Below, one piece after another: positions 1 to 64,000 of a DNA stretch of 64,000 nt. The DNA lies in IMG/VR virus record IMGVR_UViG_3300036719_006047, positions 1-64,000 of that record. The stretch is one strand, 5' to 3'. The notes below the pieces were generated by a model. It was given only the letters and a program-made list of their open reading frames with translations, was not told the DNA's origin and ran no database searches. The DNA comes from a virus. Both the position numbers and the translations under genes were made by a program. How positions within the stretch are numbered: position 1 is the stretch's first letter; every line of letters begins with the position of its first letter.

Positions 1-75
1 CAGCCTCCAAAGAAGTTATGAAGAAGGTTAACTTTACCTTGGGCCACAATCAATGACAGAGGTCTGTTCGGAGTG

Positions 76-636
76 CTACGGGTGCTTGAGAGGCACGAAC
101 TGCGTCTCAGTGCAGGGCAAGTCTAACCATACAGTCCAGATGAAATCGAGCGTAGGAGACTTGCCGCGTTCTTTGCAAAAAGACGGGCGCCACGTCAGCG
201 GGCAAACTGCGTGCGGTCCTGTCTCTCGAAACAGCTTGAGACGCCGCTTAGAGTTCCAGTAGGTGACCTTGAGCAGCATGGCGAACGGCACGCGGTATTC
301 GCTCGCAGTTCGGATGAAGTCTTCGGCGAGAAAGAAGGGAGGGTTGGTGACGATGCTGGTGAAGCCCTCGATTGAATCTGTCGTCAAGAAGTCTACGCCT
401 GAAGTCCCGTAGCCCCGGTCGTAGAGATCAGTCGCGATGACAGTGCCGTTGAGGCCTTCGATCACCCGAGCGATGGCCCCGTCGCCGCAGGCCGGTTCCC
501 ACACCGTTCCTCTGGTATAGAGGAAAGGAAACGCACTTAGAACGGCTTTCGTGCAGTCGGCTGGAGTTGGGTAGAAGTCAGCCTCATTCCGTAGGAATGA
601 AGTCGATTTGCCGCCGATTAGAGTGCTCGCTTTCAC
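76..636 (-). CDS. Phage-type SAM-dependent DNA (N6-adenine/N4-cytosine) methyltransferase
   Basis: Motifs DFYPTP, WEPACGDG (SAM-binding motif I) and TNPPF (NPPF/Y catalytic motif IV). Confidence 0.85.
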   Translation of the reverse strand: MKASTLIGGKSTSFLRNEADFYPTPADCTKAVLSAFPFLYTRGTVWEPACGDGAIARVIEGLNGTVIATDLYDRGYGTSGVDFLTTDSIEGFTSIVTNPPFFLAEDFIRTASEYRVPFAMLLKVTYWNSKRRLKLFRETGPHAVCPLTWRPSFCKERGKSPTLDFIWTVWLDLPCTETQFVPLKHP

Positions 637-697
637 GTTCTCTCTCCGAGAGAAGGGCAGCGGGGCTCTATCTGCGGCGAGTTCGGTCTGCCAGGGA

Positions 698-728
698 AAG
701 TTACGGAAATATATTATTTCAGTAACTT
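698..728. promoter_or_regulatory. 31-bp AT-rich near-perfect palindrome between divergent genes (candidate operator)
   Basis: AAGTTACGGAAATA-TAT-TATTTCAGTAACTT, 13 of 14 arm positions pair; lies between the MTase start (636, -) and the + strand gene at 845. Confidence 0.5.
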
Positions 729-844
729 ATACGAGAACGCGCTGCCCATCGGCATTTTCGTACAGTCTTCTCGGATGCGCCGCGCGCGCTATGCGTGTAG
801 CGCGTGAAAGCAGCCATTCGGTTAGGATGTGCTGGAGGTCAGCT

Positions 845-1573
845 ATGGCAAAGTCGCCTTTCTCATCGGACGTAAAGGAAACTCTCGATCTCCTGGCCAA
901 AGGCCAGAGGGGAGAACGAGCAGTTGAAATCGCGCGCCTGTTGTTATCAAACAAGGCTCCGGATGTTGTTTCTTTCATTCTGAAAGCGAGACAAAACTTC
1001 GGCGTAGAACAGAGCGAGGCGCTTAGCGATATCGTTACTGCTGCTCTGTCTGACAGATCAGAGAAAAGCATCTCGGCAGATGCGCTGATAAGGATCACAG
1101 AAAGTGTTAGCAGGAAGTACGAAAAGAAAAGAAAAATGGAGGGGATGACCAGCGCGACAGTACGCCCGTCGGGCAGACAATTAGACAGTGATGAAGTGTT
1201 GATTTACGCCGACGTTCTGCCCGATGAATCAGCAGCATCTCCAGAATTGCGTGTAATCGAATCTCTATCAGAAAGGCGGGAGGCGCCTCAAATCGCAGAA
1301 GTGTTTAAGGCGCACGGAATCGGAGAACAGCTACGCCGTGCCTTTCAGGTTGTCGCCGCCTACGAGAATAACCGAGACCGTGTCGTCGCTCTCACGCAGA
1401 TCGCAAAAAAAACTGCTAGCGATAAGAACGACATCAACGTCTTGTTTGACGCTTACTTGCAGCTCAATAGAGCTGCGAGCAATACCCAAAACCCGATCGC
1501 TGAGCTGCAAAGCATTCCTTCGGGCAATATCGATGAGGGGTTTCTTAATGTTCTTTCGCGACTTGCGCGTTAG
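845..1573 (+). CDS. Hypothetical helical protein
   Basis: Long ORF 608..1573; protein-like composition from ATG 845 (MAKSPFSSDVKE); start uncertain (ATG 791 also possible). Confidence 0.6.
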   Translation: MAKSPFSSDVKETLDLLAKGQRGERAVEIARLLLSNKAPDVVSFILKARQNFGVEQSEALSDIVTAALSDRSEKSISADALIRITESVSRKYEKKRKMEGMTSATVRPSGRQLDSDEVLIYADVLPDESAASPELRVIESLSERREAPQIAEVFKAHGIGEQLRRAFQVVAAYENNRDRVVALTQIAKKTASDKNDINVLFDAYLQLNRAASNTQNPIAELQSIPSGNIDEGFLNVLSRLAR

Positions 1574-1793
1574 CTGTTTTAGCCTTGTCTTGCTGTCTGC
1601 GTTCATACAACTCAAACAGCAGAGGCTTCAGCCATGACCACAGCTTTCGGCTCATGACGACTACGTTCCAGGGCTGAATTCGATTTCCTTTGATCTCATT
1701 CATAAACACGACAGTTACACCGCCCGTGTTGTCTGTAACCATCAGCCCGAAGTACTTGAGGATCTCAGCTTCCTGTTCATCGCAGATGGGCAT
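1545..1793 (-). CDS. Small hypothetical protein
   Basis: 82-aa ORF with protein-like composition filling the gap between + strand genes. Confidence 0.45.
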   Translation of the reverse strand: MPICDEQEAEILKYFGLMVTDNTGGVTVVFMNEIKGNRIQPWNVVVMSRKLWSWLKPLLFELYERRQQDKAKTANAQVAKEH

Positions 1794-1858
1794 ACAGCAC
1801 CTTTTTGTTGTTGAGTTCCGGTGTCCGTAGTAAGAAGGAAAGCAAGAGAGGTTTCAAC

Positions 1859-2392
1859 ATGGTAGACGCAAAGGTCTTGGAGAAGTACGAAAAGATACTG
1901 ACGATGGCCGAAAGAGCGGAAGGCAATGAACGGGCTACAGCTGCCGGCATCGCCGCCAAGATGCGCCTGCAGCATCCTACTCTTGAGGCAGATTACGAGC
2001 AATACGTCTACAGAAAACTGGTCGAAGAAAGCGATAAGGGAGAGGGGTTTTCCGGCAGCTCAGAGCAGCCGCAACACACTTACTCTTCGCCTAACCAGCA
2101 GCAGAATACAGGTTCACCTTTCTGGGACTTCGCGCAGAACATCTACCACACGGCTGCCGATTTCGCGAGCACGATCAGCGACGCCGTGATGGGCACGCAC
2201 CTTGCGCGACAAGTCAAAGTGACGTCTCGCCTCAACAAGAAAGATTCTGTTGTGGTGTCTTTCAGCCTCAGCCCTGACGTTCTTGACCATCTCGACGAGT
2301 TCAACGGCGCACAGAGAGTTGCGTTCCGAAACTCAGTCCTCGCTATGGTCCAAGAAGAGCTTGACGAGATCTTGTTCCCGCAGGAATCTTAA
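1859..2392 (+). CDS. Hypothetical protein with DUF2786-like N-terminus
   Basis: ATG 1859 after GAGAGG; N-terminus KYEKILTMAERAEGNERATAAGIAAKM resembles the DUF2786 helical motif. Confidence 0.6.
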   Translation: MVDAKVLEKYEKILTMAERAEGNERATAAGIAAKMRLQHPTLEADYEQYVYRKLVEESDKGEGFSGSSEQPQHTYSSPNQQQNTGSPFWDFAQNIYHTAADFASTISDAVMGTHLARQVKVTSRLNKKDSVVVSFSLSPDVLDHLDEFNGAQRVAFRNSVLAMVQEELDEILFPQES

Positions 2393-2829
2393 GTCTCGGT
2401 CGGCTCATTTTGTGGCGTTTGAGCTTTCAGCCCGAAGTAGTAGCTAAACACCATCAGGCATGTGTCTTTGATGAAGTGCAAGATCACGTCGTGCTCAGAA
2501 TCAGATAAAAGTGATGTGTCGGGCCCAGCAATCAAGAGGTCCGCGATGTACACGCCCACAACAAGCGCAACGAGCGTTGTCACGAACCGCGTCAAGTACA
2601 TGTGATCTGTCTTCGCTTTCTGCGTCACCTTTGCGATCAGGATCTGCACAAGCGCCACGATCACGATGCCGATCGCCACAGCACCAAACGTCGTCGAGAT
2701 CGAATCATACAACGACGGGTAAACCCGAGGTACTTTAGCGATATCTGGCTCTGCTTCTTGCTCTTCGCCGGACACCTGTGCTGCGACAGGAGAACAGTTC
2801 ACGGATTCAGCGTAAAGTTCTTCTTCCAT
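2389..2829 (-). CDS. Three-TM membrane protein, holin-like
   Basis: Three hydrophobic segments ending VFSYYFG; directly downstream of, and 3 nt from, the amidase. Confidence 0.55.
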   Translation of the reverse strand: MEEELYAESVNCSPVAAQVSGEEQEAEPDIAKVPRVYPSLYDSISTTFGAVAIGIVIVALVQILIAKVTQKAKTDHMYLTRFVTTLVALVVGVYIADLLIAGPDTSLLSDSEHDVILHFIKDTCLMVFSYYFGLKAQTPQNEPTET

Positions 2830-2832
2830 GAG

Positions 2833-3435
2833 TCATCTCCATGCCGTGAGGCCAGCCACAATCGCTTTCGCAATGGCCTCCCCGCCTTCGGGGCTCGCCA
2901 GCCAGGCGTGCTCAGGCCGATCGATGAAGTAAGGCTCAAAACAAACGCCCGCGATGTTGGCGGGACCGGCAAAGATGCCCGAGATGGTGCTAAATCCTCT
3001 TTTCCATTCATTGGTCGCGCTGGCCGAGCGGGTCAAGTTTCTTTTCAGCCCACTCAGCTTTTCGGCAGAGAGAGCATCCGACAAGCACAGAGCCAAAGAA
3101 GCACCGCGAGTGCTTCTCTCATCTGAAATCATGACCGAGTAATCGCCCTTTCCGGCATTGATGTGGCACGCGATGTAAGCGACAAGCGAACCCTTATTTG
3201 CTGCCGCAATAGCGTTCGCCTTCTTGTGTCGATCAGGGTACCAGCCTTGATCCAGCACGTAAACGCTGTGCCCCATCTTCTCGAGAGCTGCTTTTGCAGG
3301 AAGGAAGTACAAAGGAGTCAAGTTGGCTTCTTGCTCCTGAACTTCGACTTTGCCGTCATTGTCGAGATCGTAGCCAGCTCCCATGTCAGCCTTTCCGGGC
3401 TTGCCGTAATGCTGGCGGTCGAAGATGACGATCAT
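2833..3435 (-). CDS. N-acetylmuramoyl-L-alanine amidase (Amidase_3 type) endolysin
   Basis: Zn-amidase pattern: IFDRQH, QEANL, ACHINAG, CFEPYFID. Confidence 0.8.
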   Translation of the reverse strand: MIVIFDRQHYGKPGKADMGAGYDLDNDGKVEVQEQEANLTPLYFLPAKAALEKMGHSVYVLDQGWYPDRHKKANAIAAANKGSLVAYIACHINAGKGDYSVMISDERSTRGASLALCLSDALSAEKLSGLKRNLTRSASATNEWKRGFSTISGIFAGPANIAGVCFEPYFIDRPEHAWLASPEGGEAIAKAIVAGLTAWR

Positions 3436-3444
3436 TGGAATCTC

Positions 3445-3651
3445 CTACGGGATGATGTGAGGTTGGAGCACGGTCGAGATGTCATCCCCGAACGCGCAGG
3501 TTTCGGTATTGTCCGTTGGGGGCGCTGATGCGCGGGCTGCCGCTTCTGCGACGAGGGCCTGGGCTACGTCCTGGGGAATATAAATCTCCATTCGGTACAG
3601 GGGCTCGCCGTCCATTGTGTGTTCGATGCCGACGAAACGGTAGTTTTCCAC
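3445..3651 (-). CDS. Small hypothetical protein
   Basis: 68-aa ORF coupled to neighbours in the minus-strand operon (GTG start). Confidence 0.55.
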   Translation of the reverse strand: MENYRFVGIEHTMDGEPLYRMEIYIPQDVAQALVAEAAARASAPPTDNTETCAFGDDISTVLQPHIIP

Positions 3652-3652
3652 G

Positions 3653-6199
3653 TTAGCTCCATTTCAGTATGCGAATTCGCGTGATGTAGTTTGATACGGT
3701 GCCCGAGCACCGCAAGAGAAAAAACCCCTTGAGGGCATTTCCGTAAGCCTGGGCAGTTGTCGCAGTTTCAGCGGCAATACCCAGGTAAGTGTAGCCAGAC
3801 AAGTCCGGGTAACCGTCCGGCATGATAGTTGTGCCTAAGTCCGTTTTTGCGAAGATCAACCTACCCGCGATAATCACGACCGAAGTTACCATTTCGGTGA
3901 AGGCCCCAACCCCCGATAGTGTCTCAATCGTGGTGGTCGATCTTTGCGTGATAATGTTATAGCCTCCGCTGAATTGGTATATCTTGCGAACGCTCACGGG
4001 ATCGGTAAAAACATCCCCCACACTAATTCCCCAGCTTACATAGTTATTGCTACCGGAGAGCACAATAGACTGAGCCTGGAACTGGACCACCACACTACCG
4101 AGCTGCATGGCGGCGTTATTCAACCCTGCGGGCGTAGCTAAATCAAGCGATACGTTGAGCGGGTTGATTCCTGATGTCCCACCGACGAAAAGGCCGGATG
4201 CGTCAATTGAAGTTGTGCCGTTTGTGCTTCCTGAGCGGGTGGCCGTGAGCGTAGACCACGGAACTCCGCCGATCGTGACGGGCTGGCTGCCAGAAAAGAA
4301 GCTGGCGACTGGATCTAACGCAGTCATGTCTTGGTCGAGGATTGAGGTCCAGGAACCAGAGATCGCCGAAGTGAGAACCCCTATTTGAGCGATTGAAGTG
4401 ACGGTCTGTCCGACCAGTCCGAGGTCAGTAGCGGTAAGTGTAAGTTTTACCGCGCTACCGTCATTGAGACCGCTTACCGTGTAAGGGCCAAGGCCTGACC
4501 CCGAGAAAGAAGCACCAACGCCAAGCGTTTGCTCTAATCCGACAGAATAAGAGTAAGAACCTGTACCGCCCGTCGGCGCGTTGAACGTCACATTAACAGA
4601 AGTGCTGCCCGCGACGAGAATTTGCGCTGCGGGGTCAGAGCCTGCAACAAGCGGTGTAAAGGTGGCAGCCTGTAGGACTGCGATCGTAGTCGTGTTGAAA
4701 ACTTGTTGGTTCGTTACTGTGTCAGTCGAAGTAAGCGTCACTTTGGCAACGTCGCCGTCATTGAGGCCCGTCACTTGGTAAGGCCCTAACCCAGTGCCGC
4801 TCAAAGAAGCGCCTGTTCCGATCAATTGCGAAAGAGCGACAGCGTAGCTGTAGCTTCCGCTACCTCCTGTCGGCGCATTAAACGTAAATGAGCTGCTTGT
4901 CGTAGAACCGATGGGCAAAGCCTCGTTTCCGACGTCTGCCCCAGCCACCAAAGGTGCTTTTTCAACGATGGTGTAGGTTCTGGAAGTCACACTCTGCGCT
5001 ACAGGCCCCGCGTCTGTCGTCGTCAGCGTGAGAACCGCAATGTCTTCGTCTTCGAGGTTCGTGATGCTGTAGGGTCCTAAGCCGCTGCCACTAAAAGAAG
5101 CTCCCGTGCCTCGAACAAAGGACAGCACAGCGGCATAGCTGTAGCCTCCGCTGCCTCCTGTAGCCGCAGTAAAGTTGATACTCGTTCTGCTGGTCGTACC
5201 CGCAGCCAGTGTAACTGTGGGAGGCGCGGCTGCAGGATTGAGCACGTTGTAGCTGTCGACTACCGCGGTCGTCGTGAAGTTCTGTACCTCCTGGGCAATG
5301 CCCCCAGCATCAGTTGAAGTCAAAACAATAGTAGCTATGCGTCCGTCATCGAGCCCGCTAAGGGAATAAGGACCAAGACCCGATCCCGATAAAGTCGATC
5401 CGCTGCCGACATCTTCTACCAGGCTTGCGCTGTACGTGAAACTTCCGCTGCCCCCCGACGGCGCGGTGAACGTGAAAGGCCCTGAACTCGTAGACCCGAT
5501 GGGGAGCGACGAGTTTGACGGGTTTGCAGCAACTACGACAGCCGACGTAAGTTGAATAACGGAGACAACGAAGCTCGACGTGACGCTTTGCGCTACAGGC
5601 CCTGTGTCTGTTGTGGTCAACACCACTTCTACGACATCGCTAAACTCGAGATTGTTTACCGTGTAGGGCCCAAGCCCGCTGCCCGACAAGGTCGCACCAC
5701 TTCCGACGACCTGCACCAAGCTCGCGGAATAGCTGTAGGCGCCACTTCCGCCAGTCGCAGCCGTAAAGCTCGCAGGAGCGCTGCTTGTTGCTGTTGCGGC
5801 AAGGTTTTGATCTGCGGGCGCGGCAGCCGCAACAAGAGGGTTGTAGGTTCCTTGCACGCTGATGACGCAGTATTCGTACACAATCTGCGTCGTAGAGCCC
5901 GTGTCAGTGATCTCAAGCGTGATCTCTACGACATCACCGGGCTGCAAAGATGATACTGTGTACGGCCCAAGCCCGCTGCCTGATAAAGTCGCGCCGCTGC
6001 CGACCACGTGAGAGAGGCTTGCGCTGTAGCTGTAGCCACCACTCCCGCCGCTCGGGGCGTTGAATGTGACTGTCGTGCTTGTGGCTGACCGGGGTAGCGT
6101 TTGATCTGCCGGATTTGCCCCAGGCGCAAGAGGAGTGTACAGCGAGCTCGTGCTCGCCACAAAGGAGATATTGGTCTTGCCCAGGATAGAGATGCTCAA
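3653..6199 (-). CDS. Large Ig-like repeat protein (six ~98-aa repeats plus C-terminal beta domain); putative fibre/adhesin
   Basis: Six repeats with GGSGxYSY...LSGSGLGPY(T/S)V..L..GD...LT.TD; likely TTG start at 6199 overlapping the upstream TGA (TTGA), behind GAGGTG. Confidence 0.8.
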   Translation of the reverse strand: MSISILGKTNISFVASTSSLYTPLAPGANPADQTLPRSATSTTVTFNAPSGGSGGYSYSASLSHVVGSGATLSGSGLGPYTVSSLQPGDVVEITLEITDTGSTTQIVYEYCVISVQGTYNPLVAAAAPADQNLAATATSSAPASFTAATGGSGAYSYSASLVQVVGSGATLSGSGLGPYTVNNLEFSDVVEVVLTTTDTGPVAQSVTSSFVVSVIQLTSAVVVAANPSNSSLPIGSTSSGPFTFTAPSGGSGSFTYSASLVEDVGSGSTLSGSGLGPYSLSGLDDGRIATIVLTSTDAGGIAQEVQNFTTTAVVDSYNVLNPAAAPPTVTLAAGTTSRTSINFTAATGGSGGYSYAAVLSFVRGTGASFSGSGLGPYSITNLEDEDIAVLTLTTTDAGPVAQSVTSRTYTIVEKAPLVAGADVGNEALPIGSTTSSSFTFNAPTGGSGSYSYAVALSQLIGTGASLSGTGLGPYQVTGLNDGDVAKVTLTSTDTVTNQQVFNTTTIAVLQAATFTPLVAGSDPAAQILVAGSTSVNVTFNAPTGGTGSYSYSVGLEQTLGVGASFSGSGLGPYTVSGLNDGSAVKLTLTATDLGLVGQTVTSIAQIGVLTSAISGSWTSILDQDMTALDPVASFFSGSQPVTIGGVPWSTLTATRSGSTNGTTSIDASGLFVGGTSGINPLNVSLDLATPAGLNNAAMQLGSVVVQFQAQSIVLSGSNNYVSWGISVGDVFTDPVSVRKIYQFSGGYNIITQRSTTTIETLSGVGAFTEMVTSVVIIAGRLIFAKTDLGTTIMPDGYPDLSGYTYLGIAAETATTAQAYGNALKGFFLLRCSGTVSNYITRIRILKWS

Positions 6200-8760
6200 A
6201 ACCACCTCAGCAAACGCACTCGAGTAATGGTGGTTGTGTTTGTAGCGGCATTACCAACCACCGCAGCGTAGCCGTTGATCGCTGTCGTAAAGTACTGCGC
6301 AGTCGAGGTTGTCTGTGCCGCTGTTCCTGTATAGTTGTAGCCGCTCGAATTTGTAGGGTTCGAGGGCAGTATTACCGTATCGAGTTCAGGCTTGATGAAG
6401 CAGAGCCGTCCGCCGTACAGCAAGATCGAGACGACGCTCGATACGGGTCCGCTTCCCGAAGAGCTGAGCAATTGAGTGCTTACGCCAGCTCTCCAGGTGC
6501 GTAAGTTGTAGTTAGGGCTAACGAACTGAACGTAGGCTGCGTTGCTGGTCACGTCCGTGATTGAGTTCACGCCGTTGATGCCCCACATGCAGTAGTTGCT
6601 GGCCCCTGAAACAGTGACAGGGTCGTTGATCAACTGCAACAGCCAAGGACCTTTCTGAAAATCTGCTTGCGCAAGACCCACAAAGAACGGAGCCAAGTTG
6701 ATCGATGCGATGATCGCTCCAGAACCCGTAGACGCAGAGACTGTCAATCCTCCTGCTCCTGCCGTAACAGTCCCGTTTGTCACGCCTGCGCGAACAACCT
6801 GCACAGTTGCCCACGTGACGCCGCTGAACTGAAGGTTTTGCGTTCCGCTCGACCACGGTCCTCCTGCATCAAGGCCGATCAAGGACTGGTCTACTATTGT
6901 TTGCCATTGAGCGGCTGACGTAGGTTCTGCGACAGCGACTTGAGAATACGCTTTTACGACTTGACCTACAGGGCCTGTGTCTGTCGCCGCCAGCTCTACG
7001 GTAGCGATGTCGGAATCGCCTAAACCGCTGACTGTGTAAGGCCCAAGCCCGCTGCCCGACAAGGAAGGAGTACCAGAAGCAGTCAGCAAGGAGCCGACAT
7101 AGCTGTAGGCTCCGCTACCGCCCGTCGGGGCCGTAAATGTGATAGCAGAGCTCGAAGTACTGCCCGAGGGAAGTCCTTCGTTGGCTGGGTTTGCGCCTGG
7201 AACGAGCGCCACGTAGGTCGGCTGAAAACCAACCGTCACGACAACGGTTGTGGTCACAGCTTGCGCTATACCTGCAGCATCTGTAGACGTCAAAATAACG
7301 TTGACGACGTCATCGTCAGCAAGGTTCGACACCGTGTAAGGGCCAAGACCGCTGCCTGATAAAGTAGCGCCCGAGCCGCTTACTTGAACAAGTGTCGCGC
7401 TGTAGTTGAAGCTACCGCTTCCTCCAGAAGCTGCGTTAAAAGTTATTGTGTTGCTCGTGGTCGTCCCGTAGGCAAGGTCTTGGTTTGCGGGAGCGGCGCC
7501 TGGAGTGACAAGCACTTCTCCGACACTGACATACATCACACGAGTAACTTGCTGCCCGATAGTGTCTTGCGTGACGCAAAAAACCGCAACCACATCACCA
7601 TTTTCAAGGTTCTGGACCTGCAAGTTCGATCTGCCGGTCCCTGCCAGAGTGGCTCCGCTACCCACGAGCTGCTGAATGCTTGGTGTGTAGACCAGAGTAC
7701 TTCTACCTCCCGAAGACGTCGTAAACGTGATCAAGTTCGATACTGTGGCACCTGCCGCTAGGGTCTGAGAAGCGGGCGTCGTGCCAGGGCTCAAAGGCGT
7801 GTAGGGCAGCGGGTAGTTGATGATCACCCAGTTGCGGACAACTTGTCCGATTCCAGCAGTATCGGTAATCGTGAGAACGAGACGCGAAACGTCTCCTGCT
7901 GCGATTGACCCGACTGCGTAAGGACCAAGACCCGAGCCAGAAACAGTTTGACTGCTGCCTCCTGTGATCATTGTAGGTGTAGCGATGCTGTAGCTGTAGG
8001 TTCCGCTACCGCCGCTGGGCACATTGAACGTGATACCGCTTACGCTGGTCCCCGAAGCTGTGACAGTGCTCGGGTTAGCGCCAGGAACAAGACGAGGGAC
8101 AGCTCCGTCAACAGAAACAAGAAAGTTGTTGACCACTGTCTGAGTAACAACGCCAGAATCAGTGCTGGTCAAAGAGACTTCGACGACATCTCCCGCACCC
8201 AGGTTGTTTACTGTGTACGGCCCAAGCCCGCTGCCCGACAAGGTCGCGCCGCTGCCCACAGCTTGAATCAGCGTCGCAGAGTAGGTGTAACTGCCGCTGC
8301 CTCCTGTGGGCGCCGTAAATGTTTCGGGCGCTGAAGACGTGCTGCCTGCAGGCAGTGTTTGATCCGCAGGGTTCGCAGAAGCAACCAGCGGGCTGTAGAC
8401 GAAGTCGACTGTGATCACGCACTGAGAAGTGACAGTCTGCGCAACAGGTCCCGTGTCGGTCACAGTCAAAATGACCTGAAGTTCGTCTCCGTCTTCGAGG
8501 CTCGAGACTGTGTAGGGGCCGAGCCCACTTCCCGACAAGGAAGCGCCGGTTCCTCGAATCTGATCGAGAGTGGCACTGTAGCCATAGCCGCCACTCCCGC
8601 CGCTGGGTGCGTTGAACGTAACTGTCGTGCTCGTCGTGCCCGTCGCCAAGTTCTGATTGGCTGGATCTGCGCCGGGAACAAGGGGCGTGTACGGCGTAAC
8701 CGGCCCGCCTCCCGAGGACGCGAACGAAAACCCAGTCGAATCCGGTATCTGCTGCGACAT
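6196..8760 (-). CDS. Paralogous large Ig-like repeat protein (six repeats plus C-terminal domain); putative fibre/adhesin
   Basis: Same six-repeat architecture as 3653..6199; C-terminal domain shares W.TI.DQ...LD and ITR.R.L.W. Confidence 0.8.
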   Translation of the reverse strand: MSQQIPDSTGFSFASSGGGPVTPYTPLVPGADPANQNLATGTTSTTVTFNAPSGGSGGYGYSATLDQIRGTGASLSGSGLGPYTVSSLEDGDELQVILTVTDTGPVAQTVTSQCVITVDFVYSPLVASANPADQTLPAGSTSSAPETFTAPTGGSGSYTYSATLIQAVGSGATLSGSGLGPYTVNNLGAGDVVEVSLTSTDSGVVTQTVVNNFLVSVDGAVPRLVPGANPSTVTASGTSVSGITFNVPSGGSGTYSYSIATPTMITGGSSQTVSGSGLGPYAVGSIAAGDVSRLVLTITDTAGIGQVVRNWVIINYPLPYTPLSPGTTPASQTLAAGATVSNLITFTTSSGGRSTLVYTPSIQQLVGSGATLAGTGRSNLQVQNLENGDVVAVFCVTQDTIGQQVTRVMYVSVGEVLVTPGAAPANQDLAYGTTTSNTITFNAASGGSGSFNYSATLVQVSGSGATLSGSGLGPYTVSNLADDDVVNVILTSTDAAGIAQAVTTTVVVTVGFQPTYVALVPGANPANEGLPSGSTSSSAITFTAPTGGSGAYSYVGSLLTASGTPSLSGSGLGPYTVSGLGDSDIATVELAATDTGPVGQVVKAYSQVAVAEPTSAAQWQTIVDQSLIGLDAGGPWSSGTQNLQFSGVTWATVQVVRAGVTNGTVTAGAGGLTVSASTGSGAIIASINLAPFFVGLAQADFQKGPWLLQLINDPVTVSGASNYCMWGINGVNSITDVTSNAAYVQFVSPNYNLRTWRAGVSTQLLSSSGSGPVSSVVSILLYGGRLCFIKPELDTVILPSNPTNSSGYNYTGTAAQTTSTAQYFTTAINGYAAVVGNAATNTTTITRVRLLRWF

Positions 8761-8761
8761 C

Positions 8762-9175
8762 TCACGCGCCTGGAGTCAATGAGCCCGACCCCATGACCTG
8801 CGTGACGTTCAAGATAGCGCCGCCAGCGCCAGAAGCTGCAGCAGCCCAAAGCGTGAACCCAGTCAACTGTGGGTCCGCTCTCTTTCCGGCAGCTCCGATG
8901 TTGAGCGTGACCGCAGAACCTGCAGGGATGACGAGAGAGTTGACAAGCACCAAGGTGGGCGCTGGGTCGTTCATCGTTGCTTGGATCCAGATGGGGTTCG
9001 TGCCATCCAGGTTCAGCAAGATCAGCGTCTCGCAGTTCGTGTATAGCGTCAACAACGGAGCCGGTACTGTGCTGTCGACGCCAAACAGTTTGATTGAACT
9101 GGCTGCTCCCCCGCCAGCTGCCGGGAGAGTCAGCGTAGCGCTATCAAGCGGCAAACCGTAAGCGCGGGTAGGCAT
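8762..9175 (-). CDS. Beta-rich hypothetical (probably structural) protein
   Basis: 137-aa ORF coupled to the fibre genes; Ala/Gly/Thr/Leu-rich. Confidence 0.65.
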   Translation of the reverse strand: MPTRAYGLPLDSATLTLPAAGGGAASSIKLFGVDSTVPAPLLTLYTNCETLILLNLDGTNPIWIQATMNDPAPTLVLVNSLVIPAGSAVTLNIGAAGKRADPQLTGFTLWAAAASGAGGAILNVTQVMGSGSLTPGA

Positions 9176-9210
9176 GCTCTATGCTCCGTAGAGCACAGAC
9201 CATAGCTTGA

Positions 9211-10830
9211 TCACAGTTCGTCGGCCACGACTTCGAGAACTGTCCAGCCCGGCGGCACAACATCAGGGGCCACAGTCGACATCAAAATGACTTGGCCTTC
9301 GTACGCCGACAGACCGCGCATTACGCGACCAAGCAAAGAAGGATGCCACGCTCTGTCTCCGGGGATCAGCACGGGCAGCACATCTTCGGCTCGAGCAGTC
9401 CTGCTCTCGATGTAAGCGCACAGCGCAAGAAGAGTAGAAACCCACTCTCCACCAGAGAGAGCCGTATGAAGCTCAGTCCCTTCCCGGATTCCGATTCGGG
9501 CAGATTCGATGTCCACTCCGAGCGTCAAGCCCGGCGGCATGTAAGCGTTGACGCCGTCGCAGAAGTCTGCCACGCCTTTCTTGAGCAGCTCTTCCCCTTT
9601 CTGCTCCAGCTTTTCTGCTGCTGACGCAAAAAGAGAAGCACACTTTCTTTTCAGCTCTACTTCTGCGCGAGAGGTCTCGGCCCCTTCCCAGGCATGCTTG
9701 GAGGCTTCGTCTTGGTTGATCTTGGTATCGAACTTGGCTACTTCTTCTCGAAGAGAAGTCGTATCAGATACCATCGTCGCCTGATACTTCTCGAGCTTCT
9801 CGTTGATTTCTTTCTCGAGCTGCGCGATTCGGGTAGCGAGCCGATCACTCTCGGCTGCGTTCTGCACGAGCCCTAGCTCGAACTTGACGGTTGCGTGCCT
9901 GTGGGAGATGGCTTTCTCCGTCTCGGAGTTGCCGCACACAGCACAAGAGGAGAAGCCGAACAGGTTCTTGTGGTCAGTCAGCATCTTGTCGAGGCTTGCG
10001 AGCTCTTGGTAGTAGCTGGCGTCGGCCGCCCCGCTTTTAGCGTCAAACTGTTCCTTCTTCTTCTTCGTGGCCTCCATCACGTTGACCAAAGAGACGATGT
10101 TTTCGTACATCGCTCGTTTGTTCTGCAAGGAAACAGTTCCGGCCTGGGCAGACACCAGCGCAGAGAACGCCTCTTCGCGCTTCAGCTCAAGCTCCGAGCG
10201 AGCTTCCGGCGTCATGGGCGCAGGAACGCCATCGAGCATCTGCTTTAGCAAGTTCTCTGCTGACGTAGCTTCTCTCTTCTGCGCAGTCGCTTCTTTCTTG
10301 CAGGCAGCAGACAGCGCGTTCCAATCAAGCGTCAAGGAGTTGCGCCGAATGTGACGCGACACCTCTTTCCATTCATCTGCATCGAGGCAGCTTTCGACGG
10401 AAGCGAGGGTGACTTTTTCGATGACATTCTTGCTCAGCCAGGCGCGAACGGCGTCGGCGTTTCCTGTCAGAGCAGTTTCGATCTCGCTGAACGGGAAAAC
10501 AACTTTGATAGGCTCTTTGCGCTCTCCCTTCGAGAACGACTGCCCGCTTCTCTTCAGCTCCCAGTACAGCTCTTGCTCTTCGTTGCTCAGAACAACAGAA
10601 GAAGTCAGCTTCTTGGCCCTGCTCGGGAAGAAGCGCGAAATGGCCGCATACGTCTTGATGACGTCCCGTCCTTCTCCGTCCCCAACAAACTCAGCAGCAG
10701 CCAACTGTATCGCTTGAACGACAGAAGATTTTCCAGCTCCGTTCTCCCCGACCAAGAGTGTTTTCTGCCCCAATCGACAATCAACGCCCTTCTTGATGTT
10801 GCTCGTCACCGTCATCAGGTACGGCTTCAT
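9211..10830 (-). CDS. SMC/Rad50(SbcC)-like ATPase
   Basis: Walker A GENGAGKS, coiled coil with central CAVC zinc hook, signature LSGGE; Walker B non-canonical (VLIPGD). Confidence 0.8.
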   Translation of the reverse strand: MKPYLMTVTSNIKKGVDCRLGQKTLLVGENGAGKSSVVQAIQLAAAEFVGDGEGRDVIKTYAAISRFFPSRAKKLTSSVVLSNEEQELYWELKRSGQSFSKGERKEPIKVVFPFSEIETALTGNADAVRAWLSKNVIEKVTLASVESCLDADEWKEVSRHIRRNSLTLDWNALSAACKKEATAQKREATSAENLLKQMLDGVPAPMTPEARSELELKREEAFSALVSAQAGTVSLQNKRAMYENIVSLVNVMEATKKKKEQFDAKSGAADASYYQELASLDKMLTDHKNLFGFSSCAVCGNSETEKAISHRHATVKFELGLVQNAAESDRLATRIAQLEKEINEKLEKYQATMVSDTTSLREEVAKFDTKINQDEASKHAWEGAETSRAEVELKRKCASLFASAAEKLEQKGEELLKKGVADFCDGVNAYMPPGLTLGVDIESARIGIREGTELHTALSGGEWVSTLLALCAYIESRTARAEDVLPVLIPGDRAWHPSLLGRVMRGLSAYEGQVILMSTVAPDVVPPGWTVLEVVADEL

Positions 10831-11035
10831 GACTTACCTCTTTCTTTTGGAGTCTTCGCAAGGCTTCAAGATCGCTGGGCTGTTGAGGAGAGCTCTCCCC
10901 ATTGCGCCATCTGTAAATGGTTCTGGGCGAAACGCGACCGTCTAAATCTTTGCTGATCTGCTCTGCTGTCTTGCCCGAGTCAAGCAAGTTTCTAACGATG
11001 CTTTGGGCCTCGGATGCAATGTCTTCTCTCATCAC
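10781..11035 (-). CDS. HTH DNA-binding protein
   Basis: GKTAEQISKDLDGRVSPRTIYRWRNGESSP is an XRE/phage-type helix-turn-helix. Confidence 0.7.
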   Translation of the reverse strand: MMREDIASEAQSIVRNLLDSGKTAEQISKDLDGRVSPRTIYRWRNGESSPQQPSDLEALRRLQKKEVSHEAVPDDGDEQHQEGR

Positions 11036-11463
11036 TCACTCCCGATGGGCTGGGCCAGCACCGACCAACCTCTGTGCCAATCGGTAGCGGCGACGACTTG
11101 GACTCGCGCCACGGAAAATAACTTGCCCTCTTTCAACAGCAATACAACTTTCTTCGATTCAAGGGCAGAATTTAGGATCTCAGCAGTCATTTTGCCGATT
11201 CTGTCACTGAACACGACGAAGCCCCTGAAGTTGGGCTCTCGCGTCAGGTAGTCTCGGCCGTTTACGGTGTCGTGAATCCAACTGCTGTAATCGTGAGCCG
11301 TAGGGAAGCTCTCGTTGAACCAATCTCGCGAACTCTTGATGTCGCAGTCTAACGAGAGCTTCGACTTTACGGTCTCGTGTGCCTGACGCACAAGCCGGAT
11401 CTCGTCGTCAAGTTCACTTACTTTCGGAAAACAAGCAAGGAACTTTATCTTGAGGCTCATCAT
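11032..11463 (-). CDS. Hypothetical protein
   Basis: ORF 11032..11562; likely start ATG 11463 (MMSLKIKF); stop overlaps the next gene start. Confidence 0.6.
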   Translation of the reverse strand: MMSLKIKFLACFPKVSELDDEIRLVRQAHETVKSKLSLDCDIKSSRDWFNESFPTAHDYSSWIHDTVNGRDYLTREPNFRGFVVFSDRIGKMTAEILNSALESKKVVLLLKEGKLFSVARVQVVAATDWHRGWSVLAQPIGSE

Positions 11464-11779
11464 GGATTTCCGCCGCTGCTCTGACCTTGTCCCACAGAAC
11501 GCGAGACACGTCTTGGAACATGATGTCGCTGCGGCCGTAACCATCCCTCTGCCAGTTGTCAAAGGCCATTACTGCCGTAACGAGCTCTTTGAACTTCTGT
11601 GCATTCTCGATGTCTGCATTGAGCTTGCTCTTTGCTGCGAAAACTGCTTTGGCCTTATCGACCTTCCGTTGAGCGGAAGAAAGCAAGGAATCGATATTCG
11701 AGAGGTCTTCCTCTGCTCCAGCCAGAGCGTCGGAAAGCTTGTTGACGGCACCCACCATGCTGATGTCGCTGTGTCTCAT
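11414..11779 (-). CDS. Coiled-coil hypothetical protein
   Basis: ATGA overlap with the polymerase stop; heptad-like composition. Confidence 0.65.
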   Translation of the reverse strand: MRHSDISMVGAVNKLSDALAGAEEDLSNIDSLLSSAQRKVDKAKAVFAAKSKLNADIENAQKFKELVTAVMAFDNWQRDGYGRSDIMFQDVSRVLWDKVRAAAEIHDEPQDKVPCLFSESK

Positions 11780-14700
11780 ACTTTATCCCACGACTTGCCG
11801 ATGTCGGCGCTTGCGGTGAACTCCACCCCGGGAAGGGAGTCGTGCACCTGGTTCATGCACTCTTCGAGGAGGCGGGCAACACGCTCGCCTTCCCCTTCAG
11901 GGCATTCGATCACGATGGCGTCGTGGCACTGGTTGATGATGCCTGTGCCCGGACCCCACTTGTGGAGAGGAACCTGCTCGTAAAGCTTGACCATCGCCAA
12001 ATTCATAATTGCGGCTGCACTGCTGTTTTTGGAGATAAATCCCTCAGCTACGTAGCAATGCTCTTCGTCGTCTACGCACAGCGTAAATACTTCTGAACGA
12101 ACGCAAAGAGACGATACCGAACTAACATGTGCGTGATCGTAAATGTCATTTACCTCCATCTTAGCACAAGAGTACGCTGTGATTGATTTATCGTTGTCAC
12201 TATTCCTCAGTCTCGATTTCATTGTTCTTTGTGAAGCGGACTTAGCACTCAGCTTTTCTACGACACGCCGCACTTCGAACGAAGGCAGGGTTTCGTTAGA
12301 TCTGTACTTGCACTCCCGACCCCACCCCAAAGAAGAGAAAACTTGAGATCCAGAAAGCATTAGACGCCACGAAACTGTTTCAGATTCCTTGTTGGTGCGG
12401 TAAGGTCCCGCCAACTTTTGCGCGTCAATCCCCACTGTTCGGCACAATACAGCTATTTCTCTCAGTAGATCTGGGTTAAACATGTTTAGGACTACGGCAC
12501 CGTCAGGCAGTTGATAACCATCTCCATCAAGAACACCGAGCAAAAACTTTTTTCTGTTAGCAAGAGAAGAGCGCCAAATGATTTCAGGTATCCTTTTGTC
12601 CCGGGCTTTCAGGCCGGGGTTTAGCCCGAACAACGAACAAAAAACATCGCAGTCCCTTCCTGCTAATACGACCCAATGACCAGCTTCTTCCCGCACTGTG
12701 GGAGACAAACCCACGCCAGACATCAAGCGTTCGACATTTTCCTTAGCTTCAATACCGCTGCGCTCTGTGCGCCCTGTACTTGATGTCTTCCCTACTACAA
12801 TGCTGAAGGCAACTCCTTCGTTTTTTCCTTTGTCCTTCCGAGACAAGCAGCCGTCGGATGTGTACAACCCGAGGAGAAAAGCGACATCGTCTCCTATATC
12901 TTTTCCGAAGTTGAGATCAGTTGCGAGGGTCATGGCAACTCTGTTGTTCTCGATAAGAGAATCGGCTTCTCTCCATTCGTACTCTGAGCGACCGACGACG
13001 CGAAATTTATGAGTAGCGTCGCACAGAAGTGATGCTGCGTGGTTGGTGTTCACTCTCAGCAGGGGAACAGTGCCTTTTCGAATGCAAGTCGCCGTTGCCC
13101 ATTTCTTACCCGTCCAAGCGTCGAAACGAAGGCCTTCGAGCTCACGAATAGGTATGTATCCGTTTTTTGTGATGACGCGAACATTACCGGGAACACACTG
13201 GATAGGAAAGTTCACGATTTCGTTAGCCTTCTCGCCGTCTAAGAAGTCCCGTCTGCGGCCAGTTACGGGCTCTCGGAGGTATCCTTTTTTGCGGTAAGTT
13301 TCGATCTCTGCCTGCCATCCCGTCTTGAACTGAGGTGCACCGCGAAGCCAGTTTTCCTGCATCACGCGAACCTTCTGCAACGGAAGCTTCGCGTAAGGCA
13401 AGTCGGTTGTGCCGTCGTTGAGCGGCTCTTTCGTGACAGGGTCAGAGGCAGGCACTTCGGTTTTGCGGATGAGTTTGTGCGTCGTCTCCGCAGAGCCCAT
13501 GTACTGCGAGCAGTACTGAACGCCCTTGGAGAGATCGCGAAACGTTTTCGCTTCGCCCTTCCCGATGAACTTGCCCTTCTCGTCGTAGGCTTTGCCGACA
13601 AGCATGCCATTCCCGGCGTAGCAAGAAGGATCGACACCAGCCGCCCGGCAGAAGTCGTTACCGAAAACTGCGTAAGCCGTCATGCCGTGAGGATCCTTGC
13701 CTTCTCGGAAGGCGCGCAAGTATAGCTCGACGCCCCAGCGGGCTGCAGCCACCCGGAGCTCAAGCTGGTCCATGTCAGCGCCGACCAGGACATTGCCCGG
13801 TTGAGCCACGATCATGGAGCGCATGGCTTTTGGGAAGTTCTGACTCTGTCTCGTTACGGTTACCTTTCCTTTTCGACGAACAACAATGGCATCACTCGGA
13901 ACTGTGACGCAGTAGACCATTCCGTCATAATCAACTTCCTTGCATGACCAGTCCTCTGTGATTCGAATGTCTTCTTCCGGGTGAATGAAGCGCAAAGGAA
14001 AGCTTTTTTTATTGCGGTTTACGAGACGGTGCAGCTGGTGTATTTCACTTGCCGTGAGGGTCAGGACTTCGTTGTGCAGTAAAGGAAAGTCCGCACCAGA
14101 AAATCGGAAAGGAATACGATGATTTGGCGTCATCAGTAGATCCACTTTCTCATCTTCGATGTAGATCATGTACCCCGTGTGGCGTCCGCAGTGGTATGCA
14201 GTAGGAAGTGAAAAGTCTATTTTTCCGTCTTCGTGCCACTGAGCGACCTTGAGTTTGCCTTGATGCGATTCAAGGAGAACGTCAAAACGCACCCAACCGA
14301 TTTCTGTCAGAATTTCAGTCTCGGCGTCAAAGCAGTTAATCGGCTTTGAGCTTGACAGACGGCCAGTAGCCGCAATGTGCGCCGAGTAGCCGGGGTACAT
14401 TCTTCCCGTCGCAGGGTTGACGATACCTCTCTTTTCCTCGCCGTACTGCTTTCGCGTTTCCTTGTCGACCCAGTCTTCGTCTTCATCCCAGCCGAGGTCT
14501 GCACCCATGTTGCTGGGCCTAAGCTTGACCACATAGGTGCCAAGAACTTTTTGGCACTTCCTGTACCTTCGGATGAGCTTGATGACAGCTCTGTGGTCCT
14601 CCTCGATCTGACCGTCCGTGAGAAGCCCGCGGAGGATATAGTCTCCGGTAGAAAGGTCGCCAGATTCGGTGTATCTGTCCTCCTCGTCAATGAACTCAGT

Positions 14701-16581
14701 CGACAACTTCCATCGGTCGAACAGCAGATCTCTCAAGTGGTTCACAGAAGCCGGATTGAAGAGCTTCAGCCCAGTCGTGTCCCGAATTTGGTGAAGAAGG
14801 TTGTGCCTCAAGGTCAGAAGCTCAACTTCTTTTTTGTGCCGTATCGCCTGGTCGACGAACATTCCTGTGGTGTGCATGACCATACAGATCTCTTGAATCT
14901 GCATGTCCAGTTTGTACACCTCAAGCTGGTCCCGTGCATCAAGCGCATCGAGGAGAGGAGGTAAAACTCTCGCAGTTACCGCGACATCGCGTGCTGCGTA
15001 TTCGTGTAGCTGATGGTCATTCTCGCCGCCGTGCGCGATTTTGTTACCTTCGCGGTCCGAATTGCCCGAAACAACGACTTTCCCGTTGCGCCGAACAACT
15101 ACAAAGCCAGAAGGCACCGTGACACAGTAAACGCGCCCATCGAAATCTACTTCATTTCTTTCGAGATGCCCTACGCGGACAATTTTGAGCGTAATTCCAT
15201 CTTTATTTTCTGTGCCCGTTACCCATTCTGCGCCATCAGGAACTTCTGCTGGGCTTGCCACCAGCCATTTCGACTTGTCGTCGATGCGATACAACATTTT
15301 GTGGTTCGGTGTAACAAGTAAGTCGACAGCTTGACTCTTGAACGATCGCATTTCCCCCTTGTACGGCTGATTGACGTAAGCCGAAGGGGCGACAAAAGAA
15401 ATAACACCGTCATCCCATTGAGCTACCAGGTCTGATTCCTCCAGATCAGGGAATCGAACAAAGCCTCTGTCTGTCAAGATTTCAGTCTCGCCGTCATAGC
15501 ATTTCCAGGCAGGTGCATCTGTATAAAGACTGGCGACGTAGGCGAGGCTGTGCGGCATCTCAGGATCCACGTTCCTGTGGATCATGATGGTGTCGATGTT
15601 CGGCTTGACATCAAAGCCCAGCCGCCTGCGGATGACTGTTCGGTCGTAAGAACCTGAGTTGTGGCCGATCTTGTGGATGTTCTCGTTCTCGAAGAAGTAG
15701 CGAAGCTCTCGCAGCATCGCGGAAGCTTCTTCTTCGTTGTAGAAGTCGATAAACAGTCCTGGGATTTCTTTGGGCTGCTTGTTCGAGCGCAGCCCGATCA
15801 CCATCACCTTTGTTTCGTTGCCGATGGCGATACAGCGGATGTTTGCGTCGAGCGGCTCAATACCGTCAGTCTCGATGTCGTAGGTCCACAGATTGTCTGT
15901 GTCGATGAACTGGCGAAACTCGGCAGCGGAAGGGTGATAAACGATATCGGGCTCCACCCAGCCAGACAAACCGTTGAATGCCCTCATCGCCTTGCTGATG
16001 TCCGACCGAAACACATGAGCCCATCGCTGCTGCTTCTGCACCAGACCAGGGGAAACGGTCGGAAGCACTCGCCGCGGAAGCGTACGAATGGTGCTCTCGA
16101 GTTCTACGAGCGCTCCCCGAACAGCAAGAATGCTCTGGGATGAGCCTGTTACAGCCTGCATGGCTGTTTTCCCGAGCGGGATGAGATCTCGAATGTGGGC
16201 AATCTCAGCGTTCAAGCGAGGCGAACAACACTCTTGCGGCGTCTTCATCACTTGGCCGCTCAGCTTCGCTTGCTTGGACAGCCCTCGCGTCATCTGGGCG
16301 AGATCGTTGTCCGGCGGCCGGCACAGGATCGTGTAAGTGAGGTGGAACTTGCCTCTGTGGTGCCCTGAAGCCCTGACGGCGCGGTCCAGTTCGGTGCCGT
16401 TCGGCCCAACGAAAGGACGCCCGTGCTTCTCTTCAGGCTCGCCAGGGGCTTCGCCAATCAGAGCAACACGGGCGTTTGCGTGACTTTCAGGAGGGACGAC
16501 AGTCTGACCGTTGAGGGGGCACTCATCACAGAGGGCGCCACAAGCACGCGGGTTGTAGCTTGTGCGCTTCTCTATGGTCAT
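11776..16581 (-). CDS. polA: Family-A DNA polymerase precursor: N-terminal family-4 UDG-like domain, 3'-5' exonuclease and polymerase domain, interrupted by three inteins
   Basis: UDG: GEAPG..E...GRPFVG, CRPP. Exo I/II/III: YDIETDG, GHNSGSYD, YAARD. Pol: ATGRLSSS, motif A GADMDQLELR, motif B RDLSKGVQYCSQY, NFPIQ, motif C CHDA. Confidence 0.95.
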   Translation of the reverse strand: MTIEKRTSYNPRACGALCDECPLNGQTVVPPESHANARVALIGEAPGEPEEKHGRPFVGPNGTELDRAVRASGHHRGKFHLTYTILCRPPDNDLAQMTRGLSKQAKLSGQVMKTPQECCSPRLNAEIAHIRDLIPLGKTAMQAVTGSSQSILAVRGALVELESTIRTLPRRVLPTVSPGLVQKQQRWAHVFRSDISKAMRAFNGLSGWVEPDIVYHPSAAEFRQFIDTDNLWTYDIETDGIEPLDANIRCIAIGNETKVMVIGLRSNKQPKEIPGLFIDFYNEEEASAMLRELRYFFENENIHKIGHNSGSYDRTVIRRRLGFDVKPNIDTIMIHRNVDPEMPHSLAYVASLYTDAPAWKCYDGETEILTDRGFVRFPDLEESDLVAQWDDGVISFVAPSAYVNQPYKGEMRSFKSQAVDLLVTPNHKMLYRIDDKSKWLVASPAEVPDGAEWVTGTENKDGITLKIVRVGHLERNEVDFDGRVYCVTVPSGFVVVRRNGKVVVSGNSDREGNKIAHGGENDHQLHEYAARDVAVTARVLPPLLDALDARDQLEVYKLDMQIQEICMVMHTTGMFVDQAIRHKKEVELLTLRHNLLHQIRDTTGLKLFNPASVNHLRDLLFDRWKLSTEFIDEEDRYTESGDLSTGDYILRGLLTDGQIEEDHRAVIKLIRRYRKCQKVLGTYVVKLRPSNMGADLGWDEDEDWVDKETRKQYGEEKRGIVNPATGRMYPGYSAHIAATGRLSSSKPINCFDAETEILTEIGWVRFDVLLESHQGKLKVAQWHEDGKIDFSLPTAYHCGRHTGYMIYIEDEKVDLLMTPNHRIPFRFSGADFPLLHNEVLTLTASEIHQLHRLVNRNKKSFPLRFIHPEEDIRITEDWSCKEVDYDGMVYCVTVPSDAIVVRRKGKVTVTRQSQNFPKAMRSMIVAQPGNVLVGADMDQLELRVAAARWGVELYLRAFREGKDPHGMTAYAVFGNDFCRAAGVDPSCYAGNGMLVGKAYDEKGKFIGKGEAKTFRDLSKGVQYCSQYMGSAETTHKLIRKTEVPASDPVTKEPLNDGTTDLPYAKLPLQKVRVMQENWLRGAPQFKTGWQAEIETYRKKGYLREPVTGRRRDFLDGEKANEIVNFPIQCVPGNVRVITKNGYIPIRELEGLRFDAWTGKKWATATCIRKGTVPLLRVNTNHAASLLCDATHKFRVVGRSEYEWREADSLIENNRVAMTLATDLNFGKDIGDDVAFLLGLYTSDGCLSRKDKGKNEGVAFSIVVGKTSSTGRTERSGIEAKENVERLMSGVGLSPTVREEAGHWVVLAGRDCDVFCSLFGLNPGLKARDKRIPEIIWRSSLANRKKFLLGVLDGDGYQLPDGAVVLNMFNPDLLREIAVLCRTVGIDAQKLAGPYRTNKESETVSWRLMLSGSQVFSSLGWGRECKYRSNETLPSFEVRRVVEKLSAKSASQRTMKSRLRNSDNDKSITAYSCAKMEVNDIYDHAHVSSVSSLCVRSEVFTLCVDDEEHCYVAEGFISKNSSAAAIMNLAMVKLYEQVPLHKWGPGTGIINQCHDAIVIECPEGEGERVARLLEECMNQVHDSLPGVEFTASADIGKSWDKV
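12025..13197 (-). mobile_element. Intein 3 in PolA with LAGLIDADG homing endonuclease (391 aa)
   Basis: NFPIQ|CVPGNVRV ... FLLGLYTSDG ... FLLGVLDGDG ... GFISKN|SSAA. Confidence 0.9.
13846..14334 (-). mobile_element. Mini-intein 2 in PolA, ending in Gln (163 aa)
   Basis: KPIN|CFDAETEILTEIG ... TPNH ... VVRRKGKVTVTRQ|SQNFP; removal restores TGRLSSSKPIN-SQNFP (cf. RLSSSxPNLQNIP). Confidence 0.85.
15061..15501 (-). mobile_element. Mini-intein 1 in PolA exonuclease domain (147 aa)
   Basis: AWK|CYDGETEILTDRG ... TPNH ... VVRRNGKVVVSGN|S; no endonuclease domain. Confidence 0.9.
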
Positions 16582-16584
16582 GCT

Positions 16585-16863
16585 CTACTCCTTTGATTCA
16601 GTCACTTCGTCGTCTTGTTCTGCAGGAAGAGTAGCGACATAAGCAGTCTTAATCAGCGCAATCAAAGCTTCTGGCGAAATCGCAATGGCGGGAACGTTCG
16701 AGTAGAGAGGCAGAATACCGTTATTGGCCTGCTCGATAAGATCCTCCGCCCACTGCTTCATGCCTCGCACTGTCTCTGCATTGAGGACAGGGAAATCCCC
16801 AAAAGTGTGCTTCTTGAAGGGGTTAACAGTGTTGATCGGCTTTCCGTCTGGTCCAAGCAGCAT
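16585..16863 (-). CDS. Small hypothetical protein
   Basis: Likely start ATG 16863 (MLLGPDGKP) after GGAG; the longer upstream ORF portion overlaps the SSB gene and is rejected. Confidence 0.6.
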   Translation of the reverse strand: MLLGPDGKPINTVNPFKKHTFGDFPVLNAETVRGMKQWAEDLIEQANNGILPLYSNVPAIAISPEALIALIKTAYVATLPAEQDDEVTESKE

Positions 16864-16876
16864 GTTCGCTCCACGA

Positions 16877-16898
16877 GAAAATGCCGGTCTCTCCCGGC
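16877..16898 (-). terminator. Possible intrinsic terminator/attenuator after SSB gene
   Basis: GCCGG-GAGAGA-CCGGC stem-loop followed by ATTTTC on the minus strand. Confidence 0.35.
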
Positions 16899-16948
16899 TG
16901 TCACGCCTGTTTGTCATTGCGACCCGACGGCGTTCTCGGTGGGGGCGC

Positions 16949-17557
16949 TCAGTTCGGAGCAGCGCCGAGCTTCGACAGGATGCTGCTGCGGGTAGCGGTA
17001 CCGGCAACGGCAGCCGGAGTGCTGGCCGGGGTGATCGCCGGAGCGGCGGCCTCAGCGCGGCCTGCAGCAGGAGCAGCAGGGGCGTGGCTCTCGCCAGGGA
17101 CGAAGTTCTCGGAGCGCTCCTTCCAGATGGCGGGCGGCAGGAAGTCAACGCGGTCGTAGCTACCCTCGCCGGGCGACGGCACGTAGTAGATGAACGCGTT
17201 GCGGTTCACGATGGCGTTGGAGCTGAGCTGCAGCTCGCCGTTGTCGAGCACGTTGGGGGCGTGACCGACACTCTCGAGCAGACCACGCCACAGGTTGCGG
17301 GCGTAGTCCTTCGCCTCACCGTTGGGCAGGTTGATGCCAGTGGTGCGGACAGCGCCCTTGCTCTGGCCATCGAGCACCTTGACCTTGATGACGACACGGC
17401 CGGGCTTCTCGGGCTTAACGTAGGCATCGGTGACGGTCACCTTGTAGTAGCCCTCTTCCATCGCAAGGACGGAGTTGGCAGCAGCGACACCGCTGAGGTT
17501 GACCTGGAAGGACCAGCTGCGATCACCATCGTTCTGGGTAGCGATATCGGTCGACAT
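16949..17557 (-). CDS. Putative single-stranded DNA-binding protein (DUF669-like)
   Basis: EGYYKVTVTDA beta-strand pattern, flexible Ala/Pro tail, position next to AAA_24 ATPase, strongly GC3-biased codons. Confidence 0.6.
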   Translation of the reverse strand: MSTDIATQNDGDRSWSFQVNLSGVAAANSVLAMEEGYYKVTVTDAYVKPEKPGRVVIKVKVLDGQSKGAVRTTGINLPNGEAKDYARNLWRGLLESVGHAPNVLDNGELQLSSNAIVNRNAFIYYVPSPGEGSYDRVDFLPPAIWKERSENFVPGESHAPAAPAAGRAEAAAPAITPASTPAAVAGTATRSSILSKLGAAPN

Positions 17558-17574
17558 GTTACTCTCCTGGTGGG

Positions 17575-18468
17575 TTAGAGGACGTTTTCTGCGGTCTGGA
17601 AGAACTTCAGTCTGCGCTTAGTCAAAGCTTTTCTGATAATGGAACGGTCCAAGGCATCACGCAAAATCCAAATGGCTTCCTCTTCTGGCATACTCTCCGA
17701 GAGGAGCATCGAATAGGTATCATTGGCGAAGTTTTCGAGGTCTGCTCCCTCCAAAGTGATGAGCTTATCGCTGAACACCTGCACAATCTCTTCGTTCTTT
17801 TCCATATCGGGCAGCCGAGGAATGTGCAAGCCCGCCGCCCGAAGAATCTCTGCCAGGTTCATCGGAGCCGGGTCAGACTTCTGGGCAATGTTGAATCGAT
17901 CCTTCATGGTGAAGGAAGGATCCCCGCTGCACCGGTACACGCCGTGCCAAGGCTGACGCTTGGGCTCGTAGCCTGCGCGAAGGACGATGTCACACATGGC
18001 CGGCACCTGCTCCGGAAGCTTGCCGGGAAGCATGGGGCCGCCCTTGATCTTGGCTCCGTTCGGATTGACCTTCGGGGGCTGCTCCCAGCAGCTCATCACC
18101 ACATCGATGCCGGCGTAGCGGGCCTCGTTGCGGAAGTGAAGCACCTGATCACGGATCGCACCCCAAAGGGCAAAGCCAGTTTTCTTCTTCTCTAGAGCAG
18201 AAATAGTCTGCTCAGCAATAAAGCTGAAGTCGTCAAAGACGATAGCCGAATAGCTTTTCTTTGCTTGACCGAGCAGCTTTGTAGCCTCTTCGATCGTCGT
18301 GGCCTCAGCAACAGCGGGCTGATAACCACAAGTCGTCTTGATCGAGGTCAAAGCGCCCGGAGCAGCAATGAAGAGAGCTCTCGGGAAAGAGTAGCCAGTA
18401 TCAACTGTTTTTCCAATCCCCGAAGGGCCGTAAACACACGCAACAACACCTTCTCTGTCGTTTGCCAT
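17575..18468 (-). CDS. AAA_24 / Sak4-like phage recombination ATPase
   Basis: VYGPSGIGKT Walker A, IVFDDFS Walker B, G.P.LPGKL...VPAMCDIV, KDR motif. Confidence 0.8.
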   Translation of the reverse strand: MANDREGVVACVYGPSGIGKTVDTGYSFPRALFIAAPGALTSIKTTCGYQPAVAEATTIEEATKLLGQAKKSYSAIVFDDFSFIAEQTISALEKKKTGFALWGAIRDQVLHFRNEARYAGIDVVMSCWEQPPKVNPNGAKIKGGPMLPGKLPEQVPAMCDIVLRAGYEPKRQPWHGVYRCSGDPSFTMKDRFNIAQKSDPAPMNLAEILRAAGLHIPRLPDMEKNEEIVQVFSDKLITLEGADLENFANDTYSMLLSESMPEEEAIWILRDALDRSIIRKALTKRRLKFFQTAENVL

Positions 18469-18485
18469 TCTTGCCCCGCTCCAGA

Positions 18486-18514
18486 ATCCTAATCTCGGCC
18501 CTGCCCAGTGTCAA
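18486..18514 (-). promoter_or_regulatory. Sigma70-like promoter
   Basis: TTGACA-N17-TAGGAT ending 18 nt upstream of ATG 18468; a second TTGACA at 18516-18521. Confidence 0.65.
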
Positions 18515-18517
18515 CTG

Positions 18518-18754
18518 TCAATTTGGGAGGGACTTCAGCCACCGGCTTGCTGCTTCTGCGATGGTCAAGTAGTTCATCACCTGAGGCTCGACTTTCAGCC
18601 GAGTGGCGACAACCGCGACTTGCTCTTCTTGGTTCTGGATGACTGCGAGAAGCAAGACGCGCAAGCTGCGATCGTCCATCTTCTGCAGTGCTTCGATCGC
18701 ATGCATCAAACCTACCTCTCTTTGGCCCTTGGCTGTTAGTCTTTCCACGTCCAC
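18518..18754 (-). CDS. Small hypothetical protein
   Basis: 78-aa helical ORF overlapping the end of the nuclease gene. Confidence 0.55.
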   Translation of the reverse strand: MDVERLTAKGQREVGLMHAIEALQKMDDRSLRVLLLAVIQNQEEQVAVVATRLKVEPQVMNYLTIAEAASRWLKSLPN

Positions 18755-20064
18755 TTGGGGTCACCCTTGCTGGTGTGACCCCAACGACAACGATCCAGGA
18801 ACTCGCAGGCCCCGTAGCGGTGGAAGCACGTAAGCTCGTTCATCGCTTTGGGCCACAAGTGAATCGGTCTGCTGCTCTCCTGCATGCGAATGATCGATTC
18901 CTCGATGTCTTCGACAGTCTGCTCGAATTGAGCCTCGAAGTGAGGCGCGGAAGGCAGGCTGATTCGCTCGAACTTGGGCGTCTTGCTGACTTCAATCAAG
19001 TTGAGCTTCAGGCCGACAGTCTCGGGGTGATGCTGTCGGGCCAAGTATTGGTAGCCAATCAACTGACCTGAAGCAGAATAGTACTGCTTGTGCGAAGGAG
19101 TGAGCCGGCTTGTCGTGTTGTGGGTCACGATGCCGTTTCCAGTAACGAAGGTGTGGAACTTAGGCACCTCGATGTCGTAGCACCACACAGCCGGCATCGT
19201 CAGATTGCCCGTTACTCTTACCCACTCCAACACCTTCGGCAGCTCTCCGTTCGCAGGAAGTCCTCGAGCAACAAGCTCATCCGTCTGGATGAAACAAGCC
19301 TTCTTCCAGCCCGACTTCGTCAAGATGGGATGGTTGTAGCCGTACTCTTCGCTGCTTCCGTCAATGAAATACAGTCGGTTGACGTTCATCATCCCCGCTC
19401 TCTCAGGGGCACGAGCCTCCGACCACGAAAATGACTTTTTGTCCTCGTCGTAAGCGAGACAAGTCCAAGGTCTTTTTGCTTCAAAGAGCGCGCCTACGGT
19501 CATGACGCCCCTTGGCGTCAAAACCCGCGTCGAAGCGGGCAGGCACTTGTGGTCTGCGGCCCACAGGCGGCCTCCCGCGTCATGCCACAACAAGTCAATC
19601 CGTCCCGTGAAAAGATACTTTCCTCGGATCGTGTGCTCGTAGAGCTTCTCGACACCGAAAATTTTGAGGTTCTTCTCGTCGAGAGGATAGTGATCGCAGT
19701 AGGCTTCGAACACCTCAAGAACAAGAGGAACGAACTCTTCGCCTCCGATCACTTTGGCGATGAAGGGAACTGCCTCTTTCGGATGCTCGTAAAGTTCAGG
19801 ATCTCTGCCGTTTTGCTCTTCCATCATTCGAGCGTAGTGCTGAGCCAGTGCCAAGTGCATCAGGCTGCCCTTCGCCAAGGCAGGACTGCCTGGCCCCTCT
19901 TTCTCCTTCACGCCATCTTCTGTGCCTGTTCCGTACGACCAGGCATATTTCTGCAAGCACTCAGCCCCCTGCTGGAGACGGTGCCACCCTCGAGACGAAG
20001 AACCCGTAAAGATGATAAGAGGCTCAGGTTTATGCACTTTGACTCCCAGGCAGTCATTTGGCAA
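18736..20064 (-). CDS. Cas4/RecB-like PD-(D/E)xK exonuclease with intein
   Basis: GVE, GRIDLL, ADHK|T active site; one N-terminal Cys (AECLQK) plus C-terminal C-x6-C-x5-C cluster (putative 4Fe-4S). Confidence 0.8.
   Translation of the reverse strand: MPNDCLGVKVHKPEPLIIFTGSSSRGWHRLQQGAECLQKYAWSYGTGTEDGVKEKEGPGSPALAKGSLMHLALAQHYARMMEEQNGRDPELYEHPKEAVPFIAKVIGGEEFVPLVLEVFEAYCDHYPLDEKNLKIFGVEKLYEHTIRGKYLFTGRIDLLWHDAGGRLWAADHKCLPASTRVLTPRGVMTVGALFEAKRPWTCLAYDEDKKSFSWSEARAPERAGMMNVNRLYFIDGSSEEYGYNHPILTKSGWKKACFIQTDELVARGLPANGELPKVLEWVRVTGNLTMPAVWCYDIEVPKFHTFVTGNGIVTHNTTSRLTPSHKQYYSASGQLIGYQYLARQHHPETVGLKLNLIEVSKTPKFERISLPSAPHFEAQFEQTVEDIEESIIRMQESSRPIHLWPKAMNELTCFHRYGACEFLDRCRWGHTSKGDPKWTWKD
19117..19545 (-). 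mobile_element. Mini-intein in nuclease active site (143 aa)
   Basis: DHK|CLPASTRVLTPRG ... YNHP ... CYDIEV..FHTFV.GNGIVTHN|T. Confidence 0.9.
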
Positions 20065-20091
20065 AGCCCCGTAAGCTGCCTGCCTGGGACG

Positions 20092-20454
20092 TCAAGCTTC
20101 CTTCTTCTCTTTCTTTTCCTTCCGCACTTGTTCGTACAGAATAACTGGCTCGCAGACTTTCAGGCGAACAAGTTCTCGTGCCAATTCAGTTGCTCCGGGG
20201 ACAGAAAGACCGAAGCTGATCCAAGTTCTTTTTGTTCCCGGGTGATCGTTGCAGACCTGGCATGCGCGCAAAGCCCCTTCTGGTACAACTTTCCCCTCGT
20301 GAACCAAAACAAGTGCTCGCTCTTCGCCCCGCCTCATCTGTACCACTGTCGGAGGCTTCGCTCCAAACGGCCCATCCACGATAAGCCTACTGTCTTCTGC
20401 GTAAGGAGTAGGCACGAGGTACAGCGAGCGAACAGTACGGTATTCCGTGCCCAC
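20092..20454 (-). CDS. Hypothetical protein
   Basis: GTG start overlapping the UvrD stop; contains CQVC. Confidence 0.6.
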   Translation of the reverse strand: MGTEYRTVRSLYLVPTPYAEDSRLIVDGPFGAKPPTVVQMRRGEERALVLVHEGKVVPEGALRACQVCNDHPGTKRTWISFGLSVPGATELARELVRLKVCEPVILYEQVRKEKKEKKEA

Positions 20455-22397
20455 TACGGTCTCCGAGATGCGATGCGGAACCCCGCGATGGTCGGCAGAG
20501 CTGGCTCGTTGTCTTCGGGCAGTTCAGGCAGAGCTTCAGGCTTGAACCACTCCCGCTTCAGAAGCCGCGTCATTCCCGCTCTGGCACCCTCGTTATTGGT
20601 GTTCGCGTAGAACAAATGAAGGTTCATCTTAGCCCGCGAAAGAGCTACATAAAGCAGCCTCTCCTCTTCGTGAATCTCGAGACCCACACTACGCTTGTGC
20701 GGGATGAGCCCATCGGTCACATCGACGTGAACCTCGTCCCATTCAAGACCCTTCGCTTTGTGGATCGTGCTGAGAAGGACGACACCTTCTGTGTTCGAGG
20801 ACACAGCGCGGTTGATAAACGCAGTGAAGTCCGCGTAGCTGTCGCACCTCTCCGCCGCGATCATGACTGCGGCGAGCACGCCAAGAGTGTCGGTCTCGTG
20901 GACCTCGCCTTCGTCCTCTGTGTTCTTCATCAGGAGCTGGAATACATGGCGCGCCTGATGCTTGTAGGCAAGGGCACAGCCTGCCTCCAAGAAGTAGCTC
21001 AACTCCATCAAGTTGTTTTCGGTACCCTTCTTGAGATTCCCGCTGCGCATCACTCGGCGAAGGGTGAGGTAGATCGGTTCTTTGACGTTGCGGGGCGTGT
21101 GCTTCAGCAACTGCGCGAACTGAGTGCTGACGAACCGCTTAGGCGTGTTGAGCACTTCGCTGAGTGCTTCGAGCGAGTTCTCGTTCATCGCTTTGAGGTA
21201 ATTCACCATCACCCGAGCTTCCCACGACTTGAACAGCGAGCTTTGCCCGGCCACCATGACCGGCACACCGATGCTCACGAAGGCGGCTTCGATCGTAGCG
21301 ATCTGGCCGTTGGTGCGGCACAGGACTACTCGAGACCGCTCGATTCCGTTCTCCTTGTCCGTCAGCACACTCTCTGCGATGCGCAGGCCCGCGTCAAAGG
21401 AACTGTCGTGGGCGCTGACCCGAACACCGCTAAAGCTGTCGGCGGGCTTGGTAGCCTGAACATGAGAGCCGATGTCCCACTTCTTCCCCGCAGAATAGGT
21501 GTTGCACAGCTCAACCACATCGGGGGTAGAACGATAGTTGAACCTCAGCTCTCTTGTCTGCGCCTGCAGCTCAATCTCTGCGTTCTGGAAGATGTGAGGG
21601 TAAGCTCCACGCCATTCGTGCACGCACTGGCGAAGATCACCGATCAACACGATTTTGCCTTGCCTTGCGGCCAAAAGCTTTGTGATGTCGGCCTGGATCT
21701 TGTTGTTGTCCTGCGCCTCGTCGACAATGACAACGCGGAAGTTTGACCCTCCTTCCTGCTCCAGCTTGGTGTGCCAAGCCAGCAAGACGTCATCGAACTC
21801 CCAAGCGCCGAGCTTCTGCTTCGCGCGCTCGACCATCGCCCAGGCAAGCTTGAACTGCGGGGCTTCTCTGACGTGTTTTGCTTCATGGACTCGAACACCT
21901 GCCGCGCGCTGCAGCCCGACGTGCTTCAAGTGAGCGTCGTGCTTGTCGGCGCACTTCAGCGATTCCTCTCCTGTGCCGGGCATGTTCCCGAAAACGACAG
22001 CGTTGCGCCACATCATGGAGGTCGAGGGGATGTTCTTCTCCCTTTGCCCAGGGCCCAGGTCCATGCACTTGTGCATGGGCCACGAAGAAGGGTTGTTGTA
22101 CCGCAGTTGATTGAGCCCGACGGCGTGGAAGGTGCCGACAGTGAGCTGTCGCGTGGCCGCTGCGCCGACAGCAACCTCGAGCCTCTGCTTGAGCTCGCCC
22201 GCCGCCTTGTTGGCGAAGGTGATGACGCAGATGTCTGAGGCCGCGATCTCATCGACAATCAACAGCTTCGCGATCAGTGCGACAACCGTTGTCGTTTTCC
22301 CGCTGCCCGCAGCGGCGACAACGCGCAGGTTAGAATCTACTGAAGGACTCCACCGAACAACGTTGACCTGATCTTCATCGAGCGCATCGAAATCCAT
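20454..22397 (-). CDS. uvrD: UvrD/PcrA/Rep-family SF1A helicase
   Basis: AAAGSGKTT, ITFANKAA, TFHA, VDEAQD, GDLRQC, NYRST, STIHKAKGLEW, EERLLYVALSRAK. Confidence 0.92.
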   Translation of the reverse strand: MDFDALDEDQVNVVRWSPSVDSNLRVVAAAGSGKTTTVVALIAKLLIVDEIAASDICVITFANKAAGELKQRLEVAVGAAATRQLTVGTFHAVGLNQLRYNNPSSWPMHKCMDLGPGQREKNIPSTSMMWRNAVVFGNMPGTGEESLKCADKHDAHLKHVGLQRAAGVRVHEAKHVREAPQFKLAWAMVERAKQKLGAWEFDDVLLAWHTKLEQEGGSNFRVVIVDEAQDNNKIQADITKLLAARQGKIVLIGDLRQCVHEWRGAYPHIFQNAEIELQAQTRELRFNYRSTPDVVELCNTYSAGKKWDIGSHVQATKPADSFSGVRVSAHDSSFDAGLRIAESVLTDKENGIERSRVVLCRTNGQIATIEAAFVSIGVPVMVAGQSSLFKSWEARVMVNYLKAMNENSLEALSEVLNTPKRFVSTQFAQLLKHTPRNVKEPIYLTLRRVMRSGNLKKGTENNLMELSYFLEAGCALAYKHQARHVFQLLMKNTEDEGEVHETDTLGVLAAVMIAAERCDSYADFTAFINRAVSSNTEGVVLLSTIHKAKGLEWDEVHVDVTDGLIPHKRSVGLEIHEEERLLYVALSRAKMNLHLFYANTNNEGARAGMTRLLKREWFKPEALPELPEDNEPALPTIAGFRIASRRP

Positions 22398-22422
22398 CTT
22401 ACCCTCTTGGTTTTGAGACAGG

Positions 22423-22818
22423 TCAGGGACGCTTTCTTTGCTTATCCCTGATCTCCAGCAAGAACTGTGTCGCCCTCGTGGCGGTCTCGCTGTTGTCGTG
22501 CTTGTCTGGGTGACAGAGCTTAATCAGATTCTTCAATGTTTCGGGGTCAATATCGACATCAGAAGAAGGAGCAGCTTTTCTCTGCGCCAAGGCTTGGTTG
22601 GCTTCGGCCAAAGCCTTTTGTATCCGTTCAAGTTCAGTCTGTGCCCAAAGGAAGTTCAGGTCTCCCTTCACGAGCTCGAAGCCTTTCTTATTCTTAAAGC
22701 AGATCAAACATGTTCTGGCCCATGCTTCCGGCCGCGGATAACACTTTCCACAGCTCTCGCAGACAGCCAGCGGCCAGGACGTGACGTCACTCACGTCCTG
22801 GCCCGGCTTAAAGGTCAC
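22423..22818 (-). CDS. Zn-ribbon protein with C-terminal J-domain-like HPD motif
   Basis: CESC..CLIC ribbon, coiled coil, LIKLCHPDKH. Confidence 0.65.
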   Translation of the reverse strand: MTFKPGQDVSDVTSWPLAVCESCGKCYPRPEAWARTCLICFKNKKGFELVKGDLNFLWAQTELERIQKALAEANQALAQRKAAPSSDVDIDPETLKNLIKLCHPDKHDNSETATRATQFLLEIRDKQRKRP

Positions 22819-23930
22819 TCGGAATCGCCGTCGTTGTCGACGACATCGACCTCGGAATCGTCTTCCTGCTCTTCGTCAGCATTCTCGCCCTCGAAGTCAG
22901 TATCATCGTCGTCGCCATCATCGGCGTCGGCATCGGAGTCGTCATGGTCGGGCTCAACCGCATCGAGGGAATCAGCGTCGGGCGCGACCTCGTCGGTCGT
23001 CTCGCCCTGAGCGTCATCGCTCTCGGCCTTCTTGCTCTTGCGAGACTTCTTGCCCTCGGCATTCTTCGCCTCGGCCTTCTTGCGCTCGCGCTCCTCGGCC
23101 TTTGCCACAGCCTCCTCCTCGACCGCGGTGAGGAAGCGCACCATCCAGCTGTCGTCGGGAGCGTCACCGGTGGCGAACCACTCCAGAACTGCGCGCTGGG
23201 CCGGCTTGAGCATCGAAGCGCTGTCTGAGTCAAGCGCCTTCTTCACCCAGGCCCGCTTCACGCCCTGCTGCTCCTTCTTCTTGCGGCCGGAATCGACCGA
23301 AGGAGCGGAAGCGGTCGGACGCTCGAGGCGCTTGAGCAGCTTTGCCAGCTCAGCGAGCTGCTCGTCGCGGCCCAGCAGAGCCAGCTCCAGACCCACAGAG
23401 GCCGAGATCTTGCCCTCCTCGATGGCAGTATGAACGCTGGGATCGGCCTGGACAAGGCGCAGGTAGTTGCGCACCGTCTGAACGCTGCAGCCGAACGAGA
23501 TGCTGACCTCGTCGTGGCTCAGACCCTGGTTGAACAGGCGGGCGGCCTTCCGGGCCTTGGTCAGAATAGCGTCGGCGCGCCGGATCTCGTTGGTGGAGAC
23601 CATGATGCCCGAGACCACGCGGTCCTCAGCCATGACGGTGATGACGGGCACCTTGAGCGTGACCTCACCAGCAGCGGAAAGCTCTTCGTTCGCCTGGCGG
23701 GCAGCACGCACACGCTGCCGACCGTCGACAACGACAAAATTGCCGTCGTCGTTCCGGCAAATGACCGGAGACTGGATGCCGTACATCTTGATGTTCTTGA
23801 CGAGATTCTCGTCAACATCGAGCGAAATCCGCTCGTCGTACAGCAGGGCGTCCTCGCCCTGAGTGTCGTCCAGGCCGACAATGTGGATGTTCTTGGGATC
23901 GAGGTAGGTAACAGAGCGCTGGTTGGCCAC
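22815..23930 (-). CDS. ParB/Srx-like N-terminal domain protein with HTH and long acidic tail
   Basis: LVKNIKMYGIQSPV...VVVDGRQRVRAA, NEIR, HTH-like GLSHDEVSISFGCSVQTVRNYL, D/E-rich last ~50 aa. Confidence 0.8.
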   Translation of the reverse strand: MANQRSVTYLDPKNIHIVGLDDTQGEDALLYDERISLDVDENLVKNIKMYGIQSPVICRNDDGNFVVVDGRQRVRAARQANEELSAAGEVTLKVPVITVMAEDRVVSGIMVSTNEIRRADAILTKARKAARLFNQGLSHDEVSISFGCSVQTVRNYLRLVQADPSVHTAIEEGKISASVGLELALLGRDEQLAELAKLLKRLERPTASAPSVDSGRKKKEQQGVKRAWVKKALDSDSASMLKPAQRAVLEWFATGDAPDDSWMVRFLTAVEEEAVAKAEERERKKAEAKNAEGKKSRKSKKAESDDAQGETTDEVAPDADSLDAVEPDHDDSDADADDGDDDDTDFEGENADEEQEDDSEVDVVDNDGDSE

Positions 23931-24013
23931 TTGCTTCTCCTGAGTGGTGATTCTTCTTCACACGAAGACCGAAAACCGTCAAGCTACTGGGTCGAACTTT
24001 TTTGGGCTTCACT

Positions 24014-24661
24014 CTAAATTTCGTTCAGAATCAACTGTCGAGCGATGTCAATGGTCATTCGAACATCGTTGAGGGCGTTGTGGGCTGCTCCTCTGGGCTG
24101 CGTCAAACCGAGATGGCCCCAGACGTCCGCCAGCCGATATCTGCTCAGTCTGGGGAAGCCTTGGCGAGCAGCGCCCAACAGACAGCCGTTTAATGCTTTG
24201 ATCTTGCCGCACTTCCAGTCGGGCCACCGAATAGCCTCTTTCAAGTCGAGGCCGGCATCGTTCATCAAGATGGTCAAAATGGTCTGGTCAAAGCTGCTGT
24301 TGTAGGCTAACCAGTAAACTTCTTCGGCAGAGGCTGAAGTTTTTCCGGCCAGCTCCTCCAACCACTTTTCAGTCTTAGCCCAAGCTGCTGAAGCCGACAA
24401 CCCTTTTTCTTCTACTTCTTCTTTTTTTAGCCCGTTGACTGAAAAAGCTTTTTCAGACTGAGGAGACCAAACGACTGGCCTGATCATCAGTTCGAGCGGA
24501 GGGCCTAGCACAGTAAAGAACTTCCCTTCAGCTAAAGCTGAGGGAGAAAGATCTACTTCTACTGCTTCGGCCGCTACAACAACCGCTCTCTCTGCTGACT
24601 TCAAACCGTTCCGGGGAATCCCCGTTGTCTCAGTGTCCACTACAATCAGAAGCTGCTTCAT
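24014..24661 (-). CDS. DEDDh 3'-5' exonuclease (DnaQ-like)
   Basis: VDTETTG, AYNSSFD, HNALND. Confidence 0.85.
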   Translation of the reverse strand: MKQLLIVVDTETTGIPRNGLKSAERAVVVAAEAVEVDLSPSALAEGKFFTVLGPPLELMIRPVVWSPQSEKAFSVNGLKKEEVEEKGLSASAAWAKTEKWLEELAGKTSASAEEVYWLAYNSSFDQTILTILMNDAGLDLKEAIRWPDWKCGKIKALNGCLLGAARQGFPRLSRYRLADVWGHLGLTQPRGAAHNALNDVRMTIDIARQLILNEI

Positions 24662-24664
24662 TGA

Positions 24665-26506
24665 TCACCCGAAGTCGAGGCAGTCTAACACTGACTGCGC
24701 GAACGTCTCGGGGTCAATTTGATCAATTCCCGCCAAGACGGGACCTGCCTCTGCGAGTTCGACGTCGCCCACAATCTTTTCGACAGCAGGAAGCTTGTCG
24801 ATCAAGATGTTGGCTACGTGCTCATCCACAGTACCTTCTGCAATGATGTAGTAGATGATTACGGACCTCTTCTGACCCAGACGGCAGAAGCGCCCTTCCC
24901 ACTGCCGAAGCTGGCCGGGATCGTAGGGAAGCATCACAAAGAGAGCGGCGTCGGTGTCGTGGATGTTGAGAGATTCACCGAATGCCGCGCCCGTGCCGAC
25001 CAGAACGCACGGGCCTGGATGAGCCATGTAGTCGTCGATGATATCCTGGCGCGCCTTGGTAGAAGTCTCTCCGTGAGCCGACCAGACCTGCGCGTTGTGG
25101 TGCTTCACGGCCTGGTTTGCCCGCACCTCGTCTCCGAGCTTATCGCAGTCCGCCTTACGCCCCGTAAAAACAACTACTTTCTGCCCAGACTCGACGTGGC
25201 TCTCGATCAACGACAGTACGGACTTCCTCTTCATGCTCGCAGAGCGCGCCAACTGTGCTTCCAGGATGGCGCCAGGCCCTCGCTTGGCTGCTTCCTTGAG
25301 CTGAGCCGCGAATCCAGCAGAGGGCTTGCACTGCTCTTCTGGCGGGATGTAGACAGACTGCCTTCTCTTCGGCGGCAAGCCTCTGTGGGTCTGACGGTAG
25401 TCGAGCACATGCGCCACATGAGCGATGCGTGCGTTGAGCTCTTCGATGTTGCTCTGGCCCGTCGTGTCAAAGCCGCCGTAGATACCGGGCTTTCTGTCGC
25501 AGTAGCGATCTTGCCACGCCGTTGTGCTGCCCCAGGCGTTTGGCTCGACGAGATCGAGCTGAGCGTAAAGATCGCGAACACGGTCCTTGATGGGAGTAGC
25601 TGTCGTAGCGATGCGTTTTTTGGCGTACCGAGCCACGTTGGCAGCAGATGTCGCCAAGGAGACGTGAGGTACGAACATCTTCCTGCCGTCTTCCGTGTCC
25701 TTGATGAAGCCGTCCTTCTGCTTCGCGAGGTCTTGGTCCTGCTTGATCTGCTTGTTGCGCTCAGCCTCGTTCTCACTCAAGTCGGGCAAGGAGATAACGT
25801 CAAAGCGCTTCGAATTCTTCGCACGGTGAGCCTCGTCGCAGATCATCGGACCGATGCCTGCCTCGATAAGGACTTTTTCGTTGATGACGAGGTTCTCCCA
25901 ACCGCACACGATCACAGCCCTTCGCTGTTCTCTTTTGCACTCCTCGAGATAGTCTTCGAGCTTCTTCGAGTTCTTCCTCAACTGGGAGGAAGGACGAACG
26001 ACATAGGCCCTGAGGTTGGTGAAGCGCTCGACTTCACGGGCGTACTGAATGCGGCTGGCTGCTCGGGTCAAGATGAGCATCGTTCCAGGCTGAGATAGAC
26101 CGCACACGATGCCAGTCAAGGTCTTCCCAGCTCCCGTTGAGTGCCAGAAGTGAACTCCCGACAAGCCCCATCCGAACGACAGCGCCTCCCACTGGTAGGC
26201 GGTCAAGAAGTCCTCGATAACAAAGTCCTTGACTTCTCCTGCCTTCTTCAGCTCCGCAAAAATCTCATCTTTGGGCGTGGGCCGCTTGCCCGGCGCCTTC
26301 TCCCAGGAAGCTGACCTGATTTCAATGTCGTGATCTGCGCAAATCTGTTCAACAGCCTCAACAGCATTCATCGGAACGAGCCAGTAATGCCGCTTATCTT
26401 TGACGCCCGGAACCTTGAGCAAGGCTGCAATGAAGTCGGGCGTTGTGCTGAGATTGGTCGAGAAGTTCAGTCTTACAGTAGGGGCAAGTACATCCCAGAG
26501 GTTCAT
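24665..26506 (-). CDS. SNF2-family (SF2) helicase
   Basis: HSTGAGKT, ICDEAH, TATPIKD, GESLNI, QWEGRFCRLGQ. Confidence 0.85.
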   Translation of the reverse strand: MNLWDVLAPTVRLNFSTNLSTTPDFIAALLKVPGVKDKRHYWLVPMNAVEAVEQICADHDIEIRSASWEKAPGKRPTPKDEIFAELKKAGEVKDFVIEDFLTAYQWEALSFGWGLSGVHFWHSTGAGKTLTGIVCGLSQPGTMLILTRAASRIQYAREVERFTNLRAYVVRPSSQLRKNSKKLEDYLEECKREQRRAVIVCGWENLVINEKVLIEAGIGPMICDEAHRAKNSKRFDVISLPDLSENEAERNKQIKQDQDLAKQKDGFIKDTEDGRKMFVPHVSLATSAANVARYAKKRIATTATPIKDRVRDLYAQLDLVEPNAWGSTTAWQDRYCDRKPGIYGGFDTTGQSNIEELNARIAHVAHVLDYRQTHRGLPPKRRQSVYIPPEEQCKPSAGFAAQLKEAAKRGPGAILEAQLARSASMKRKSVLSLIESHVESGQKVVVFTGRKADCDKLGDEVRANQAVKHHNAQVWSAHGETSTKARQDIIDDYMAHPGPCVLVGTGAAFGESLNIHDTDAALFVMLPYDPGQLRQWEGRFCRLGQKRSVIIYYIIAEGTVDEHVANILIDKLPAVEKIVGDVELAEAGPVLAGIDQIDPETFAQSVLDCLDFG

Positions 26507-26569
26507 TCGAGCGCTCCATTGACAACTGGCACTCGATAACAGCGCAGCGCGCTCAACGTCAACTCAGTC

Positions 26570-27517
26570 TTATGCCTTTTCTACTTGACTTTCATCCACT
26601 ACGAAGAATCTGTCCTTGGCCTCGGACTGAAACTTTATTTCGTACTTGGGTGCGCCTTCTCGGGGAGGCAGTATCACTCTGACCACTTCTCCTGCGCGAG
26701 GGCTGCCTTGCCGCTTCACCCTCTCTCCGACTTTGAACTTGGTCTCAATTTGAGGCTGAGGCGCGTCTTCTTTCGGTCCGCCAGACGACTTGGGTACGCT
26801 TTCTTGCTCACTCTCTATGCCAAACATGTTTTCGAGTGAAGTAAGCAGTGCCCGGTGACGGGCAACAAGCTCTTGCTTCTGCCTCTTGTTCTCTTCGAGC
26901 TTTTTGTTTAGGCCCCTTCTCTTCTTCTCGGAATCAGCCGTTTGCTGCTTTCTGGCGGCTATCTTCTTCAAGCCTTCTTCGAGCTTGTAGCCTTCTTGGA
27001 TGAGATGTGCTGCGAGCCGCTGGTTCGCTTCCATCTCCGCTTGCGGCCCGTAGCCCACTTGCGGCTCGATGAACCTGGGCAGCATTCTGCCTTTGCCGGC
27101 CGGAACGAGCGTTTTCTCGAAAGACACAGCCGCGATGGGGTAGTTCTCTGAGGTCTTTGCTTTGTTCGGGAACTTGACTCGAACGGAGACGGAATCGTGG
27201 GGTCTACCTTGAGGGCGTACTACGTTGATCCCGTGTGCTTGTTCGATCAGCCTCCGAGCTTCACGAAGAGCTTTTCTTCTCGTTCGATCTACTCCAGGTG
27301 AATCAAGCTCTTTGCCGAGCTTCCGGTAGACCGATCGAGCTTTGCTGACGTCTCTTTTCAGTCCCTCTTTCGCAAGCCACAGCGCAAGCGAGCTGCTTCT
27401 TCCTGCCACATTTTCTGCGTATTCTTCTTCCGCAGCCGCTTCGATTGCTTCTGCCGCTTCTTTTTCTACTTCGCTGCTGATGTCCTCCTCGTCGTCGTCG
27501 TCAAATCCGAAGCCCAT
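26570..27517 (-). CDS. Hypothetical protein: acidic N-terminus, coiled coil, C-terminal KOW/SH3-like segment
   Basis: 315-aa ORF; C-terminal FKVGERVKR...GEVVRV pattern. Confidence 0.65.
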   Translation of the reverse strand: MGFGFDDDDEEDISSEVEKEAAEAIEAAAEEEYAENVAGRSSSLALWLAKEGLKRDVSKARSVYRKLGKELDSPGVDRTRRKALREARRLIEQAHGINVVRPQGRPHDSVSVRVKFPNKAKTSENYPIAAVSFEKTLVPAGKGRMLPRFIEPQVGYGPQAEMEANQRLAAHLIQEGYKLEEGLKKIAARKQQTADSEKKRRGLNKKLEENKRQKQELVARHRALLTSLENMFGIESEQESVPKSSGGPKEDAPQPQIETKFKVGERVKRQGSPRAGEVVRVILPPREGAPKYEIKFQSEAKDRFFVVDESQVEKA

Positions 27518-27520
27518 CGG

Positions 27521-28813
27521 TCACCGCATTTGAGCTACGTGTGAGCTCGCTATCGGATGGTTGTTGGTGACGCTGTGCCTCGACACGATCGTAGTCGAGA
27601 ACGACTTCGCATTTTCCCTCAACTGCCCCAAGATGCGCGATACCGCCGGCACCGTGTTTGATGCCACAACAGCGATGCGGGGCTGATTTACAGAAGATAC
27701 GTTTTCTTGCGTTACAACGCCTGCAATCTCTTCCGACAGCTGCGCCATCCGTAAAATCTCTTTGGCGTCGCTTTCAGGGAGAGAAGTAACGACAAAAACA
27801 CTGCCCTTCTGCCTCATGTCTCTCAGGTAAGACAGAGTGCGCGGGCGAACGATCAGAGAATACTTTTTGTTGTTTAGCCTAACGGTCCTGTTGCGCCTCA
27901 ACTGCTCGAGCGTGTTCTCGTAGCTGGTCAGCAGTGATGAAGACAATCCGCTCCCGCTGGTCGAGCGACTGTTGTTCATGTCAGCTCTGCGCTGATTGAT
28001 CAACTCCCTGATGTGCACAGCCGGGTCGATTTCGTTGTGCTCGCCGCTCACAGATTCTGACCAAGGCAGCAAAGAGACCAAAACTTCTTCGAGCTGAACG
28101 AACTGGGGCATGCTTTTGGGATTTTCCGCCGCAAGGGTTTCGTAAGGCAAACCCATCGTGACGCCAAAATCCTCCGCCTCTTGTGAGAGGGTAACCACCT
28201 CTGACGCTGTGTCGTCGAACACTTGCATCATCTTCGCGGAAGGCTCTTTTTCGGCCAAAATGCTATTGATGCTGCGACCGTACTTCTTGATAAACTCTTC
28301 CCGAGACAGAGGATCGATCTTCTCGTCCTTCTGCTTCGCCCAGAAAGCATGGGCGCGCTTGCTTCTCGCTCTGCTGGGGTAGAGACTTTCGTCAAGGTAA
28401 GTCGACATGACGTCGTACAGGAGAGGGCCGTAGCCCTTGGCCGCCACCGCGCTCAGCACAACCCACTTGCCTGAGTTGTTGCTCAAGAAAGCGACCATTG
28501 AAGCCACGAGCTTCTCTGCCGCAGAGCCGACAGAGTTGTCCCAGATGTACACGGTCGCAAATGCTCTTGTGTTCGACCGGGTGTCGTCTTGCTCTTCAAC
28601 GTTCACCCAGGCCTGAATGTCGCTTGACGGCTGAACGATGGGGTTACCACGCACGAACATCACTTCTCTGCTGCGGGGATTTTCCGCGATGTACTTTGTC
28701 TTGTGTGAAGGACAGCAAAAATGAACTGGTTCCCCTGATTGAGAGAGAACGCCGTACAACTCAGGGTTGCGAACCGCTACAGGCTTTCCAGAAATAGGGC
28801 AAGTCGCGCTCAT
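27521..28813 (-). CDS. Multidomain protein: YHS/TRASH-like N-terminus plus GNAT-like central domain
   Basis: CPISGKPV...VHFCCPSHKTKY; SAVAAKGYGPLLYDV...S..A..FW acetyltransferase-like motif; four x-x-NP motifs. Confidence 0.6.
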   Translation of the reverse strand: MSATCPISGKPVAVRNPELYGVLSQSGEPVHFCCPSHKTKYIAENPRSREVMFVRGNPIVQPSSDIQAWVNVEEQDDTRSNTRAFATVYIWDNSVGSAAEKLVASMVAFLSNNSGKWVVLSAVAAKGYGPLLYDVMSTYLDESLYPSRARSKRAHAFWAKQKDEKIDPLSREEFIKKYGRSINSILAEKEPSAKMMQVFDDTASEVVTLSQEAEDFGVTMGLPYETLAAENPKSMPQFVQLEEVLVSLLPWSESVSGEHNEIDPAVHIRELINQRRADMNNSRSTSGSGLSSSLLTSYENTLEQLRRNRTVRLNNKKYSLIVRPRTLSYLRDMRQKGSVFVVTSLPESDAKEILRMAQLSEEIAGVVTQENVSSVNQPRIAVVASNTVPAVSRILGQLRENAKSFSTTIVSRHSVTNNHPIASSHVAQMR

Positions 28814-28815
28814 GC

Positions 28816-29319
28816 TTAATCATTCTCCGCTTTGATCACGCCTCCGAGCACTCGGCCCCCAGAGCCGCCATTGACTTCGGGCGTGTCTGAATAGTTATCG
28901 TAGCCGCCGTGGATGATCAAGGATCTTCCGATAATGTCTGCGGGCACAACTCTGTTCGCTGCGACTGTCTGCAAACAAACACCATTTTTGTTGAAGTGCA
29001 GCCTCGGCAAGTCGCCTACATGACCTTTCCCGAAAGGGCCTTGATGGCTCTTGGTGTTGTAGGGATCGTAGTGATCTTTCGCGGCAAGTCCAGAAGTAAA
29101 CTGACCTTTATTGTTCTTTTCGGGAGCCAAGTTGCCGACTTCGTGGATGTGAAAGCCATACTCGCCGTTCTTGAACTGACTGCAAACAATACCGACGTCG
29201 AACAAAGTGCCTTTCGTGTGCAAAGAGTGAACAGGTTTGATGCACACGCAGCCGACCCACTTCAGCATATACTCAGCCGGACAATTCGAGAGAAGGTACA
29301 TGTTTGCGTAGATTCGCAT
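28816..29319 (-). CDS. sodC: Cu/Zn superoxide dismutase
   Basis: GFHIHE, HYDP, SHQG, GHVGDLP, GRSLIIH, DNY, GGSGGR: full metal-ligand set and active-site Arg. Confidence 0.92.
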   Translation of the reverse strand: MRIYANMYLLSNCPAEYMLKWVGCVCIKPVHSLHTKGTLFDVGIVCSQFKNGEYGFHIHEVGNLAPEKNNKGQFTSGLAAKDHYDPYNTKSHQGPFGKGHVGDLPRLHFNKNGVCLQTVAANRVVPADIIGRSLIIHGGYDNYSDTPEVNGGSGGRVLGGVIKAEND

Positions 29320-29322
29320 AGC

Positions 29323-29574
29323 TCAGTCCGCCCGGCTTTCGACAGCTTTCTTTTTCTCGACTTCGATCAGAACTTCTTGAACCTCTGCCCAGGCCGCTGC
29401 TTCAGATTCTGTATGCTCGGTCTGCATAGTAGCTACTCTGACTGTCAGCTCTTCTATGCGCTCTTGCTTCGTCTCAATCTGCGTCACCATGTGCAGCAGC
29501 ATCAGCAGCCACAACGCAGGAAGAACAAACCACGGCAGAGGAAAGTTGACCAGCTCTTTTGCCATCTCAGTCAC
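29323..29574 (-). CDS. Small membrane protein (N-terminal TM plus coiled coil)
   Basis: FPLPWFVLPALWLLMLLHM followed by heptads. Confidence 0.65.
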   Translation of the reverse strand: MTEMAKELVNFPLPWFVLPALWLLMLLHMVTQIETKQERIEELTVRVATMQTEHTESEAAAWAEVQEVLIEVEKKKAVESRAD

Positions 29575-29806
29575 GGCCGCACCCCGGACAACGGATGTCG
29601 TTTGCTTCGCAGATCAGGCACTTGACTCGCTCGATCTGCTCGATGTTCGCCGCTTCTGTTGCAGAGACCCTCTTCTCCAAGGTCGAGACAGCTTCTTCGA
29701 GATCATCGAGCCTGTATTGCATCACAGCCCAAGTCCCGATGACTCCGGTAAAGTTCACCCCCATGCTCACGAGCATAAGAAGTGTCTTTGTGTCTATGCG
29801 TTCCAT
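29567..29806 (-). CDS. Small membrane protein (TM, coiled coil, C-terminal Cys cluster)
   Basis: Likely start ATG 29806 (MERIDTKTLLMLVSMG); ends CLICEANDIRCPGC. Confidence 0.6.
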   Translation of the reverse strand: MERIDTKTLLMLVSMGVNFTGVIGTWAVMQYRLDDLEEAVSTLEKRVSATEAANIEQIERVKCLICEANDIRCPGCGRD

Positions 29807-29892
29807 CAAGGCCCCTTGCGGCTTGCAGGAACCGTAATAGCACTGGTCTTTGCTCAGTACGAACAAGGTCGGATCAACCAAGTGCTACAGCG

Positions 29893-30570
29893 TCAATCAC
29901 CTTCTTCCTTGCCTGCTGCTTGCACCGCCATAACGATCAAGCCGACAACAGTGCCTGCCCCCAAAAACGCGACAGCAGCTCTCTTCTTGTTGTCTTTGCT
30001 CGAGAATTTGTAGGCCGCGATGCCACCCACGATCCCGGCCGCTGTCCCTGCGCCGATTGCAGCAGGCAGCGCGTCGATTGGGATGAAGTCAGAAGCAGCG
30101 TTGAGCGCGGCCGCTGCTTCCGCGTTGTAGATGACCAAGTTGTTGAACAACGTCGGGTTGAAGTTCACTTCGACGTGATGTTCATCTTTCGTCTTCTTGT
30201 AGTCTCCGCCCCACCTCAGCCCCATGGGGCCTACTTTCGCGCGAATGGCTTGAGCTTGCTCGGGCGTGACAGTTCCTGAAGCCCCGAACGGGTGCTTGCT
30301 CCAGTTGATATCGACCGCCGTGCCAGACGAGTGATTGCTGAGCTTCCCGGTGCCTTCTTTGCCTTTGATTTCGCGGAAGTTGTGGCCTCCGATCTCAGTC
30401 ACGGGCTCGATGTTCTTGTCCCACCATTCAGCCACTTCGACAAGACTCGGGCCCGCAGAGCGAGCAAAGTAGACTGTTTTTACGCCAGAAGAAAGAACCA
30501 CCGAAAACGGGATGACGTCGATAGCAGCTCGGTCCTTTGCGGCGGGCCAGCCGTTCTGTGAGACGCTCAT
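29893..30570 (-). CDS. M15-family (L-Ala-D-Glu/VanY-like) peptidase with C-terminal TM helices
   Basis: Start ATG 30570 (ATGA overlap); SQNGWP, SNHSSGTAVDIN, WGGDY..DEHH. Confidence 0.8.
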   Translation of the reverse strand: MSVSQNGWPAAKDRAAIDVIPFSVVLSSGVKTVYFARSAGPSLVEVAEWWDKNIEPVTEIGGHNFREIKGKEGTGKLSNHSSGTAVDINWSKHPFGASGTVTPEQAQAIRAKVGPMGLRWGGDYKKTKDEHHVEVNFNPTLFNNLVIYNAEAAAALNAASDFIPIDALPAAIGAGTAAGIVGGIAAYKFSSKDNKKRAAVAFLGAGTVVGLIVMAVQAAGKEEGD

Positions 30571-31160
30571 GCTCTGTCCTTCTTCTTGCGTCTTCTCCTT
30601 AACGCCAAGAACACGACACCGACTACAGTAGACACTCCCGCAAAGACAATCCCGAGCGTCCGCAGCGGGTGAACTTCGGCGTAGGTCTGCAACACAGGCA
30701 GGATGGTTGCATCTTCCGGTATCCAGCGCGTGTAGTTGCTGCCCTCTTTCTTTGCTGTGTAAAAAGCTTTTCTGGGGGCTCCGCTTACACAACCTACAGC
30801 CCCAGTCGGGCAGATTCCGACGTGGACGTGACTTGTGTCCGTGTACCAGATCACTTGATCGAGTTCGGGGAATGACTCTTGGTACTGCCACAACCAAGTC
30901 GCGAACTCTTTGTTCGACATGGTGTTCGGACTGAGGTCAATCGCGAGCCCCTGCATGTGCTGGCTTGATTTCGCGCCCCCTACGGCTGCGTTCACTGTGG
31001 GTGATCTGTATACAGAGTTGATGCGAAATGAGTGCGGGATCTTCGCTAAAAAATCAACCATCAAGTTCAGATTGTTTCTGTGCGCATCGGTTGCCGGCTC
31101 ATTCGACAACCCTCGCGAACTCGCGGTCGCAGAGACTGTGAGATCGCTGAGCGAGAACAT
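30567..31160 (-). CDS. M15A-family Zn peptidase with C-terminal TM anchor
   Basis: INSVYRSPTVNAAVGGAKSSQHMQGLAID, HVHVG; TM followed by RRRRKKK. Confidence 0.85.
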   Translation of the reverse strand: MFSLSDLTVSATASSRGLSNEPATDAHRNNLNLMVDFLAKIPHSFRINSVYRSPTVNAAVGGAKSSQHMQGLAIDLSPNTMSNKEFATWLWQYQESFPELDQVIWYTDTSHVHVGICPTGAVGCVSGAPRKAFYTAKKEGSNYTRWIPEDATILPVLQTYAEVHPLRTLGIVFAGVSTVVGVVFLALRRRRKKKDRA

Positions 31161-31162
31161 GC

Positions 31163-31579
31163 TCAGTCCGCCAATACGATAGCGGTAGAATAGTCAGATC
31201 TCACAAGGAAGAACGTCGTATGCTTGGTCTTGCCCTTTGTAATCGCAAGCTCGAAGATCATGTCTCCTGGCTTCGCGTTGATGGCGCCGAGCTCTTCAGA
31301 CTCAACAGTTTCAGGTGCGGCGAGAACTCGGTAAGAAGCAGTCTTCGCCAAGTTGATGTCTGCCTGAGACACACCCAGCTCGGCCAAACGTTTTTTCGCC
31401 AGAGCTAAGGCCCTGTCTTTGGTTGCTTCTGCACTACCGTCGGCTGGGTCGAAATACCCTTGACTGTAGGCGTAAACCAAGCCGCTCACACCCAACAGCA
31501 CGGCCACTCCGAGCAAGACGTGAACAGCAGAAGGGTTTTCCTTCGCCTCTTCTACTTCTTCCTCGATGTAGTACATCAC
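31163..31579 (-). CDS. Single-pass membrane protein
   Basis: AKENP followed by AVHVLLGVAVLLGVSGLVYAY. Confidence 0.65.
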   Translation of the reverse strand: MMYYIEEEVEEAKENPSAVHVLLGVAVLLGVSGLVYAYSQGYFDPADGSAEATKDRALALAKKRLAELGVSQADINLAKTASYRVLAAPETVESEELGAINAKPGDMIFELAITKGKTKHTTFFLVRSDYSTAIVLAD

Positions 31580-31977
31580 ACACCCCGTTGCTTAAGCAGG
31601 TAGGCGAAGGTGTCGAGGCGATCGTTGAGGTCGTTCAAGTAGTTCTCGAGACCCGTCGTGCTCTCTGTGTTCGCTGTCGGGAGGAGTGATACGCAGTTGT
31701 CGCTCAGCTGCTGCGCCTGCTTGATGAGCTTGTGCAGCGACACAGAAGTTGTCATGTCGGCAGACATAGCTTGCGGATCAACTGCTCCCGTGTAAGCCAC
31801 GATGCGCTCACCGAGGGCGTCAATCGACTTGTCGATCTTGTCGTAGATTCTCTCGTAGAGGAGGTGATCCCCATAGGAGTTTTGCCCGGCCGCGTTCCAG
31901 TGGAGAACCCAGCCCCTCATCTTGATGCTGACGAGGGAACGCAGCAACTTGTGCAGCGCGACAGACAGATCACTCAT
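31576..31977 (-). CDS. Dps/ferritin-like four-helix protein
   Basis: Start ATG 31977 (ATGA overlap); LHWN..G.....HLLYERIYD.....D..GER ferroxidase-type pattern. Confidence 0.75.
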   Translation of the reverse strand: MSDLSVALHKLLRSLVSIKMRGWVLHWNAAGQNSYGDHLLYERIYDKIDKSIDALGERIVAYTGAVDPQAMSADMTTSVSLHKLIKQAQQLSDNCVSLLPTANTESTTGLENYLNDLNDRLDTFAYLLKQRGV

Positions 31978-32288
31978 CTTGCACTCCGGGCTGTGTCCCA
32001 CACGTTCTTCATCTTGCGAAGAACGCTGAGCTTGAACTGTTGGTCTTGTGCCATCTTGCTTTGCGCGCTGTCGACCTCTAAGCCGTTGTCAACGTATTGA
32101 CACAGCTTGTCCGGATTCGCGGCCAAGTGCTTCTTGAGTTCTTCGGCTGCTGCCCGCTCTAAGGGCTTTTTCGATTTCAGCATCTTTTCGATGACAGGTG
32201 ATGCTTTTCGGATCGCGACAGCGAGTTTCTCCTCGTCTGTCATCTCACCACGAAGCGAAGTCATCGACTTGTACGGATTGTACGCCAT
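31974..32288 (-). CDS. Hypothetical protein
   Basis: Likely start ATG 32288 (MAYNPYKS). Confidence 0.6.
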   Translation of the reverse strand: MAYNPYKSMTSLRGEMTDEEKLAVAIRKASPVIEKMLKSKKPLERAAAEELKKHLAANPDKLCQYVDNGLEVDSAQSKMAQDQQFKLSVLRKMKNVWDTARSAR

Positions 32289-32293
32289 GGTTC

Positions 32294-33157
32294 TCAGTCT
32301 TCTCCTCTGACTGTTTTGGCAGTCTTCTTTACTTGTTTCACTACCACGCGAAGGGCGACAAGACCCACCACAACGCCCGTTGCGATACCGATGCCCTTCC
32401 AAATCCGCACAGAAGTGCAGTAGTTCGGAAGCAAGTTCCCTGGGAAAGTATCTTCGCACTTGGGCGGAGGCGGCTCATTCGCCTCTGTCTTTTCATTTTC
32501 TGACTGCTCCGCCTTGACATCAGCTGCCGCCATCGCCTGCCCTTCGTCGGAAGCTCCACGAGATAGAATGCCTTGGACGGAGGCGAAAACAGAATTGGCT
32601 CTCGCTTCAGGGTCTTCGTCAGAGGCGTACTGACGCACAGCGTTGAGTGCTGCTGAATAGATGTCTTTTGTCTGATTCGTTCTGTTGATTGCGCCTTCTG
32701 TCAATCCTTCTGTTTTACCCTGCTTCGCCCACTTGGACCCCATGTCGAGGAGTCTCTCCCGACCTTGGCTATCGCTGGAACAAGCTCTTCCTGCAACGCC
32801 CAACCAATATGCTGACTTCAGGCGAGCTCCTGCTTCTGTGGCTGAGGGCCTTTCCATTTCAGCCTTCGCCGACAACTGGTTGATGTTTTTTAGGGGGCCA
32901 GCGTACGAATTCCACAACCAAGGATCTGCCATGTCTATTGCGTGACTGTACCAAATTTCTGTGTTCGGCTCGATTTGAGTCTTTCCGGCAACCGCAGCAG
33001 AAGACAAGGCAGATAGCTTAGACAAAACATTCATGGCAGTAAAAAATCCGTAGTTTCCTCTTGTACTGTATACAGGGTAGCCTTCAACTCCAGCCGAATA
33101 AATCGACGGCTGGAATACAGCGAAGCTTCTTTCGCGGAAGTTCTGAGGTTTGGTCAC
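32294..33157 (-). CDS. Tail-anchored membrane protein
   Basis: ORF 32294..33208; probable GTG start 33157 after GAGG; C-terminal TM WKGIGIATGVVVGLVALRVVV plus basic tail. Confidence 0.65.
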   Translation of the reverse strand: MTKPQNFRERSFAVFQPSIYSAGVEGYPVYSTRGNYGFFTAMNVLSKLSALSSAAVAGKTQIEPNTEIWYSHAIDMADPWLWNSYAGPLKNINQLSAKAEMERPSATEAGARLKSAYWLGVAGRACSSDSQGRERLLDMGSKWAKQGKTEGLTEGAINRTNQTKDIYSAALNAVRQYASDEDPEARANSVFASVQGILSRGASDEGQAMAAADVKAEQSENEKTEANEPPPPKCEDTFPGNLLPNYCTSVRIWKGIGIATGVVVGLVALRVVVKQVKKTAKTVRGED

Positions 33158-33183
33158 GGAAGCCTCGGGCTGTTGGCGCAGGT

Positions 33184-34524
<1,341 letters not shown>

Positions 34525-34607
34525 AAGACACCTCTATTTGCTGTTTAGCGCCGTAGCACACATTACAGCGGGGGCACGAACAACGCCAGTGACTACTGCT
34601 GTTTGTA

Positions 34608-36368
34608 GTGCTACAGCGGTTTGCGAGGTGTTCTGTGCGTCACCAAAACACATTTACAGCTAACTTCATTCTCGTTCCTTACGCGCCTTCCCGGCGAAAC
34701 CCTGAGCGAGTCCTGTCTCCTGACCAAGCTTCTGCCGTAGAAGACATCAAAAATCTCATTTTAGCGCACTTCGAAAACAAAGCTCCGAAAGAGCACTTGG
34801 CGCTGGTCCTGACGGGCCCGGCAGGCACAGGCAAGACCACGATTGTAGATGCTCTCGTGAAACAGCTCGGGGATGCTGCTATCTTCTCGTATGCAGCTCC
34901 TACAGGAAAAGCTGCTGTCCGCTTGGCCGAATCGGTAGGCCAAGAAGCCCAGACGCTGCATCAGGTCATCTATGGCGCTCCGACAGAGCTGGGGCGCTGC
35001 CCGAAGTGCAACAAGTTCTCACAAGAGCTGGGCGTCTCGCAGAAAGAGGCGAAGCAGGCGGGAGGCTACAAGTGCCCCTCTTGCTCAGCTCGCTATCCCG
35101 CTACCAGTACATTCGAAACAAAGCTCGGCTTCGCGAAAGCGGACAGAGAGAAGGCAGCAGTCACCCAAGGCCCGCGTCCTCTCTTGATCGTGGACGAATC
35201 CTCCATGATCGGGCCTCAGATCTACGATGACTTGCTCGAAGCCACTCCCGTCACCACTCCGATCTTGTTTGTCGGTGACCGGGAACAGCTCGAGCCTGTT
35301 TTGTCGGCAGAAGAGAAGAGCAAGTACCCGGGCCAAATCTGGGGTCCCGACTTGGCTTCTCCGACGCAGAACCTCACTCAGATTCACAGGCAAGCTGCAG
35401 GCAGCCCCATCATCAACCTGGCGACGCGGGTACGCCTGGGCAAGAACGCTCATTCTCCCTTTGCACTTGATCCGGGTTTTTCGGGTTCATCTGATCTCGT
35501 GGTGCGGCGAGGAAGAGCACTTGACGCGGCCAAGTGGATCGCGGACATGCGAAAAAACCGACAGGATGCTACTGTTTTGGCTTTCACGAACAAAGAGTGC
35601 GCGGACGTCAACAGGGAAGCGAGAAAGTTGTTGGGTCTCGACGAAAAGAGCTACGCGGAATCTGTGGCAGCCGTGCGGTCCGACAGACTTCTGGTTTTGC
35701 GCAACAACCGTGGCTACGGCCGAATGAACGGAGAAGTGCTCGTCGTCAATGCTTCTTTCCGAGGCCCTGTTGTAGAAGGACAAGCAACCACATGGGTGCA
35801 GTTTATCGATTCGCCTGAGTGGGTGCTCACGGCCAACTCTCTTTACGGTCAGACGTCGCCGCAGGAGCGGCAGTCCGCGCAGAACAACATTCAATTCGAC
35901 TTCCAGGCGCCATTGGGGTCTTGGATCTCATACGTCAAGTCCATTGCGAAATCTGATGAAAACAAAGCATATGGCGTGAAGCCTGTTGACACTGAGTATT
36001 ACGACATCCTCGCGAAAGCTGGCACAGCAGACCGCAACGTGGCAGAGTCGGCTGGCCTCAGGGACAAGAAAGCGAAGAAGACGCTCGCTCAGTACGACGA
36101 GATGGCTAAGATTTTCGCAGTGCCTGATGCAGTCGAAGAGATCTACGCGAAGACAGGAATGCTCGCCGCAGACTTGCTCTTCGTCGATTACGGGCAGTGT
36201 CTTACGGTGCACAAGAGCCAAGGGTCTCAATGGAATTATGTCGCACTTCTCGCGGGGTACGCGTTCCACAAAGCTTGGGAGAATCCTGCCTCTTCCGAAA
36301 GCATGCGCAGATGGTTATACACTGCCGTCACTCGAGCGGCGAAGAAGTTGATCGTCTTCGCTGGGTGA
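34608..36368 (+). CDS. RecD/Dda-like SF1B helicase with Zn-finger insertion
   Basis: TGPAGTGKTT, APTGKAA, TLHQ, VDESSM, VGDREQL, LTQIHRQ, TVHKSQGSQW, YTAVTRA; CPKC...CPSC insert; start uncertain (GTG). Confidence 0.88.
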   Translation: MLQRFARCSVRHQNTFTANFILVPYAPSRRNPERVLSPDQASAVEDIKNLILAHFENKAPKEHLALVLTGPAGTGKTTIVDALVKQLGDAAIFSYAAPTGKAAVRLAESVGQEAQTLHQVIYGAPTELGRCPKCNKFSQELGVSQKEAKQAGGYKCPSCSARYPATSTFETKLGFAKADREKAAVTQGPRPLLIVDESSMIGPQIYDDLLEATPVTTPILFVGDREQLEPVLSAEEKSKYPGQIWGPDLASPTQNLTQIHRQAAGSPIINLATRVRLGKNAHSPFALDPGFSGSSDLVVRRGRALDAAKWIADMRKNRQDATVLAFTNKECADVNREARKLLGLDEKSYAESVAAVRSDRLLVLRNNRGYGRMNGEVLVVNASFRGPVVEGQATTWVQFIDSPEWVLTANSLYGQTSPQERQSAQNNIQFDFQAPLGSWISYVKSIAKSDENKAYGVKPVDTEYYDILAKAGTADRNVAESAGLRDKKAKKTLAQYDEMAKIFAVPDAVEEIYAKTGMLAADLLFVDYGQCLTVHKSQGSQWNYVALLAGYAFHKAWENPASSESMRRWLYTAVTRAAKKLIVFAG

Positions 36369-37057
36369 CAGGAAATACCTTGAACCCTGCTTCTACAGAA
36401 CAAGTCGCTTTTCTGAGCTCGAGCTTTGTCGAGGGGAACAGCATTGCCCCCATCGAGGCGAAACGCTTCTCCTCGGTGAAGTTCTTTCAGTGTCGCTGGA
36501 ACTCACTGAGCTTCTCTAAATCGGCCTTCGTTGGCGCCACCTTCACGAACTGCACTTTCGTTAAGTGTGATTTCCGCGATACTTTCTTCGACGGATGTAC
36601 TTTTCAGAACTGCACATTCGCTGAGTGCTTGTTCTACGATAGCTTTTTCAGCTTGTGCATGTATGACAAGCTCCGCTTGGAGCAATGCCAATTTGAAGGC
36701 AATGCTTTCTTGTCGTCTTTGATCGACTGCAACCAGCTCACTGAAAATAACTTGAAGCTGATCGACTGCTCGTTCAATATCTACCCGTTCGCTTTCGTTC
36801 GAGAGGACGGTAGTTGCGTTCGGTTCAGCAAACTCGCGCCCGTCCAGATGGTGTTCTTGTGGACCATGGCGGGGCTCGGGTTCAAGATGCGCCGCGTAAA
36901 TGACGACTTCATCGTCTTTGGGGCGCCATCAAGTCTATCGAAATCAGGGTTTACCTATGTTCTTTTCGACAGAGAGAAGCTAAAACTGGTTTCCTTGGCC
37001 AAGCTGGGTAATGTCTCATTTTCTGTTGTGGCCGCGATCAACGACATGAAAAAGTAG
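36365..37057 (+). CDS. Pentapeptide-repeat protein (F/C-rich type)
   Basis: GTGA overlap with helicase stop; repeats such as FTNCTFVKCDFRDTFFDGCTFQNCTF. Confidence 0.75.
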   Translation: MTGNTLNPASTEQVAFLSSSFVEGNSIAPIEAKRFSSVKFFQCRWNSLSFSKSAFVGATFTNCTFVKCDFRDTFFDGCTFQNCTFAECLFYDSFFSLCMYDKLRLEQCQFEGNAFLSSLIDCNQLTENNLKLIDCSFNIYPFAFVREDGSCVRFSKLAPVQMVFLWTMAGLGFKMRRVNDDFIVFGAPSSLSKSGFTYVLFDREKLKLVSLAKLGNVSFSVVAAINDMKK

Positions 37058-37059
37058 CT

Positions 37060-37545
37060 TTATCTCTTTAACCGCAAGCGTAGCATCTTTATTGCTATTC
37101 TTTCGGGACCGTCGGGTACTGCAATGATAGATACTTCTTTCCATCCCTTCCTTTCTATGAAAGAGATACCCTTTGTCTCTTTCAGGTAAGCCCATTTCAG
37201 TTGTGTTTCTGCCATGTAGGCGTTTGTGAAGTCGCAACTCTCCAAATCAGTATATTCCATATCGGTTCCGCGCAAAATCGCATTGCTAAAGTCAGCTTCA
37301 GGAAACACAGAGCCCATGAAGTTTACGCCGCTAAAGTCACCGCCGCTCAGGTTCAATCCTGTGGAGTAGTTCTGCCCTGAAAGGGCAATGAGGGATTGAA
37401 TCATCCATCCCACATTTGCTTTCCGAAAAAAATCTGCCATGGGCGGATTATTTTCGTTATTTTGCGCAGCTTTTCGGCAGCCCGCAGCGTACTCCACCAG
37501 AGCTTTTTCTGCCTCTGGCTGAGCTCTCGTGTTGAGCTTTTTCAC
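37060..37545 (-). CDS. Short pentapeptide-repeat protein (not a member of the DPRV array)
   Basis: LNLSGGDFSGVNFMGSVFPEADFSNAILRGTDM. Confidence 0.7.
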   Translation of the reverse strand: MKKLNTRAQPEAEKALVEYAAGCRKAAQNNENNPPMADFFRKANVGWMIQSLIALSGQNYSTGLNLSGGDFSGVNFMGSVFPEADFSNAILRGTDMEYTDLESCDFTNAYMAETQLKWAYLKETKGISFIERKGWKEVSIIAVPDGPERIAIKMLRLRLKR

Positions 37546-37546
37546 C

Positions 37547-38419
37547 CTACCCGATGCCCCCGATCACATCGTCGTCGTCCCTCTCGTGAGATGTTTGGCG
37601 AGAGGAGGCACGAGCTCTCGTGTAGTCTTCAGGCACTTCTTCCTCTTCAAAGCCGTAGTAAGTCTCCTCGAAAGGCGGAGCGTCGTCTTGCCAGGAAGGA
37701 GGAGGCCCGTACTCCCAGGGATCTACTGTGCGTGAGGAGTGATGACGAGACTGGCGCGGAGGGGGAGCACTCTCTTGGCGCGGAGGGGGAGCACTCTCTT
37801 GGCGCGGAGGGGGAGCACTCTCTTGACGCGGAGGAGCGCCCGGCTTTTTAGCGTCTTTCTTGTTGAGCTTGCGCAAGATCTCTTCGGCTTTTTCGGGCGA
37901 GTAGCAGAACTTGTGGCCAAGCTCGGTCATGTAAGGGGAGCCGTCGTCGTTGAAGAACTGCAGGCAGACGCGGCCCGTCCGGTCGCGGCCTTCGCGGTAC
38001 TGAGGGTTGTCTCTGTTGCGGGCCATGAGTGCCTCCGAGATGACTTCTTTCGTTCTGGGAACGAGGTCGTACTTGCTGAGTTCGTCTTCAGACACGAAAA
38101 CAGCTTGAGTGTGCTCGTAGTTTAGCTTCACGCACCCGCTGTGAGGAGCATGTACGTTACCTTCGTGTGCCACGAAGTAGATGAAGAAGACGTTACCTTC
38201 AGTCTTTGCCGTCAAAAACTTCAAGTGACTCGGGTTCACGATCAACCCGGCTTCTTCTTGAAGCTCTCGTGAAGCTGCTTCGACTGAACTTTCTCCTTCT
38301 TCCACTTTCCCGCCAGGCAAGCCCCATTTGTTGGGCATCCAAGGCGCAGTCGGCCCTCGCTTGAGCAGCAGTACCTTCTTGCTGTTTGTTACGACGATGA
38401 CGCCGGCTGCGTGCTTCAT
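37547..38419 (-). CDS. NUDIX hydrolase with C-terminal extension
   Basis: Nudix box PGGKVEEGESSVEAASRELQEEAG; extension after ARNRDNP. Confidence 0.88.
   Translation of the reverse strand: MKHAAGVIVVTNSKKVLLLKRGPTAPWMPNKWGLPGGKVEEGESSVEAASRELQEEAGLIVNPSHLKFLTAKTEGNVFFIYFVAHEGNVHAPHSGCVKLNYEHTQAVFVSEDELSKYDLVPRTKEVISEALMARNRDNPQYREGRDRTGRVCLQFFNDDGSPYMTELGHKFCYSPEKAEEILRKLNKKDAKKPGAPPRQESAPPPRQESAPPPRQESAPPPRQSRHHSSRTVDPWEYGPPPSWQDDAPPFEETYYGFEEEEVPEDYTRARASSRQTSHERDDDDVIGGIG
37752..37834. repeat. 24-bp tandem repeat (~3.5 copies) encoding RQESAPPP
   Basis: TGGCGCGGAGGGGGAGCACTCTCT x3 plus a partial copy. Confidence 0.9.
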
Positions 38420-38425
38420 TGTATT

Positions 38426-38833
38426 TTACTTACCCGGGTACTTGGTGATCAAGTGCTGTAGTTTTTCTTGGATGTAAGCGTGAATCATGGGCGCGCGGGT
38501 ATCCAGTTCGGACAGCCCGTTCCCCAGACCACGACGAGGCAAGATCACTCTTCCGTTTTTCTCGAGATGAGCTTCAATCTCAGCAATCCTTGCGTCGATG
38601 CGGTCTTTCACGCTTTCGAAGTCTTCGTCGGAGAAGAAAGCATCTGCTTTCATGCTAGGAGACCACTTTGTTGGGATCCCTACTGCGTTCTTTTCGCCTC
38701 GCATCTCCCTCGCCTGACCGCCAAAGCCTCTCTCCTCCATGTTGTCCCCGAACACGTATAGCGTGCTCGGGTTCGCGCGAAGGTGGTGCTTCTCGATCCA
38801 GTCTTGGAAGTAGATGCCACTCGCCATTGTCAT
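38426..38833 (-). CDS. Conserved phage-type protein (FGDN...GxGGQA...R...NA.GIPTK motif)
   Basis: Motif recalled from large-phage hypothetical proteins; function unknown. Confidence 0.6.
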   Translation of the reverse strand: MTMASGIYFQDWIEKHHLRANPSTLYVFGDNMEERGFGGQAREMRGEKNAVGIPTKWSPSMKADAFFSDEDFESVKDRIDARIAEIEAHLEKNGRVILPRRGLGNGLSELDTRAPMIHAYIQEKLQHLITKYPGK

Positions 38834-41688
38834 TTCCTCTTGTTGATTAGCCTTTGAAGCACAGCGTATTCTTTCTTGTCTGCGGTAAAAGCAGCTCGTC
38901 CGCCAGTAAGTACTGAAGCGATGCGAGCATCAGCCCAACTCTTTTGCGAAGCGCCTGGTCTGTGTCCGCCCGAGGCCCAAGCGGCAAGACCTTTTCTGTA
39001 TACCTGTTTCAGCGCTTCCGTCAATGTCTGTACGTCTGCGGCCGACGGCTTACGCCCCGTGTAGTGCTTGAGCGCCTTCTCTGCGACTACGCTAAGGTCG
39101 TCATTCGATTGAGAGACGTCGAAACCCCTCTTCATCGCTTCCTTTCTGTAGGGGGACAGTTTGACGAGTCCCATCGAGCGCGCGATTCTGTCTGTCTCCG
39201 GAGGGGTGAAATCCCCTCTCCAATAAGCATCGCGGCTCTCGCCGAGCTCTCTTTCTCTTTTCGCTCTGAGCTCAGGCGGCAGTCCCGCCAAGTACTTTTC
39301 GGGGATTAGACGACCTTGCGGATCAGTTCCGTCCGGATTTCGCTTCTGCTTCCGCACGGGAGGAACGTAATCATAGTATTCGTCGTCATCGTCTTTGTCT
39401 TCTTCGTCGTACTGCTGGTAAAGCACAGACTTGTCGGAAGGAACTGCGTCGATGACGGGGATGCCCAAAGCATCGAGTGAATTTTTGATCTCTTGGTAGT
39501 AGGGGTGAGTCCTGTATATCACCAGAACTTTCATCTTCGCGTTGGCGGGCGACAAAAATGATTCTGTCCACGCTTCCACCTTGCCTTCTGTCGGCGTGAA
39601 GCCAGCTTGAGGCTCAGTGCTTGCTATTCTCATGCCGCTTGAATCTTGGTATGACCACACATCTCCTTCTGCTTGAAGTCTCGTTGTTCCCTCGAAGATG
39701 CCTACAGCTTTGTTCCTATCGTCACCATGCCGCAAGAAGATAGTTTTCGACTCCTCCAAGTCTGATACGGCCAGTTCTCGCTTCATCCGCAAGAAGTGCT
39801 TCCATTGCGACACACTTCGCGGAATCTTGTCTTTGAAGTTGAACACGTGAGCCCAGACACCGTACTTTCCGGGCTTCATGTAGGGGTCTGGTTCTCCTGC
39901 TTTTTCCCGCCTCAACCGCTCGAGCGTATCTGCTCTGCCCGCCGGAACAGTAGGCCCCTTAGGGTATTCTATTTGTACCCTGCTCCATCTTTCGTCTTCT
40001 CTTCTTTTCGCTTCTCTCAGCGCTTCTGCGTTTGCGATCTGCTCGCTCGCCTTTCTGTGTATTTCGTACTTTTGCACTTCCTCTTGGACAGAAGGAGGGC
40101 GCTTGAACCAATACTTTTCGAATTCAGTACCCTTTACCATAGAAAACAAGTCTCTTTCCACGGAACCATAATAGTCTTCGTTCGTCTCTGACTCTTCGTA
40201 CTGTAAACCTTCCAGCGCTTCATAAGACAAAAGGTTGAAATTTTCTTTGGCTATGCTCAGCAAGCGGTAAACCATGTTGTTTGCCTCTTCTTCTGTCAGA
40301 GGCACTTTTTCGCTATAAATGGATTGTCTTGCCTGAGACGCAAAGGGTCTGTTCGTAGTGAGGAAGTACGCAAAATGCTCTATCTCATTTTTTGTTTGTT
40401 GCTCTGAAGGAGGAAATGTTGCATGCCATCTGCCGATGTTTTGGTGGAGCAACTGTGACGGGTACCCGTATGTTCTGTAACCTCCTGACCCCCATCCCCC
40501 CGCTATGCCGTAAATCAAACCCAAAACAGTGCAAAAGAATTTGATCTGCTCTCTCTCGTTCATGGGGTTGTTCCGCGCAGAACTTCCGCTAACCCAAGCT
40601 TGACCTGCGTCTCCACCCCAATTCAGCCATGCCATGTAGCCTCTGCTGGGACTTCTGTCGTCGCCAAAACCGCTGCTTCGCTTGTCCTTGCGGTGCCGAG
40701 AAAAGTAGTTCCTCATGCGACCCATCGTTGTGCTCGATACCCCTGGCTGGGTGGCCAACTGGATAGCTCGTGCGATCCCGATGAAGTTCCACGCGCCGTA
40801 GTTGTTGGCGTGAGACAGAGCCAGACCGTGCATGGCTTCTTCGCGCACAGCAGGAGGCACTTTGTTGCCTCCTGAAGCTGTATCGTTGGACCTGTTGCCC
40901 CCTGCTGTGATTCCTAAGACCTTGAGCGCGTTGGTGAGGTTGAGGCTCAGCGACCCTGAGGCTTGACCCGTTGCGCGCAGGTCTGCAACCCCGGATTCGA
41001 ATTGACGTCTCCAATCAGAGGGAGCAGACGATAACCATCTTTCGATAATGCGTTTATTCTGTTCGGGGTCAGTGTAATCCTGAGGATTGACGCGAGCGGC
41101 GTGCGCGATTTGGGCCCAGGCTGTTTGTTGCGTCTTCCTGTTCGGTGATGTAACACGGATGTTGAGGCTACTACCTCTTCTGTCTACTTGAGTATGCGGG
41201 ATATGTCTCATGGCTGCTTCCCATTTCGTCAGTCTGGCAGGATCGCCTTGAATGCCTATGTAGCCGTGATTGTGCTGTTCTTTTAGTTTTTTGTCGATGT
41301 CGCGCAACGAATGGAGTGCTACCTCGTAGGAGGGATCTCGCCACAGAACATGTTCCCCCGTCTCTGTGTTCCGCAGCATCAACCCTGTTGTGCTGACGCG
41401 GCTCTGGTCTTCGATAAGCTGTTTTTGAAGTCTCTTTACGTAGTTCGCGTCGTACTCATGCCCTGCGCAAGAAGGCAACGTACGCAAACCTTTGCTCGTA
41501 GCGGCTTCGAGCAACGGAATGAGAGGGCGGTCTATCGTTGTGGTTACTTCCTTGGCCACGGTCTTTGGCTGGCGTCGAGGTGCGTGGTAGAACCATCGAA
41601 CGCCTGTTCTGAGCGGCTCGAACCACTCTTTGTCGGAGAATGAATCAGGCGGAACGTAGTCGGCGTAAAATCTACTTTTCTCTCTCAT
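38830..41688 (-). CDS. 952-aa multidomain (polyprotein-like) protein
   Basis: Four apparent modules separated by RVNP, RNNP and KRNP: a T..SC.GH domain, a WLNWGGDAG domain, an unknown domain and a VYRKGLAAWASGGHRPGA domain. Confidence 0.75.
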   Translation of the reverse strand: MREKSRFYADYVPPDSFSDKEWFEPLRTGVRWFYHAPRRQPKTVAKEVTTTIDRPLIPLLEAATSKGLRTLPSCAGHEYDANYVKRLQKQLIEDQSRVSTTGLMLRNTETGEHVLWRDPSYEVALHSLRDIDKKLKEQHNHGYIGIQGDPARLTKWEAAMRHIPHTQVDRRGSSLNIRVTSPNRKTQQTAWAQIAHAARVNPQDYTDPEQNKRIIERWLSSAPSDWRRQFESGVADLRATGQASGSLSLNLTNALKVLGITAGGNRSNDTASGGNKVPPAVREEAMHGLALSHANNYGAWNFIGIARAIQLATQPGVSSTTMGRMRNYFSRHRKDKRSSGFGDDRSPSRGYMAWLNWGGDAGQAWVSGSSARNNPMNEREQIKFFCTVLGLIYGIAGGWGSGGYRTYGYPSQLLHQNIGRWHATFPPSEQQTKNEIEHFAYFLTTNRPFASQARQSIYSEKVPLTEEEANNMVYRLLSIAKENFNLLSYEALEGLQYEESETNEDYYGSVERDLFSMVKGTEFEKYWFKRPPSVQEEVQKYEIHRKASEQIANAEALREAKRREDERWSRVQIEYPKGPTVPAGRADTLERLRREKAGEPDPYMKPGKYGVWAHVFNFKDKIPRSVSQWKHFLRMKRELAVSDLEESKTIFLRHGDDRNKAVGIFEGTTRLQAEGDVWSYQDSSGMRIASTEPQAGFTPTEGKVEAWTESFLSPANAKMKVLVIYRTHPYYQEIKNSLDALGIPVIDAVPSDKSVLYQQYDEEDKDDDDEYYDYVPPVRKQKRNPDGTDPQGRLIPEKYLAGLPPELRAKRERELGESRDAYWRGDFTPPETDRIARSMGLVKLSPYRKEAMKRGFDVSQSNDDLSVVAEKALKHYTGRKPSAADVQTLTEALKQVYRKGLAAWASGGHRPGASQKSWADARIASVLTGGRAAFTADKKEYAVLQRLINKRK

Positions 41689-41842
41689 CTGCTTCTCGGT
41701 GACCTCTCTTCCGGGTTACGTAGCGCAGAATAGCGGTTCTTAGCCTTGTAGCACTTGCCTTCGGCTCCAACCCAGTGCTACGCACTCGCTCTTCTCTGTT
41801 CCTGTGTGATATAGACATCCCGACTTCTTTCGGAGACTTTTC

Positions 41843-43432
41843 ATGCGCACCAAGAACTTCGCCAGAATGAACCCGGCAGTCGAGCTTGCTCGTGACTACG
41901 CGGTGCCCGGTGCCGTTCGAATTCGGTCGAACCCCTCGGGCGACGTGTACGCTCCGCTGCAAGGCCTTAAGGGCGCGCCGCCTTCCGTTCTTCGCCACAT
42001 TCACGGCAGACGCGGTCGCCACAATCCGATGGACGTCAAGAGCGCCACGGGTGCGGGTCAGCACGGTCTTCAGCTGAACTCGGAGCAGATTTCTGTTCTG
42101 CTCAAGAGGGCCGTCGACATCAACAAGAAGATCTCGGAAAGTGGTGGTTCTCCTCTTCCCATCTGCATCTGGGGAAGCCACGGTCTGGGCAAGACCACTC
42201 TTGTCCGGTCGCTCGTGAAGAACGATCCTGACATGAAGGGGACTGGCGTCTACGCTGACACAGGCAAGATCGCTTACATCGCGCCAGCTCAGTTCGAAGA
42301 CCCGGGTGATCTGCTGGGTCTGCCCTACAAGGAAGGCGGCCGCACGAAGTACGCTAAGCCCGAGTGGGTCCCTGATGTCGAGGGCCCAGGCATCCTCTTG
42401 ATTGACGACTTCAACCGCGCTGATTCTCGTCTCCTCAAGGCGATGATGCAGCTTTTCCAGGACAGGGGTCTCGCGGGGTGGAAGCTTAAGGACGGCTGGA
42501 TGATTGTCGCTACTGCAAACCCGTCAGAGGGCGGCGAGTACGACGTCTCTGAGCTCGACCCTGCGATGCTGACCCGCATGATGCACGTCGAGATGATCTT
42601 CGACATCGACGTCTGGAAGAACTGGGCCACGTCCAAGAAGAAGGACAAGGACGAGCCGAACGTTGATCCCCGTGCGGTTGGGTGGATGATCACGGAGGGT
42701 AAAGACTTCCTCGGAACAGGGAGCAAGTATCCTCGGACCACTCCAAGAACGGTCGATATGCTCTTCGAGCAGCTTCGTTCTATCCCTGACTGGTCCAAAG
42801 AGCTTACGCTGGTCAAGCAGTACGCTTTTGGTCTGCTGGACGAAGCGCCCGCTGAAAAGTTCGTAGCCTACGCGAGAGAGCTCAAAGCAGACGAGCTGCC
42901 CGAGCCTGAAGTGCTTCTCTCCTCTAACGACATCGTCCCTCTGCTGGAGAACATGAAGAATATCTTGGCCAAAGACACGGGTATGCCGGACACTGTTCGG
43001 TTCAACGAGTACCTCGCTACGAGGTTCATCCCTTACGTTATGCCCAATGTTGCTCGGAACAATTCCCGTGCTCGGCGCAACAACTCTGATTCAGCTCTTC
43101 GTGTTCAGCAAGAAAATCTTTTGCGCTTCCTGCTCTACCCTCATTTCCCGAAGGAGAGCCTGACACCTTTGTTCCGCCAGCTTGTTGACGCCCACAGCGT
43201 GGATCACGAGGTGCCTGTTGCTCCTTTTGCCCAAGCGTTTACGCTGGACAAGGGCCAAAACGTGCTAGCTCTCGGTGTCATCAAGCGATTTGCGACCAAT
43301 GCTGACCCCAGCATCTGGACCGAGCCCAGCGTCGTCGAGCAGATGAAAGATCTTCGCACCTTAGCTGGATTCGACCTCGCTCAGCAAAATCCTCGCTTTC
43401 GGGTTCCAGTTCGTCGCAGCTACTACCGCTGA
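41843..43432 (+). CDS. MoxR-like AAA+ ATPase
   Basis: IWGSHGLGKT, LLIDDFNRA, ATANP, DPAMLTRM; basic N-terminal leader with three R-x-NP. Confidence 0.85.
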   Translation: MRTKNFARMNPAVELARDYAVPGAVRIRSNPSGDVYAPLQGLKGAPPSVLRHIHGRRGRHNPMDVKSATGAGQHGLQLNSEQISVLLKRAVDINKKISESGGSPLPICIWGSHGLGKTTLVRSLVKNDPDMKGTGVYADTGKIAYIAPAQFEDPGDLLGLPYKEGGRTKYAKPEWVPDVEGPGILLIDDFNRADSRLLKAMMQLFQDRGLAGWKLKDGWMIVATANPSEGGEYDVSELDPAMLTRMMHVEMIFDIDVWKNWATSKKKDKDEPNVDPRAVGWMITEGKDFLGTGSKYPRTTPRTVDMLFEQLRSIPDWSKELTLVKQYAFGLLDEAPAEKFVAYARELKADELPEPEVLLSSNDIVPLLENMKNILAKDTGMPDTVRFNEYLATRFIPYVMPNVARNNSRARRNNSDSALRVQQENLLRFLLYPHFPKESLTPLFRQLVDAHSVDHEVPVAPFAQAFTLDKGQNVLALGVIKRFATNADPSIWTEPSVVEQMKDLRTLAGFDLAQQNPRFRVPVRRSYYR

Positions 43433-43444
43433 GGCCTGAATCAA

Positions 43445-45076
43445 ATGAGTATCGCTGAGCACATCGCTTCGGTTGAGTCTCAGCTCACTGAAGCGCAGAG
43501 AAAGAAACTAATCGTTCAGCTGCAGCGGCAGCTGAGTGATAGTTTGGTTCTGCTGTACAACCGAAACAGGTTTTATTTCTATTTCATCAGTCAGATTGCT
43601 ACTTACACGGCAGGGTTCACAAAGAACGGCACGACTACAGCTGCTGTTCGGGTCAAAAAATCAAGCGATAAAAGTTCGGTGAAGTTTGAGTTTTTAGCGA
43701 ACCCTATATTTTTCGACCTCATGACTGAAGAAGAGCGGCTTGGCGTTGTTGTGCATGAGCTGCTGCACATCGTCCACAGGCACATTCAGCGCGCGTCTGC
43801 TTTTGCGTCTGACTTCCGCGTCCTCAACTTCGCCGCAGACATCATCAACAACAGGGACATTTTGACCTACACCCACAACTACAAAGACCCTTACCGGCGC
43901 GTGCAAGAGGGTATTGATCTCCCCCGTATGTGTATTCTTGACGGTCTGTTCGATTTCCGCGGCAAAGAGACAAGTACGACTGATGAGATCTACGCCATCC
44001 TCATCGAGGCGAAGAGGCAGGCTAAAGTCAAAGGTCCCATGTCCGAAGCCGAAAGAGATGCTTTTTTGGCCAAGCATCCCGGTTTAGCGGAAGAGCCTAC
44101 TCCTCAGAACAGATTCGGTTTGTCCCCTTCCCAACCGACTTTGGGCATGGACCCCGAAGAATACTACAGATTTTCTCTGGGTGATAAAGACGGCAAAGGC
44201 GGAAGCGGTGGTTCGGGAAGCGGTGACGAGGAAGAAGATGATTCGTCTTCTGGAGACGGCTCTGATGCCTCAGACAGAGACAACTCTGATGCCGTTGGCG
44301 GGCACAGCGACCACTCACACTGGGAAGAAGATAGCGACAATTTCGACGGCCAAAACCAATATGGCGAGGACCTCGACAAAGAAGCGCAGGGCAAGATCAA
44401 CCGCGCTCTCGTTGATGCCGCTAGAAAGTCAGACTTTAATGGTGTCCCCGGTTCTCTCTCTGGCTTTCTCCGCGAGCTCATGAAGGGCCAAGCCCCCTTG
44501 CAGGACTGGAGAGCTATCCTGAGAATGCAGGTTGCGAGCAGTGCTTCGATTCGCAAGAAGACGACTTCTATGAAAGAGAGCCGTCGCTTCCCTCGGGAGC
44601 CCGGACTTCCTGGAGGGATGGGCACCAAAACTCTGCGCGATGTCAATGTGACTGTTGCAGTGGATACTAGCGGATCCATTGACCAAGAAATCTTGGCTCA
44701 GTTCATGGCTGAGATCGGGAAGATGCAGAAGAGCAACGCTGAAGTAAGCTTGTTCTTTTTCCACCAGGACGTTTACGGCCTCGACAAAGGCGGGAAGCCT
44801 GCTCTCTTTAAGAAGTTCGATGTTAACACATTCAATATGGAATCAGGCGGTACGGACTTCACGCCCCCCTTCCGAGTCGTCAAACAGCTTAGCAAAAAGC
44901 CTGATCTGTTTATCCTTCTGACAGACGGCATCGCTCCGCCTCCCGAGGTCAACCTCGGCACAGTTAAATACCTTTGGGCCATCTATGGGGGGCCAGGCGC
45001 AACGCAGGAAAGCCTGAAGGCAGATCCACACGTGAAAGCTTTGCCCGGCAAGAAAATCTACTTGGCTAACAAGTAG
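43445..45076 (+). CDS. HExxH metallopeptidase-like plus VWA domain protein (DUF2201-type), MoxR partner
   Basis: VVVHELLH, acidic linker, MIDAS VDTSGSI, GGTDF, LTDG. Confidence 0.85.
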   Translation: MSIAEHIASVESQLTEAQRKKLIVQLQRQLSDSLVLLYNRNRFYFYFISQIATYTAGFTKNGTTTAAVRVKKSSDKSSVKFEFLANPIFFDLMTEEERLGVVVHELLHIVHRHIQRASAFASDFRVLNFAADIINNRDILTYTHNYKDPYRRVQEGIDLPRMCILDGLFDFRGKETSTTDEIYAILIEAKRQAKVKGPMSEAERDAFLAKHPGLAEEPTPQNRFGLSPSQPTLGMDPEEYYRFSLGDKDGKGGSGGSGSGDEEEDDSSSGDGSDASDRDNSDAVGGHSDHSHWEEDSDNFDGQNQYGEDLDKEAQGKINRALVDAARKSDFNGVPGSLSGFLRELMKGQAPLQDWRAILRMQVASSASIRKKTTSMKESRRFPREPGLPGGMGTKTLRDVNVTVAVDTSGSIDQEILAQFMAEIGKMQKSNAEVSLFFFHQDVYGLDKGGKPALFKKFDVNTFNMESGGTDFTPPFRVVKQLSKKPDLFILLTDGIAPPPEVNLGTVKYLWAIYGGPGATQESLKADPHVKALPGKKIYLANK

Positions 45077-45103
45077 GGGCTAACGAACCGAAAGACTATT
45101 CAA

Positions 45104-45394
45104 TCACGTCAACTTTGAGCCGTTCTTGATGGCTTCGATGTGGTGGTCTGTAAAGGCCGATATCGCCGCAAGAAGCCTCGGTTGGGCTGCTTTGGTAGAC
45201 CCTGAGCAGTCTACGTAGTACAGGACGAAGGGCTCATTTAACTGGTTGATGTAGCTTAGCGCTTCTCGGGCAGATCCAGGCCAGTCAGGAGCATCTTCGT
45301 ACCGGCTCGGCACAAGAAAACGACGTTCCGTGTACGGCCCGTCGTTTCCGTGAGCTACGTATAGACCTACTTCTGAGCTACCGTTTTGACGCAT
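45104..45394 (-). CDS. Hypothetical protein
   Basis: 96-aa ORF continuing the minus-strand operon. Confidence 0.5.
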   Translation of the reverse strand: MRQNGSSEVGLYVAHGNDGPYTERRFLVPSRYEDAPDWPGSAREALSYINQLNEPFVLYYVDCSGSTKAAQPRLLAAISAFTDHHIEAIKNGSKLT

Positions 45395-45899
45395 TTTGAA
45401 TCATGGAGTTCAGTTTCGCGACAATGCTGTGCGCCTTGTCTGTGGTCAGCGCGTACTTCCCTGTATTGTGCCCGGCGTAGAAGATGTGATGCTTGCCGCC
45501 CACTTCCTCGATCTCGAAGCCTTCCGGCAACTCGTTTCTCGGTCTCGCGGTAGCGGCAGGAGAGTTGTACCGAGCCATAAACGGGTTTGCTGCAGCGCGA
45601 GGCCTCGCTTTCTTTCCCTTCATGATCAGAGCCATGTTGGCTGCATCGACAGCGTTATCGAACGAAGAGCTGATGAAGAACTGCTCTGTCTTCTCCCTCA
45701 GCGCTTCAGCTCTGTCGTCATTCATCAGCGCAACGCGCAGCGGGATGACGCCTGACGACCATCTGCGCAGCATCTGCAGCTGATCGTCTTGGCTCGCCTC
45801 GAGGAAGCGCACCCGCTGGTTCTGCGCAACGGTGACCAGAATAGGCGCAAGGATGCGGAACATCCTTGCTGCTGTCATTGCTGTCGCTACTGCCGGCAT
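45378..45899 (-). CDS. Hypothetical protein
   Basis: Likely start ATG 45899, 7 nt after the upstream stop; internal AANP followed by a short C-terminal module. Confidence 0.6.
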   Translation of the reverse strand: MPAVATAMTAARMFRILAPILVTVAQNQRVRFLEASQDDQLQMLRRWSSGVIPLRVALMNDDRAEALREKTEQFFISSSFDNAVDAANMALIMKGKKARPRAAANPFMARYNSPAATARPRNELPEGFEIEEVGGKHHIFYAGHNTGKYALTTDKAHSIVAKLNSMIQNASKR

Positions 45900-45906
45900 G
45901 TTTTGC

Positions 45907-46389
45907 TCAGAAGAGGTCGAAGGGGTTGTTAGCGGCATTCTTCGCCTTCTTTCTGTCCGCAAAGCCGGGACCCTCGCCCCAAGCCTTCTTTCGGCCCGAC
46001 AAGAGGCGATCGCGATGGTTCAGCTCAGCCGCCGCAAGTGCTGCCAGCTCACGGTCGGAGCCCGCAGCGATCTGCGCGAGAAGCTCAGACGTTGCAGCCG
46101 CAAGATCAGCCTTGTGTGCGAAAGCAGACACTTCAAACGCCACGGGCGCGGTGTAAGTGCGATCTCGCTTCGGCAAACGCCCCGCCTTCTGCGCGCCCTT
46201 GAAAGAACGACGGCCTGCGTTCTGTCTCGCGGAAGAGCACTCGCTCGGATTGGCGTGCATCCAGCGCTTGCCGCCCTTGGGGCCGACCTCGGTGGGATGC
46301 TGACAAATCTGGCTCTCTCCGGGAGTGAACTCTTCTCCGCACTCTACGCAGCTCTGCCCGGGGAACTTCGCTGTTCTGACGTCCTGCAT
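45907..46389 (-). CDS. Hypothetical protein with N-terminal Zn-binding-like module
   Basis: Likely start ATG 46389; CVEC...H...C; ends AANNPFDLF. Confidence 0.6.
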   Translation of the reverse strand: MQDVRTAKFPGQSCVECGEEFTPGESQICQHPTEVGPKGGKRWMHANPSECSSARQNAGRRSFKGAQKAGRLPKRDRTYTAPVAFEVSAFAHKADLAAATSELLAQIAAGSDRELAALAAAELNHRDRLLSGRKKAWGEGPGFADRKKAKNAANNPFDLF

Positions 46390-46474
46390 GTGTGTCTCCG
46401 GCCGATCGGCTCGATGTCTCTTTAGCAGTAGCACGCTGAGCCGAGGCCGACGCTTTCTTTCCGTACCTGAAGTG

Positions 46475-46936
46475 CTACATCTCGATCAGGTTGAGCTTGA
46501 ACGTCTTTATTACGAGCTTTCCGTCAGAATCGGATTGCGCCACAAGTCTATTTTCGCTTTCTGTTCGCGTTTGTCTCAGGTCCAGCAGAATAAGTCCTTT
46601 CATCTCGTTGAGTGTTGGCATGTTTGTCTGCCACAAGGTCTCGTTAATGTCTGCTTCCGCAAAGTTTGTTCCTGTCAGCTTGCTCGCGGTAAACTGAGCT
46701 CCTACCAAAGTAGCTCCGCTAAAGTTTGAGTTCGTGAAGTCCACGAAATCGTAATTGCTGAAGCTCAAGTCCAAATCAGAGAGGTCCAAGTTGGTGAAAT
46801 CGCTATACTGTTCGCCTTCTTTTCTCTTTATTTCTGGCTGTTCTTCTCCTGCCCCTTGCCCGCTGTGATCCCACTCGGAACACTTATCCGCAAAATCGAT
46901 GAGAAACACAACGCGGGGGTCAGACATATCGGCCAC
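46475..46936 (-). CDS. DPRV-family pentapeptide-repeat protein, copy 1 (divergent, terminal)
   Basis: MADMSDPRV start, degenerate repeats, SDGKLVIKT tail. Confidence 0.85.
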   Translation of the reverse strand: MADMSDPRVVFLIDFADKCSEWDHSGQGAGEEQPEIKRKEGEQYSDFTNLDLSDLDLSFSNYDFVDFTNSNFSGATLVGAQFTASKLTGTNFAEADINETLWQTNMPTLNEMKGLILLDLRQTRTESENRLVAQSDSDGKLVIKTFKLNLIEM

Positions 46937-46944
46937 GGGTCACC

Positions 46945-47664
46945 TCAGTACCGCAAGGAGATACGCTTGATGCGTAGTTTACCGTCTTCTTCTGGCTGAA
47001 GCAAAAGATGTGGCTTCGCTTCGTCTTCAGCTGTAGGACTGGTCAGTAAAATTACATTGGCGCCCTTGAGGTTGGCGCGAGTGAGGTTGGCGCGAGTGAG
47101 GTTGGCACCAGCAAGATCGACGCGGGTCAGGTCGGCGGCGTAGAGGATGGCGCCGCTGAGGTCGGCGCGGCTGAGGTCGGCGCGGCTGAGGTTGGCGCTG
47201 TGGAGGCTGGCTTCGCTGAGGTTGGCGCCGATGAGCTTGGCGCCGATGAGCTTGGCGCCGTTGAGGTCGGCGTGTTCGAGGTCGGCGCCGTTGAGCTTCG
47301 CGCGGGCGAGGACGGCTTCTTCGAGGACGGCTTCTTCGAGGTTGGCGCCATCAAGGTTGGCGCCAGTGAGCTTGGCGCCGCGGAGGTCGGCGCCGCTAAG
47401 GTTGGCACCGCTGAGGTTAGCGCCTTTGAGCTTGGCGTCGATGAGGCCGGCGTCGGTGAGGTCGGCGCCGCCGAGCTTGGCGCCGGTGAGGTCGGCGCCG
47501 ATGAGGTTGGTAGTTTTGAGGTTTTCGCCGATGAGGTTGATATCAGACAGATCTTTGAGGTCAGACGGCAACAGCGGAATCTGCGATTTTTCTGCTTCAG
47601 CAACTCTGCATTCTTCTGCGTGAGACAGAACGCGAGGCACGCGAGGATCGGACATGTCTGCCAT
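46945..47664 (-). CDS. DPRV-family pentapeptide-repeat protein, copy 2
   Basis: [10 protein letters not shown](D/N/K)L(T/S)G pentads, [22 protein letters not shown] tail. Confidence 0.92.
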   Translation of the reverse strand: MADMSDPRVPRVLSHAEECRVAEAEKSQIPLLPSDLKDLSDINLIGENLKTTNLIGADLTGAKLGGADLTDAGLIDAKLKGANLSGANLSGADLRGAKLTGANLDGANLEEAVLEEAVLARAKLNGADLEHADLNGAKLIGAKLIGANLSEASLHSANLSRADLSRADLSGAILYAADLTRVDLAGANLTRANLTRANLKGANVILLTSPTAEDEAKPHLLLQPEEDGKLRIKRISLRY

Positions 47665-47672
47665 GGGTCACC

Positions 47673-48194
47673 TCAATAGCGTAGAGAAATACGTTTAATT
47701 TGTAATTTACCATCTTTTTCGGGTTGAAGCAGAAGATGTGGCTTCCGCTCGACGCTGGCAGGGCGGGTCAGTAGAATTACATTGCTGCTATTGAATTTAG
47801 TACCGCTAAACTTGGCGTTGGTGAGGTCGGCGCCGTTGAGCTTGGCGCCGGTGAGGTTGGTGCCGGTGAGCCTGGCGCCGGTGAGGTTGGCGCCGGTGAG
47901 GTTGGCGCCTTTGAGTTTGGCGTCGAAGAGGTCGGCTCCGGTGAGGTCGGCGTCGGTGAGGTCGGCGCCGGTGAGGTTGGCGCCCTGCAAGGAAGCGAGG
48001 GTGAGATCAGCGTTGGTGAGTTTGGCGCCAAGGAGGTTGGTGGTGTTGAGGTTGGCGTGGCTGAGGCTGATATTAGACAGATCTTTTAGTTCAGGCGGCA
48101 ATGACATAACAGGCCATTTTTGCACCACAGCTGAGCGACAAGCTTGTGCATGAGCGAGGACAAGTGGAACTCGGGGGTCAGACATGTCTGCCAT
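47673..48194 (-). CDS. DPRV-family pentapeptide-repeat protein, copy 3
   Basis: Same caps; [22 protein letters not shown]. Confidence 0.92.
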
Positions 48195-48202
48195 GGGTCA
48201 CC

Positions 48203-48907
48203 TCAGTATTGCAAAGGGATACGTTTAATTTGTAGTTTACCATCTTTTTCGGGCTGAAGCAGAAGATGAGGCCCCGGTCTAAAATTACCCGTGGGGTTGG
48301 TCAGCAGAATTGCATTGGCGCCCGTGAGGTCGGCGCGGCGGAGGTTGGTGCCGGTCAGGTTGGCGCCGGTGAGGTTGGCACCGGTGAGGTCGGCGCCGGT
48401 GAGGTCGGCGTTGCTGAGGTTGGCGCCGTTGAGGTCGGCGCCGTTGAGCTTCGCGTTGGCGAGGTAGGCGCTTTCGAGGTCAGCGTTGGTGAGGTTGGCG
48501 TCTTTGAGGTTGGCGCTGCTGAGCCAGGCGCCTTTGAGGTCGGCGCCGGTGAGGTTGGCGCTGTAGAGCTTGGCGCCGTTGAGGTCGGCGCCGGTGAGGA
48601 TGGCGCCTCTGAGGTCGGCGCCGTTAAGATAGGAGTGGTTGAGGGTGGTGCCGGTCAGGTCGGCGCCGCCGAGGTTGGCGCCGGTGAGGTTGGCGCCGCT
48701 GAGGTTGGCGTTGGTGAGGTTGGCATTGGTGAGGTTGGCGTTGGTGAGGTTAGCGTCGCTGAGGTTGGCGCCGGTGAGGTCGATGCTAGACAGATCTCGG
48801 AGATCGTTAGGTAAGTCCGGTCTATCCTTGCCTTGATCAACAGACTGTCTACAAGCTTCTGCATGAGCGAGGACAAGAGGAACGCGGGGGTCAGACATAT
48901 CGGCCAC
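48203..48907 (-). CDS. DPRV-family pentapeptide-repeat protein, copy 4
   Basis: Same caps; [22 protein letters not shown]. Confidence 0.92.
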
Positions 48908-48915
48908 GGGTCACC

Positions 48916-49599
48916 TCAGTACCTGAAGATGCGAGTCTTGATGCGAACTTTGCCGTCGGAGTGAAGCTCAACAACAAGATTCTTGCTCGCATTATCACTG
49001 GCTCCGACTCGCGCCGAACCAAGCATAATAAACTTTTGTGCTACGTCTTGCGGGAAGCCCGCCACGGCCACGTACAAGTATCTTCCTTCCGCTAACTGTG
49101 ACTGCGTGATCTTGGCTCCTTTCAACTCGGCGAAACCTATTTTCGCATTAGTGACATTTGCGCCAGTTAGGTCAGCGTCAGTGAAGTCTGTGTCATGTAG
49201 CACTGAGCCAGTGAGGTCAGCTTTACTCAAATTCGCTTCGCTCAAGTTAGCTTTGTCTAGTTTGGCGTAACGCAATACAGCAGAGCTGAGATTCGCGCCG
49301 ATGAGGTCTGCTCCGCTCAGATCGCAGTTCATCAGATTCGCTCTACTCAAGTTTGCTTTCTTTAGCTTTGCGCCGCGAAGCACAGCATTCCTCAAGTCGA
49401 CGCCGCTCAGATCAGACCCAGTGAAATCAACTCCCGCGAAGTTGGCAGAGCTGAGAACAGCTCCGCTTAGATCTATTCCAGGCAAAGAGGTCAACTCTTG
49501 GGGTAAATCGGGCTTCTCTTCCAGAAATTGAGCAGCTTCTTTGCAGACTTCCGCATAGGCAAGGACGGCTTCGACGCGAGGATCAGACATGTCCGCCAT
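48916..49599 (-). CDS. DPRV-family pentapeptide-repeat protein, copy 5
   Basis: Same N-cap; NLVVELHSDGKVRIKTRIFRY. Confidence 0.92.
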   Translation of the reverse strand: MADMSDPRVEAVLAYAEVCKEAAQFLEEKPDLPQELTSLPGIDLSGAVLSSANFAGVDFTGSDLSGVDLRNAVLRGAKLKKANLSRANLMNCDLSGADLIGANLSSAVLRYAKLDKANLSEANLSKADLTGSVLHDTDFTDADLTGANVTNAKIGFAELKGAKITQSQLAEGRYLYVAVAGFPQDVAQKFIMLGSARVGASDNASKNLVVELHSDGKVRIKTRIFRY

Positions 49600-49607
49600 A
49601 GCCTACC

Positions 49608-50060
49608 TCACTCATCGTCCATTCGGAGTTGAGTAGCCCTGATCCTAACCTTTCCTGTCTCAGCTACCTGCGCGATCAATCTCGGTCTTCTGAGCTCTTC
49701 TGATATTTTCATGTATTGTTCGCCCAGGAGTATAAGACCTTTCACTGTTTCTAGATTTTTTCTGGGCAAACCCATACCTTCGATGTTGGCTCCTGTGAAG
49801 TTTGCTCCCTTTATGTTGGCTTTATACATGTACGTTCTGCTCAAATCACAACCTGTAAAATTTGTTTCGCTCAAGTCAGCACCATGGAAATCTAAACTAC
49901 TCAAAGTGGCAAAGCTCATGTCCGCTTTAGACAAATCTAACTTTTTCATGTCTCCTCTTCTGTGTGGGAATTGAGGTCTTTCCTTTCCTTCCTTGAGCGC
50001 TATCCTGCAGCGCTCGGCGTGCTTTAGCAAGTAGACAACGCGGGGGTCAGACATGTCCAT
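49608..50060 (-). CDS. DPRV-family pentapeptide-repeat protein, copy 6 (short, divergent)
   Basis: MDMSDPRV; degenerate pentads; AETGKVRIRAT tail. Confidence 0.88.
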   Translation of the reverse strand: MDMSDPRVVYLLKHAERCRIALKEGKERPQFPHRRGDMKKLDLSKADMSFATLSSLDFHGADLSETNFTGCDLSRTYMYKANIKGANFTGANIEGMGLPRKNLETVKGLILLGEQYMKISEELRRPRLIAQVAETGKVRIRATQLRMDDE

Positions 50061-50068
50061 GAATCAGC

Positions 50069-50980
50069 TCAGTACTTGAAGATGGGAGTTTTGATGTGAA
50101 GTTTGCCGTCTGAGCGCAGTTCGACAACAAGTCTCTTTTTGGACTTTCGTTTCCAGGACGCAGGCGCTGGTTCGTGGGGCAAAATAACTTTTTCAGCTAC
50201 TTCTTTGGGGTAACCGTCTTGCGGTACATTGACATACTCTGCGCTATTCAATTGAATTTGAGTAATCTTCGCATCGGTCAAGTCGGCAAAACCTATTTGG
50301 GCGCGGTTGAGCTTGGCGCCGTAGAGGTGGGCGGCGCTGAGGTTGGCGCGAGTAAGGTTGGTCCCGGTGAGGTCGGCGCCGTAGAGCTTGGCGCGGGTGA
50401 GGTCGGCGCCCGTGAGGAAGGCGCCGGTGAGGTTGGCATCGGTGAGGTCAGCGTCTTCGAGGATGGCGCCGCCGAGCTTGGCGCCGGTGAGGTCGGCGCC
50501 GATGAGCTTGGCGCCGGTGAGGTTGGCGCCGGTGAGGTTGGCACCTTTGAGTTTGGCGCCATCAAGGTTGGCGCCAGTGAGCTTGGCGCCGCGGAGGTCG
50601 GCGCCGCTAAGGTTGGCGCCGGTGAAGTCGGCGCGGGTAATGTTGGCGTTGTAGAGGATAGCGGTGTAGAGGTTGGCTTTGGTGAGGTCGGCGCCTCCGA
50701 GGCTGGCGCCGTAGAGGTTGGCGCCGGTGAGGTTGGCACCGCTGAGGTTGGCGTTGGTGAGGTTGGCGCCGATGAGGTTGGCGCCGGTGAGGTTGGTGCC
50801 GCTGAGGTCGGCTTCGGCGAGGTTGGCGCCGGCGAGGTCGGCGCCGGTGAGGTCGATGCCAGAAAGATCTTTTAGCTCATGCGGCAGAGGAGGTATGCTC
50901 TTTTTCCACCACTTAGCTTCTCGACAAGCCTCTGCGTGAGCGAGGACAGCGATAACGCGGGGGTCGGACATGTTGGCCAT
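50069..50980 (-). CDS. DPRV-family pentapeptide-repeat protein, copy 7
   Basis: MANMSDPRV; [22 protein letters not shown]. Confidence 0.92.
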
Positions 50981-50983
50981 GAA

Positions 50984-53818
50984 TCACTTCGATCTCGATT
51001 TGCTGCTAGCTTCTTGTGTGTTGAGTTGATGCATCCTTCTTTCCGCCTCTGCTGCAGTAGCGAAAGTGAGGAGGTCAGGCATCACTCTGTAAACGATGGG
51101 CCCCGAGAAGATGTCACTCTTCTCTGCGATGACGCGACGCGGCCCTGACTTCCTACCTACCGCTAGCATCTTTTCGTAGCGTACACGCTTAGCCCAAAAC
51201 TCAGCAGGATCGGCGATTATCTTTTCTACAGCTCTTTCGCGGCTCTCGGGTGTCGGCATGTTTGTGCCAGGAATGAGGAAGGGATAGGAATGCCTCCTTC
51301 CGGCAATCTGAAAAGCTCTTTGCTTTGCTTCTTCAGGACTGTAGCCTTCTCTCAAACCTGACTCAAAGATGGCCAACCGCATCCGTCGAATTTGCTCTTC
51401 GTACGGATCGAGCACCTCGATGCCGTCTTCTTTGGGGTTGGTGTTTGCCGTCTGTTTGTCTTTGGGCGCCTTGGCGTTGATGTTGTCGTAGCGCAGCCTC
51501 ATGACCTGTTCTGGCATCAATTCAGCCATCAAGATATGCAGATAGTCTCTAACGTTGACGCCTGCTCCTTTACCTGAACCTTCTTCGAGCAAAGTCTTGA
51601 ACTCAATCGGCATCTCGTTGAGCACTTGAGCCGGCTTTCTGTTGTACGAAGGCGCCGAAGAATAATCGTCTTGCGGTCCTTCCCCCAAAACGAGGCGCGT
51701 GTGGTTGCGCTTCTTCTCGATTCGGCTCATCAACGCAAACGAGAAAGGATCGTTGGGGATGACGTAGATGATTTTGGGCTCTACGTTCTGCTCGGGCCGG
51801 TTGATGCGGTCTTCTGCTTGCGCTTCGATGCCGGGGTTCGGCATGCGCTGAATGAACAACAGCGTGTCTGCTGCGCTCAGGTTCAACCCTTCGCTGCCTG
51901 CTCGGGTCAAGATGACAATGGCTCTCTTGTCCTTCGCGTCAAGTTTTTCGGGGAACCTCAGACGTCGGCTCAACTCATCGAAGTCGCTGTATTCGTCTCC
52001 AAGCTTCTTTGCGGCTGACTGCGGCGTCTTGATCGGCTCGAGCACACTCGACTTCTTTTCTGCCATGCTTACGCGAGAAGCGTCTGCAACGTAAATCCTG
52101 ATGTTCGGGAATGCCTCTCTCAGCTTCTCAAAAAGCTTCTTCACGACGTCTTTGTGGTAAGCAAAGATAACCATCGGCCTGTCGAAATCTTTGTTCTCCG
52201 TGTTGTTTATTCTGTTTGACACAGCAGCGATCGTGCCATCGATCACGCTGGTGCCCATTCCTTTCATGAGAGTCGGAGGGATTGGGATGTAACCGCCGTA
52301 AAGCAGTTTCTTCAGCTTGTCCTTGAACACGGCGACGACAGCAGGGCTGAGTACTTCAGCCGCTGGTCTGCCTTTGTTTTTCGTCAGGTAAGCGTCGAAT
52401 TCCTGGAACACCTTTGAGGCTGCGTTGATCTTTTTTGCGTATTCTGCTTTGTCGGACGCCTTTCCACTCTTCCGCGAAGATCTTGCGATGACCTCTTTCG
52501 ACTTCTCGATAGCGGCCATAACTTCTTCGATTCTCTGGCTGTCAGGCGGCAGAATCAGGTAGGCTCTCTTCTTCTCTCTGAGCTGGAAACGAGCCAAAGC
52601 TCCAGTCTCTACAGCAAGTCGCCTGGGGTGACGAGTGCCCTTCGCGTACAACTCTTTTTGCAGCTTTTTCTGGGGCTCCTCGTTCTCCCAGTCCTTGAAC
52701 GTGATGTGACCTGTCCTTGAGAGCGTCATATCGTCGAAGTTCAGTCCTGTCTTGGCAGACAAGAAAATCGCTTCGAGCGACTTCGCCATCTGCTCGTCTG
52801 CGACAGGGTAGTCGTGGTAAGGAACCTCACCCACCGGCTCGAGCATGTTCAGAATGCTGGCAAGCTCTCCTGGGTCGTTGAGCATCGGTGTGCCCGTCAA
52901 CGCCAGCACGTGGGGGATGTAGTTCGCCAAATAGTAGCAGACTTTTGTGTTTTCCGAGCCGTAGTACTTCAACCTGTGGGCTTCGTCGAACACAATGGTC
53001 TTGATCTTGGCTGTGATCAGGTCACGAACTTCGACCGCTTCTTTTTGCTGTGCAGGAGTTGGTAACTTTAGTCTTTTGCTTTTTGCCACGACCTCCTCGA
53101 CAGGCTCGCTCTCGTCCTCCATATCGTCCAAGCTTGATGCAAGCTCAACTCTATCTTCCTTTGCGCCGAACGCTGTGTAGTACTCGGGCAGGGCTCTGCC
53201 GGCATAAGCTCCTGCGGGCCAAAGTAACGTTCTCAGCATCTCATAGGTAACCAGAATTACACTGTTTTCGTTAGCTTCTTCGACCGTTCTTCTGAGCCTG
53301 TTTGATGCCTCTACCTCGACTACAGTGTAGTTTGTTCTCAGCGCAAAAGTGTTTTTCCAAGAAGGCAGAGCGCTTCTCGGACAAACAACGAGGGCAGGCA
53401 AGTAACTCTCTGTGTCCGTCTCGAGCGTTTGGCCCGCATCGCCTGCGGCAATCGTCAAAACAGCTGTAGTTGTCTTTCCTAAGCCCATAGGATCGAACAA
53501 GCCCGCTCTGCCGCCTCGGTACAAAGCGAACAGCATCCCGGCCATCTGGTAGGGCAAGGCTGGTTGGCCTTTGCTGTAAAACTTCTTCGCCTTGATAGCA
53601 TTATCGAGAACGGCTTTAGCGGCCGCATCGATCTTCTCGTAATCCTCTCCCGAGAAGCCGTACTTCTCGTTGATGATACCCGGATAGCGCGAGATCTTGC
53701 TCCCTGTGTCGGGAGTGATCTCTGCTACAGGACTTAAATTCTGCTTTTTGCCTCTCTTTGCGGGAGGGTTTTTGCGGAAGATGACTTCTCGGTCCGGGAG
53801 AAGAGCGATGCGGTACAT
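50984..53818 (-). CDS. Second SNF2-family helicase-like protein, embedded in the pentapeptide array
   Basis: DPMGLGKT, VVCPRS, FDEAHRLK, LTGTPMLN, EGLNL..AD, QAEDRINR; RKNP near N-terminus, NTNP before C-terminal module. Confidence 0.85.
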   Translation of the reverse strand: MYRIALLPDREVIFRKNPPAKRGKKQNLSPVAEITPDTGSKISRYPGIINEKYGFSGEDYEKIDAAAKAVLDNAIKAKKFYSKGQPALPYQMAGMLFALYRGGRAGLFDPMGLGKTTTAVLTIAAGDAGQTLETDTESYLPALVVCPRSALPSWKNTFALRTNYTVVEVEASNRLRRTVEEANENSVILVTYEMLRTLLWPAGAYAGRALPEYYTAFGAKEDRVELASSLDDMEDESEPVEEVVAKSKRLKLPTPAQQKEAVEVRDLITAKIKTIVFDEAHRLKYYGSENTKVCYYLANYIPHVLALTGTPMLNDPGELASILNMLEPVGEVPYHDYPVADEQMAKSLEAIFLSAKTGLNFDDMTLSRTGHITFKDWENEEPQKKLQKELYAKGTRHPRRLAVETGALARFQLREKKRAYLILPPDSQRIEEVMAAIEKSKEVIARSSRKSGKASDKAEYAKKINAASKVFQEFDAYLTKNKGRPAAEVLSPAVVAVFKDKLKKLLYGGYIPIPPTLMKGMGTSVIDGTIAAVSNRINNTENKDFDRPMVIFAYHKDVVKKLFEKLREAFPNIRIYVADASRVSMAEKKSSVLEPIKTPQSAAKKLGDEYSDFDELSRRLRFPEKLDAKDKRAIVILTRAGSEGLNLSAADTLLFIQRMPNPGIEAQAEDRINRPEQNVEPKIIYVIPNDPFSFALMSRIEKKRNHTRLVLGEGPQDDYSSAPSYNRKPAQVLNEMPIEFKTLLEEGSGKGAGVNVRDYLHILMAELMPEQVMRLRYDNINAKAPKDKQTANTNPKEDGIEVLDPYEEQIRRMRLAIFESGLREGYSPEEAKQRAFQIAGRRHSYPFLIPGTNMPTPESRERAVEKIIADPAEFWAKRVRYEKMLAVGRKSGPRRVIAEKSDIFSGPIVYRVMPDLLTFATAAEAERRMHQLNTQEASSKSRSK

Positions 53819-53820
53819 GA

Positions 53821-54165
53821 TTAGAACCCACCCACTGAGTTTCTGTTTTCAGGAGCCGGCCCGAAACGAACGATACCGTTCACGACCTGCTTCTTCTCGA
53901 GAAGGTCTCTCTCGGTCGAGCCGTCCTCGCCCAGCTTCTGCTGCAGTTCAGCAATACCTACAGGCTCTTTCCTGTGAACAGAGCTGTTGTAAGCTGCTGT
54001 CTGCGGCACGAAATGTGGCGCAGAGAAGTAACCTGCCACCCCTCCGGCCGCTGCCGCCACCAACGGGATGTTGGAGTCCTCGTCAGCTTCGTACTTCTTG
54101 CCCAAGAAGTACCCGAGAGCTGCTCCGATGGCCGCCCCTGCGAGGCGTGCTGTATTCTGGGTCAT
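53821..54165 (-). CDS. Small membrane protein with two Gly/Ala-rich TM segments
   Basis: Likely start ATG 54165; LAGAAIGAALGYFLG, LVAAAAGGVAGYF. Confidence 0.65.
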   Translation of the reverse strand: MTQNTARLAGAAIGAALGYFLGKKYEADEDSNIPLVAAAAGGVAGYFSAPHFVPQTAAYNSSVHRKEPVGIAELQQKLGEDGSTERDLLEKKQVVNGIVRFGPAPENRNSVGGF

Positions 54166-54293
54166 GGTGCCTCCAGTTCTGCCCACTGAGTCTCGCCTAA
54201 GTAGCGAGAACGCAGGGCATCCACGAGACACAATAGCCTTTGCCCGGTCTTTGGTCGCTTTACCGACCCGTCTTCGAGTGCTGCAGCTCTGCG

Positions 54294-54489
54294 TCAATAC
54301 TTTGAGACTCGATTCACGTTGTACAGAGCGTCTTCTCGCTTTAGGCTAATACTTCTTCTATTTTCTGCCTTTCGAGCTAAATCTCTTTGGCCGAAGGGGC
54401 TATAAGGTTGAGTTTGTTCTATCTGAATCGCTTCCTTGCACTATTTTTAGTGAGCTACAAGCTCGCCTGCGAGGGTCAGACATGCTCAT
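54294..54489 (-). pseudogene. Decayed 17th DPRV-family copy
   Basis: After the copy-8 stop and an 8-nt spacer: ATG AGC ATG TCT GAC CCT CGC (MSMSDPR), frameshift, LVAH*K*CKEA (cf. [11 protein letters not shown]), no pentads, ends AAG TAT TGA (KY*). Confidence 0.75.
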
Positions 54490-54497
54490 GCATCAGC

Positions 54498-55121
54498 TCA
54501 GTACTTGAAAATGGGAGTTTTGATGTGAAGCTTGCCGTCAGAACGAAGCTCGGCGACAAGTCTCTTTTTGGCGACACGGCTCCCGCGATCGGCTTCTGGC
54601 TCGTGAAGAAAAATAACTTTTTCGGCTACTCCTTCGGGGTAGTCCAAATTCGCAACATCGCGATACCCTGCGCTATTCAATTGACTTTGAGTGATCTTCG
54701 CGTTGTTCAAATCAGCGAAACCGATGGAGGTCCTGAACAAGCTGGCGTCGGTGAGATTAGCGCCGGTGAGGTTGGCGCCCTTGAGGTTGGCTTCCCCGAG
54801 GCGGGCGCCGGTGAGGTCGGCGCGGGTGAGGTTGGAGCCGCTGAGGTTGGCGCCGGTGAGCTTGGCACCGGTGAGGTTGGCGTCGGTGAGGTTGGCTCCG
54901 GTGAGGTTGGCGCCGTAGAGGTTGGCGCGGAAGAGATTGGCGCCGGTGAGGTCGGCGTCGTTGAGCTCGGCTTCGGCGAGGTCGGCGCCGGATAGGTCGA
55001 TGCCAGAAAGATCTTTGAGATTATGCGGCAAAGAAGGTCTGCTATCTCCCCGAGCATAAGCTTCTTTGCAAGCCCTTGCGTGAGCGAGGACAGCGATAAC
55101 GCGGGGGTCGGACATGTTCAT
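54498..55121 (-). CDS. DPRV-family pentapeptide-repeat protein, copy 8
   Basis: MNMSDPRV ... [22 protein letters not shown]. Confidence 0.92.
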
Positions 55122-55129
55122 GATTCACC

Positions 55130-55675
55130 TCAGTACTTGAAGATGGGAGTTTTGATGTGAAGTTTGCCGTCAGAACGAAGTTCAACGACAAGTCTTTTTT
55201 TGGCTTCAGTAAGCCCGCTGCTGGGTTCGTGAAGCAAAATGAATTTTTTAGCTGCTGCCACTGGGTAACCATTGTATGCTACATTTATATTGGACGAAGA
55301 TTCAATTTGGTCTTGCGTAATCTTCGCGTCGGTCAAGTCAGCAAAACCGATGTAGGCTTTGGTCAAGTTGGCGTCGGTGAGGTTGGCTCCTGTAAGATCG
55401 GAGTCGTTGAGGCTGGCGCGAGTGAGGTTGGCGCCGGTCAGGTTAGCGTTAATGAGGTTGGTTTTGCCGAAGATGGCACCGGTGAGGTTGGCGCCCGTGA
55501 GATCGACGCCCTCGAGATCGGTGTCACCGAGGCTGGCGTTCGTGAGGTCGATGCCAGAAAGATCTTTGAGCTCATGAGGCAGAGGAGGTCTGCTCTTTTT
55601 AAACCACTTAGCTTCTTTGCAAGCCCTTGCGTGAGCGAGGATAGCGACAACGCGGGGGTCGGACATGTTGGCCAC
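55130..55675 (-). CDS. DPRV-family pentapeptide-repeat protein, copy 9
   Basis: Same caps. Confidence 0.92.
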   Translation of the reverse strand: MANMSDPRVVAILAHARACKEAKWFKKSRPPLPHELKDLSGIDLTNASLGDTDLEGVDLTGANLTGAIFGKTNLINANLTGANLTRASLNDSDLTGANLTDANLTKAYIGFADLTDAKITQDQIESSSNINVAYNGYPVAAAKKFILLHEPSSGLTEAKKRLVVELRSDGKLHIKTPIFKY

Positions 55676-55683
55676 GGTTCACC

Positions 55684-56544
55684 TCAGTACTTGAAGATGG
55701 GAGTTTTGATGTGAAGTTTGCCGTCAGAACGAAGTTCAACGACAAGTCTTTTTTTTACTTGGCGCTGCAAGCTATGACTTTTCTGTTGCAGCAAAATAAC
55801 TTTTTTTGCTATTTCTTTCGGGTAACCATCTTCTGCGACATCTGTGTGTTCAATAAAGTTCAGTTGGGCCTGAGTGACCTTAGCGTTAGTCAAATCTGCG
55901 AATCCCAAATCAGCGTAGTTGAGGTCGGCTCCCGTCAGATCAGCACCTGTGAGGTTAGCGCGGCTGAGCTTGGCGATGCTGAGGTCGGCACCAGTAAGGT
56001 CAGCCCCTTCTAAGTTAGCGCTTTTGATGTCGGCTCCGGTGAGGGCGGCGCCGTTGAGGTTGGCACGATTTAAGTTGGCACGGTTCAACTCGGAGTAGCT
56101 TAGCGTGGCTGAGCGGAGGGAAGCGCCGCTGAGATCAGCTCTGCTAAAATTGGCGTTGAGGCATTTGGCTGACTCAAGTTCTGCGTTGTTTAATTTGGCG
56201 TCGACAAGTTTGACTTCTTGAAGATTGGCGTCGGTGAGGTCGGCACCAGTGAGGTCTGCGCCCGTGAGATCCGCGGAATACAGTTGGGCGCCCGACAGCT
56301 TGGCACCCCTAAGGTCGGCGCCAGTTAGGTTGACTGCAGAGAGATTTGCACGCTCAAGCTTGGCGCCACTTAAGTTGGCTCCGGCAAAGTTGACGCCGAT
56401 GAGGCTGAGGCTGCTGAGGTCTATTCCAGATAATTCTTTAAGGTTTTCGGGGAATGGCGGTATGGTTTTTCCTGCGTTTTCGGCTTGGTAATGAGCCTTT
56501 ACGTAATCGAGCACGCGAGGGACACGGGGATCAGACATGTCCAT
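55684..56544 (-). CDS. DPRV-family pentapeptide-repeat protein, copy 10
   Basis: Same caps. Confidence 0.92.
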   Translation of the reverse strand: MDMSDPRVPRVLDYVKAHYQAENAGKTIPPFPENLKELSGIDLSSLSLIGVNFAGANLSGAKLERANLSAVNLTGADLRGAKLSGAQLYSADLTGADLTGADLTDANLQEVKLVDAKLNNAELESAKCLNANFSRADLSGASLRSATLSYSELNRANLNRANLNGAALTGADIKSANLEGADLTGADLSIAKLSRANLTGADLTGADLNYADLGFADLTNAKVTQAQLNFIEHTDVAEDGYPKEIAKKVILLQQKSHSLQRQVKKRLVVELRSDGKLHIKTPIFKY

Positions 56545-56552
56545 GAATCACC

Positions 56553-57299
56553 TCAATACTTGAAGATGGGAGTCTTGATGTAAAGTTTGCCGTCTGCACG
56601 CAGTTCAACGACAAGTCTCTTTTTAACTTGTTGCCTCGATCTTCTGAGTTCTGGATTGTGGAATAAAATAACTTTTTCGGCTACTTCTTTTGGGTAACCG
56701 TCTTGTGCTACATCAGTGTAAAGTGCGCTGTCTAGCTGGGCCTTAGTGATGTTCGCGTTGGTTAAGTCAGCAAAACCGATGTTGGCGGCGATGAGGTTGG
56801 CGGCGTTGAGGTTGGCGGCGGTGAGGTTGGCGTCGACAAGCTTGGCGTCGGTGAGGGTGGCGTGGGTGAGGTCGGCGCTGCTGAGGTCGGCGCGGCTGAG
56901 GATGGCGCTGCCGAGGTAGGCGCGGAGGAGCTTGGCGTCAGTGAGGTTTGCGTGGCTGAGGTCGGCGTTGGTGAGCTTGGTGTCAGTGAGGTCGGCGCGG
57001 CTGAGGTCGGCACCGTTTAACTTTGAGAAGTAGAGCTCGGCGGCGCTTAGGTCGGCACCTTCGAAGTTGGCGCGGGTGAGGTTGGCGCGGATGAAGTAGG
57101 CGCTACTGAGATTGGCACCGGTAAAGTCGGCACCTTCGAGGTTGGCGTCACTGAGGTTGGCACTGCTGAGGTCGATGCCAGACAAATCTAGGAGATTAGA
57201 AGCTAAGACTGGTCCGTCTTCTCTTCTATTTTTAGCTTCTTTGCAAGCCCTTGCGTGAGCGAGGACAAGAGGAACGCGGGGGTCAGACATATCGGCCAC
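56553..57299 (-). CDS. DPRV-family pentapeptide-repeat protein, copy 11
   Basis: Same caps. Confidence 0.92.
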   Translation of the reverse strand: MADMSDPRVPLVLAHARACKEAKNRREDGPVLASNLLDLSGIDLSSANLSDANLEGADFTGANLSSAYFIRANLTRANFEGADLSAAELYFSKLNGADLSRADLTDTKLTNADLSHANLTDAKLLRAYLGSAILSRADLSSADLTHATLTDAKLVDANLTAANLNAANLIAANIGFADLTNANITKAQLDSALYTDVAQDGYPKEVAEKVILFHNPELRRSRQQVKKRLVVELRADGKLYIKTPIFKY

Positions 57300-57307
57300 A
57301 GATCACC

Positions 57308-58069
57308 TCAGTACTTGAAGACGGGAGTCTTGATGTGCAGTCTGCCGTCTGCTCGAAGCTCAACAACAAGTCTTTTTTTGGCTGTTCGTTTCCAGGACGC
57401 AGGCGCTGGTTCGTGGGGCAAAATAACTTTTTCAGCTACTTCTTTGGGGTAACCGTCTTGCGGTACATTGACATACCCTGCGCTATTCAATTGAATTTGA
57501 GTAATCTTCGCGTTGGTCAAGTCAGCGAAACCTAATTTGGCACTTTTGAGGTCGGCGCCTTCGAGGTTGGCGCCGGTGAGGTCGGCGTCGGTGAGGTCGG
57601 CGCCGCCGAGGTCGGCGTCGGTGAGGTCGGCGCCGGTGAGGTTGGCGCCGCTGAGCTCGGCGCGGAAGAGTCTGACGCGGGTGAGGTTGGCTCCGCTTAG
57701 GTCAGCGCCCTCGAGCTTGGCGCCGTCGAGATCGGCGCCGCTGAGGTCGGCGTTGGTGAGGTTGGCGCTGCTGAGGTCGGCGCCTTCGAGAACGGCGTCG
57801 GTGAGGTTAGCGTCGGTGAGGTTGGCGCCGATGAGCCAGGCGCTGATGAGCTTGGCGCTGATGAGCTTGGCGTCGGTGAGGTTAGCGTCGGTGAGGTTAG
57901 CGTCGGTGAGGTCGGCTTCTTCGAGATTGGCGCCGGAGAGGTTGATGCCAGAAAGATCTTTGAGTTTATGAGGCAGAGGAGGTCTGCTCTTTCCCCCCGA
58001 CTTAGCTTCTCGACAAGCCTCTGCGTGAGCGAGGATAGCGATAACGCGGGGGTCGGACATATCGGCCAC
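57308..58069 (-). CDS. DPRV-family pentapeptide-repeat protein, copy 12
   Basis: Same caps. Confidence 0.92.
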   Translation of the reverse strand: MADMSDPRVIAILAHAEACREAKSGGKSRPPLPHKLKDLSGINLSGANLEEADLTDANLTDANLTDAKLISAKLISAWLIGANLTDANLTDAVLEGADLSSANLTNADLSGADLDGAKLEGADLSGANLTRVRLFRAELSGANLTGADLTDADLGGADLTDADLTGANLEGADLKSAKLGFADLTNAKITQIQLNSAGYVNVPQDGYPKEVAEKVILPHEPAPASWKRTAKKRLVVELRADGRLHIKTPVFKY

Positions 58070-58077
58070 AGATCACC

Positions 58078-59046
58078 TCAGTACTTGAAGATGGGAGTCT
58101 TGATGTGCAGTCTGCCGTCTGCTCGCAGTTCAATGACAAGTCTCTTTTTGGCCTTTCGCTTGTGTGGTATAGGTTCTGGTTCGTGAAGCAAAATAACTTT
58201 TTCGGCTACTTTTTTAGGGTAACCGTCTTTTGCTACATCGACATAATTTGAGGCATTCAATTGATCTTGAGTAATCTTCGCGTTGGTCAAGTCAGCGAAA
58301 CCTATTTCGGCTCTTTTGAGGTCGGCGCCTTCGAGGTTGGCGCCGGTGAGGTTGGCGTTGGTGAGGTTGGCGCCGGTGAGGTTGGCGTCGCTGAGTTTGG
58401 TGCTGTGGAGGTTGGCACCGGTGAGGTTGGCGCCCCAGAGGTTGGCGCCGTTGAGGTCGGCGCCGGTGAGGATGGCGCCTCTGAGGTCGGCGCCGGTGAG
58501 GTTGGCACTGGTGAGGTCAGCGTTGGTGAGGTTGGCGCCGGTGAGGTTGGCGCCGACGAGGTTGGCGCCGGTGAAATTGGAGCCGATGAGCCAGGCGTCG
58601 CGGAGCTCGGCGCGGTTGAGGTTGGCGTAGTTGAGCTTGGCGCCGTTGAGCCTGGCGCCGGTGAGGTCGGCGCCCCCGAGGCGGGCATTCTCGAGGGCGG
58701 CGTCGGTGAGGTCGGCGCCGGTGAGGTTGGCGCCGCTGAGGTTGGCGCCTCTGAGGACGGCGCCGGTGAGGACGGCGCCGGTGAGGTTGGCGCCGTTGAG
58801 GTCGGCGCCGGTGAGGTTGGCGCGGGTGAGGTTGGCGCCGTTGAGGTCGGCGCCGGTGAGGATGGCGCCTCTGAGGTCGGCGCCCTCGAGCTTGTCGCCG
58901 TCGAAATCGGCGCCGGTGAAGTCTATGCCAGACAGATTTCTAAGATTAGAGGGTAAGACTGGAACGATTTCTCCCTGCTGCTTAGCTTTTTGGCAAGCCT
59001 TTGCGTGAGCGAGGACAGCGATAACGCGGGGGTCGGACATGTTCAT
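58078..59046 (-). CDS. DPRV-family pentapeptide-repeat protein, copy 13 (longest, 322 aa)
   Basis: Same caps. Confidence 0.92.
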
Positions 59047-59054
59047 GATTCACC

Positions 59055-59855
59055 TCAATACTTGAAGATGGGAGTCTTGATGTAAAGTTTGCCGTCTGCT
59101 CGCAGTTCAACGACAAGTCTCTTTTTGGCTATTCGTTCCCAGGACGTAGGCGGTTCGTGAAGCAAAATAACTTTCTCGGCTACTTCTTTGAGGTAGCCCA
59201 AATCCGCAACATTGACATAATTTGAGTCATCCAATTGATCTTGAGTAATCTTCGCGTTGGTCAAGTCAGCGAAACCTATTTCGGCGCCGTTGAGGTCGGC
59301 GCCGGTGAGGTCGGCGTCGGTGAGGTCGGCGCCGGTGAGGTTGGCGCCGCTGAGCTCGGCGCGGAAGAGTCTGACGCGGGTGAGGTTGGCGCCGTTGAGG
59401 TCGGCGCCGGTGAGGTTGGCGCCGTTGAGGTCGGCGCCGGTGAGGATGGCGCCTCTGAGGTCGGCGCCGGTGAGGTTGGCACTGGTGAGGTCAGCGTTGG
59501 TGAGGTTGGCGTCTTTGAGGTTGGCGCTGTTGAGCTTGGCGCTGTTGAGGTTGGCGCGGGTGAGGTTGGCGCTGTAGAGCTTGGCGCCTCTGAGGTCGGC
59601 GCTGAAGAGCCAGGCGCCGCTGAGGTTGGCGCCGTTGAGGTCGGCGCCGGTGAGGTCGATGCCGGTGAGCTTGGCGTCGGTGAGGTCGGCGCGGGTGAGG
59701 TTGGCGCCGGTGAGGTCGGCGCCGGTGAGGTCGATGCGATAAATATCTTTGAGAATATGCGGCAGAGAAGGTCTGCTTCTTTTCTGCCGATTAGCTTCTC
59801 GACAAGCCTCTGCGTGAGCGAGGACAAGAGGAACGCGGGGGTCGGACGTGCCCAT
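59055..59855 (-). CDS. DPRV-family pentapeptide-repeat protein, copy 14
   Basis: MGTSDPRV; same C-cap. Confidence 0.92.
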
Positions 59856-59863
59856 GAATCACC

Positions 59864-60406
59864 TCAGTACTTGAAGATGCGATTTTTGATGTGAAGCTTG
59901 CCGTCCGCTCGCAGCTCAACAACAAGTCTTTTTTTGGCAACACGGTTCCAATCGACAGTTTCGTGAAACAAAATAACTTTTTCGGCCACTTCCTTAGGGT
60001 AACCCTGATATTCTACATCACGGTAAAATGCTTCTTCCAGCTGGGCCTGAGTGACCCTCGCGTTGGTTAAGTCAGCAAAACCTATTTTGGCGCGGTTGAG
60101 GTTGGCGCCGTTGAGCTTGGCGCCGTTGAGGTCGGCGTCTTCGAGGTAGGCGCCTCTGAGGTTGGCGCCCGTGAGGTCGGCGCCGATGAGGTCGGAGCCG
60201 CGGAGGTTAGCGTCGGTGAGGTCGGCGTTGGTGAGGTTGGCGCCGGCGAGGTCAGCGTCTTCGAGATTGGCGCCGGAGAGGTCGATGCCAGAAAGATCTT
60301 TGAGCTCATGAGGCAGAGGAGGTCTGCTCTCTTCCCCCCAAAAAGCTTCTCGACAAGCCTCTGCATGCGCGAGGATAGCGACAACGCGGGGGTCGGACGT
60401 GTCCAT
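59864..60406 (-). CDS. DPRV-family pentapeptide-repeat protein, copy 15
   Basis: MDTSDPRV; KLHIKNRIFKY. Confidence 0.92.
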   Translation of the reverse strand: MDTSDPRVVAILAHAEACREAFWGEESRPPLPHELKDLSGIDLSGANLEDADLAGANLTNADLTDANLRGSDLIGADLTGANLRGAYLEDADLNGAKLNGANLNRAKIGFADLTNARVTQAQLEEAFYRDVEYQGYPKEVAEKVILFHETVDWNRVAKKRLVVELRADGKLHIKNRIFKY

Positions 60407-60414
60407 GAATCACC

Positions 60415-61137
60415 TCAGTACTTGAAGATGGGAGTTTTGATGTGAAGCTTTCCGTCTGCGCGCAATTCGACGACAAGTCTCTTTTTGGCAACACGGTTCT
60501 TGGACACAGGTTCTTTCGCGTGAAGCAAAATAACTTTTTCGGCTACTTCTTTGGGGTAACCGTTTTGTGCAACATCGACATACCATCCTCTATCCAATTG
60601 AGCTTTAGTAATCTTCGCGTTGGTCAAGTCGGCAAAACCTAAGTTAGCTTCACCTCCTGAGTAGAGTTCACCTAAGTAGACGCCGGTGAAGTCGGCGTCG
60701 GTGAGATTGGCGCCGGTGAGGTCGGCGTAGCTGAGGTTGGCGCGGTTGAGGTTGGCGCCAGTGAGGTTGGCGCCGTGGAATCTGGCGGCGCTGCCGAGCT
60801 TGACGTCGGTGAGGTCGGCTCCGGTGAGGTCGGCGCTGTCGAAGTAGGCGCTGCTGAGGTCGGCGCCGGTCAAGTTGGCGTCGGTGAGGTTGGCGCCTCT
60901 GAGGTCGGAATTGCCGAAGTAGGCGCCTCTGAGGTCGGCGCTGCTGAGGTCGGCGCCGGTGAGGTTGGCGTCGGTGAGCAAGGCTTCGATGAGCCGGGCG
61001 CCGGAGAGGTCGATGCCAGACAGATATCTAAGATTATAGGGCAAGCGTGAAGAGAGTCTTCCCTGCTGCGTAGCTTGTAGACAAGCCTCTGCGTGAGCGA
61101 GGACAGCGATAACGCGGGGGTCGGACATGTTGGCCAC
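60415..61137 (-). CDS. DPRV-family pentapeptide-repeat protein, copy 16
   Basis: MANMSDPRV; same C-cap. Confidence 0.92.
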   Translation of the reverse strand: MANMSDPRVIAVLAHAEACLQATQQGRLSSRLPYNLRYLSGIDLSGARLIEALLTDANLTGADLSSADLRGAYFGNSDLRGANLTDANLTGADLSSAYFDSADLTGADLTDVKLGSAARFHGANLTGANLNRANLSYADLTGANLTDADFTGVYLGELYSGGEANLGFADLTNAKITKAQLDRGWYVDVAQNGYPKEVAEKVILLHAKEPVSKNRVAKKRLVVELRADGKLHIKTPIFKY

Positions 61138-61140
61138 GGT

Positions 61141-61422
61141 TCACCTCGAAGGTTTTTTCTTTTCTGACTGCTTCTTCTTCACTGTCTGGTTGAGGACAGA
61201 AAGATGCATCAGAGCGGACAGAATAGCAGCTTGGCTTTGCTGAGGCAGGGATGCCTCTTCAGCTTCGAGTGCTGCAATCAAATTTTCTGTCTCCGCTTTG
61301 AGCTTGGACAACAACGATTTTGTCTGTTCCCTCTTCGACAGGGATAAAAGAGATGGCTGAAAGCCCTTCTTCCTAGCCTGTTTGGGTTGCTCTTGACCTT
61401 CTTGGGTTGTAGCTCTTGCCAT
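61141..61422 (-). CDS. Small helical hypothetical protein leading the array operon
   Basis: 93-aa ORF; its TGA forms part of the AGGTGA RBS of copy 16. Confidence 0.6.
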   Translation of the reverse strand: MARATTQEGQEQPKQARKKGFQPSLLSLSKREQTKSLLSKLKAETENLIAALEAEEASLPQQSQAAILSALMHLSVLNQTVKKKQSEKKKPSR

Positions 61423-61459
61423 CTGTCACTCTCGCTCTTAGGGGGCGCGGCACAGGAAG

Positions 61460-62653
61460 GTGCTCGTGCCTGTCTCTGAAACTGAAACGTTAGAAGCGAT
61501 TGCATTGCTCCCTGAACATTCCTGGCTACGGCAGTACGTCATTCACGCCCTCAAGCAGACTGTTGCTCCTCTCTGTTATCACATCGGCATCGGTATCGCT
61601 GTTCTCGGCGTTACCTGCCCCATTCATTACGGCATGTCTTATGCAGGCCCACTTCGGGCGAACAATTTTGTGCTCTGTGTCGGTCGATCTGGCGAAGACA
61701 ATAAATCCACAGCCCTCAACATTGGTATTGAGCTTCTCAAAAGCGCTGAATCAAGCCTGATAGGCGACTTCCCGGGATCTCAGGAAGGGTTGATTGAAAG
61801 CTTGATGGATCAGGAATCCCAAGTGATTCCAATGTCGGAGTTCGGCAAGTTTCTTTCCTCGGCCCAGCGCGGGTACTTCGAACCCATCAAGACTGCTTTG
61901 ACTGATCTGTGGGACTGCGGAAAGCAGACAAGGAGAAAAGCGGCTCAGCGGGGTCAGGTCGTAAAAGTTGAAGTTGAGAACCCCAGACTTTCTATTGCAG
62001 CCGCTTGCTCCATCCCTTACCTCGAAAAACATACTTTATCGGAGGACTGGACAGGAGGCTTCATGGGGCGATGGCTCGTTTTCTACGGTATGCGTGAACG
62101 GTATGATGCAAATCCCGTAGGCGACGACAGCATGGTTCCCCTTCTGAAAGAAGGCTTGCAGTCTCGCGCGCAAACAGCTTCTGCAGGCTTCTGCAAAGGC
62201 TTGACGCCCGAAGCTCAGGAGCTTTGGGATGAGTGGTACAAAGACATCGTTCACCGCAGACTGCCCAACAACATCGTGGGCATCCGTTCTCGAGCGCCGA
62301 CTATCGCGAGAAAGCTGTGTCTTGTTCTGGCTTGGGATTACGGACTGGCTCGCGAAGGCGCCCCTTGGGATCTCGATGTCGACATTTTGCGCCCCGCCAT
62401 TGCGATCACTGAGCTTCACGTAAAGAGCTTGGTCGACCTTTCCTCGATGATCGCGGAGCACGCTGACGCACGAATGCGTAGATCTGTCATCGACGCCGTG
62501 GAATGCGTCGGAGGCGTTGCTACTCTGGGCGAGATTCTCTCTCACTTGAAGATGAGAAAACGCCCTGTGGTCGAAGTGCTCGATTCCTTGATCGAAGAGG
62601 GAAGAATCAAACGAATCAAGACTTCCCTCGGGTACTCATACGAACTTCAATGA
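61460..62653 (+). CDS. DUF3987/YfjI-like replication-associated P-loop protein with C-terminal winged helix
   Basis: VGRSGEDNKST, SQEGL, SEFG, DLWD, PRLSI, GFMGRW; C-terminal wHTH-like segment. Confidence 0.7.
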   Translation: MLVPVSETETLEAIALLPEHSWLRQYVIHALKQTVAPLCYHIGIGIAVLGVTCPIHYGMSYAGPLRANNFVLCVGRSGEDNKSTALNIGIELLKSAESSLIGDFPGSQEGLIESLMDQESQVIPMSEFGKFLSSAQRGYFEPIKTALTDLWDCGKQTRRKAAQRGQVVKVEVENPRLSIAAACSIPYLEKHTLSEDWTGGFMGRWLVFYGMRERYDANPVGDDSMVPLLKEGLQSRAQTASAGFCKGLTPEAQELWDEWYKDIVHRRLPNNIVGIRSRAPTIARKLCLVLAWDYGLAREGAPWDLDVDILRPAIAITELHVKSLVDLSSMIAEHADARMRRSVIDAVECVGGVATLGEILSHLKMRKRPVVEVLDSLIEEGRIKRIKTSLGYSYELQ

Positions 62654-63224
62654 GAGGCAGCAGCCACTTCAGATTGACGGGCTTGAGCGAGCCCGGCTTT
62701 GTCGGAACAAGTGGCGTGTAAATCTCTTTTTCCGGTGTGGGCTGCGCCCACTCTCGAAGGGTCTGGATCGCTTGCTTGGGCAAGATGATCCAGGCCTTTG
62801 AGCCATTGGCTTCAGGCGTTTCGTAACGGTCTTTGTTTTCGTTGTAGATGACATGCCCCCACGTCCTTGTCTTCAGGCTCTTTGCTTCGAGACCAGACAA
62901 GATGCAGTCCGCGATGGCGTCTACGACTTCGACAGGCACCTGAGGGATGTCCACGATGTTCTCCACGGGCTTGGGAGGTCTTCCGAGGGGCAGGACAGGG
63001 AGATCGGGCAACTGCTTTTCGTAAAGCTCAAGCATGTACCGAGAGTAAGCTCGGTAAGCAGAACGAGTTTTGGGGTGCAGAAGGATGACTCCTTTCACTT
63101 GCTCCTCGTCCTCGAAGGTAGTTGAGTTCAAAGCTCTTTCGAGGCAATTGATGTGAGACAAGTAGACTTTGATCGAGTTGTCCTTCATCTGCATCTCTTT
63201 CTTGAGCCATTCTTTGAACTGCAT
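62616..63224 (-). CDS. Truncated, catalytically inactive tyrosine-recombinase-like protein
   Basis: Start ATG 63224 after GGAGTGA; FKEWL...KDNSIKVYLS (core-binding-like), SGLEAKSLKTRTWGHV (GLR box with R>E), WIILPKQAIQTLREW; no HxxR/Tyr. Confidence 0.5.
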   Translation of the reverse strand: MQFKEWLKKEMQMKDNSIKVYLSHINCLERALNSTTFEDEEQVKGVILLHPKTRSAYRAYSRYMLELYEKQLPDLPVLPLGRPPKPVENIVDIPQVPVEVVDAIADCILSGLEAKSLKTRTWGHVIYNENKDRYETPEANGSKAWIILPKQAIQTLREWAQPTPEKEIYTPLVPTKPGSLKPVNLKWLLPLIEVRMSTRGKS

Positions 63225-63442
63225 GGTCACTCCGTTAACTGGTTTACGGGATAACAGAACTCGTTTACCCTGTGTCGCGCTGGTAGTCAAATCACCTGGA
63301 ATAGAAAGACATAGGTACTTCTCCTTATGCATGTCTATTCCAGACTTGTCTCTCTGATTTCAGACAGCGTGCGCAAACGATAACGTACTTCTGTTATCCA
63401 GTTATTCAGTTAACTACGCCCGGCGCAAGCATCGCGTCGCGT

Positions 63443-63730
63443 CACGTGCGTGTCGTGCGTGTCGTGCGTGTCGTGCGTGTCGCACGTGTCGTGCGTGTCG
63501 CACGTGTCGTGCGCGTCACGCGTGTCGCACGTGTCGCACGTGACGTGGGAGTCGTACGTGTCGCACGTGACGTAGGGACCGTACGTGTCGCACGTGACGC
63601 ACGTGTCGCACGTGACGTACGTCCACTCCGTACGGCGCGCACGTTACGTACCCGCTCCGTACGGCGCGCACGTAACGTGCATGCACGTACGCCCACCGTA
63701 CGTCCGCACGGACGTGCGCATGTGTACGTG
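63443..63730. repeat. 9-bp-period CpG-rich repeat tract
   Basis: 19 in-phase units 63452-63622 (GTCGTGCGT/GTCGCACGT/GACGTACGT variants), then a 19-bp direct repeat CTCCGTACGGCGCGCACGT at 63626 and 63655. Confidence 0.9.
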
Positions 63731-63932
63731 ATAGAAAGGGCCGGAGTTAATCCAAAGAAGGCCAAAAAAATTTTGTTAGACCAAAGAGAGGGTCGATAGG
63801 AACCTTACTGTTTCCGACGGTTTCTGTCGATACCCTCAGTCTCTCAGGGATCGTGGTTGATTCCCGAGAGCGAGGGGTTTGTCCCCCACGGGAGCGTGTT
63901 GTATCGCTCCCTCACATGCCCTTGGAGGCACC

Positions 63933-64000
63933 ATGTCCGCTGTTCTCCCCGCGCAGGCCTTCGTCGAGACCTCCACCATCACCGTCCCCGTGGACGGCCG
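63933..64000 (+). CDS. Partial CDS running off the window end
   Basis: GGAGG RBS then ATG TCC GCT GTT... (MSAVLPAQAFVETSTITVPVDG), GC3-rich codons. Confidence 0.6.
   Translation, partial: MSAVLPAQAFVETSTITVPVDG

Follow-up and report, generated by a model that had tools for sequence, protein, structure and literature searches.

The 137-kb phage record IMGVR_UViG_3300036719_006047 raises the question of why a short peptide ending in Asn-Pro recurs in the leaders and at the module borders of unrelated proteins encoded between 27.5 and 53.8 kb. The window analysed here comprises the first 64,000 nucleotides of that record. A sequence-only reading of the window had proposed a virus-wide (R/K/A)-x-N-P motif serving in protein cleavage or packaging, on the strength of its positions and basic context more than of its count.

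All counts are based on our own heuristic coding-score gene model and were compared with shuffled sequences (1000 shuffles for [RK]-x-N-P and 300 for the scan of a.bc patterns); the choice of motif and of region borders was post hoc. We found that Asn-Pro alone is mildly over-represented in the region (31 seen, 20.1 expected; shuffle P = 0.008), where it ranks 26th among 400 dipeptides; its ratio genome-wide is 1.33. The enrichment is weak for the dipeptide, but it is strong where a basic residue lies two places before the Asn: [RK]-x-N-P was seen 12 times against 2.4 expected, a count reached in none of 1000 shuffles, and R-x-N-P 10 times against 1.2 (P = 6e-7). R-x-N-P ranks 11th among 8000 a.bc patterns, below pentapeptide-repeat and low-complexity patterns, and none of 300 shuffles yielded any a.bc pattern as extreme. 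The alanine alternative did not hold, as A-x-N-P (Ala two places before Asn) shows no enrichment in the region; Ala is enriched one position further upstream (12 of 31 NP). Nor is the motif virus-wide: its 12 sites are spread over only 8 proteins, with three each in MoxR and in a 952-aa protein, and [RK]-x-N-P shows no excess at 9.2-27.5 kb (1 seen, 1.2 expected) or at 53.8-137 kb (5 seen, 4.8 expected). The first 65 residues hold 14 of the 31 NP, where 21% would be expected (P = 0.003). Translated in their five other frames, these genes show no excess of [RK]-x-N-P (0-3 against about 1 expected), and the sites have nothing in common at the DNA level beyond AAYCCN; the excess is therefore a protein-level signal. 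We consider it highly probable that the seam motif is real: on the comparisons with relatives given below, we read [A/M/L]-[R/K]-x-N-P as a true short linear motif that protein-level selection has maintained in this lineage of phages.

The motif is found in three settings: in linkers at essentially every joint of multi-module, polyvalent-type proteins; at the close of short disordered N-terminal leaders on the stand-alone enzymes MoxR, RecD and probably SNF2; and at some C-termini in three unrelated families, where N-P precedes an Arg-rich tail. The 952-aa protein (38830..41688, reverse strand), divided into four modules by Pfam and PHROG matches and by comparison with relatives, belongs to the first setting. 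Its order is N-terminal module, RVNP, core domain (phrog_2859, residues 203-371), RNNP, middle module (376-781), KRNP and DUF5824 module, with all three seams on the reverse strand. RVNP (residues 199-202; 41083..41094) precedes the core domain, and relatives have RRNP, KKNP, KQNP, KNNP or RSNP 8-15 residues ahead of it. RNNP (residues 372-375; 40564..40575) follows the core, and most relatives carry [RK]xNP no more than about 15 residues past the last conserved Trp of that domain, regardless of the next module, the exceptions being P0126, P0127 and P0144. KRNP (residues 782-785; 39334..39345) precedes DUF5824 and aligns with TNNP, RSNPFNP or RNNPFNP in relatives. These last two seams are the upstream and downstream edges of a 409-residue indel: P0122, a 95%-identical relative, is without that module, and the deletion runs exactly from NP to NP. 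Among 26 homologs [RK]xNP was seen 60 times against 5.8 expected (the sequences are related and the counts not independent), and in most of them it flanks the core domain on both sides, whichever module follows. P0136 carries ART-PolyVal, P0147 an HExxH module, and P0148 five modules, one of them HExxH, with four NPRRRRN / NPRRNRS linkers. The AlphaFold2 model of the 952-aa protein is too poor to define linkers (pLDDT 44), and the motifs lie in low-confidence stretches of it.

A second protein of this kind (37547..38419, reverse strand) consists of a NUDIX module (Pfam; residues 4-127) and a further module (residues 136-226 and beyond), with an RDNP seam at residues 136-139 (38003..38014, reverse strand). 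P0137 and P0139 also carry the second module, there preceded by RYNPFDNP. In P0129 the NUDIX module begins directly after VMSNP, and Met1 of the window protein aligns within about one residue of the post-NP residue in fused forms; the two modules recombine at seams. This protein and the 952-aa protein (core domain, DUF5824 and two further segments) each hold at least two unrelated domains in one polypeptide. Since relatives fuse NUDIX, RecD, pentapeptide-repeat, ART-PolyVal and zincin modules with the motif at every joint, the motif-bearing proteins are of polyvalent type or derive from such proteins. As read from these alignments, the seams are the exact points of module gain, loss and swap.

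The second setting is represented by the RecD/Dda-like helicase (34608..36368, forward strand; Pfam and PHROG matches). Its start is likely the GTG at 34635, codon 10, which has a ribosome-binding site ahead of it and at which a 98%-identical relative begins. A leader of about 20 residues ends in RRNP (34692..34703, forward strand), five residues ahead of the LSPDQ core start. In relatives at about 40% identity [RK]xNP stays 4-8 residues before the LSPDQ core, where leaderless homologs begin; it is found at the leader end in P0175, P0176, P0178, P0179, P0181, P0185, P0188 and P0190, and P0183 has V-R-N-P at that position. In P0181 the core domain and RecD are fused, and each joint bears the motif. 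In the AlphaFold2 model of RecD the leader has pLDDT below 50 and the core 94-97, and the motif sits where the disordered leader passes into the fold.

The MoxR-like AAA_5 ATPase (41843..43432, forward strand, 529 aa; Pfam AAA_5 and PHROG ATPase matches) is a long phage form, with a 62-residue leader in which R-x-N-P occurs three times and, at the C-terminus, QQNP with an Arg-rich tail. The first site, RMNP (residues 8-11; 41864..41875, forward strand), falls in an aligned column that reads ARHNP, ARMNP or VRSNP; RSNP (residues 28-31; 41924..41935, forward strand) aligns with HANP, HKNP or RANP in relatives; and RHNP at the leader end (residues 59-62; 42017..42028, forward strand) with RARRN, ARRNS or RARYN. 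A Met directly follows RHNP, with no ribosome-binding site ahead of it. Leader and motifs align in the long-form relatives P0003-P0006 and are absent from the 370-aa bacterial forms: the four long forms have 12 [RK]xNP against 0.9 expected (again related sequences, whose counts are not independent), and 114 bacterial MoxR homologs, which have no leader, 2 against 10 expected. The partner of MoxR is a DUF2201 protein (43445..45076, forward strand; Pfam DUF2201_N and DUF2201), a putative HExxH metallopeptidase (HELLH at residue 104) with a VWA-like domain, which the sequence-only reading had named, as a pair with MoxR, as a candidate processor of the motif.

Among the remaining carriers, the 944-aa SNF2 helicase (50984..53818, reverse strand; Pfam SNF2-rel_dom) has RKNP at residues 15-18 (53765..53776, reverse strand) and NTNP ahead of a C-terminal module. 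Its N-terminal NP is kept in 8 of 8 relatives, but the basic context is missing in 7 of the 8 (I-N-Y-N-P in relatives). A 430-aa protein of no known family (27521..28813, reverse strand) has VRNP, AENP, RGNP and AENP at residues 16, 45, 57 and 231, and a small membrane protein has KENP (residues 13-16; 31532..31543, reverse strand) directly ahead of its transmembrane stretch.

A basic Asn-Pro peptide in such positions looks like a cut-here or dock-here mark, and we rank a proteolytic processing site first, a docking tag second and an inherited linker third. The first reading, to which we give tentative preference at rather less than an even chance, holds that a protease recognises the motif and processes the protein at or beside Asn-Pro. 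Processing by a putative phage-encoded protease would separate the modules of multi-module proteins and strip leaders and tails from enzymes. What we observed is the motif, where it lies, its conservation and the exchange of modules at it; cleavage, its protease and delivery via the virion are inferred. A site at each joint suits a polyprotein, whereas a docking tag is needed only once per protein, which favours processing. It counts against cleavage that, to our knowledge, endopeptidases tolerating Pro at P1 or P1' are few, and that we know of no need for processing in RecD, SNF2 or MoxR. The prohead protease families Peptidase_S78 and S77 had no match in the 137-kb record, which is estimated to be 85% complete, the S77 control search having matched nothing in any control genome; searches for capsid and terminase genes likewise recognised none there. 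With neither a prohead protease nor a structural gene recognised, there is no candidate enzyme tied to the motif. A bolder version, which we regard as doubtful, takes [R/K]-x-N-P as the cut-site code of an undescribed viral system that would free polyvalent cargo and, through the same short leader and site, tag the otherwise ordinary enzymes RecD, MoxR and SNF2 for the virion. An Asn-Pro-directed protease, or assisted self-cleavage, would then release modules from cargo proteins, and a ready-made enzyme kit would enter the cell along with the DNA.

The motif may instead be a docking or loading tag that is not cut, a possibility to which we give limited credence: a common partner would bind the basic x-N-P peptide, with additional copies adding avidity. 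Such a partner could be the prohead or portal interior, packaged DNA or a replication-factory scaffold, but it is as yet only hypothetical. The position of the sites in disordered termini and linkers agrees with docking, as do the presence of 3-8 copies in the leaders and tails of related MoxR proteins, the Arg-rich flanks, and the N-P-(R)n tails at the C-termini of three unrelated families. In the cultured phages S-CBS1 and CRP-406 the core domain stands at the front of fusion genes (Peptidase_S78 + Phage_capsid) that directly follow the portal gene, which fits proteins travelling in the capsid; however, these head-gene versions are without the motif, and essentially every joint bears the motif where a single tag would serve the whole protein. 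The 952-aa gene of the window lies among replication-type genes. As a separate observation, which speaks against cleavage, the protease-capsid fusions with the core domain must be processed, yet they are without the motif.

That the motif is an inherited linker, a passive hinge which spreads with its modules through recombination at existing joints, seems to us unlikely; descent and in-frame selection would then maintain it, with no recognition involved. The indel from NP to NP in the 95%-identical relative, the module swaps at seams and the four near-identical linkers of P0148 are all consistent with this, and Pro and Arg are reportedly frequent in natural linkers (the survey of George and Heringa, 2002). 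Against it, the window sites share only AAYCCN in their DNA and have mixed Arg codons, too little in common for homologous exchange. Further, N and P are fixed while the adjoining linker residues vary at about 40% identity, and the motif also ends the short leaders of stand-alone enzymes, in which a linker would join nothing.

The type III secretion proteins FlhB and YscU cleave themselves at N|PTH. Self-cleavage through asparagine cyclisation, of the type found in the RsgI anti-sigma factors and in the outer capsid proteins of reovirus and aquareovirus (mu1 and VP5), is very improbable here. The likeness lies in the dipeptide, as the scissile pair of the RsgI and reovirus systems is Asn-Pro, and in the short N-terminal piece that would be freed, as it is when reovirus mu1 is cut after Asn42, giving a piece leader-like in size (PMC10328401). 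The known cases, however, require a strained turn in a folded domain, whereas the sites here lie in low-confidence, probably disordered linkers with a basic residue two upstream, and the flanking residues of known systems (TH after NP in YscU) are missing. An asparagine peptide lyase site was rejected for RecD, as pLDDT is 32-41 in the leader that holds its motif, upstream of the folded core. Chance or composition is barely credible and appears largely refuted by the conservation in relatives: motif and region were both picked after seeing the data, from thousands of patterns, and the excess in per-protein presence over 8 proteins is by our estimate about that of the best shuffle pattern, but no shuffle matched the counts, the other frames show no excess, and the motif reappears at matching alignment positions in three families at about 40% identity, and in the homolog sets.

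Among known systems, the polyvalent proteins of phages and conjugative elements likewise chain unrelated effector and enzyme modules in one rapidly shuffling polypeptide, as described by Iyer, Burroughs, Anand, de Souza and Aravind (2017, PMC5512222), where in-built metallopeptidase domains are proposed to release individual domains. Their hallmark domains occur here in homologs (ART-PolyVal in P0136, HExxH in P0147 and P0148), and the window proteins are without PolyVal-named Pfam families. The present case differs in that the motif is also found on stand-alone replication-type enzymes, and in that its genes have early and replication genes, not head genes, as neighbours. A term search of that paper gave no mention of linkers or of a conserved joint motif. 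We found no paper in the literature that describes [R/K]-x-N-P seams.

Prohead-protease sites read L/I-x-E in T4 and S/A/G-x-E in phiKZ-like phages. T4-type capsid targeting likewise places a fixed short motif at the end of an N-terminal leader (about 10-20 residues) on otherwise unrelated proteins, and repeats sites within multi-part head proteins; the motifs differ, and here Pro follows the key residue. PPEP-1, a bacterial zincin, is an HExxH enzyme with the optimal site VNP|PVP and needs Pro after the cut. It reads x-N-P just ahead of the cut, which makes an Asn-Pro specificity possible for an HExxH enzyme; PPEPs are, however, secreted by Firmicutes and unrelated to DUF2201. Pro-Pro endopeptidase substrates were rejected, as Pro follows NP at only 2 of 33 region sites (RKNP-P in SNF2 and ENNP-P in the 37060 protein) and at 1 of the 12 in basic context. 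So was 2A-type ribosome skipping (NPG|P), as G-P follows NP at no site in the region. SecM / RAPP-type arrest peptides, with the core R-A-[G/P]-P, were also rejected: the motif here has Asn in third place and a variable second residue.

If cutting or docking does take place at the seams, large unannotated viral proteins could be divided into working parts by a simple sequence rule, and the enzymes that a phage brings into the cell could be predicted; if cut, the seams would point to a rare and useful protease specificity at Asn-Pro. Even as inherited linkers they would still mark the exact module-exchange points of these phages. The question applies to a large group of viruses.

All tetrapeptides listed in the sequence-only reading were found at the genes named, and its view that they mark leaders and module borders is borne out in several unrelated families and in relatives at about 40% identity. 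Two of the listed cases look family-specific, namely the N-terminal NP of SNF2 and RANP in the DUF7831 protein. The latter, a doubtful member (residues 19-22; 38768..38779, reverse strand), lies inside the domain before the first strand, and its position reads RSNP in Ruegeria phage RpAliso and HKNR in Mesorhizobium phage Cp1R7A-A1. AYNP and AANP sit in an overlapping open reading frame (31974-32459) that the coding-score gene model dropped.

All of the Asn-Pro tetrapeptides listed by the sequence-only reading are present in the window. The Asn-Pro motif that it proposed stood in part: enrichment is weak for the bare dipeptide, but for [R/K]-x-N-P it is strong in the proteins of the 27.5-53.8 kb region and missing at 9.2-27.5 kb. 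Proteins of the region contain 31 Asn-Pro dipeptides against 20.1 expected from within-protein shuffling (P = 0.008); the observed/expected ratio genome-wide is 1.33, and the dipeptide ranks 26th of 400 within the region. We found ten occurrences of R-x-N-P in these proteins against 1.2 expected (P = 6e-7). Among 8000 patterns of the same shape it is outranked only by pentapeptide-repeat and low-complexity patterns, and an equally extreme pattern of that shape arose in none of 300 shuffles. When lysine is also admitted, 12 sites spread over eight proteins are found against 2.4 expected, a count reached in none of 1000 shuffles; such figures call for caution, as the region and the motif were both selected after the data had been viewed and the genes were called by our own heuristic. 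The adjoining replication block (9.2-27.5 kb) has one site against 1.2 expected, and the 83 kb beyond the region have five against 4.8. Chance is largely excluded as the source of the excess.

The same genes show no motif excess in the other five reading frames, and the DNA of the sites has nothing in common beyond AAYCCN. The signal therefore lies at the protein level, and a DNA-level repeat or promoter is ruled out. Start sites were checked, and over-extended reading frames were rejected as an explanation; the RRNP ahead of the RecD core is coding under either candidate start of that gene. The consensus is [A/M/L]-[R/K]-[S/N/any]-N-P-[M/Y/F/S], with alanine enriched three places before the asparagine and not two places before, and 14 of the 31 Asn-Pro dipeptides fall within the first 65 residues (P = 0.003). 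The motif occurs in three settings. It lies at joints between modules; it closes short N-terminal leaders (~10-30 residues), which by eye are often hydrophobic and strand-like just before it; and at C-termini in three unrelated families, represented by MoxR, a RecD homolog and an ART-bearing protein, its N-P precedes an Arg-rich tail.

Conservation in relatives makes this more than a statistical curiosity. Eight of the closest homologs of the RecD/Dda-like helicase carry [RK]-x-N-P 4-8 residues ahead of LSPDQ, the helix at which the helicase core begins, a further relative (P0183) has V-R-N-P at the equivalent position, and leaderless homologs start at that same point. The likely start of the window's RecD is the GTG at codon 10 (34635, in an ORF running from 34608), which has a GAGG ribosome-binding site and is where a database protein of 98% identity begins. 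In an AlphaFold2 model (mean pLDDT 81.5) the leader has a pLDDT of 32-41 and the motif is located where confidence rises into the fold; it is predicted to be exposed there, not buried. The first helix of the model begins 7 residues after the N-P, which excludes a helix N-cap role in this protein.

The 952-aa four-module protein, whose last module is DUF5824, gives a similar picture around its core domain (residues 203-371). In its 26 homologs Asn-Pro is three times and [RK]xNP ten times as frequent as expected (for the latter, 60 against 5.8), counts that come from related sequences and hence are not independent events. Most have a motif 8-15 residues upstream of the core domain and a second at most ~15 residues past the core's last conserved Trp, irrespective of which module follows; P0126, P0127 and P0144 are without the motif after the core. 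One relative (P0122, 94-98% identical) aligns to residues 1-375 and 784-952 but not to the 409 residues in between, which it lacks; both alignments join at the same N-P. Another (P0148) has five modules with the linkers NPRRRRN and NPRRNRS, and P0181 fuses the core domain to RecD with a motif at each joint. For the 952-aa protein itself, the AlphaFold2 model (pLDDT 44) was too poor for use.

In the NUDIX protein, the part that follows RDNP is a separate module, found again after RYNPFDNP in two relatives (P0137 and P0139). In fused NUDIX relatives the module begins directly after VMSNP, no more than ~1 residue from the aligned Met1 of the window's stand-alone gene. The SNF2 helicase has an N-P at residues 15-17 that is kept in all eight relatives, mostly as I-N-Y-N-P, and a seam-like N-P precedes the C-terminal module in the window protein and its closest relative. 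The RANP of the DUF7831 protein is internal to the domain, and cultured alphaproteobacterial phages conserve it only in part; its membership of the motif is doubtful.

Among four readings of the motif we rank a proteolytic processing site first, as a tentative choice held with somewhat less than even confidence. A polyprotein code predicts a site at every joint, sites that close leaders, and stand-alone genes that begin where the fused modules start. The second reading, a docking or loading tag that is not cleaved, is consistent with the motif's multiple copies and its Arg-rich flanks and accounts less well for a site at every joint; we regard it as unlikely. Slightly less probable again is an inherited linker that travels with recombining modules, which fits the N-P-to-N-P indel of P0122; against it, DNA homology is lacking, N and P are fixed amid variable neighbours, and leaders are present on single-domain enzymes. 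Self-cleavage at Asn-Pro in the manner of RsgI and reovirus mu1 is very improbable, as those sites lie within folded turns (PMC10328401) and the seam sites here probably do not. Motifs of the 2A, PPEP and SecM types were tested for at the seam sites and rejected.

The relatives join the core domain with NUDIX, RecD, pentapeptide-repeat, ART-PolyVal and HExxH modules, which is the architecture of the polyvalent proteins (Iyer et al. 2017, PMC5512222); ART-PolyVal is a hallmark Pfam domain of these. The authors of that paper suggest that such proteins enter together with the invading DNA and that in-built metallopeptidases set the individual domains free; a term search of its text returned no mention of linkers and nothing about a motif at the joints. 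Pentapeptide repeats are among the polyvalent modules of relatives, P0136 combining the core domain with such repeats and ART-PolyVal, so the window's repeat genes (37060-37545 (-) and an array within 46475-61137) may form part of the same pool of cargo modules.

There is indirect support, from gene fusions and neighbourhoods, for a link between the core domain and the phage head. In Synechococcus phage S-CBS1 and Roseobacter phage CRP-406 it forms the N-terminus of a Peptidase_S78 + Phage_capsid fusion directly after the portal gene, and the gene immediately upstream of an S78 protease contains it in phage DSL-LC01; the motif is absent from these three cultured carriers. As a weak lead, a protein-language-model look-up returned viral clusters, one of them auto-named capsid protein fragment.

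The leader is retained in the four long MoxR forms nearest the window's protein (36-41% identity), where sites of the A-R-x-N-P type fall in aligned columns and additional copies occur in a C-terminal insertion and the tail; bacterial forms of ~370 aa are without the leader. Long forms have 12 [RK]xNP sites against 0.9 expected, and 114 bacterial forms have two against 10. The MoxR-like AAA_5 ATPase is paired with a DUF2201 protein (HExxH and VWA-like) at 41843-45076, a pair put forward from the sequence as a candidate processor of the motif. We found nothing to link them to it: the genome has three AAA ATPase + DUF2201 (HExxH) pairs (two of the ATPases AAA_5-type), the others at 102083-104538 and 121537-123950 beyond the window, and an N-P leader is present on the ATPase of the window's pair only and is absent from bacterial homologs. 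HExxH proteins of the genome lie at 43445-45076, 103366-104538 and 122694-123950, and a separate 220-aa HEMSH protein is encoded at 105934-106596.

The record is a single linear sequence of 136,910 bases with an estimated completeness of 85%, and the window covers its first 64 kb; window genes are mostly on the minus strand. A PolA-type polymerase, helicases, ParB, a Sak4-like protein and exonucleases occupy 9-27 kb. The 27.5-54 kb part holds small membrane and accessory proteins along with the RecD, NUDIX, DUF7831, 952-aa, pentapeptide-repeat, SNF2 and MoxR/DUF2201 genes, and rIIA/rIIB and Cas6 are found in the remainder of the genome. In the 137-kb record we recognised neither a terminase nor a capsid protein of the HK97 or T4 type, nor an S78/S77 prohead protease; its structural genes have either diverged strongly or fall within the missing ~15% of the genome.

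Among cultured phages, searches at the DNA and protein levels gave distant matches only, IMG/VR scans (with MoxR, a MoxR alignment and a 952-aa alignment) gave no close relative, and the loci returned by one metagenome scan were all of short, bacterial-type MoxR. Neither Erythrobacter phage XM05 nor Sphingobium phage Lacusarx has a leader on its helicase, so no motif-bearing cultured phage was found. Literature searches on the motif, DUF5824, DUF7831 and Asn-Pro in phage polyproteins yielded nothing relevant and no paper describing the motif.

Beyond the region, seam-like sites occur in a 419-aa protein (68054-69313 (-)) with M..QKRRNPGAANNP at its start and ...SNPRPSA at its end, and in a 140-aa protein (113236-113658 (+)) with AARNNPE near its end. 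The C-terminus of a 175-aa protein (45907-46434 (-)) reads ...KNAANNPFDLF, and six distant SNF2 relatives (P0169-P0174) finish in or near ...NP[R/Y/H]W[P/L]F; these tails look like hub-binding clamp/SSB-tail types, each placed after N-P. Internal stretches of the 1601-aa PolA-type polymerase (11776-16581 (-)) match PHROGs named ribonucleotide reductase, thymidylate synthase and PhoH (residues 359-513), a pattern that typifies insertions of inteins or homing endonucleases, which these may be. The RecD relative P0183 contains an intein with a LAGLIDADG domain. By eye, small proteins at 28816-29319 (-) (HIHEVGN...GGSGGR) and 31576-32001 (-) resemble Cu/Zn superoxide dismutase and a Dps/ferritin-like protein, respectively. 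Homologs of DUF7831 (38426-38833 (-)) are concentrated in large alphaproteobacterial phages (Caulobacter phiCbK-like, Rhizobium, Mesorhizobium, Ruegeria and Brevundimonas), and the nearest cultured matches of RecD are in Erythrobacter and Sphingobium phages, which together hint at the host group.

Follow-up and report, generated by a model that had tools for sequence, protein, structure and literature searches.

Phages and conjugative elements encode polyvalent proteins, for which processing into units and delivery together with the DNA are predicted, and DarA and DdrB of phage P1 have been reported to be both processed and packaged (Iyer, Burroughs, Anand, de Souza and Aravind, 2017; PMC5512222). 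Processing was ascribed there to an embedded zincin MPTase; no linker motif was described, and a count of the word 'linker' in that paper gave 0 (PMC5512222). The 952-residue protein analysed here, which is encoded within a window of 64,000 nucleotides (positions 1 to 64,000 of the IMG/VR virus record IMGVR_UViG_3300036719_006047), likewise combines unrelated domains that turn up again in other arrangements, and relatives of its second module carry the class-typical ART-PolyVal (PF18760), Nudix, GNAT and helicase domains. Unlike the described polyvalent proteins, it lacks an MPTase and has a conserved [RK]-x-N-P seam at its joints, and a Pfam scan assigned none of its own four modules to a class-typical domain.

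Several other systems share individual traits with this protein. In MuF proteins (Mu gp30, SPP1 gp7) a domain associated with the head is joined to effector or toxin domains, the enzymes involved being open-ended in variety, and module 2 shows the same pattern. Fusions of Peptidase_S78 and Phage_capsid of the HK97-like type are polyproteins found in nature, and proteins of this kind are known to undergo cutting as the head matures; they have no [RK]-x-N-P seams, whereas the 952-residue protein has neither a protease nor a capsid domain. The T4 internal proteins and Alt carry a CTS that is cut by gp21 at (L/I)-x-E and is N-terminal only, and peptides of this type are removed by the head protease at a simple consensus site. 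The T4 CTS and P1 DarA/DdrB resemble the case described here in that proteins with no other relationship carry short peptides at their termini, but [RK]-x-N-P is also found internally and at C-termini, and we know of no protease for it. Finally, the asparagine peptide lyases (reovirus mu1 at N42-P43, FlhB/YscU at N-PTH) break the same dipeptide; their sites lie inside folded self-processing domains, whereas the seams described below lie in variable, disordered linkers.

Results

The 952-residue protein is a mosaic of four modules

Exactly three N-P dipeptides occur in the protein, each with an Arg or Lys shortly before it (AARVNP, N201-P202; SARNNP, N374-P375, followed by Met376; and QKRNP, N784-P785). 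Since the count alone is ordinary (1.97 would be expected from composition), its significance comes from placement and from the family-wide pattern. All three dipeptides coincide with module borders that were set independently of the motif, from homologues (Table 1), and three random positions would fall on three such borders within ±6 residues with P ~1.5e-5. The first-pass annotation had described four unrelated modules joined by a common x-x-N-P linker and had proposed to compare the N-P sites with the termini of stand-alone homologues: each module is indeed seen alone or in other combinations, and the termini agree at 3/3 seams. The strings that it quoted (PSCAGH, RMRNYFSRH, WLNWGGDAGQAW, IPEKYLAGL and VYRKGLAAWASGGHRPGA) are all present in the translation, as is the Met directly after the second seam. 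We regard it as nearly certain that the protein is a polyvalent-type mosaic of four independently folding modules with a conserved, junction-specific seam. The modules are a TYW3-like domain, a novel all-alpha domain, a rare domain of unknown function and a DUF5824 domain. Scans of viral contigs returned a single related contig.

Table 1 Features of the 952-residue protein and seam motifs in other genes (window coordinates)
Feature	Residues	Position	Strand	Description
Open reading frame		38830..41688	-	952 aa encoded
Module 1	1-197	41098..41688	-	TYW3/DUF6919-like alpha/beta domain (predicted fold), PSCAGH invariant
Seam 1, A-R-V-N-P	198-202	41083..41097	-	read directly from sequence
Module 2	203-369	40582..41082	-	compact all-alpha domain, widely shuffled hallmark module
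Seam 2, S-A-R-N-N-P	370-375, then Met376	40564..40581	-	left edge of module 3 indel (P0003/P0133)
Module 3	376-780	39349..40563	-	rare, function unknown, C-terminal acidic low-complexity stretch
Seam 3, Q-K-R-N-P	781-785	39334..39348	-	right edge of P0003 indel
Module 4	786-952	38833..39333	-	DUF5824 domain, Pfam PF19141
RRNP	29-32	34692..34703	+	leader of Dda-like helicase (34608-36368)
RDNP	136-139	38003..38014	-	between Nudix domain and tail module, gene 37547-38419
RMNP, RSNP, RHNP	8-11, 28-31, 59-62	41864..42028	+	~96-aa leader of MoxR-like ATPase (41843-43432)
RKNP	15-18	53765..53776	-	leader of SNF2 helicase (50984-53818)

Modules 1 and 2 were modelled separately with AF2, because a full-length MAFFT alignment misplaced the relatives of modules 1 and 3; Foldseek against the PDB gave nothing significant for either model. 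The model of module 1 (mean pLDDT 80.7) was also compared with 48,161 PDB chains, of which only 2dvk (Z 10.0), 2qg3 (9.1), 2drv (8.8) and 1tlj (8.6) reached Z>=8, with 111-126 residues aligned at an rmsd of ~5 Å. 2qg3 is annotated as TYW3 methyltransferase-like, and we take the other three to be members of the TYW3 family. At the sequence level, PF02676 (TYW3) gave no match at E<=0.05 and a PDB search with the module 1 profile found none; the atlas lead was DUF6919/MTHFR_C/TYW3, with TYW3 only at rank 24 (score 0.78). The PSCAGH motif is invariant in five module 1 sequences and may correspond to the conserved S-x-S-C-x-G-R type motif of TYW3. The model thus supports a TYW3-like fold, so that the earlier guess of a TYW3-like module stands for the predicted fold and not for the Pfam sequence model. 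Stand-alone homologues (P0112-P0115, 199-210 aa) have their C-termini at the equivalents of residues 200-201 and end at seam 1 without N-P, while P0006 has LRRNP aligned to the same seam behind a different upstream module.

Module 2 was predicted with high confidence (pLDDT 94.8, pTM 0.91) and matches phrog_2859; its model found no fold match in the PDB, and a wide VIA search returned nothing above Z 3.8. More than 100 homologues occur alone or fused, the partners including SOD, NIF phosphatase, ChaC and DUF5824 besides GNAT, ART-PolyVal, Nudix and the Dda helicase. Both the predicted fold and the stand-alone forms place the end of the module at about residue 369, just short of seam 2, where the pLDDT falls below 50. 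Module 4 matches PF19141 at 52.6 bits (cut-off 25; only profile positions 71-120 of 127 aligned), and its homologues follow module 2, follow other modules or stand N-terminally in other proteins. The first-pass suggestion that modules 2 and 4 resemble small stand-alone viral domains was therefore borne out, both having been found in that form. Among 24 distinct DUF5824 contexts, 19 have an N-P a few residues upstream of the conserved GRxIPE[KR] start, and one gene begins MRRNP-TDLAGRHIPER.

The third module is rare. An exhaustive HMMER search of 1.84 billion representatives returned only P0002 (the same protein), P0006, which terminates at seam 3 with a basic tail, and four weak matches, and neither Pfam nor PHROG gave a match. 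In the variant P0003/P0133 (94-98% identical), which consists of residues 1-375 joined to 784-952, module 3 is missing as one unit, exactly from N-P to N-P. P0002, which could be taken for a separate natural gene with its start at Met376, is a truncated gene call, since its cluster is full of 5'-truncated calls with arbitrary internal starts. Internal initiation at Met376, or at Met63 of the MoxR-like gene, was rejected, as no SD-like motif lies upstream, versus 48/107 called starts with one. Judged by the hallmarks of inteins (Cys, Ser or Thr as the first residue and after the last, and a terminal His-Asn), module 3 is none, as its first residue is Met and its end, ...KQKRNP, precedes an Asp.

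The seam motif marks module borders across the family

Of the 97 proteins that extend beyond module 2, 78 have an N-P within 20 residues after it; of the 30 that terminate with this module, none does (P=1.6e-16). Before module 2, the counts are 35/43 versus 5/73. About 20% of module 2 junctions are without N-P. Across 66 non-redundant relatives N-P is 2.8-fold over-represented, whereas DP, SP, GP and AP are not, with Arg enriched 3.6-fold and Lys 2.7-fold at position -2 and Ala enriched at -3; family-wide constraint is confined to positions -3 to -1. Homology breakpoints fall within 5 residues of N-P in 24% of cases, compared with 6.8% for random positions. Overall, the A-[RK]-x-N-P seam is conserved, disordered and specific to junctions throughout a large protein family of uncultured aquatic phages.

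Beneath the seams, the DNA has the codons in common (CGN/AGR-NNN-AAY-CCN) and no nucleotide element, and a DNA-level motif was rejected. That the DNA is unconserved beyond the codons indicates that selection on the peptide, not linked inheritance, preserves the motif, a point that bears on whether the seam is passive structural punctuation, in which a basic helix end is followed by Asn-Pro as a helix stop or Asx-Pro turn and has spread along with shuffled linkers. Asn and Pro are known helix-terminating residues, and in the module 1 model the last helix runs through residue 200, with A-R-V completing it and N-P-Q in coil; helix-like sequence also precedes many seams (SPMELL...KxNP), and the Ala preference at -3 fits the same picture. 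However, D-P, S-P and G-P should then serve equally well and are not enriched, the motif is kept at N-termini that have no preceding helix, and SNF2 leaders retain it at ~31% identity. With the peptide-level selection added, passive punctuation seems to us rather improbable.

The same motif occurs in other genes of the window (Table 1). In the Dda-like helicase gene the PHROG helicase match begins at residue 34, and homologues in loci L037/L057 align from residue 29, where RRRNP links them to module 2 within a single 831-aa ORF. The Nudix match of gene 37547-38419 ends at 127 (Pfam), and residues 137-188 are found elsewhere without Nudix, beside module 2 (L007, L015). In the MoxR-like ATPase the core begins at about residue 97, behind the three copies of the motif, and an SNF2 homologue in L008 (the one at ~31% identity) has YRRNPP at residue 13. 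The setting of the 952-aa gene is a replication/early region and not a head module.

Three N-P against 1.97 would suit coincidence and an over-read pattern, as would the genome-wide figure for R-x-N-P (13 versus 6.5 expected, P=0.016) and the RANP of the DUF7831 neighbour, which lies within its Pfam domain and is probably due to chance. The placement on borders, the family junctions (P ~1e-16) and the local island, where 8/13 N-P have R at -2 (P=5e-7), effectively refute it.

Seam and gene boundary correspond closely in the fused/split pair L014/L016: the counterpart of the seam RRNP-ELNW is M-TR-LNW at the start of a separate gene, whose start codon lies within 2-3 residues of the seam, and the split genes end in KDNP followed by a 15-aa basic tail. 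In this genome the helicase, Nudix and DUF5824 units form separate genes, and other loci have them fused at seams. Many genes that are unrelated to one another begin M-R-R-N-P, relatives carry tails of NP plus Arg-rich sequence or ending ...YEPFHRRSD, and tandem copies of the seam exist (for example SRSNPYQRSNP). Judged from these sequences, the leaders and tails would behave like propeptides or tags.

The last point is where a seam that stays uncut has to be weighed, namely a short linear docking motif in linkers, leaders and tails that would recruit proteins and modules to a common partner, such as a capsid-interior, portal, chaperone or DNA-associated factor. A cut at the extreme N-terminus of the M-R-R-N-P genes would remove almost nothing, the tandem copies suggest avidity, the Arg-rich surroundings and tails would be suited to contact with nucleic acid or with an acidic surface, and the motif sits on single-domain replication proteins (Dda, SNF2, MoxR). 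Against this, no partner was found, and the near equivalence of seam and gene boundary, together with the absence of the motif at terminal modules, has a simpler explanation in a separator than in a tag. We consider docking, whichever the partner, unlikely yet a serious contender.

The core of module 2 heads phage head genes

The last ~90 residues of module 2 are homologous to an N-terminal domain of head protease, scaffold and capsid genes in cultured phages; hhalign of this core gave 97.8% and 98.6% to S-CBS1 gp04 and to a Vibrio phage head-module protein, respectively. In S-CBS1 gp04 and CRP-406 gp36, which are fusions of the S78-capsid type, the core comes first and is followed by protease and capsid. 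This link between module 2 and the N-terminal domain of head genes, drawn from profile comparison, is to our reading new here. Because the core heads prohead protease, scaffold and capsid genes, module 2 may be a capsid-associated anchor of the MuF kind. As with MuF, the core is present in head modules of cultured phages, but module 2 gave no sequence match to the Phage_Mu_F Pfam model, and one Vibrio phage has both a MuF-like and a module 2-like gene, which indicates that the two are distinct. By analogy, then, module 2 is not a MuF member but may work like one. BLAST of portal, terminase and capsid proteins of cultured phages against the module 2 loci and this genome gave no matches, and PHROG annotation of ten neighbours of module 2 genes returned mostly unknowns and SNF2 helicases.

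Discussion

Polyvalent-type proteins are a known class; the Arg/Lys-x-Asn-Pro seam is a previously undescribed motif, and our literature search found nothing on an RxNP motif and nothing on Asn-Pro cleavage in phages. From its sequence behaviour the seam looks like a cut-here or dock-here signal, and 'polyprotein' is used here as a hypothesis.

In the mechanism that we propose, module 2 would act as an anchor associated with the capsid, functionally like MuF, as suggested by the position of its core at the head of head genes, and the modules fused to it would be cargo travelling with the capsid. The seam would most likely be a processing site at which a putative protease separates the modules, and the same protease would trim the short leaders and the Arg-rich or tag-like tails, so that the seam would do the job of a gene boundary. 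Taken together, a cleavage step at the seams and a role in packaging have, in our estimate, slightly less than an even chance of being right. A more specific form of this proposal, which we hold only tentatively, is that [RK]-x-N-P is a dedicated processing code used by a broad group of aquatic phages and module 2 a new capsid-interior anchor onto which the cargo is loaded; a putative protease or a catalysed Asn-Pro lysis would cut cargo, leaders and tails, and fusion and splitting would be neutral, which would speed the shuffling of effectors.

Candidates for the cutting enzyme were sought in the protein and its genome. Pfam detected no peptidase domain within the 952 residues, and neither proteases of the S78, ClpP, S49 and C13 types nor a capsid gene were detected in the incomplete 137-kb record; a search for S77 in this record was also empty, but it was silent in control genomes too and is uninformative. 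The adjacent pair of MoxR and DUF2201_N zincin/VWA genes was rejected as the reader of the seam, either gene lying within 10 kb in 0/71 module 2 loci.

Some observations count against a cut. Most endopeptidases disfavour Pro at P1', the M-R-R-N-P genes would lose just 4-5 residues, and such seams are missing from the cultured-phage genes with the module 2 core. The location of the gene in the replication/early region and the module 2 junctions that lack N-P also weigh against the proposal.

Separation could also proceed with no protease, by 2A-like ribosomal skipping at N-P or by spontaneous or self-catalysed cyclisation of Asn that breaks the Asn-Pro bond. Asn-Pro is the scissile pair of self-cleaving proteins, and N-P is part of the NPGP of 2A. 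When the 2A consensus was tested (D(V/I)ExNPGP with a conserved upstream stretch), none of the three N-P was followed by G-P and no conserved stretch of 15-20 residues was found upstream; the known Asn lyases require folded catalytic surroundings, unlike the seam, which is disordered and has variable flanks. We consider protease-free separation very unlikely.

A seam that is read, whether by a protease or by a docking partner, would give phages a simple, portable rule for packaging, separating and exchanging host-takeover and anti-defence enzymes, and this rule, if true, would apply to many uncultured phages. Sequence alone would then suffice to delimit module borders, and hence hundreds of unknown effector domains. 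Protein engineers, too, would have an interest, whether in a new protease specificity that places Pro beside the scissile bond or in a universal linker that stays uncut. The link between module 2 and head genes offers a concrete, testable handle on whether these proteins are capsid cargo, in cultured phages of Synechococcus, Roseobacter and Vibrio.

Asn-Pro sites fall on module borders

The gene for the 952-aa protein lies in the window, which covers the initial 64 kb of a 136.9-kb linear virus record from IMG/VR (completeness estimated at 85%). Replication and early genes surround it: helicases, ParB, Sak4, a primase and a DNA polymerase of 1601 aa that has intein-like inserts, with RIIA further off. 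It contains three Asn-Pro dipeptides against 1.97 expected, and its sole domain matches are DUF5824 at the C-terminus (Pfam) and phrog_2859 in the second segment (PHROGs). The first-pass annotation had proposed that four unrelated modules are joined at these sites, and homologue ends, a fold model and an indel variant place all three seams on real module borders. Seam 1 is where module 1 homologues stop: four that stand alone (199-210 aa, 35-40% identity) carry no Asn-Pro and terminate at the equivalent of residues 200-201. At seam 2, stand-alone module 2 proteins (155-170 aa) terminate a few residues past a conserved '...WV', and AlphaFold, run on residues 204-375 (mean pLDDT 94.8, pTM 0.91), predicts a fold that reaches residue 369, with pLDDT below 50 for SARNNP alone. 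Seams 2 and 3 are both marked by a variant (homologues P0003/P0133, 94-98% identical, on two separate ~12-kb contigs) that fuses residues 1-375 straight to residues 784-952, so that module 3 is either there or missing as one unit, from Asn-Pro to Asn-Pro; since the joint reads WVEGRVTNNP-DGSDPQ, the linker itself is different and the Asn-Pro alone is kept. A more distant homologue, P0006, has modules 2 and 3 in common with the 952-aa protein (40% identity), with LRRNP preceding module 2 and its C-terminus at about the KRNP of seam 3. Module 4 is DUF5824. The homologues of this domain share a conserved start, GRxIPE[KR], with Asn-Pro directly ahead of it in 19 of the 24 distinct contexts, one gene opening MRRNP-TDLAGRHIPER. 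The chance of three random positions falling within 6 residues of three such borders is about 1.5e-5.

As modelled, module 1 has a TYW3-like fold: among 48,161 chains only 2dvk, 2qg3 (annotated as TYW3-like), 2drv and 1tlj reached a Z of at least 8, the MTHFR SAM-binding regulatory domain came next, and an atlas lead to DUF6919/MTHFR_C/TYW3 agrees with this search. The TYW3 likeness noted at first pass is supported for the fold; the TYW3 sequence model gave no match to module 1. Module 2 is confidently predicted to adopt an all-alpha fold, which found no match in the PDB. Module 3 is rare: besides the 952-aa protein itself, P0006 and four weak matches were all that an exhaustive search gave.

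Positions of the seams and of associated features
Feature	Position	Strand	Detail
952-aa ORF	window 38830-41688	-	952 aa
Seam 1	N201-P202 of 952-aa protein		AARVNP
Seam 2	N374-P375 of 952-aa protein		SARNNP, then Met376
Seam 3	N784-P785 of 952-aa protein		QKRNP
DNA polymerase	window 11776-16581	-	1601 aa
Nudix protein	window 37547-38419	-	tail module at residues 137-188
MoxR-like/zincin-VWA area	window 41843-45076	+
MoxR-like/zincin-VWA area	genome 102083-104538
MoxR-like/zincin-VWA area	genome 121537-123950
MoxR-like ATPase genes	41843-43432; 102083-103369
DUF2201_N zincin + VWA genes	43445-45076; 122694-123950		phrog_1297 and phrog_1314
Paralogous gene array	window 46475-61137	-	8-nt gaps
~110-aa repeat modules	L014:1908-4901; L016:3093-6417
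1032-aa module 2 protein	L002:5860-8958	+	LRMNPGP
Carriers of ...(F/Y)EVYEPFHRRS(G)D	P0045, P0048, P0053, P0061, P0066, P0067, P0069, L014:650-1267, L016:1831-2454

A basic Asn-Pro motif marks joints across the module 2 family

More than 100 relatives of module 2 stand alone or are fused to other domains, namely superoxide dismutase, NIF-type phosphatase, ChaC/GGCT, GNAT, ART-PolyVal, Nudix, pentapeptide repeats, DUF5824 and a Dda-like helicase. Across 66 non-redundant proteins Asn-Pro is over-represented 2.8-fold (193 observed vs 69 expected) and DP, SP, GP and AP are not; Arg and Lys are enriched 3.6-fold and 2.7-fold at position -2 to the dipeptide, and Ala 2.1-fold at -3. Of 97 proteins that extend at least 40 residues beyond the module 2 fold, 78 have Asn-Pro in the first 20 residues past it; none of the 30 that stop at the fold do (P=1.6e-16). 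Ahead of the fold, Asn-Pro is present in 35/43 proteins with an upstream module vs 5/73 that start at the fold. Where homology between non-identical proteins breaks off, Asn-Pro is no more than 5 residues away in 24% of 478 cases, compared with 6.8% at random positions. Beneath the seams, DNA conservation goes no further than the codons, so it is the peptide that is under selection. A purely structural linker that stops a helix becomes less likely given the preference for Asn over Asp, Ser and Gly and for a basic residue at -2. One 1032-aa module 2 protein has a single, isolated 2A-like NPGP, not seen elsewhere.

Seams resembling gene boundaries, and the motif in leaders and tails

Compared between loci, the seams behave as gene boundaries do. 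What is a single 997-aa ORF in metagenome locus L014 (...KA[KENP]QVYW...KA[RRNP]ELNWEIHGG) is split over three successive ORFs in L016: the first gene closes with ...TA[KDNP] and a basic tail of 15 residues, and the following gene opens M-TR-LNWQCTT. The Dda-like helicase of the window is a separate gene with a 28-residue leader and RRNP; in L037, RRRNP fuses the helicase to module 2 and the alignment begins exactly at RRNP. The Nudix neighbour consists of two units with RDNP between them, and its tail unit is found elsewhere without Nudix. Within the genome the motif clusters in five adjacent genes (R at -2 in 8 of 13 Asn-Pro sites, P=5e-7), its genome-wide enrichment being modest (13 vs 6.5); the RANP of the DUF7831 neighbour lies within its Pfam domain and is probably due to chance.

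L014 and its close relative L016 carry tandem ~110-aa repeat modules, each terminating ...F.SPMELL......[KR]xNP, as the one 997-aa ORF and as the three genes, respectively. The Nudix tail module contains APPPRQES four times in tandem past the RDNP seam, and adjoins module 2 without Nudix in L007 and L015.

Asn-Pro is also present in the first 40 residues of 77 of 441 ORFs from 71 related loci, many unrelated genes there opening M-(0-4 residues)-R-R-N-P. The SNF2 helicases of the window and L008, at ~31% identity, both have [FY]R[RK]NPP at residues 13-18, and a triple RxNP leader is carried by the first MoxR-like ATPase only. MRRNP at extreme N-termini and tandem seams are at least as compatible with a docking motif as with processing. 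Past the last Asn-Pro, C-terminal tails are either rich in Arg or finish with a conserved ...YEPFHRRSD tag; a longer form of this candidate terminal tag, ...(F/Y)EVYEPFHRRS(G)D, is conserved past the seam on ~200-aa stand-alone module 2 proteins.

Other features of the genome

At residues ~359-513 the DNA polymerase gives short, strong PHROG matches to unrelated families (ribonucleotide reductase, PhoH, thymidylate synthase), a pattern typical of inteins or homing-endonuclease insertions. The genome holds two or more genes for a MoxR-like ATPase and for a DUF2201_N zincin + VWA protein, and likely second and third pairs of the two. About 16 paralogous genes lie close together in an array broken by the SNF2 helicase. 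Tests of genes and families in genome 64001-136910 turned up no recognisable capsid, portal, terminase or prohead protease; the structural module is therefore either absent from the record or has diverged beyond detection.

A module 2 domain in phage head genes and the proposed role of the seams

Over its last ~90 residues module 2 shows homology to a domain that cultured phages carry in their head modules (hhalign 97.8%, E=1e-12; 98.6%, E=5e-16). In the two phages in which domain content was checked, S-CBS1 (Synechococcus) and CRP-406 (Roseobacter), this domain forms the N-terminal part of ~800-aa genes directly after the portal gene, followed by a Peptidase_S78 prohead protease and an HK97-type capsid protein; by tblastn it also falls within genes called 'major capsid protein' in S-CBS3 and six more CRP phages. 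In Vibrio phage 1.122.A it lies near the N-terminus of a 661-aa protein flanked by a MuF-like gene and a capsid gene, and in S-CBS4 it is a 102-aa gene between portal and head genes; the exception is jumbo phage PaBG, with a stand-alone copy among replication genes. These cultured-phage genes have no [RK]-x-N-P seams. Its association with head genes makes module 2 a probable capsid-associated domain.

For the seams themselves, we found no support for 2A-like skipping, self-cleavage, an intein or internal initiation. Among the families searched, the record (estimated 85% complete) yielded neither a protease nor a recognisable capsid gene, and the MoxR/VWA-zincin pair beside the 952-aa gene does not travel with module 2. 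The paper on polyvalent proteins (PMC5512222) predicts that embedded metallopeptidases process them, with no mention of a linker motif; we found nothing on the seam motif in the literature, and our tests of it cover the present family. The open-ended set of enzyme partners of module 2 mirrors the MuF fusions, in which effectors are joined to MuF (PMC5512222). Our best reading is that the 952-aa protein would be a polyvalent-type cargo protein, with the seams as putative processing sites.

What the first reader, a model, noticed from the sequence alone, without database searches (positions are those of the whole stretch)
46475..61137. Candidate new system: cassette array of 16 paralogous pentapeptide-repeat genes with fixed caps and variable cores
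Seen: 16 intact genes (150-322 aa, ~11 kb coding) all start M(A)(D/N)(M/T)SDPRV, most continuing ..LAHA..C..A, then have a hypervariable ~8-aa loop ([32 protein letters not shown]). A variable number of A(D/N/K)L(T/S)G pentads follows, with sporadic exposed substitutions (W, Y, F, R, E), and they end in a conserved xDGKLxIK...Y-type tail. Established: pentapeptide repeats form beta-helices that can mimic DNA (MfpA, Qnr). Inference: a diversified library of DNA mimics of graded length and surface, aimed at host defence nucleases or topoisomerases, or variable interaction proteins docked via common caps. It resembles a viral gene accordion or antigenic-variation locus.
Basis: partly seen in the sequence, partly recalled or inferred. 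Interest (0 to 1): 0.92.

Follow-up and report, generated by a model that had tools for sequence, protein, structure and literature searches.

The report
Sixteen-gene phage pentapeptide-repeat array
An uncultured 137-kb lake phage spends 8% of its genome on 16 back-to-back genes for rod-shaped pentapeptide-repeat proteins with the same two end modules but unrelated surfaces and lengths; the family is real, selected and lineage-specific, its function is untested, and DNA mimicry is not supported.

Summary
Observation confirmed. Sixteen intact pentapeptide-repeat (PRP) genes of 150-322 aa (11,034 nt, 8.1% of a 136,910-bp IMG/VR phage record) lie on the minus strand in two blocks. The blocks are separated by a Gly-zipper gene and an SNF2 ATPase gene. 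Fourteen junctions have exactly 8 nt between stop and start, nearly all reading TGA-GGTGAnnn-start. I also found a truncated 17th unit, a coupled 93-aa leader ORF and a divergent member 9 kb away.

The N-cap is a confident helix and the cores are 9-43 uninterrupted pentads. The C-terminal ~55 aa is an orphan module whose tail is under strong purifying selection (omega 0.09 at dS 0.55). Outward core residues are barely more alike between paralogs than random pentads (0.30 vs 0.23).

Relatives occur only in a few metagenome clusters. They show the same junction, the same PRP-GlyZip-SNF2 synteny, about 4-fold faster protein change than the neighbouring genes, and a natural cap-swap chimera. Lake metagenomes of 2020-2024 reproduce unique parts without a mismatch.

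Not supported: DNA mimicry (pI 4.3-9.5), Qnr/MfpA membership, a recent gene accordion. The best reading is a recombination-shuffled repertoire of binder proteins sharing one docking module, probably for host takeover or counter-defence (inferred). This scan has noted smaller PRP families (2-9 copies) in other phages.

The parts
61141..61422 (-). 93-aa leader ORF, translationally coupled to the first PRP gene (its TGA lies inside the GAGGTGA Shine-Dalgarno)
60415..61137 (-). PRP01, 240 aa, group A caps; the only core with breaks in the pentad register
59864..60406 (-). PRP02, 180 aa, 17 pentads
59055..59855 (-). PRP03, 266 aa, 33 pentads; shares exact 100-nt and 84-nt patches with PRP04 and PRP05 at shifted positions
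58078..59046 (-). PRP04, 322 aa, 43 pentads (longest)
57308..58069 (-). PRP05, 253 aa, 30 pentads, most acidic core (-16)
56553..57299 (-). PRP06, 248 aa, 29 pentads
55684..56544 (-). PRP07, 286 aa, 35 pentads
55130..55675 (-). PRP08, 181 aa, 16 pentads; the protein that was folded
54498..55121 (-). PRP09, 207 aa, 21 pentads; last intact gene of the upstream block
54400..54489 (-). Truncated 17th unit: 29-codon remnant starting with the family N-motif, 8 nt after the PRP09 stop, with a degraded SD (GCTGA); a comparable stub sits at the same place in relative L002
53821..54297 (-). Glycine-zipper small membrane protein (conserved part starts at the internal Met, about 115 aa); syntenic in relative L002
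50984..53818 (-). SNF2-family ATPase, 944 aa, inside the array; its stop is 3 nt from the PRP10 start; syntenic in relative L002
50069..50980 (-). PRP10, 303 aa, 40 pentads
49608..50060 (-). PRP11, 150 aa, 10 pentads, divergent group C tail
48916..49599 (-). PRP12, 227 aa, 26 pentads, divergent group A tail
48203..48907 (-). PRP13, 234 aa, 29 pentads, short group B tail
47673..48194 (-). PRP14, 173 aa, 18 pentads, group B tail
46945..47664 (-). PRP15, 239 aa, 30 pentads, group B tail
46475..46936 (-). PRP16, 153 aa, 9 pentads, group C tail, most acidic (pI 4.3); last gene of the array
37060..37545 (-). Divergent outlying member (161 aa) with a similar layout by eye: N-terminal segment with a conserved Cys, short solenoid, DG-type strand tail. 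It was not detected by the C-cap HMM.

Best explanation
The locus is one long operon of a large uncultured freshwater phage. It encodes a lineage-specific multigene family of modular pentapeptide-repeat proteins. Each protein has three parts. The first is a constant N-terminal helix plus loop, which most likely caps the open end of the solenoid. The second is a right-handed four-sided beta-helix of 2 to 11 coils whose inward Ala/Leu ladder is fixed and whose outward surface is different in every copy. The third is a constant ~55-residue C-terminal module (short helices plus a three-stranded beta-meander) found nowhere else. SHOWN: the genes are intact; they are chained by stop-SD-start junctions; the C-tail is under strong purifying selection; the surfaces are unrelated between copies; copies exchange patches and caps by recombination; and relatives carry differently composed arrays in the same synteny. 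INFERRED, evolution: the conserved junction block (C-tail, 8-nt spacer, N-motif) serves as homology for unequal crossing-over that adds, deletes and swaps whole genes, which would explain the truncated unit and the cap-swap chimera. Recombination between the 15-nt units would change coil number and shuffle the surface. INFERRED, function: the family is a repertoire of protein-binding rods. All copies dock through the shared C-module to one common partner or to each other, and each offers a different recognition surface and length. They are co-expressed with the replication and SNF2 genes and probably bind or block variable host factors such as defence or DNA-handling proteins. The biochemical target is unknown.
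For: Real genes and operon: 16 intact ORFs with PF00805; 14 junctions of exactly 8 nt, nearly all with GGTGA; no sigma-70-like promoter and only two weak 5-bp terminator-like stems on the coding strand inside the array. Structure: AF2 gives helix 7-24 and the solenoid at pLDDT about 87-97; with 31 sequences the C-module appears as helices plus strands at pLDDT 55-68. Selection: C-tail omega 0.086 at dS 0.55; the IGFADL segment 0.17; the N loop 1.07. Surface diversity: outward identity 0.30 in register against a 0.229 random baseline, inward 0.79-0.81. Recombination: exact patches of 84-100 nt at shifted positions; the N-cap and C-cap nearest neighbours disagree for several copies; P0034 equals P0006 over residues 1-132, and its last 48 residues are 48/48 identical to PRP01 against 35/48 for P0006; there is a truncated unit. 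Relatives: the same junction and tandem genes in L001-L004, and PRP-GlyZip-SNF2 synteny in L002. Against L002, PRP dN is 0.31 while the neighbours show 0.08. Orphan caps: 4 clusters match the full C-cap strongly plus one weakly, among 1.84 billion representatives; there is no Pfam hit even at E<=10; none in 50,697 phage records; none found in genome contigs; the N-cap never occurs without this C-cap. Presence: at least 24 lake metagenome runs, with 0-mismatch pieces in runs of 2020, 2023 and 2024.
Against: No expression data and no binding data exist, and the host is unknown. The C-module is modelled only at low to moderate confidence, so 'docking module' rests on its conservation and not on a structure. 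Conservation of the last codons may partly reflect the ribosome-binding region of the next gene. A neutral loop (omega about 1) and non-alignable cores give no proof of diversifying selection. The apparent omega of 1.9 in the core against L002 is an artefact candidate, because repeats share consensus codons. The sequence of the listed unique pieces did not change over four years, so there is no sign of a fast arms race at that time scale. The complete gene order is not confirmed by long reads.
Confidence: 0.45

Rival explanations
1. One reading: a graded library of DNA mimics (MfpA/Qnr-like or Ocr/ArdA-like) that titrates host nucleases, restriction enzymes or topoisomerases by imitating B-DNA.
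For: The solenoid fold is shared with MfpA, Qnr and AlbG (MfpA 2bm4 Z 7.7 over 55 residues). Most cores are mildly acidic. The genes sit in a replication-type operon, where early anti-restriction genes often lie.
Against: pI ranges from 4.3 to 9.5, 6 of 16 have net charge >= 0, cores carry only 0 to -2.2 charges per coil, and C-caps are basic at 0 to +7. Curated Qnr and MfpA models score far below their cut-offs. There are no Qnr-type loops. Lengths of 2-11 coils and aromatic or basic surface residues do not fit one DNA-like shape.
Confidence: 0.13
2. The PRPs are adaptors or regulators of the SNF2 ATPase encoded in the middle of the array. The shared C-module docks on SNF2, and the variable rod directs or gates its remodelling activity.
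For: SNF2 lies inside the array, its stop is 3 nt from the PRP10 start, and the PRP-GlyZip-SNF2 order is conserved in relative L002.
Against: Neighbourhood alone is weak evidence. The phage has a second helicase of the same PHROG (phrog_62) elsewhere. No interaction was tested. Sixteen adaptors for one enzyme has no precedent that I know of.
Confidence: 0.1
3. Qnr/MfpA/AlbG-type protection or modulation of host or phage type II topoisomerase.
For: This is the only well-established biochemical role of small bacterial PRPs (review PMC10886550). The genes lie in a replication-module context.
Against: Membership tests failed. Loops essential for Qnr action are absent. One function would not need 16 different surfaces. 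The C-terminus is predicted as a beta-meander module rather than a terminal helix of the kind through which these PRPs dimerise (review text).
Confidence: 0.07
4. The expansion has little specific function: a recombination-prone repeat family that inflates and drifts (a neutral birth-and-death family), or a structural or virion role.
For: The repeats and the conserved junction favour unequal crossing-over. There is a decayed unit. The N loop and linker have omega about 0.8-1.1. A PHROG tail-fibre family matches the core weakly.
Against: All 16 frames are intact despite dS of 0.3-1.0 between copies. C-tail omega is 0.09 and 0.24 against the relative. The inward ladder is preserved. The family is kept in relatives. 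Position in a replication operon argues against a virion part.
Confidence: 0.12
5. Assembly artefact: a few PRP genes were inflated into 16 by misassembly of repeats.
For: Short-read k-mer contigs break inside the array and give many spurious joints. Relatives are seen only as 1-2 kb fragments.
Against: The longest exact stretch shared by two copies is 100 nt. Every copy has unique sequence. Four independent runs reproduce unique parts and many junctions with 0 mismatches, at depth similar to the flanks.
Confidence: 0.03

Closest known systems
Cyanobacterial Rfr-type pentapeptide-repeat proteins (Np275/Np276 PDB 2J8I/2J8K, Rfr32 2G0Y, Rfr23 2O6W, HetL 3DU1, Alr1298, Alr5209)
   Same: Canonical A(D/N)LxG pentads, an uninterrupted right-handed quadrilateral beta-helix, and small size. 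They are the best Foldseek matches (29-40% identity over the solenoid).
   Different: Those are single cellular genes, mostly of unknown function. None has this N-helix/loop cap or the ~55-aa C-module, and none forms a coupled array in a phage. NCBIfam HetL is below cut-off. The Alr5209 model exceeds its cut-off for PRP10 only by summing three repeated partial matches.
Topoisomerase-directed PRPs: MfpA, QnrB1 and other Qnr, AlbG, EfsQnr, McbG
   Same: The same solenoid fold. They are small stand-alone proteins whose function depends on the surface and on termini that mediate dimerisation (review PMC10886550).
   Different: 14-23% identity in Foldseek. Curated family models are far below cut-off. 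No loops A/B. Charge is not uniformly acidic. The C-terminal module is different. There are sixteen copies instead of one.
Single PRP genes of sequenced phages (e.g. Microcystis phage MaMV-DL02 11L, Caulobacter phage RapA gp021, Salmonella phage Oslo, Rheinheimera Barba phages, many mycobacteriophages)
   Same: Phage-borne stand-alone PRPs of unknown function. 490 of 50,697 phage records have a PRP match. The MaMV-DL02 gene also sits by recA and nrdA.
   Different: Matches cover only the solenoid. The C-cap has no match in any sequenced phage at E<=1. The one neighbourhood inspected (MaMV-DL02) holds a single PRP gene. No published phage with a 16-gene coupled array was found.
Smaller phage PRP multigene families noted earlier in this scan (2, 3, 6 and 9 copies; some with DUF5758 or other end domains). 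These are AI notes, not publications.
   Same: Tandem or coupled PRP paralogs with constant end segments and variable repeat number in phage operons; DNA mimicry was likewise not supported there.
   Different: Those lie in different genomes and have different cap families. Here the C-cap is not DUF5758. The copy number is the largest so far, and relatives, synteny, selection and environmental recurrence could be measured.
Expanded repeat-protein families of large viruses (ankyrin, MORN, BTB or F-box families of giant viruses and poxviruses); from general knowledge, not tested here
   Same: A viral genome devotes a sizeable share to many diverged copies of one protein-interaction scaffold, generally read as host-interaction repertoires.
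   Different: A different fold, eukaryotic hosts, and no translationally coupled operon architecture.

Membership tests
Pentapeptide-repeat family (Pfam PF00805, clan Pentapeptide) | Tandem A(D/N)LXX pentads scoring above the Pfam gathering threshold | tested here: met
   Eight tested members score 48-305 bits against a cut-off of 20.2. Six-frame matches were found in all 16 genes. 409 pentads with Ala at i-2 (354/409) and Leu at i (354/409).
Pentapeptide-repeat family (Pfam PF00805, clan Pentapeptide) | Right-handed quadrilateral beta-helix fold | tested here: met
   The AF2 solenoid has pLDDT about 87-97. Foldseek probability is 1.00 to many solved PRPs. VIA gives Z 7.7 to MfpA and 7.1 to a designed PRP. 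This is a prediction, not a solved structure.
Qnr / MfpA topoisomerase-protecting PRPs | Score above the curated NCBIfam cut-off for Qnr (NF033086) or MfpA (NF000349) | tested here: not met
   Best Qnr score 70 bits against a cut-off of 240; best MfpA score 74 against 360; six paralogs tested.
Qnr / MfpA topoisomerase-protecting PRPs | Qnr-type surface loops interrupting the solenoid (loops A and B of QnrB1; the definition is from the literature) | tested here: not met
   Pentad register is unbroken in 15 of 16 cores. Only PRP01 has two short breaks.
Qnr / MfpA topoisomerase-protecting PRPs | Tail-to-tail dimer through the C-terminus giving a DNA-sized rod | tested here: inconclusive
   The C-terminus is predicted as a beta-meander module at pLDDT 55-68. 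No usable oligomer evidence was obtained.
DNA-mimic proteins (MfpA-like, Ocr, ArdA) | Strongly and uniformly negative surface imitating the phosphate backbone | tested here: not met
   Net charge -14 to +5 and pI 4.3-9.5. Cores carry 0 to -2.2 charges per coil and C-caps 0 to +7. Only sequence charge was computed, not 3-D electrostatics.
Phage PRP + DUF5758 end-domain proteins | C-terminal DUF5758 domain | tested here: not met
   The isolated C-caps of groups A, B and C and of the outlier have no DUF5758 hit, nor any other credible Pfam hit, at E<=10.
Recent 'gene accordion' amplification (poxvirus type) | Near-identical tandem copies whose number varies within a population | tested here: not met
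   Cap nucleotide identity is 57-91% and dS 0.3-1.0. The longest exact shared stretch is 100 nt. Unique parts are identical in runs of 2020, 2023 and 2024.
Diversity-generating retroelement target | A reverse transcriptase with template repeat in the same genome | tested here: not met
   No PF00078 match in the 136,910-bp record, which is 85% complete.
Known anti-phage defence proteins (PADLOC) | Match to a defence-system model | tested here: not met
   No PADLOC hit for PRP08 or PRP10. SNF2 matches only the generic helicase parts of the ZorD, DpdE and DrmD models.

The most novel reading that the evidence does not exclude
The array is a phage-encoded repertoire of solenoid binders. A single invariant C-terminal docking module plugs every copy into one shared machine, or lets copies pair with each other combinatorially. 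Recombination among 15-nt units and whole-gene cassettes continually generates new surfaces and lengths, and each copy neutralises a different host defence or DNA-handling protein. It would be a viral counterpart of repeat-based receptor repertoires, built on the pentapeptide fold.
Probability: 0.2. Interest if true: 0.85.

Novelty: new variant of a known kind. Interest (0 to 1): 0.62.

Why it matters
Pentapeptide-repeat proteins are among the most common repeat proteins of bacteria and phages, yet outside the Qnr/MfpA group almost none has a known function. PRP matches occur in about 490 sequenced phage records, and I found no functional study of them. This locus is the most extreme phage case seen so far: 16 intact copies, 8% of the genome. 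It comes with a built-in contrast, because the ends are constant and strongly selected while the surfaces are different in every copy. That tells an experimenter where to look: the C-module for the common partner and the solenoid faces for specific targets. If the copies prove to bind different host factors, the family would be a new class of phage host-interaction or counter-defence proteins, and a natural library of stable beta-helical binders of graded length. If not, it is still a clean example of birth-and-death evolution of a coupled gene array in a phage that recurs in lake metagenomes dated 2020 to 2024.

Tried and rejected
- Homodimer prediction of PRP08 (complex prediction): no verdict (score 0.01). 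It is not evidence either way.
- RNA evidence: no RNA holder was listed among the sequencing runs, so there is no information on expression.
As a result the 122-kb contig that carries both P0006-type and P0018-type relatives could not be fetched, and the array of that relative could not be compared.
- IMG/VR scans with the C-cap profile, P0006 and P0043 found nothing.
- C-cap identification failed by every route: PDB sequence profile (only the residual pentads match), ESM Atlas by features (<0.9) and by structure (TM <0.5), Pfam at E<=10, PHROGs (core only), tblastn against phages, and the VIA wide search (aligned range 1-67 only). A missing match does not show that the fold is new.
- Host inference failed. 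The DNA polymerase and helicase have only about 25-28% identical phage relatives from very different hosts. SNF2 weakly matches two actinobacterial phages, which is too weak to name a host.
- Positive selection in the core: the omega of 1.9 against L002 was rejected as unreliable. Pentads share consensus codons, so dS is deflated, and the alignment is not orthologous.
- Integron-like cassette reading: no recombination-site or integrase evidence was sought beyond the ORF and Pfam scans of neighbours. Nothing suggested it.
- DGR: no reverse transcriptase.

Full report
WHAT IS THERE. The window is the first 64 kb of a 136,910-bp IMG/VR virus record rated 85% complete. On the minus strand between 46475 and 61137 there are 16 intact ORFs of 150-322 aa. 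Eight of them were scanned against Pfam and all hit PF00805, from E 7e-13 down to 4e-93. A six-frame scan of the whole genome finds 72 PF00805 matches, 69 of them in these 16 genes and the rest in two genes near 36-37.5 kb. Together the 16 genes make up 11,034 nt, or 8.1% of the record.

- The array has two blocks, PRP01-09 (61137 down to 54498) and PRP10-16 (50980 down to 46475). They are separated by a glycine-zipper membrane protein gene (53821-54297) and a 944-aa SNF2-family ATPase gene (50984-53818).
- All 14 PRP-PRP junctions have exactly 8 nt between stop and start. Nearly all read TGA-GGTGAnnn-ATG/GTG, so the stop codon is part of a GAGGTGA Shine-Dalgarno sequence for the next gene.
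- The SNF2 stop lies 3 nt before the PRP10 start.
- A 93-aa ORF (61141-61422) is coupled in the same way to PRP01.
- Inside the array the coding strand shows no sigma-70-like promoter and only two weak 5-bp terminator-like stems. The simplest reading is one long, translationally coupled operon within the replication module: DNA polymerase, helicases and an exonuclease on one side, a DUF3987 primase-like gene on the other.
- Eight nt after the PRP09 stop sits a 29-codon stub (54400-54489) that begins with the family N-motif behind a degraded SD. It is a truncated 17th unit.
- The ORF at 37060-37545 is a PRP that looks by eye like a divergent outlier of the family, although the C-cap HMM does not detect it. 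No other member lies elsewhere in the genome.

PROTEIN ARCHITECTURE.
- N-cap and solenoid: AlphaFold2 on PRP08 with a 10-sequence alignment gives a helix at residues 7-24 followed by the solenoid, with block-mean pLDDT of 87-97 up to about residue 100 and falling after that.
- Cores: they contain 9 to 43 pentads (about 2-11 coils), unbroken in 15 of 16 proteins. The inward positions are almost fixed (Ala 354/409, Leu 354/409) and the three outward positions are variable (entropy 2.6-3.1 bits).
- C-terminus: the last ~55 residues are not solenoid. With a 31-sequence alignment they are predicted, at pLDDT 55-68, as short helices followed by three strands.
- Tail subtypes: three share that strand pattern, namely group A (PRP01-10, 12), group B (PRP13-15) and group C (PRP11, 16).
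- Nearest folds: the Foldseek search puts the solenoid closest to cyanobacterial Rfr-type PRPs and designed solenoids derived from them; Qnr, MfpA and AlbG follow at 14-23% identity.

SELECTION. Pooled Nei-Gojobori estimates over the ten group A copies are shown below.

Region | omega | dS
C-terminal tail, 22 codons | 0.086 | 0.55
IGFADL segment | 0.17 | 0.96
GYPKEV..VILL segment | 0.25 | 0.56
Linker | 0.79 | 0.90
N-motif plus helix | 0.70 | 0.31
N loop | 1.07 | 0.72

- The tail is therefore conserved by selection on the protein, not merely by recent copying.
- The loop evolves at about the neutral rate, which neither proves nor excludes diversifying selection.
- In the cores, outward residues of in-register pentads are 30% identical between paralogs, against 22.9% for random pentad pairs. 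Inward residues are about 80% identical in both comparisons. The surfaces have lost essentially all positional homology.

HOW THE ARRAY CHANGES.
- Age: the copies are old. Cap nucleotide identity is 57-91%, and the longest exact stretch shared by two copies is 100 nt.
- Mosaicism: exact patches of 84-100 nt lie at shifted positions in PRP03/04/05, and a 92-nt patch is shared by the non-adjacent PRP05 and PRP10.
- Cap disagreement: N-cap and C-cap similarities disagree. For example, PRP08 and PRP10 are 88% identical in the N-cap and 72% in the C-cap.
- Natural chimera: protein P0034 equals P0006 over residues 1-132, and its last 48 residues are 48/48 identical to this phage's PRP01 against 35/48 for P0006.
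- Substrates: nucleotide conservation peaks from about -70 to +15 around each stop codon, and every core is a 15-nt-period array at 60-84% matches.
- Mechanism: these facts fit unequal homologous recombination, at the junction block for whole-gene gain, loss and swapping, and among 15-nt units for coil number and surface shuffling. That mechanism is inferred. A reverse transcriptase is absent, so a DGR is excluded.

RELATIVES AND RATES.
- Rarity: against 1.84 billion representative proteins the C-cap profile finds four strong clusters plus one weak full-length match. The word-indexed search of 5.8 billion proteins finds seven non-self proteins, all with both caps. The N-cap never occurs without this C-cap.
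- Absence elsewhere: no relative was found in the genome collection of about 185,000 bacterial and archaeal species, in IMG/VR apart from this record, or in 50,697 sequenced phage genomes.
- Arrays in relatives: five short metagenome contigs hold close relatives. Four of them carry two or three tandem PRP genes, with the same junction sequence wherever the junction is readable.
- Synteny: contig L002 reads PRP - PRP - stub - Gly-zipper - SNF2, the same order as here.
- Rates: between the two phages the Gly-zipper and the SNF2 N-terminus are 87% and 86% identical (dN about 0.08, omega 0.06-0.09, dS about 1). The positionally equivalent PRP is 59% identical (dN 0.31), with its C-cap still constrained at omega 0.24. 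PRPs thus change about four times faster at the protein level than their neighbours, or are replaced by non-orthologous copies.
- Order: gene order also differs. In L004 a PRP12-like gene is followed by a group A gene and then by a gene with a PRP11-like N-cap; in L003 a group B gene precedes a group A gene.
- Second lineage: a second ~122-kb phage carries at least two family members, judged from shared contig lengths.

IS IT AN ARTEFACT? At least 24 lake-water metagenome runs dated 2020, 2023 and 2024 hold 68-89% of the array's 31-mers. Contigs from four of them were laid on 45500-62000.
- They break inside the repeats, as expected for k=31.
- Pieces with 0 mismatches cover flank-to-PRP16, PRP16/15, PRP13/12/11/10, PRP10-SNF2-GlyZip-PRP09, PRP07/06, PRP03/02 and PRP01-to-flank.
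- Depth is similar to the flanks.
- Only a handful of SNPs and two in-frame 3-nt indels, at partial depth or in a single contig, were listed.
The copies are therefore real, and the listed unique pieces are identical across those years. The full order of 16 still needs long reads.

- DNA mimicry is not supported. Net charge runs from -14 to +5 and pI from 4.3 to 9.5. Six of 16 proteins are neutral or basic. Cores carry 0 to -2.2 charges per coil, and the C-caps carry 0 to +7.
- Membership in the Qnr/MfpA group fails. Curated NCBIfam models score 70-74 bits against cut-offs of 240-360, and Qnr-type loops are absent.
- The one score above a curated cut-off (the Alr5209 model, PRP10, 139.5 against 125 bits) comes from three summed partial matches to a 113-residue generic PRP model and is not membership.
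- There is no PADLOC match for the two PRPs tested.
- 'Gene accordion' in the poxvirus sense is not met, because the copies are old and stable.

MOST LIKELY FUNCTION (INFERRED). The proteins look like modular binders with three parts: a capping helix, a rod whose length and surface differ in every copy, and an invariant C-module that is the most constrained part of the protein. That module was not folded confidently in the monomer with a shallow alignment. This is compatible with a segment that folds on a partner, but equally with poor alignment depth. Co-transcription with replication genes and an SNF2 ATPase, about 4-fold faster protein change than the neighbours, and turnover between relatives are the hallmarks of phage host-interaction genes. 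I therefore put about 45% on a repertoire of host-factor or defence-protein binders sharing one docking or oligomerisation module. The rivals are DNA mimics (13%), neutral or structural family (12%), SNF2 adaptors (10%), gyrase modulators (7%) and artefact (3%). The remainder is for something not considered.

LITERATURE AND EARLIER NOTES. Full-text searches found no paper on phage PRP arrays or on a function for phage PRPs. A gyrase-inhibitor review covers the Qnr/MfpA mechanism (PMC10886550). Pentapeptide repeats are listed among the sensor repeats of bacterial NLR-like defence proteins (bioRxiv 10.1101/2022.07.19.500537), which shows the fold can serve as a protein-recognition surface. This scan's own earlier notes report smaller PRP families (2, 3, 6 and 9 copies) with other conserved end domains in other phages. 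I tested the one concrete lead, DUF5758, and it does not apply here. The general theme therefore recurs, and this is its largest and best-documented instance, with cap modules of its own.

VERDICT. The finding is a new variant of a known kind: PRPs are known, but this capped, coupled 16-gene phage family is not described. Interest 0.62: striking in scale and clean in architecture, and it offers a tractable way to study what phage PRPs do. It is limited by the unknown host, the absence of expression or binding data, and the existence of smaller analogues.

Noticed in passing
window 11776-16581 (-): The 1601-aa DNA polymerase gives short, strong PHROG matches to unrelated enzymes (ribonucleotide reductase, PhoH, thymidylate synthase) at residues ~359-513. 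That pattern suggests an intein or homing-endonuclease insertion in the polymerase gene.
   Followed up: no
window 36197-37057 (+): An atypical Cys/Phe-rich pentapeptide-repeat protein (286 aa) without the family caps lies tail-to-tail with the outlying family member at 37060-37545.
   Followed up: partly
window 37547-38419 (-): A NUDIX hydrolase has a C-terminal extension containing four tandem copies of an 8-residue Pro-rich unit (NUDIX).
   Followed up: no
window 41843-45076 (+): A MoxR-like AAA_5 ATPase is followed by a DUF2201 metallopeptidase/VWA-like protein with a long acidic Gly/Ser/Asp-rich insert. This is a conserved pair of unknown role just next to the array.
   Followed up: no
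window 47147-47679, 48266-48814, 50174-50875, 58261-58956, 59235-59894 (+): Long antisense ORFs (100-233 aa, GAGEV-type repeats) run opposite the PRP genes. They are a by-product of the stop-free reverse complement of the 15-nt unit, not genes.
   Followed up: partly
window 47324 and 58765: Population variants in lake metagenomes: an in-frame CGC insertion in PRP15 (part of the depth in runs X2 and X8) and an in-frame 3-nt deletion in PRP04 (one contig of run X8).
   Followed up: no
L005:3-689 (-): In one relative, the start of the PRP array is flanked on the opposite strand by a gene with an NPPF-type motif typical of N6-adenine DNA methyltransferases (my reading of the motif, not tested). 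That differs from the DUF3987 primase-like gene that flanks the array here.
   Followed up: no
window 63442-63799 (both strands): A low-complexity stretch gives ORFs on both strands made of TRA/TRT or RVV/RVA triplet-like repeats. It looks like a short-period tandem repeat in DNA of unknown role.
   Followed up: no
window 24665-26506 (-) and 50984-53818 (-): The phage carries two helicases of the same PHROG (phrog_62, SNF2-like), and only one of them is embedded in the PRP array.
   Followed up: no
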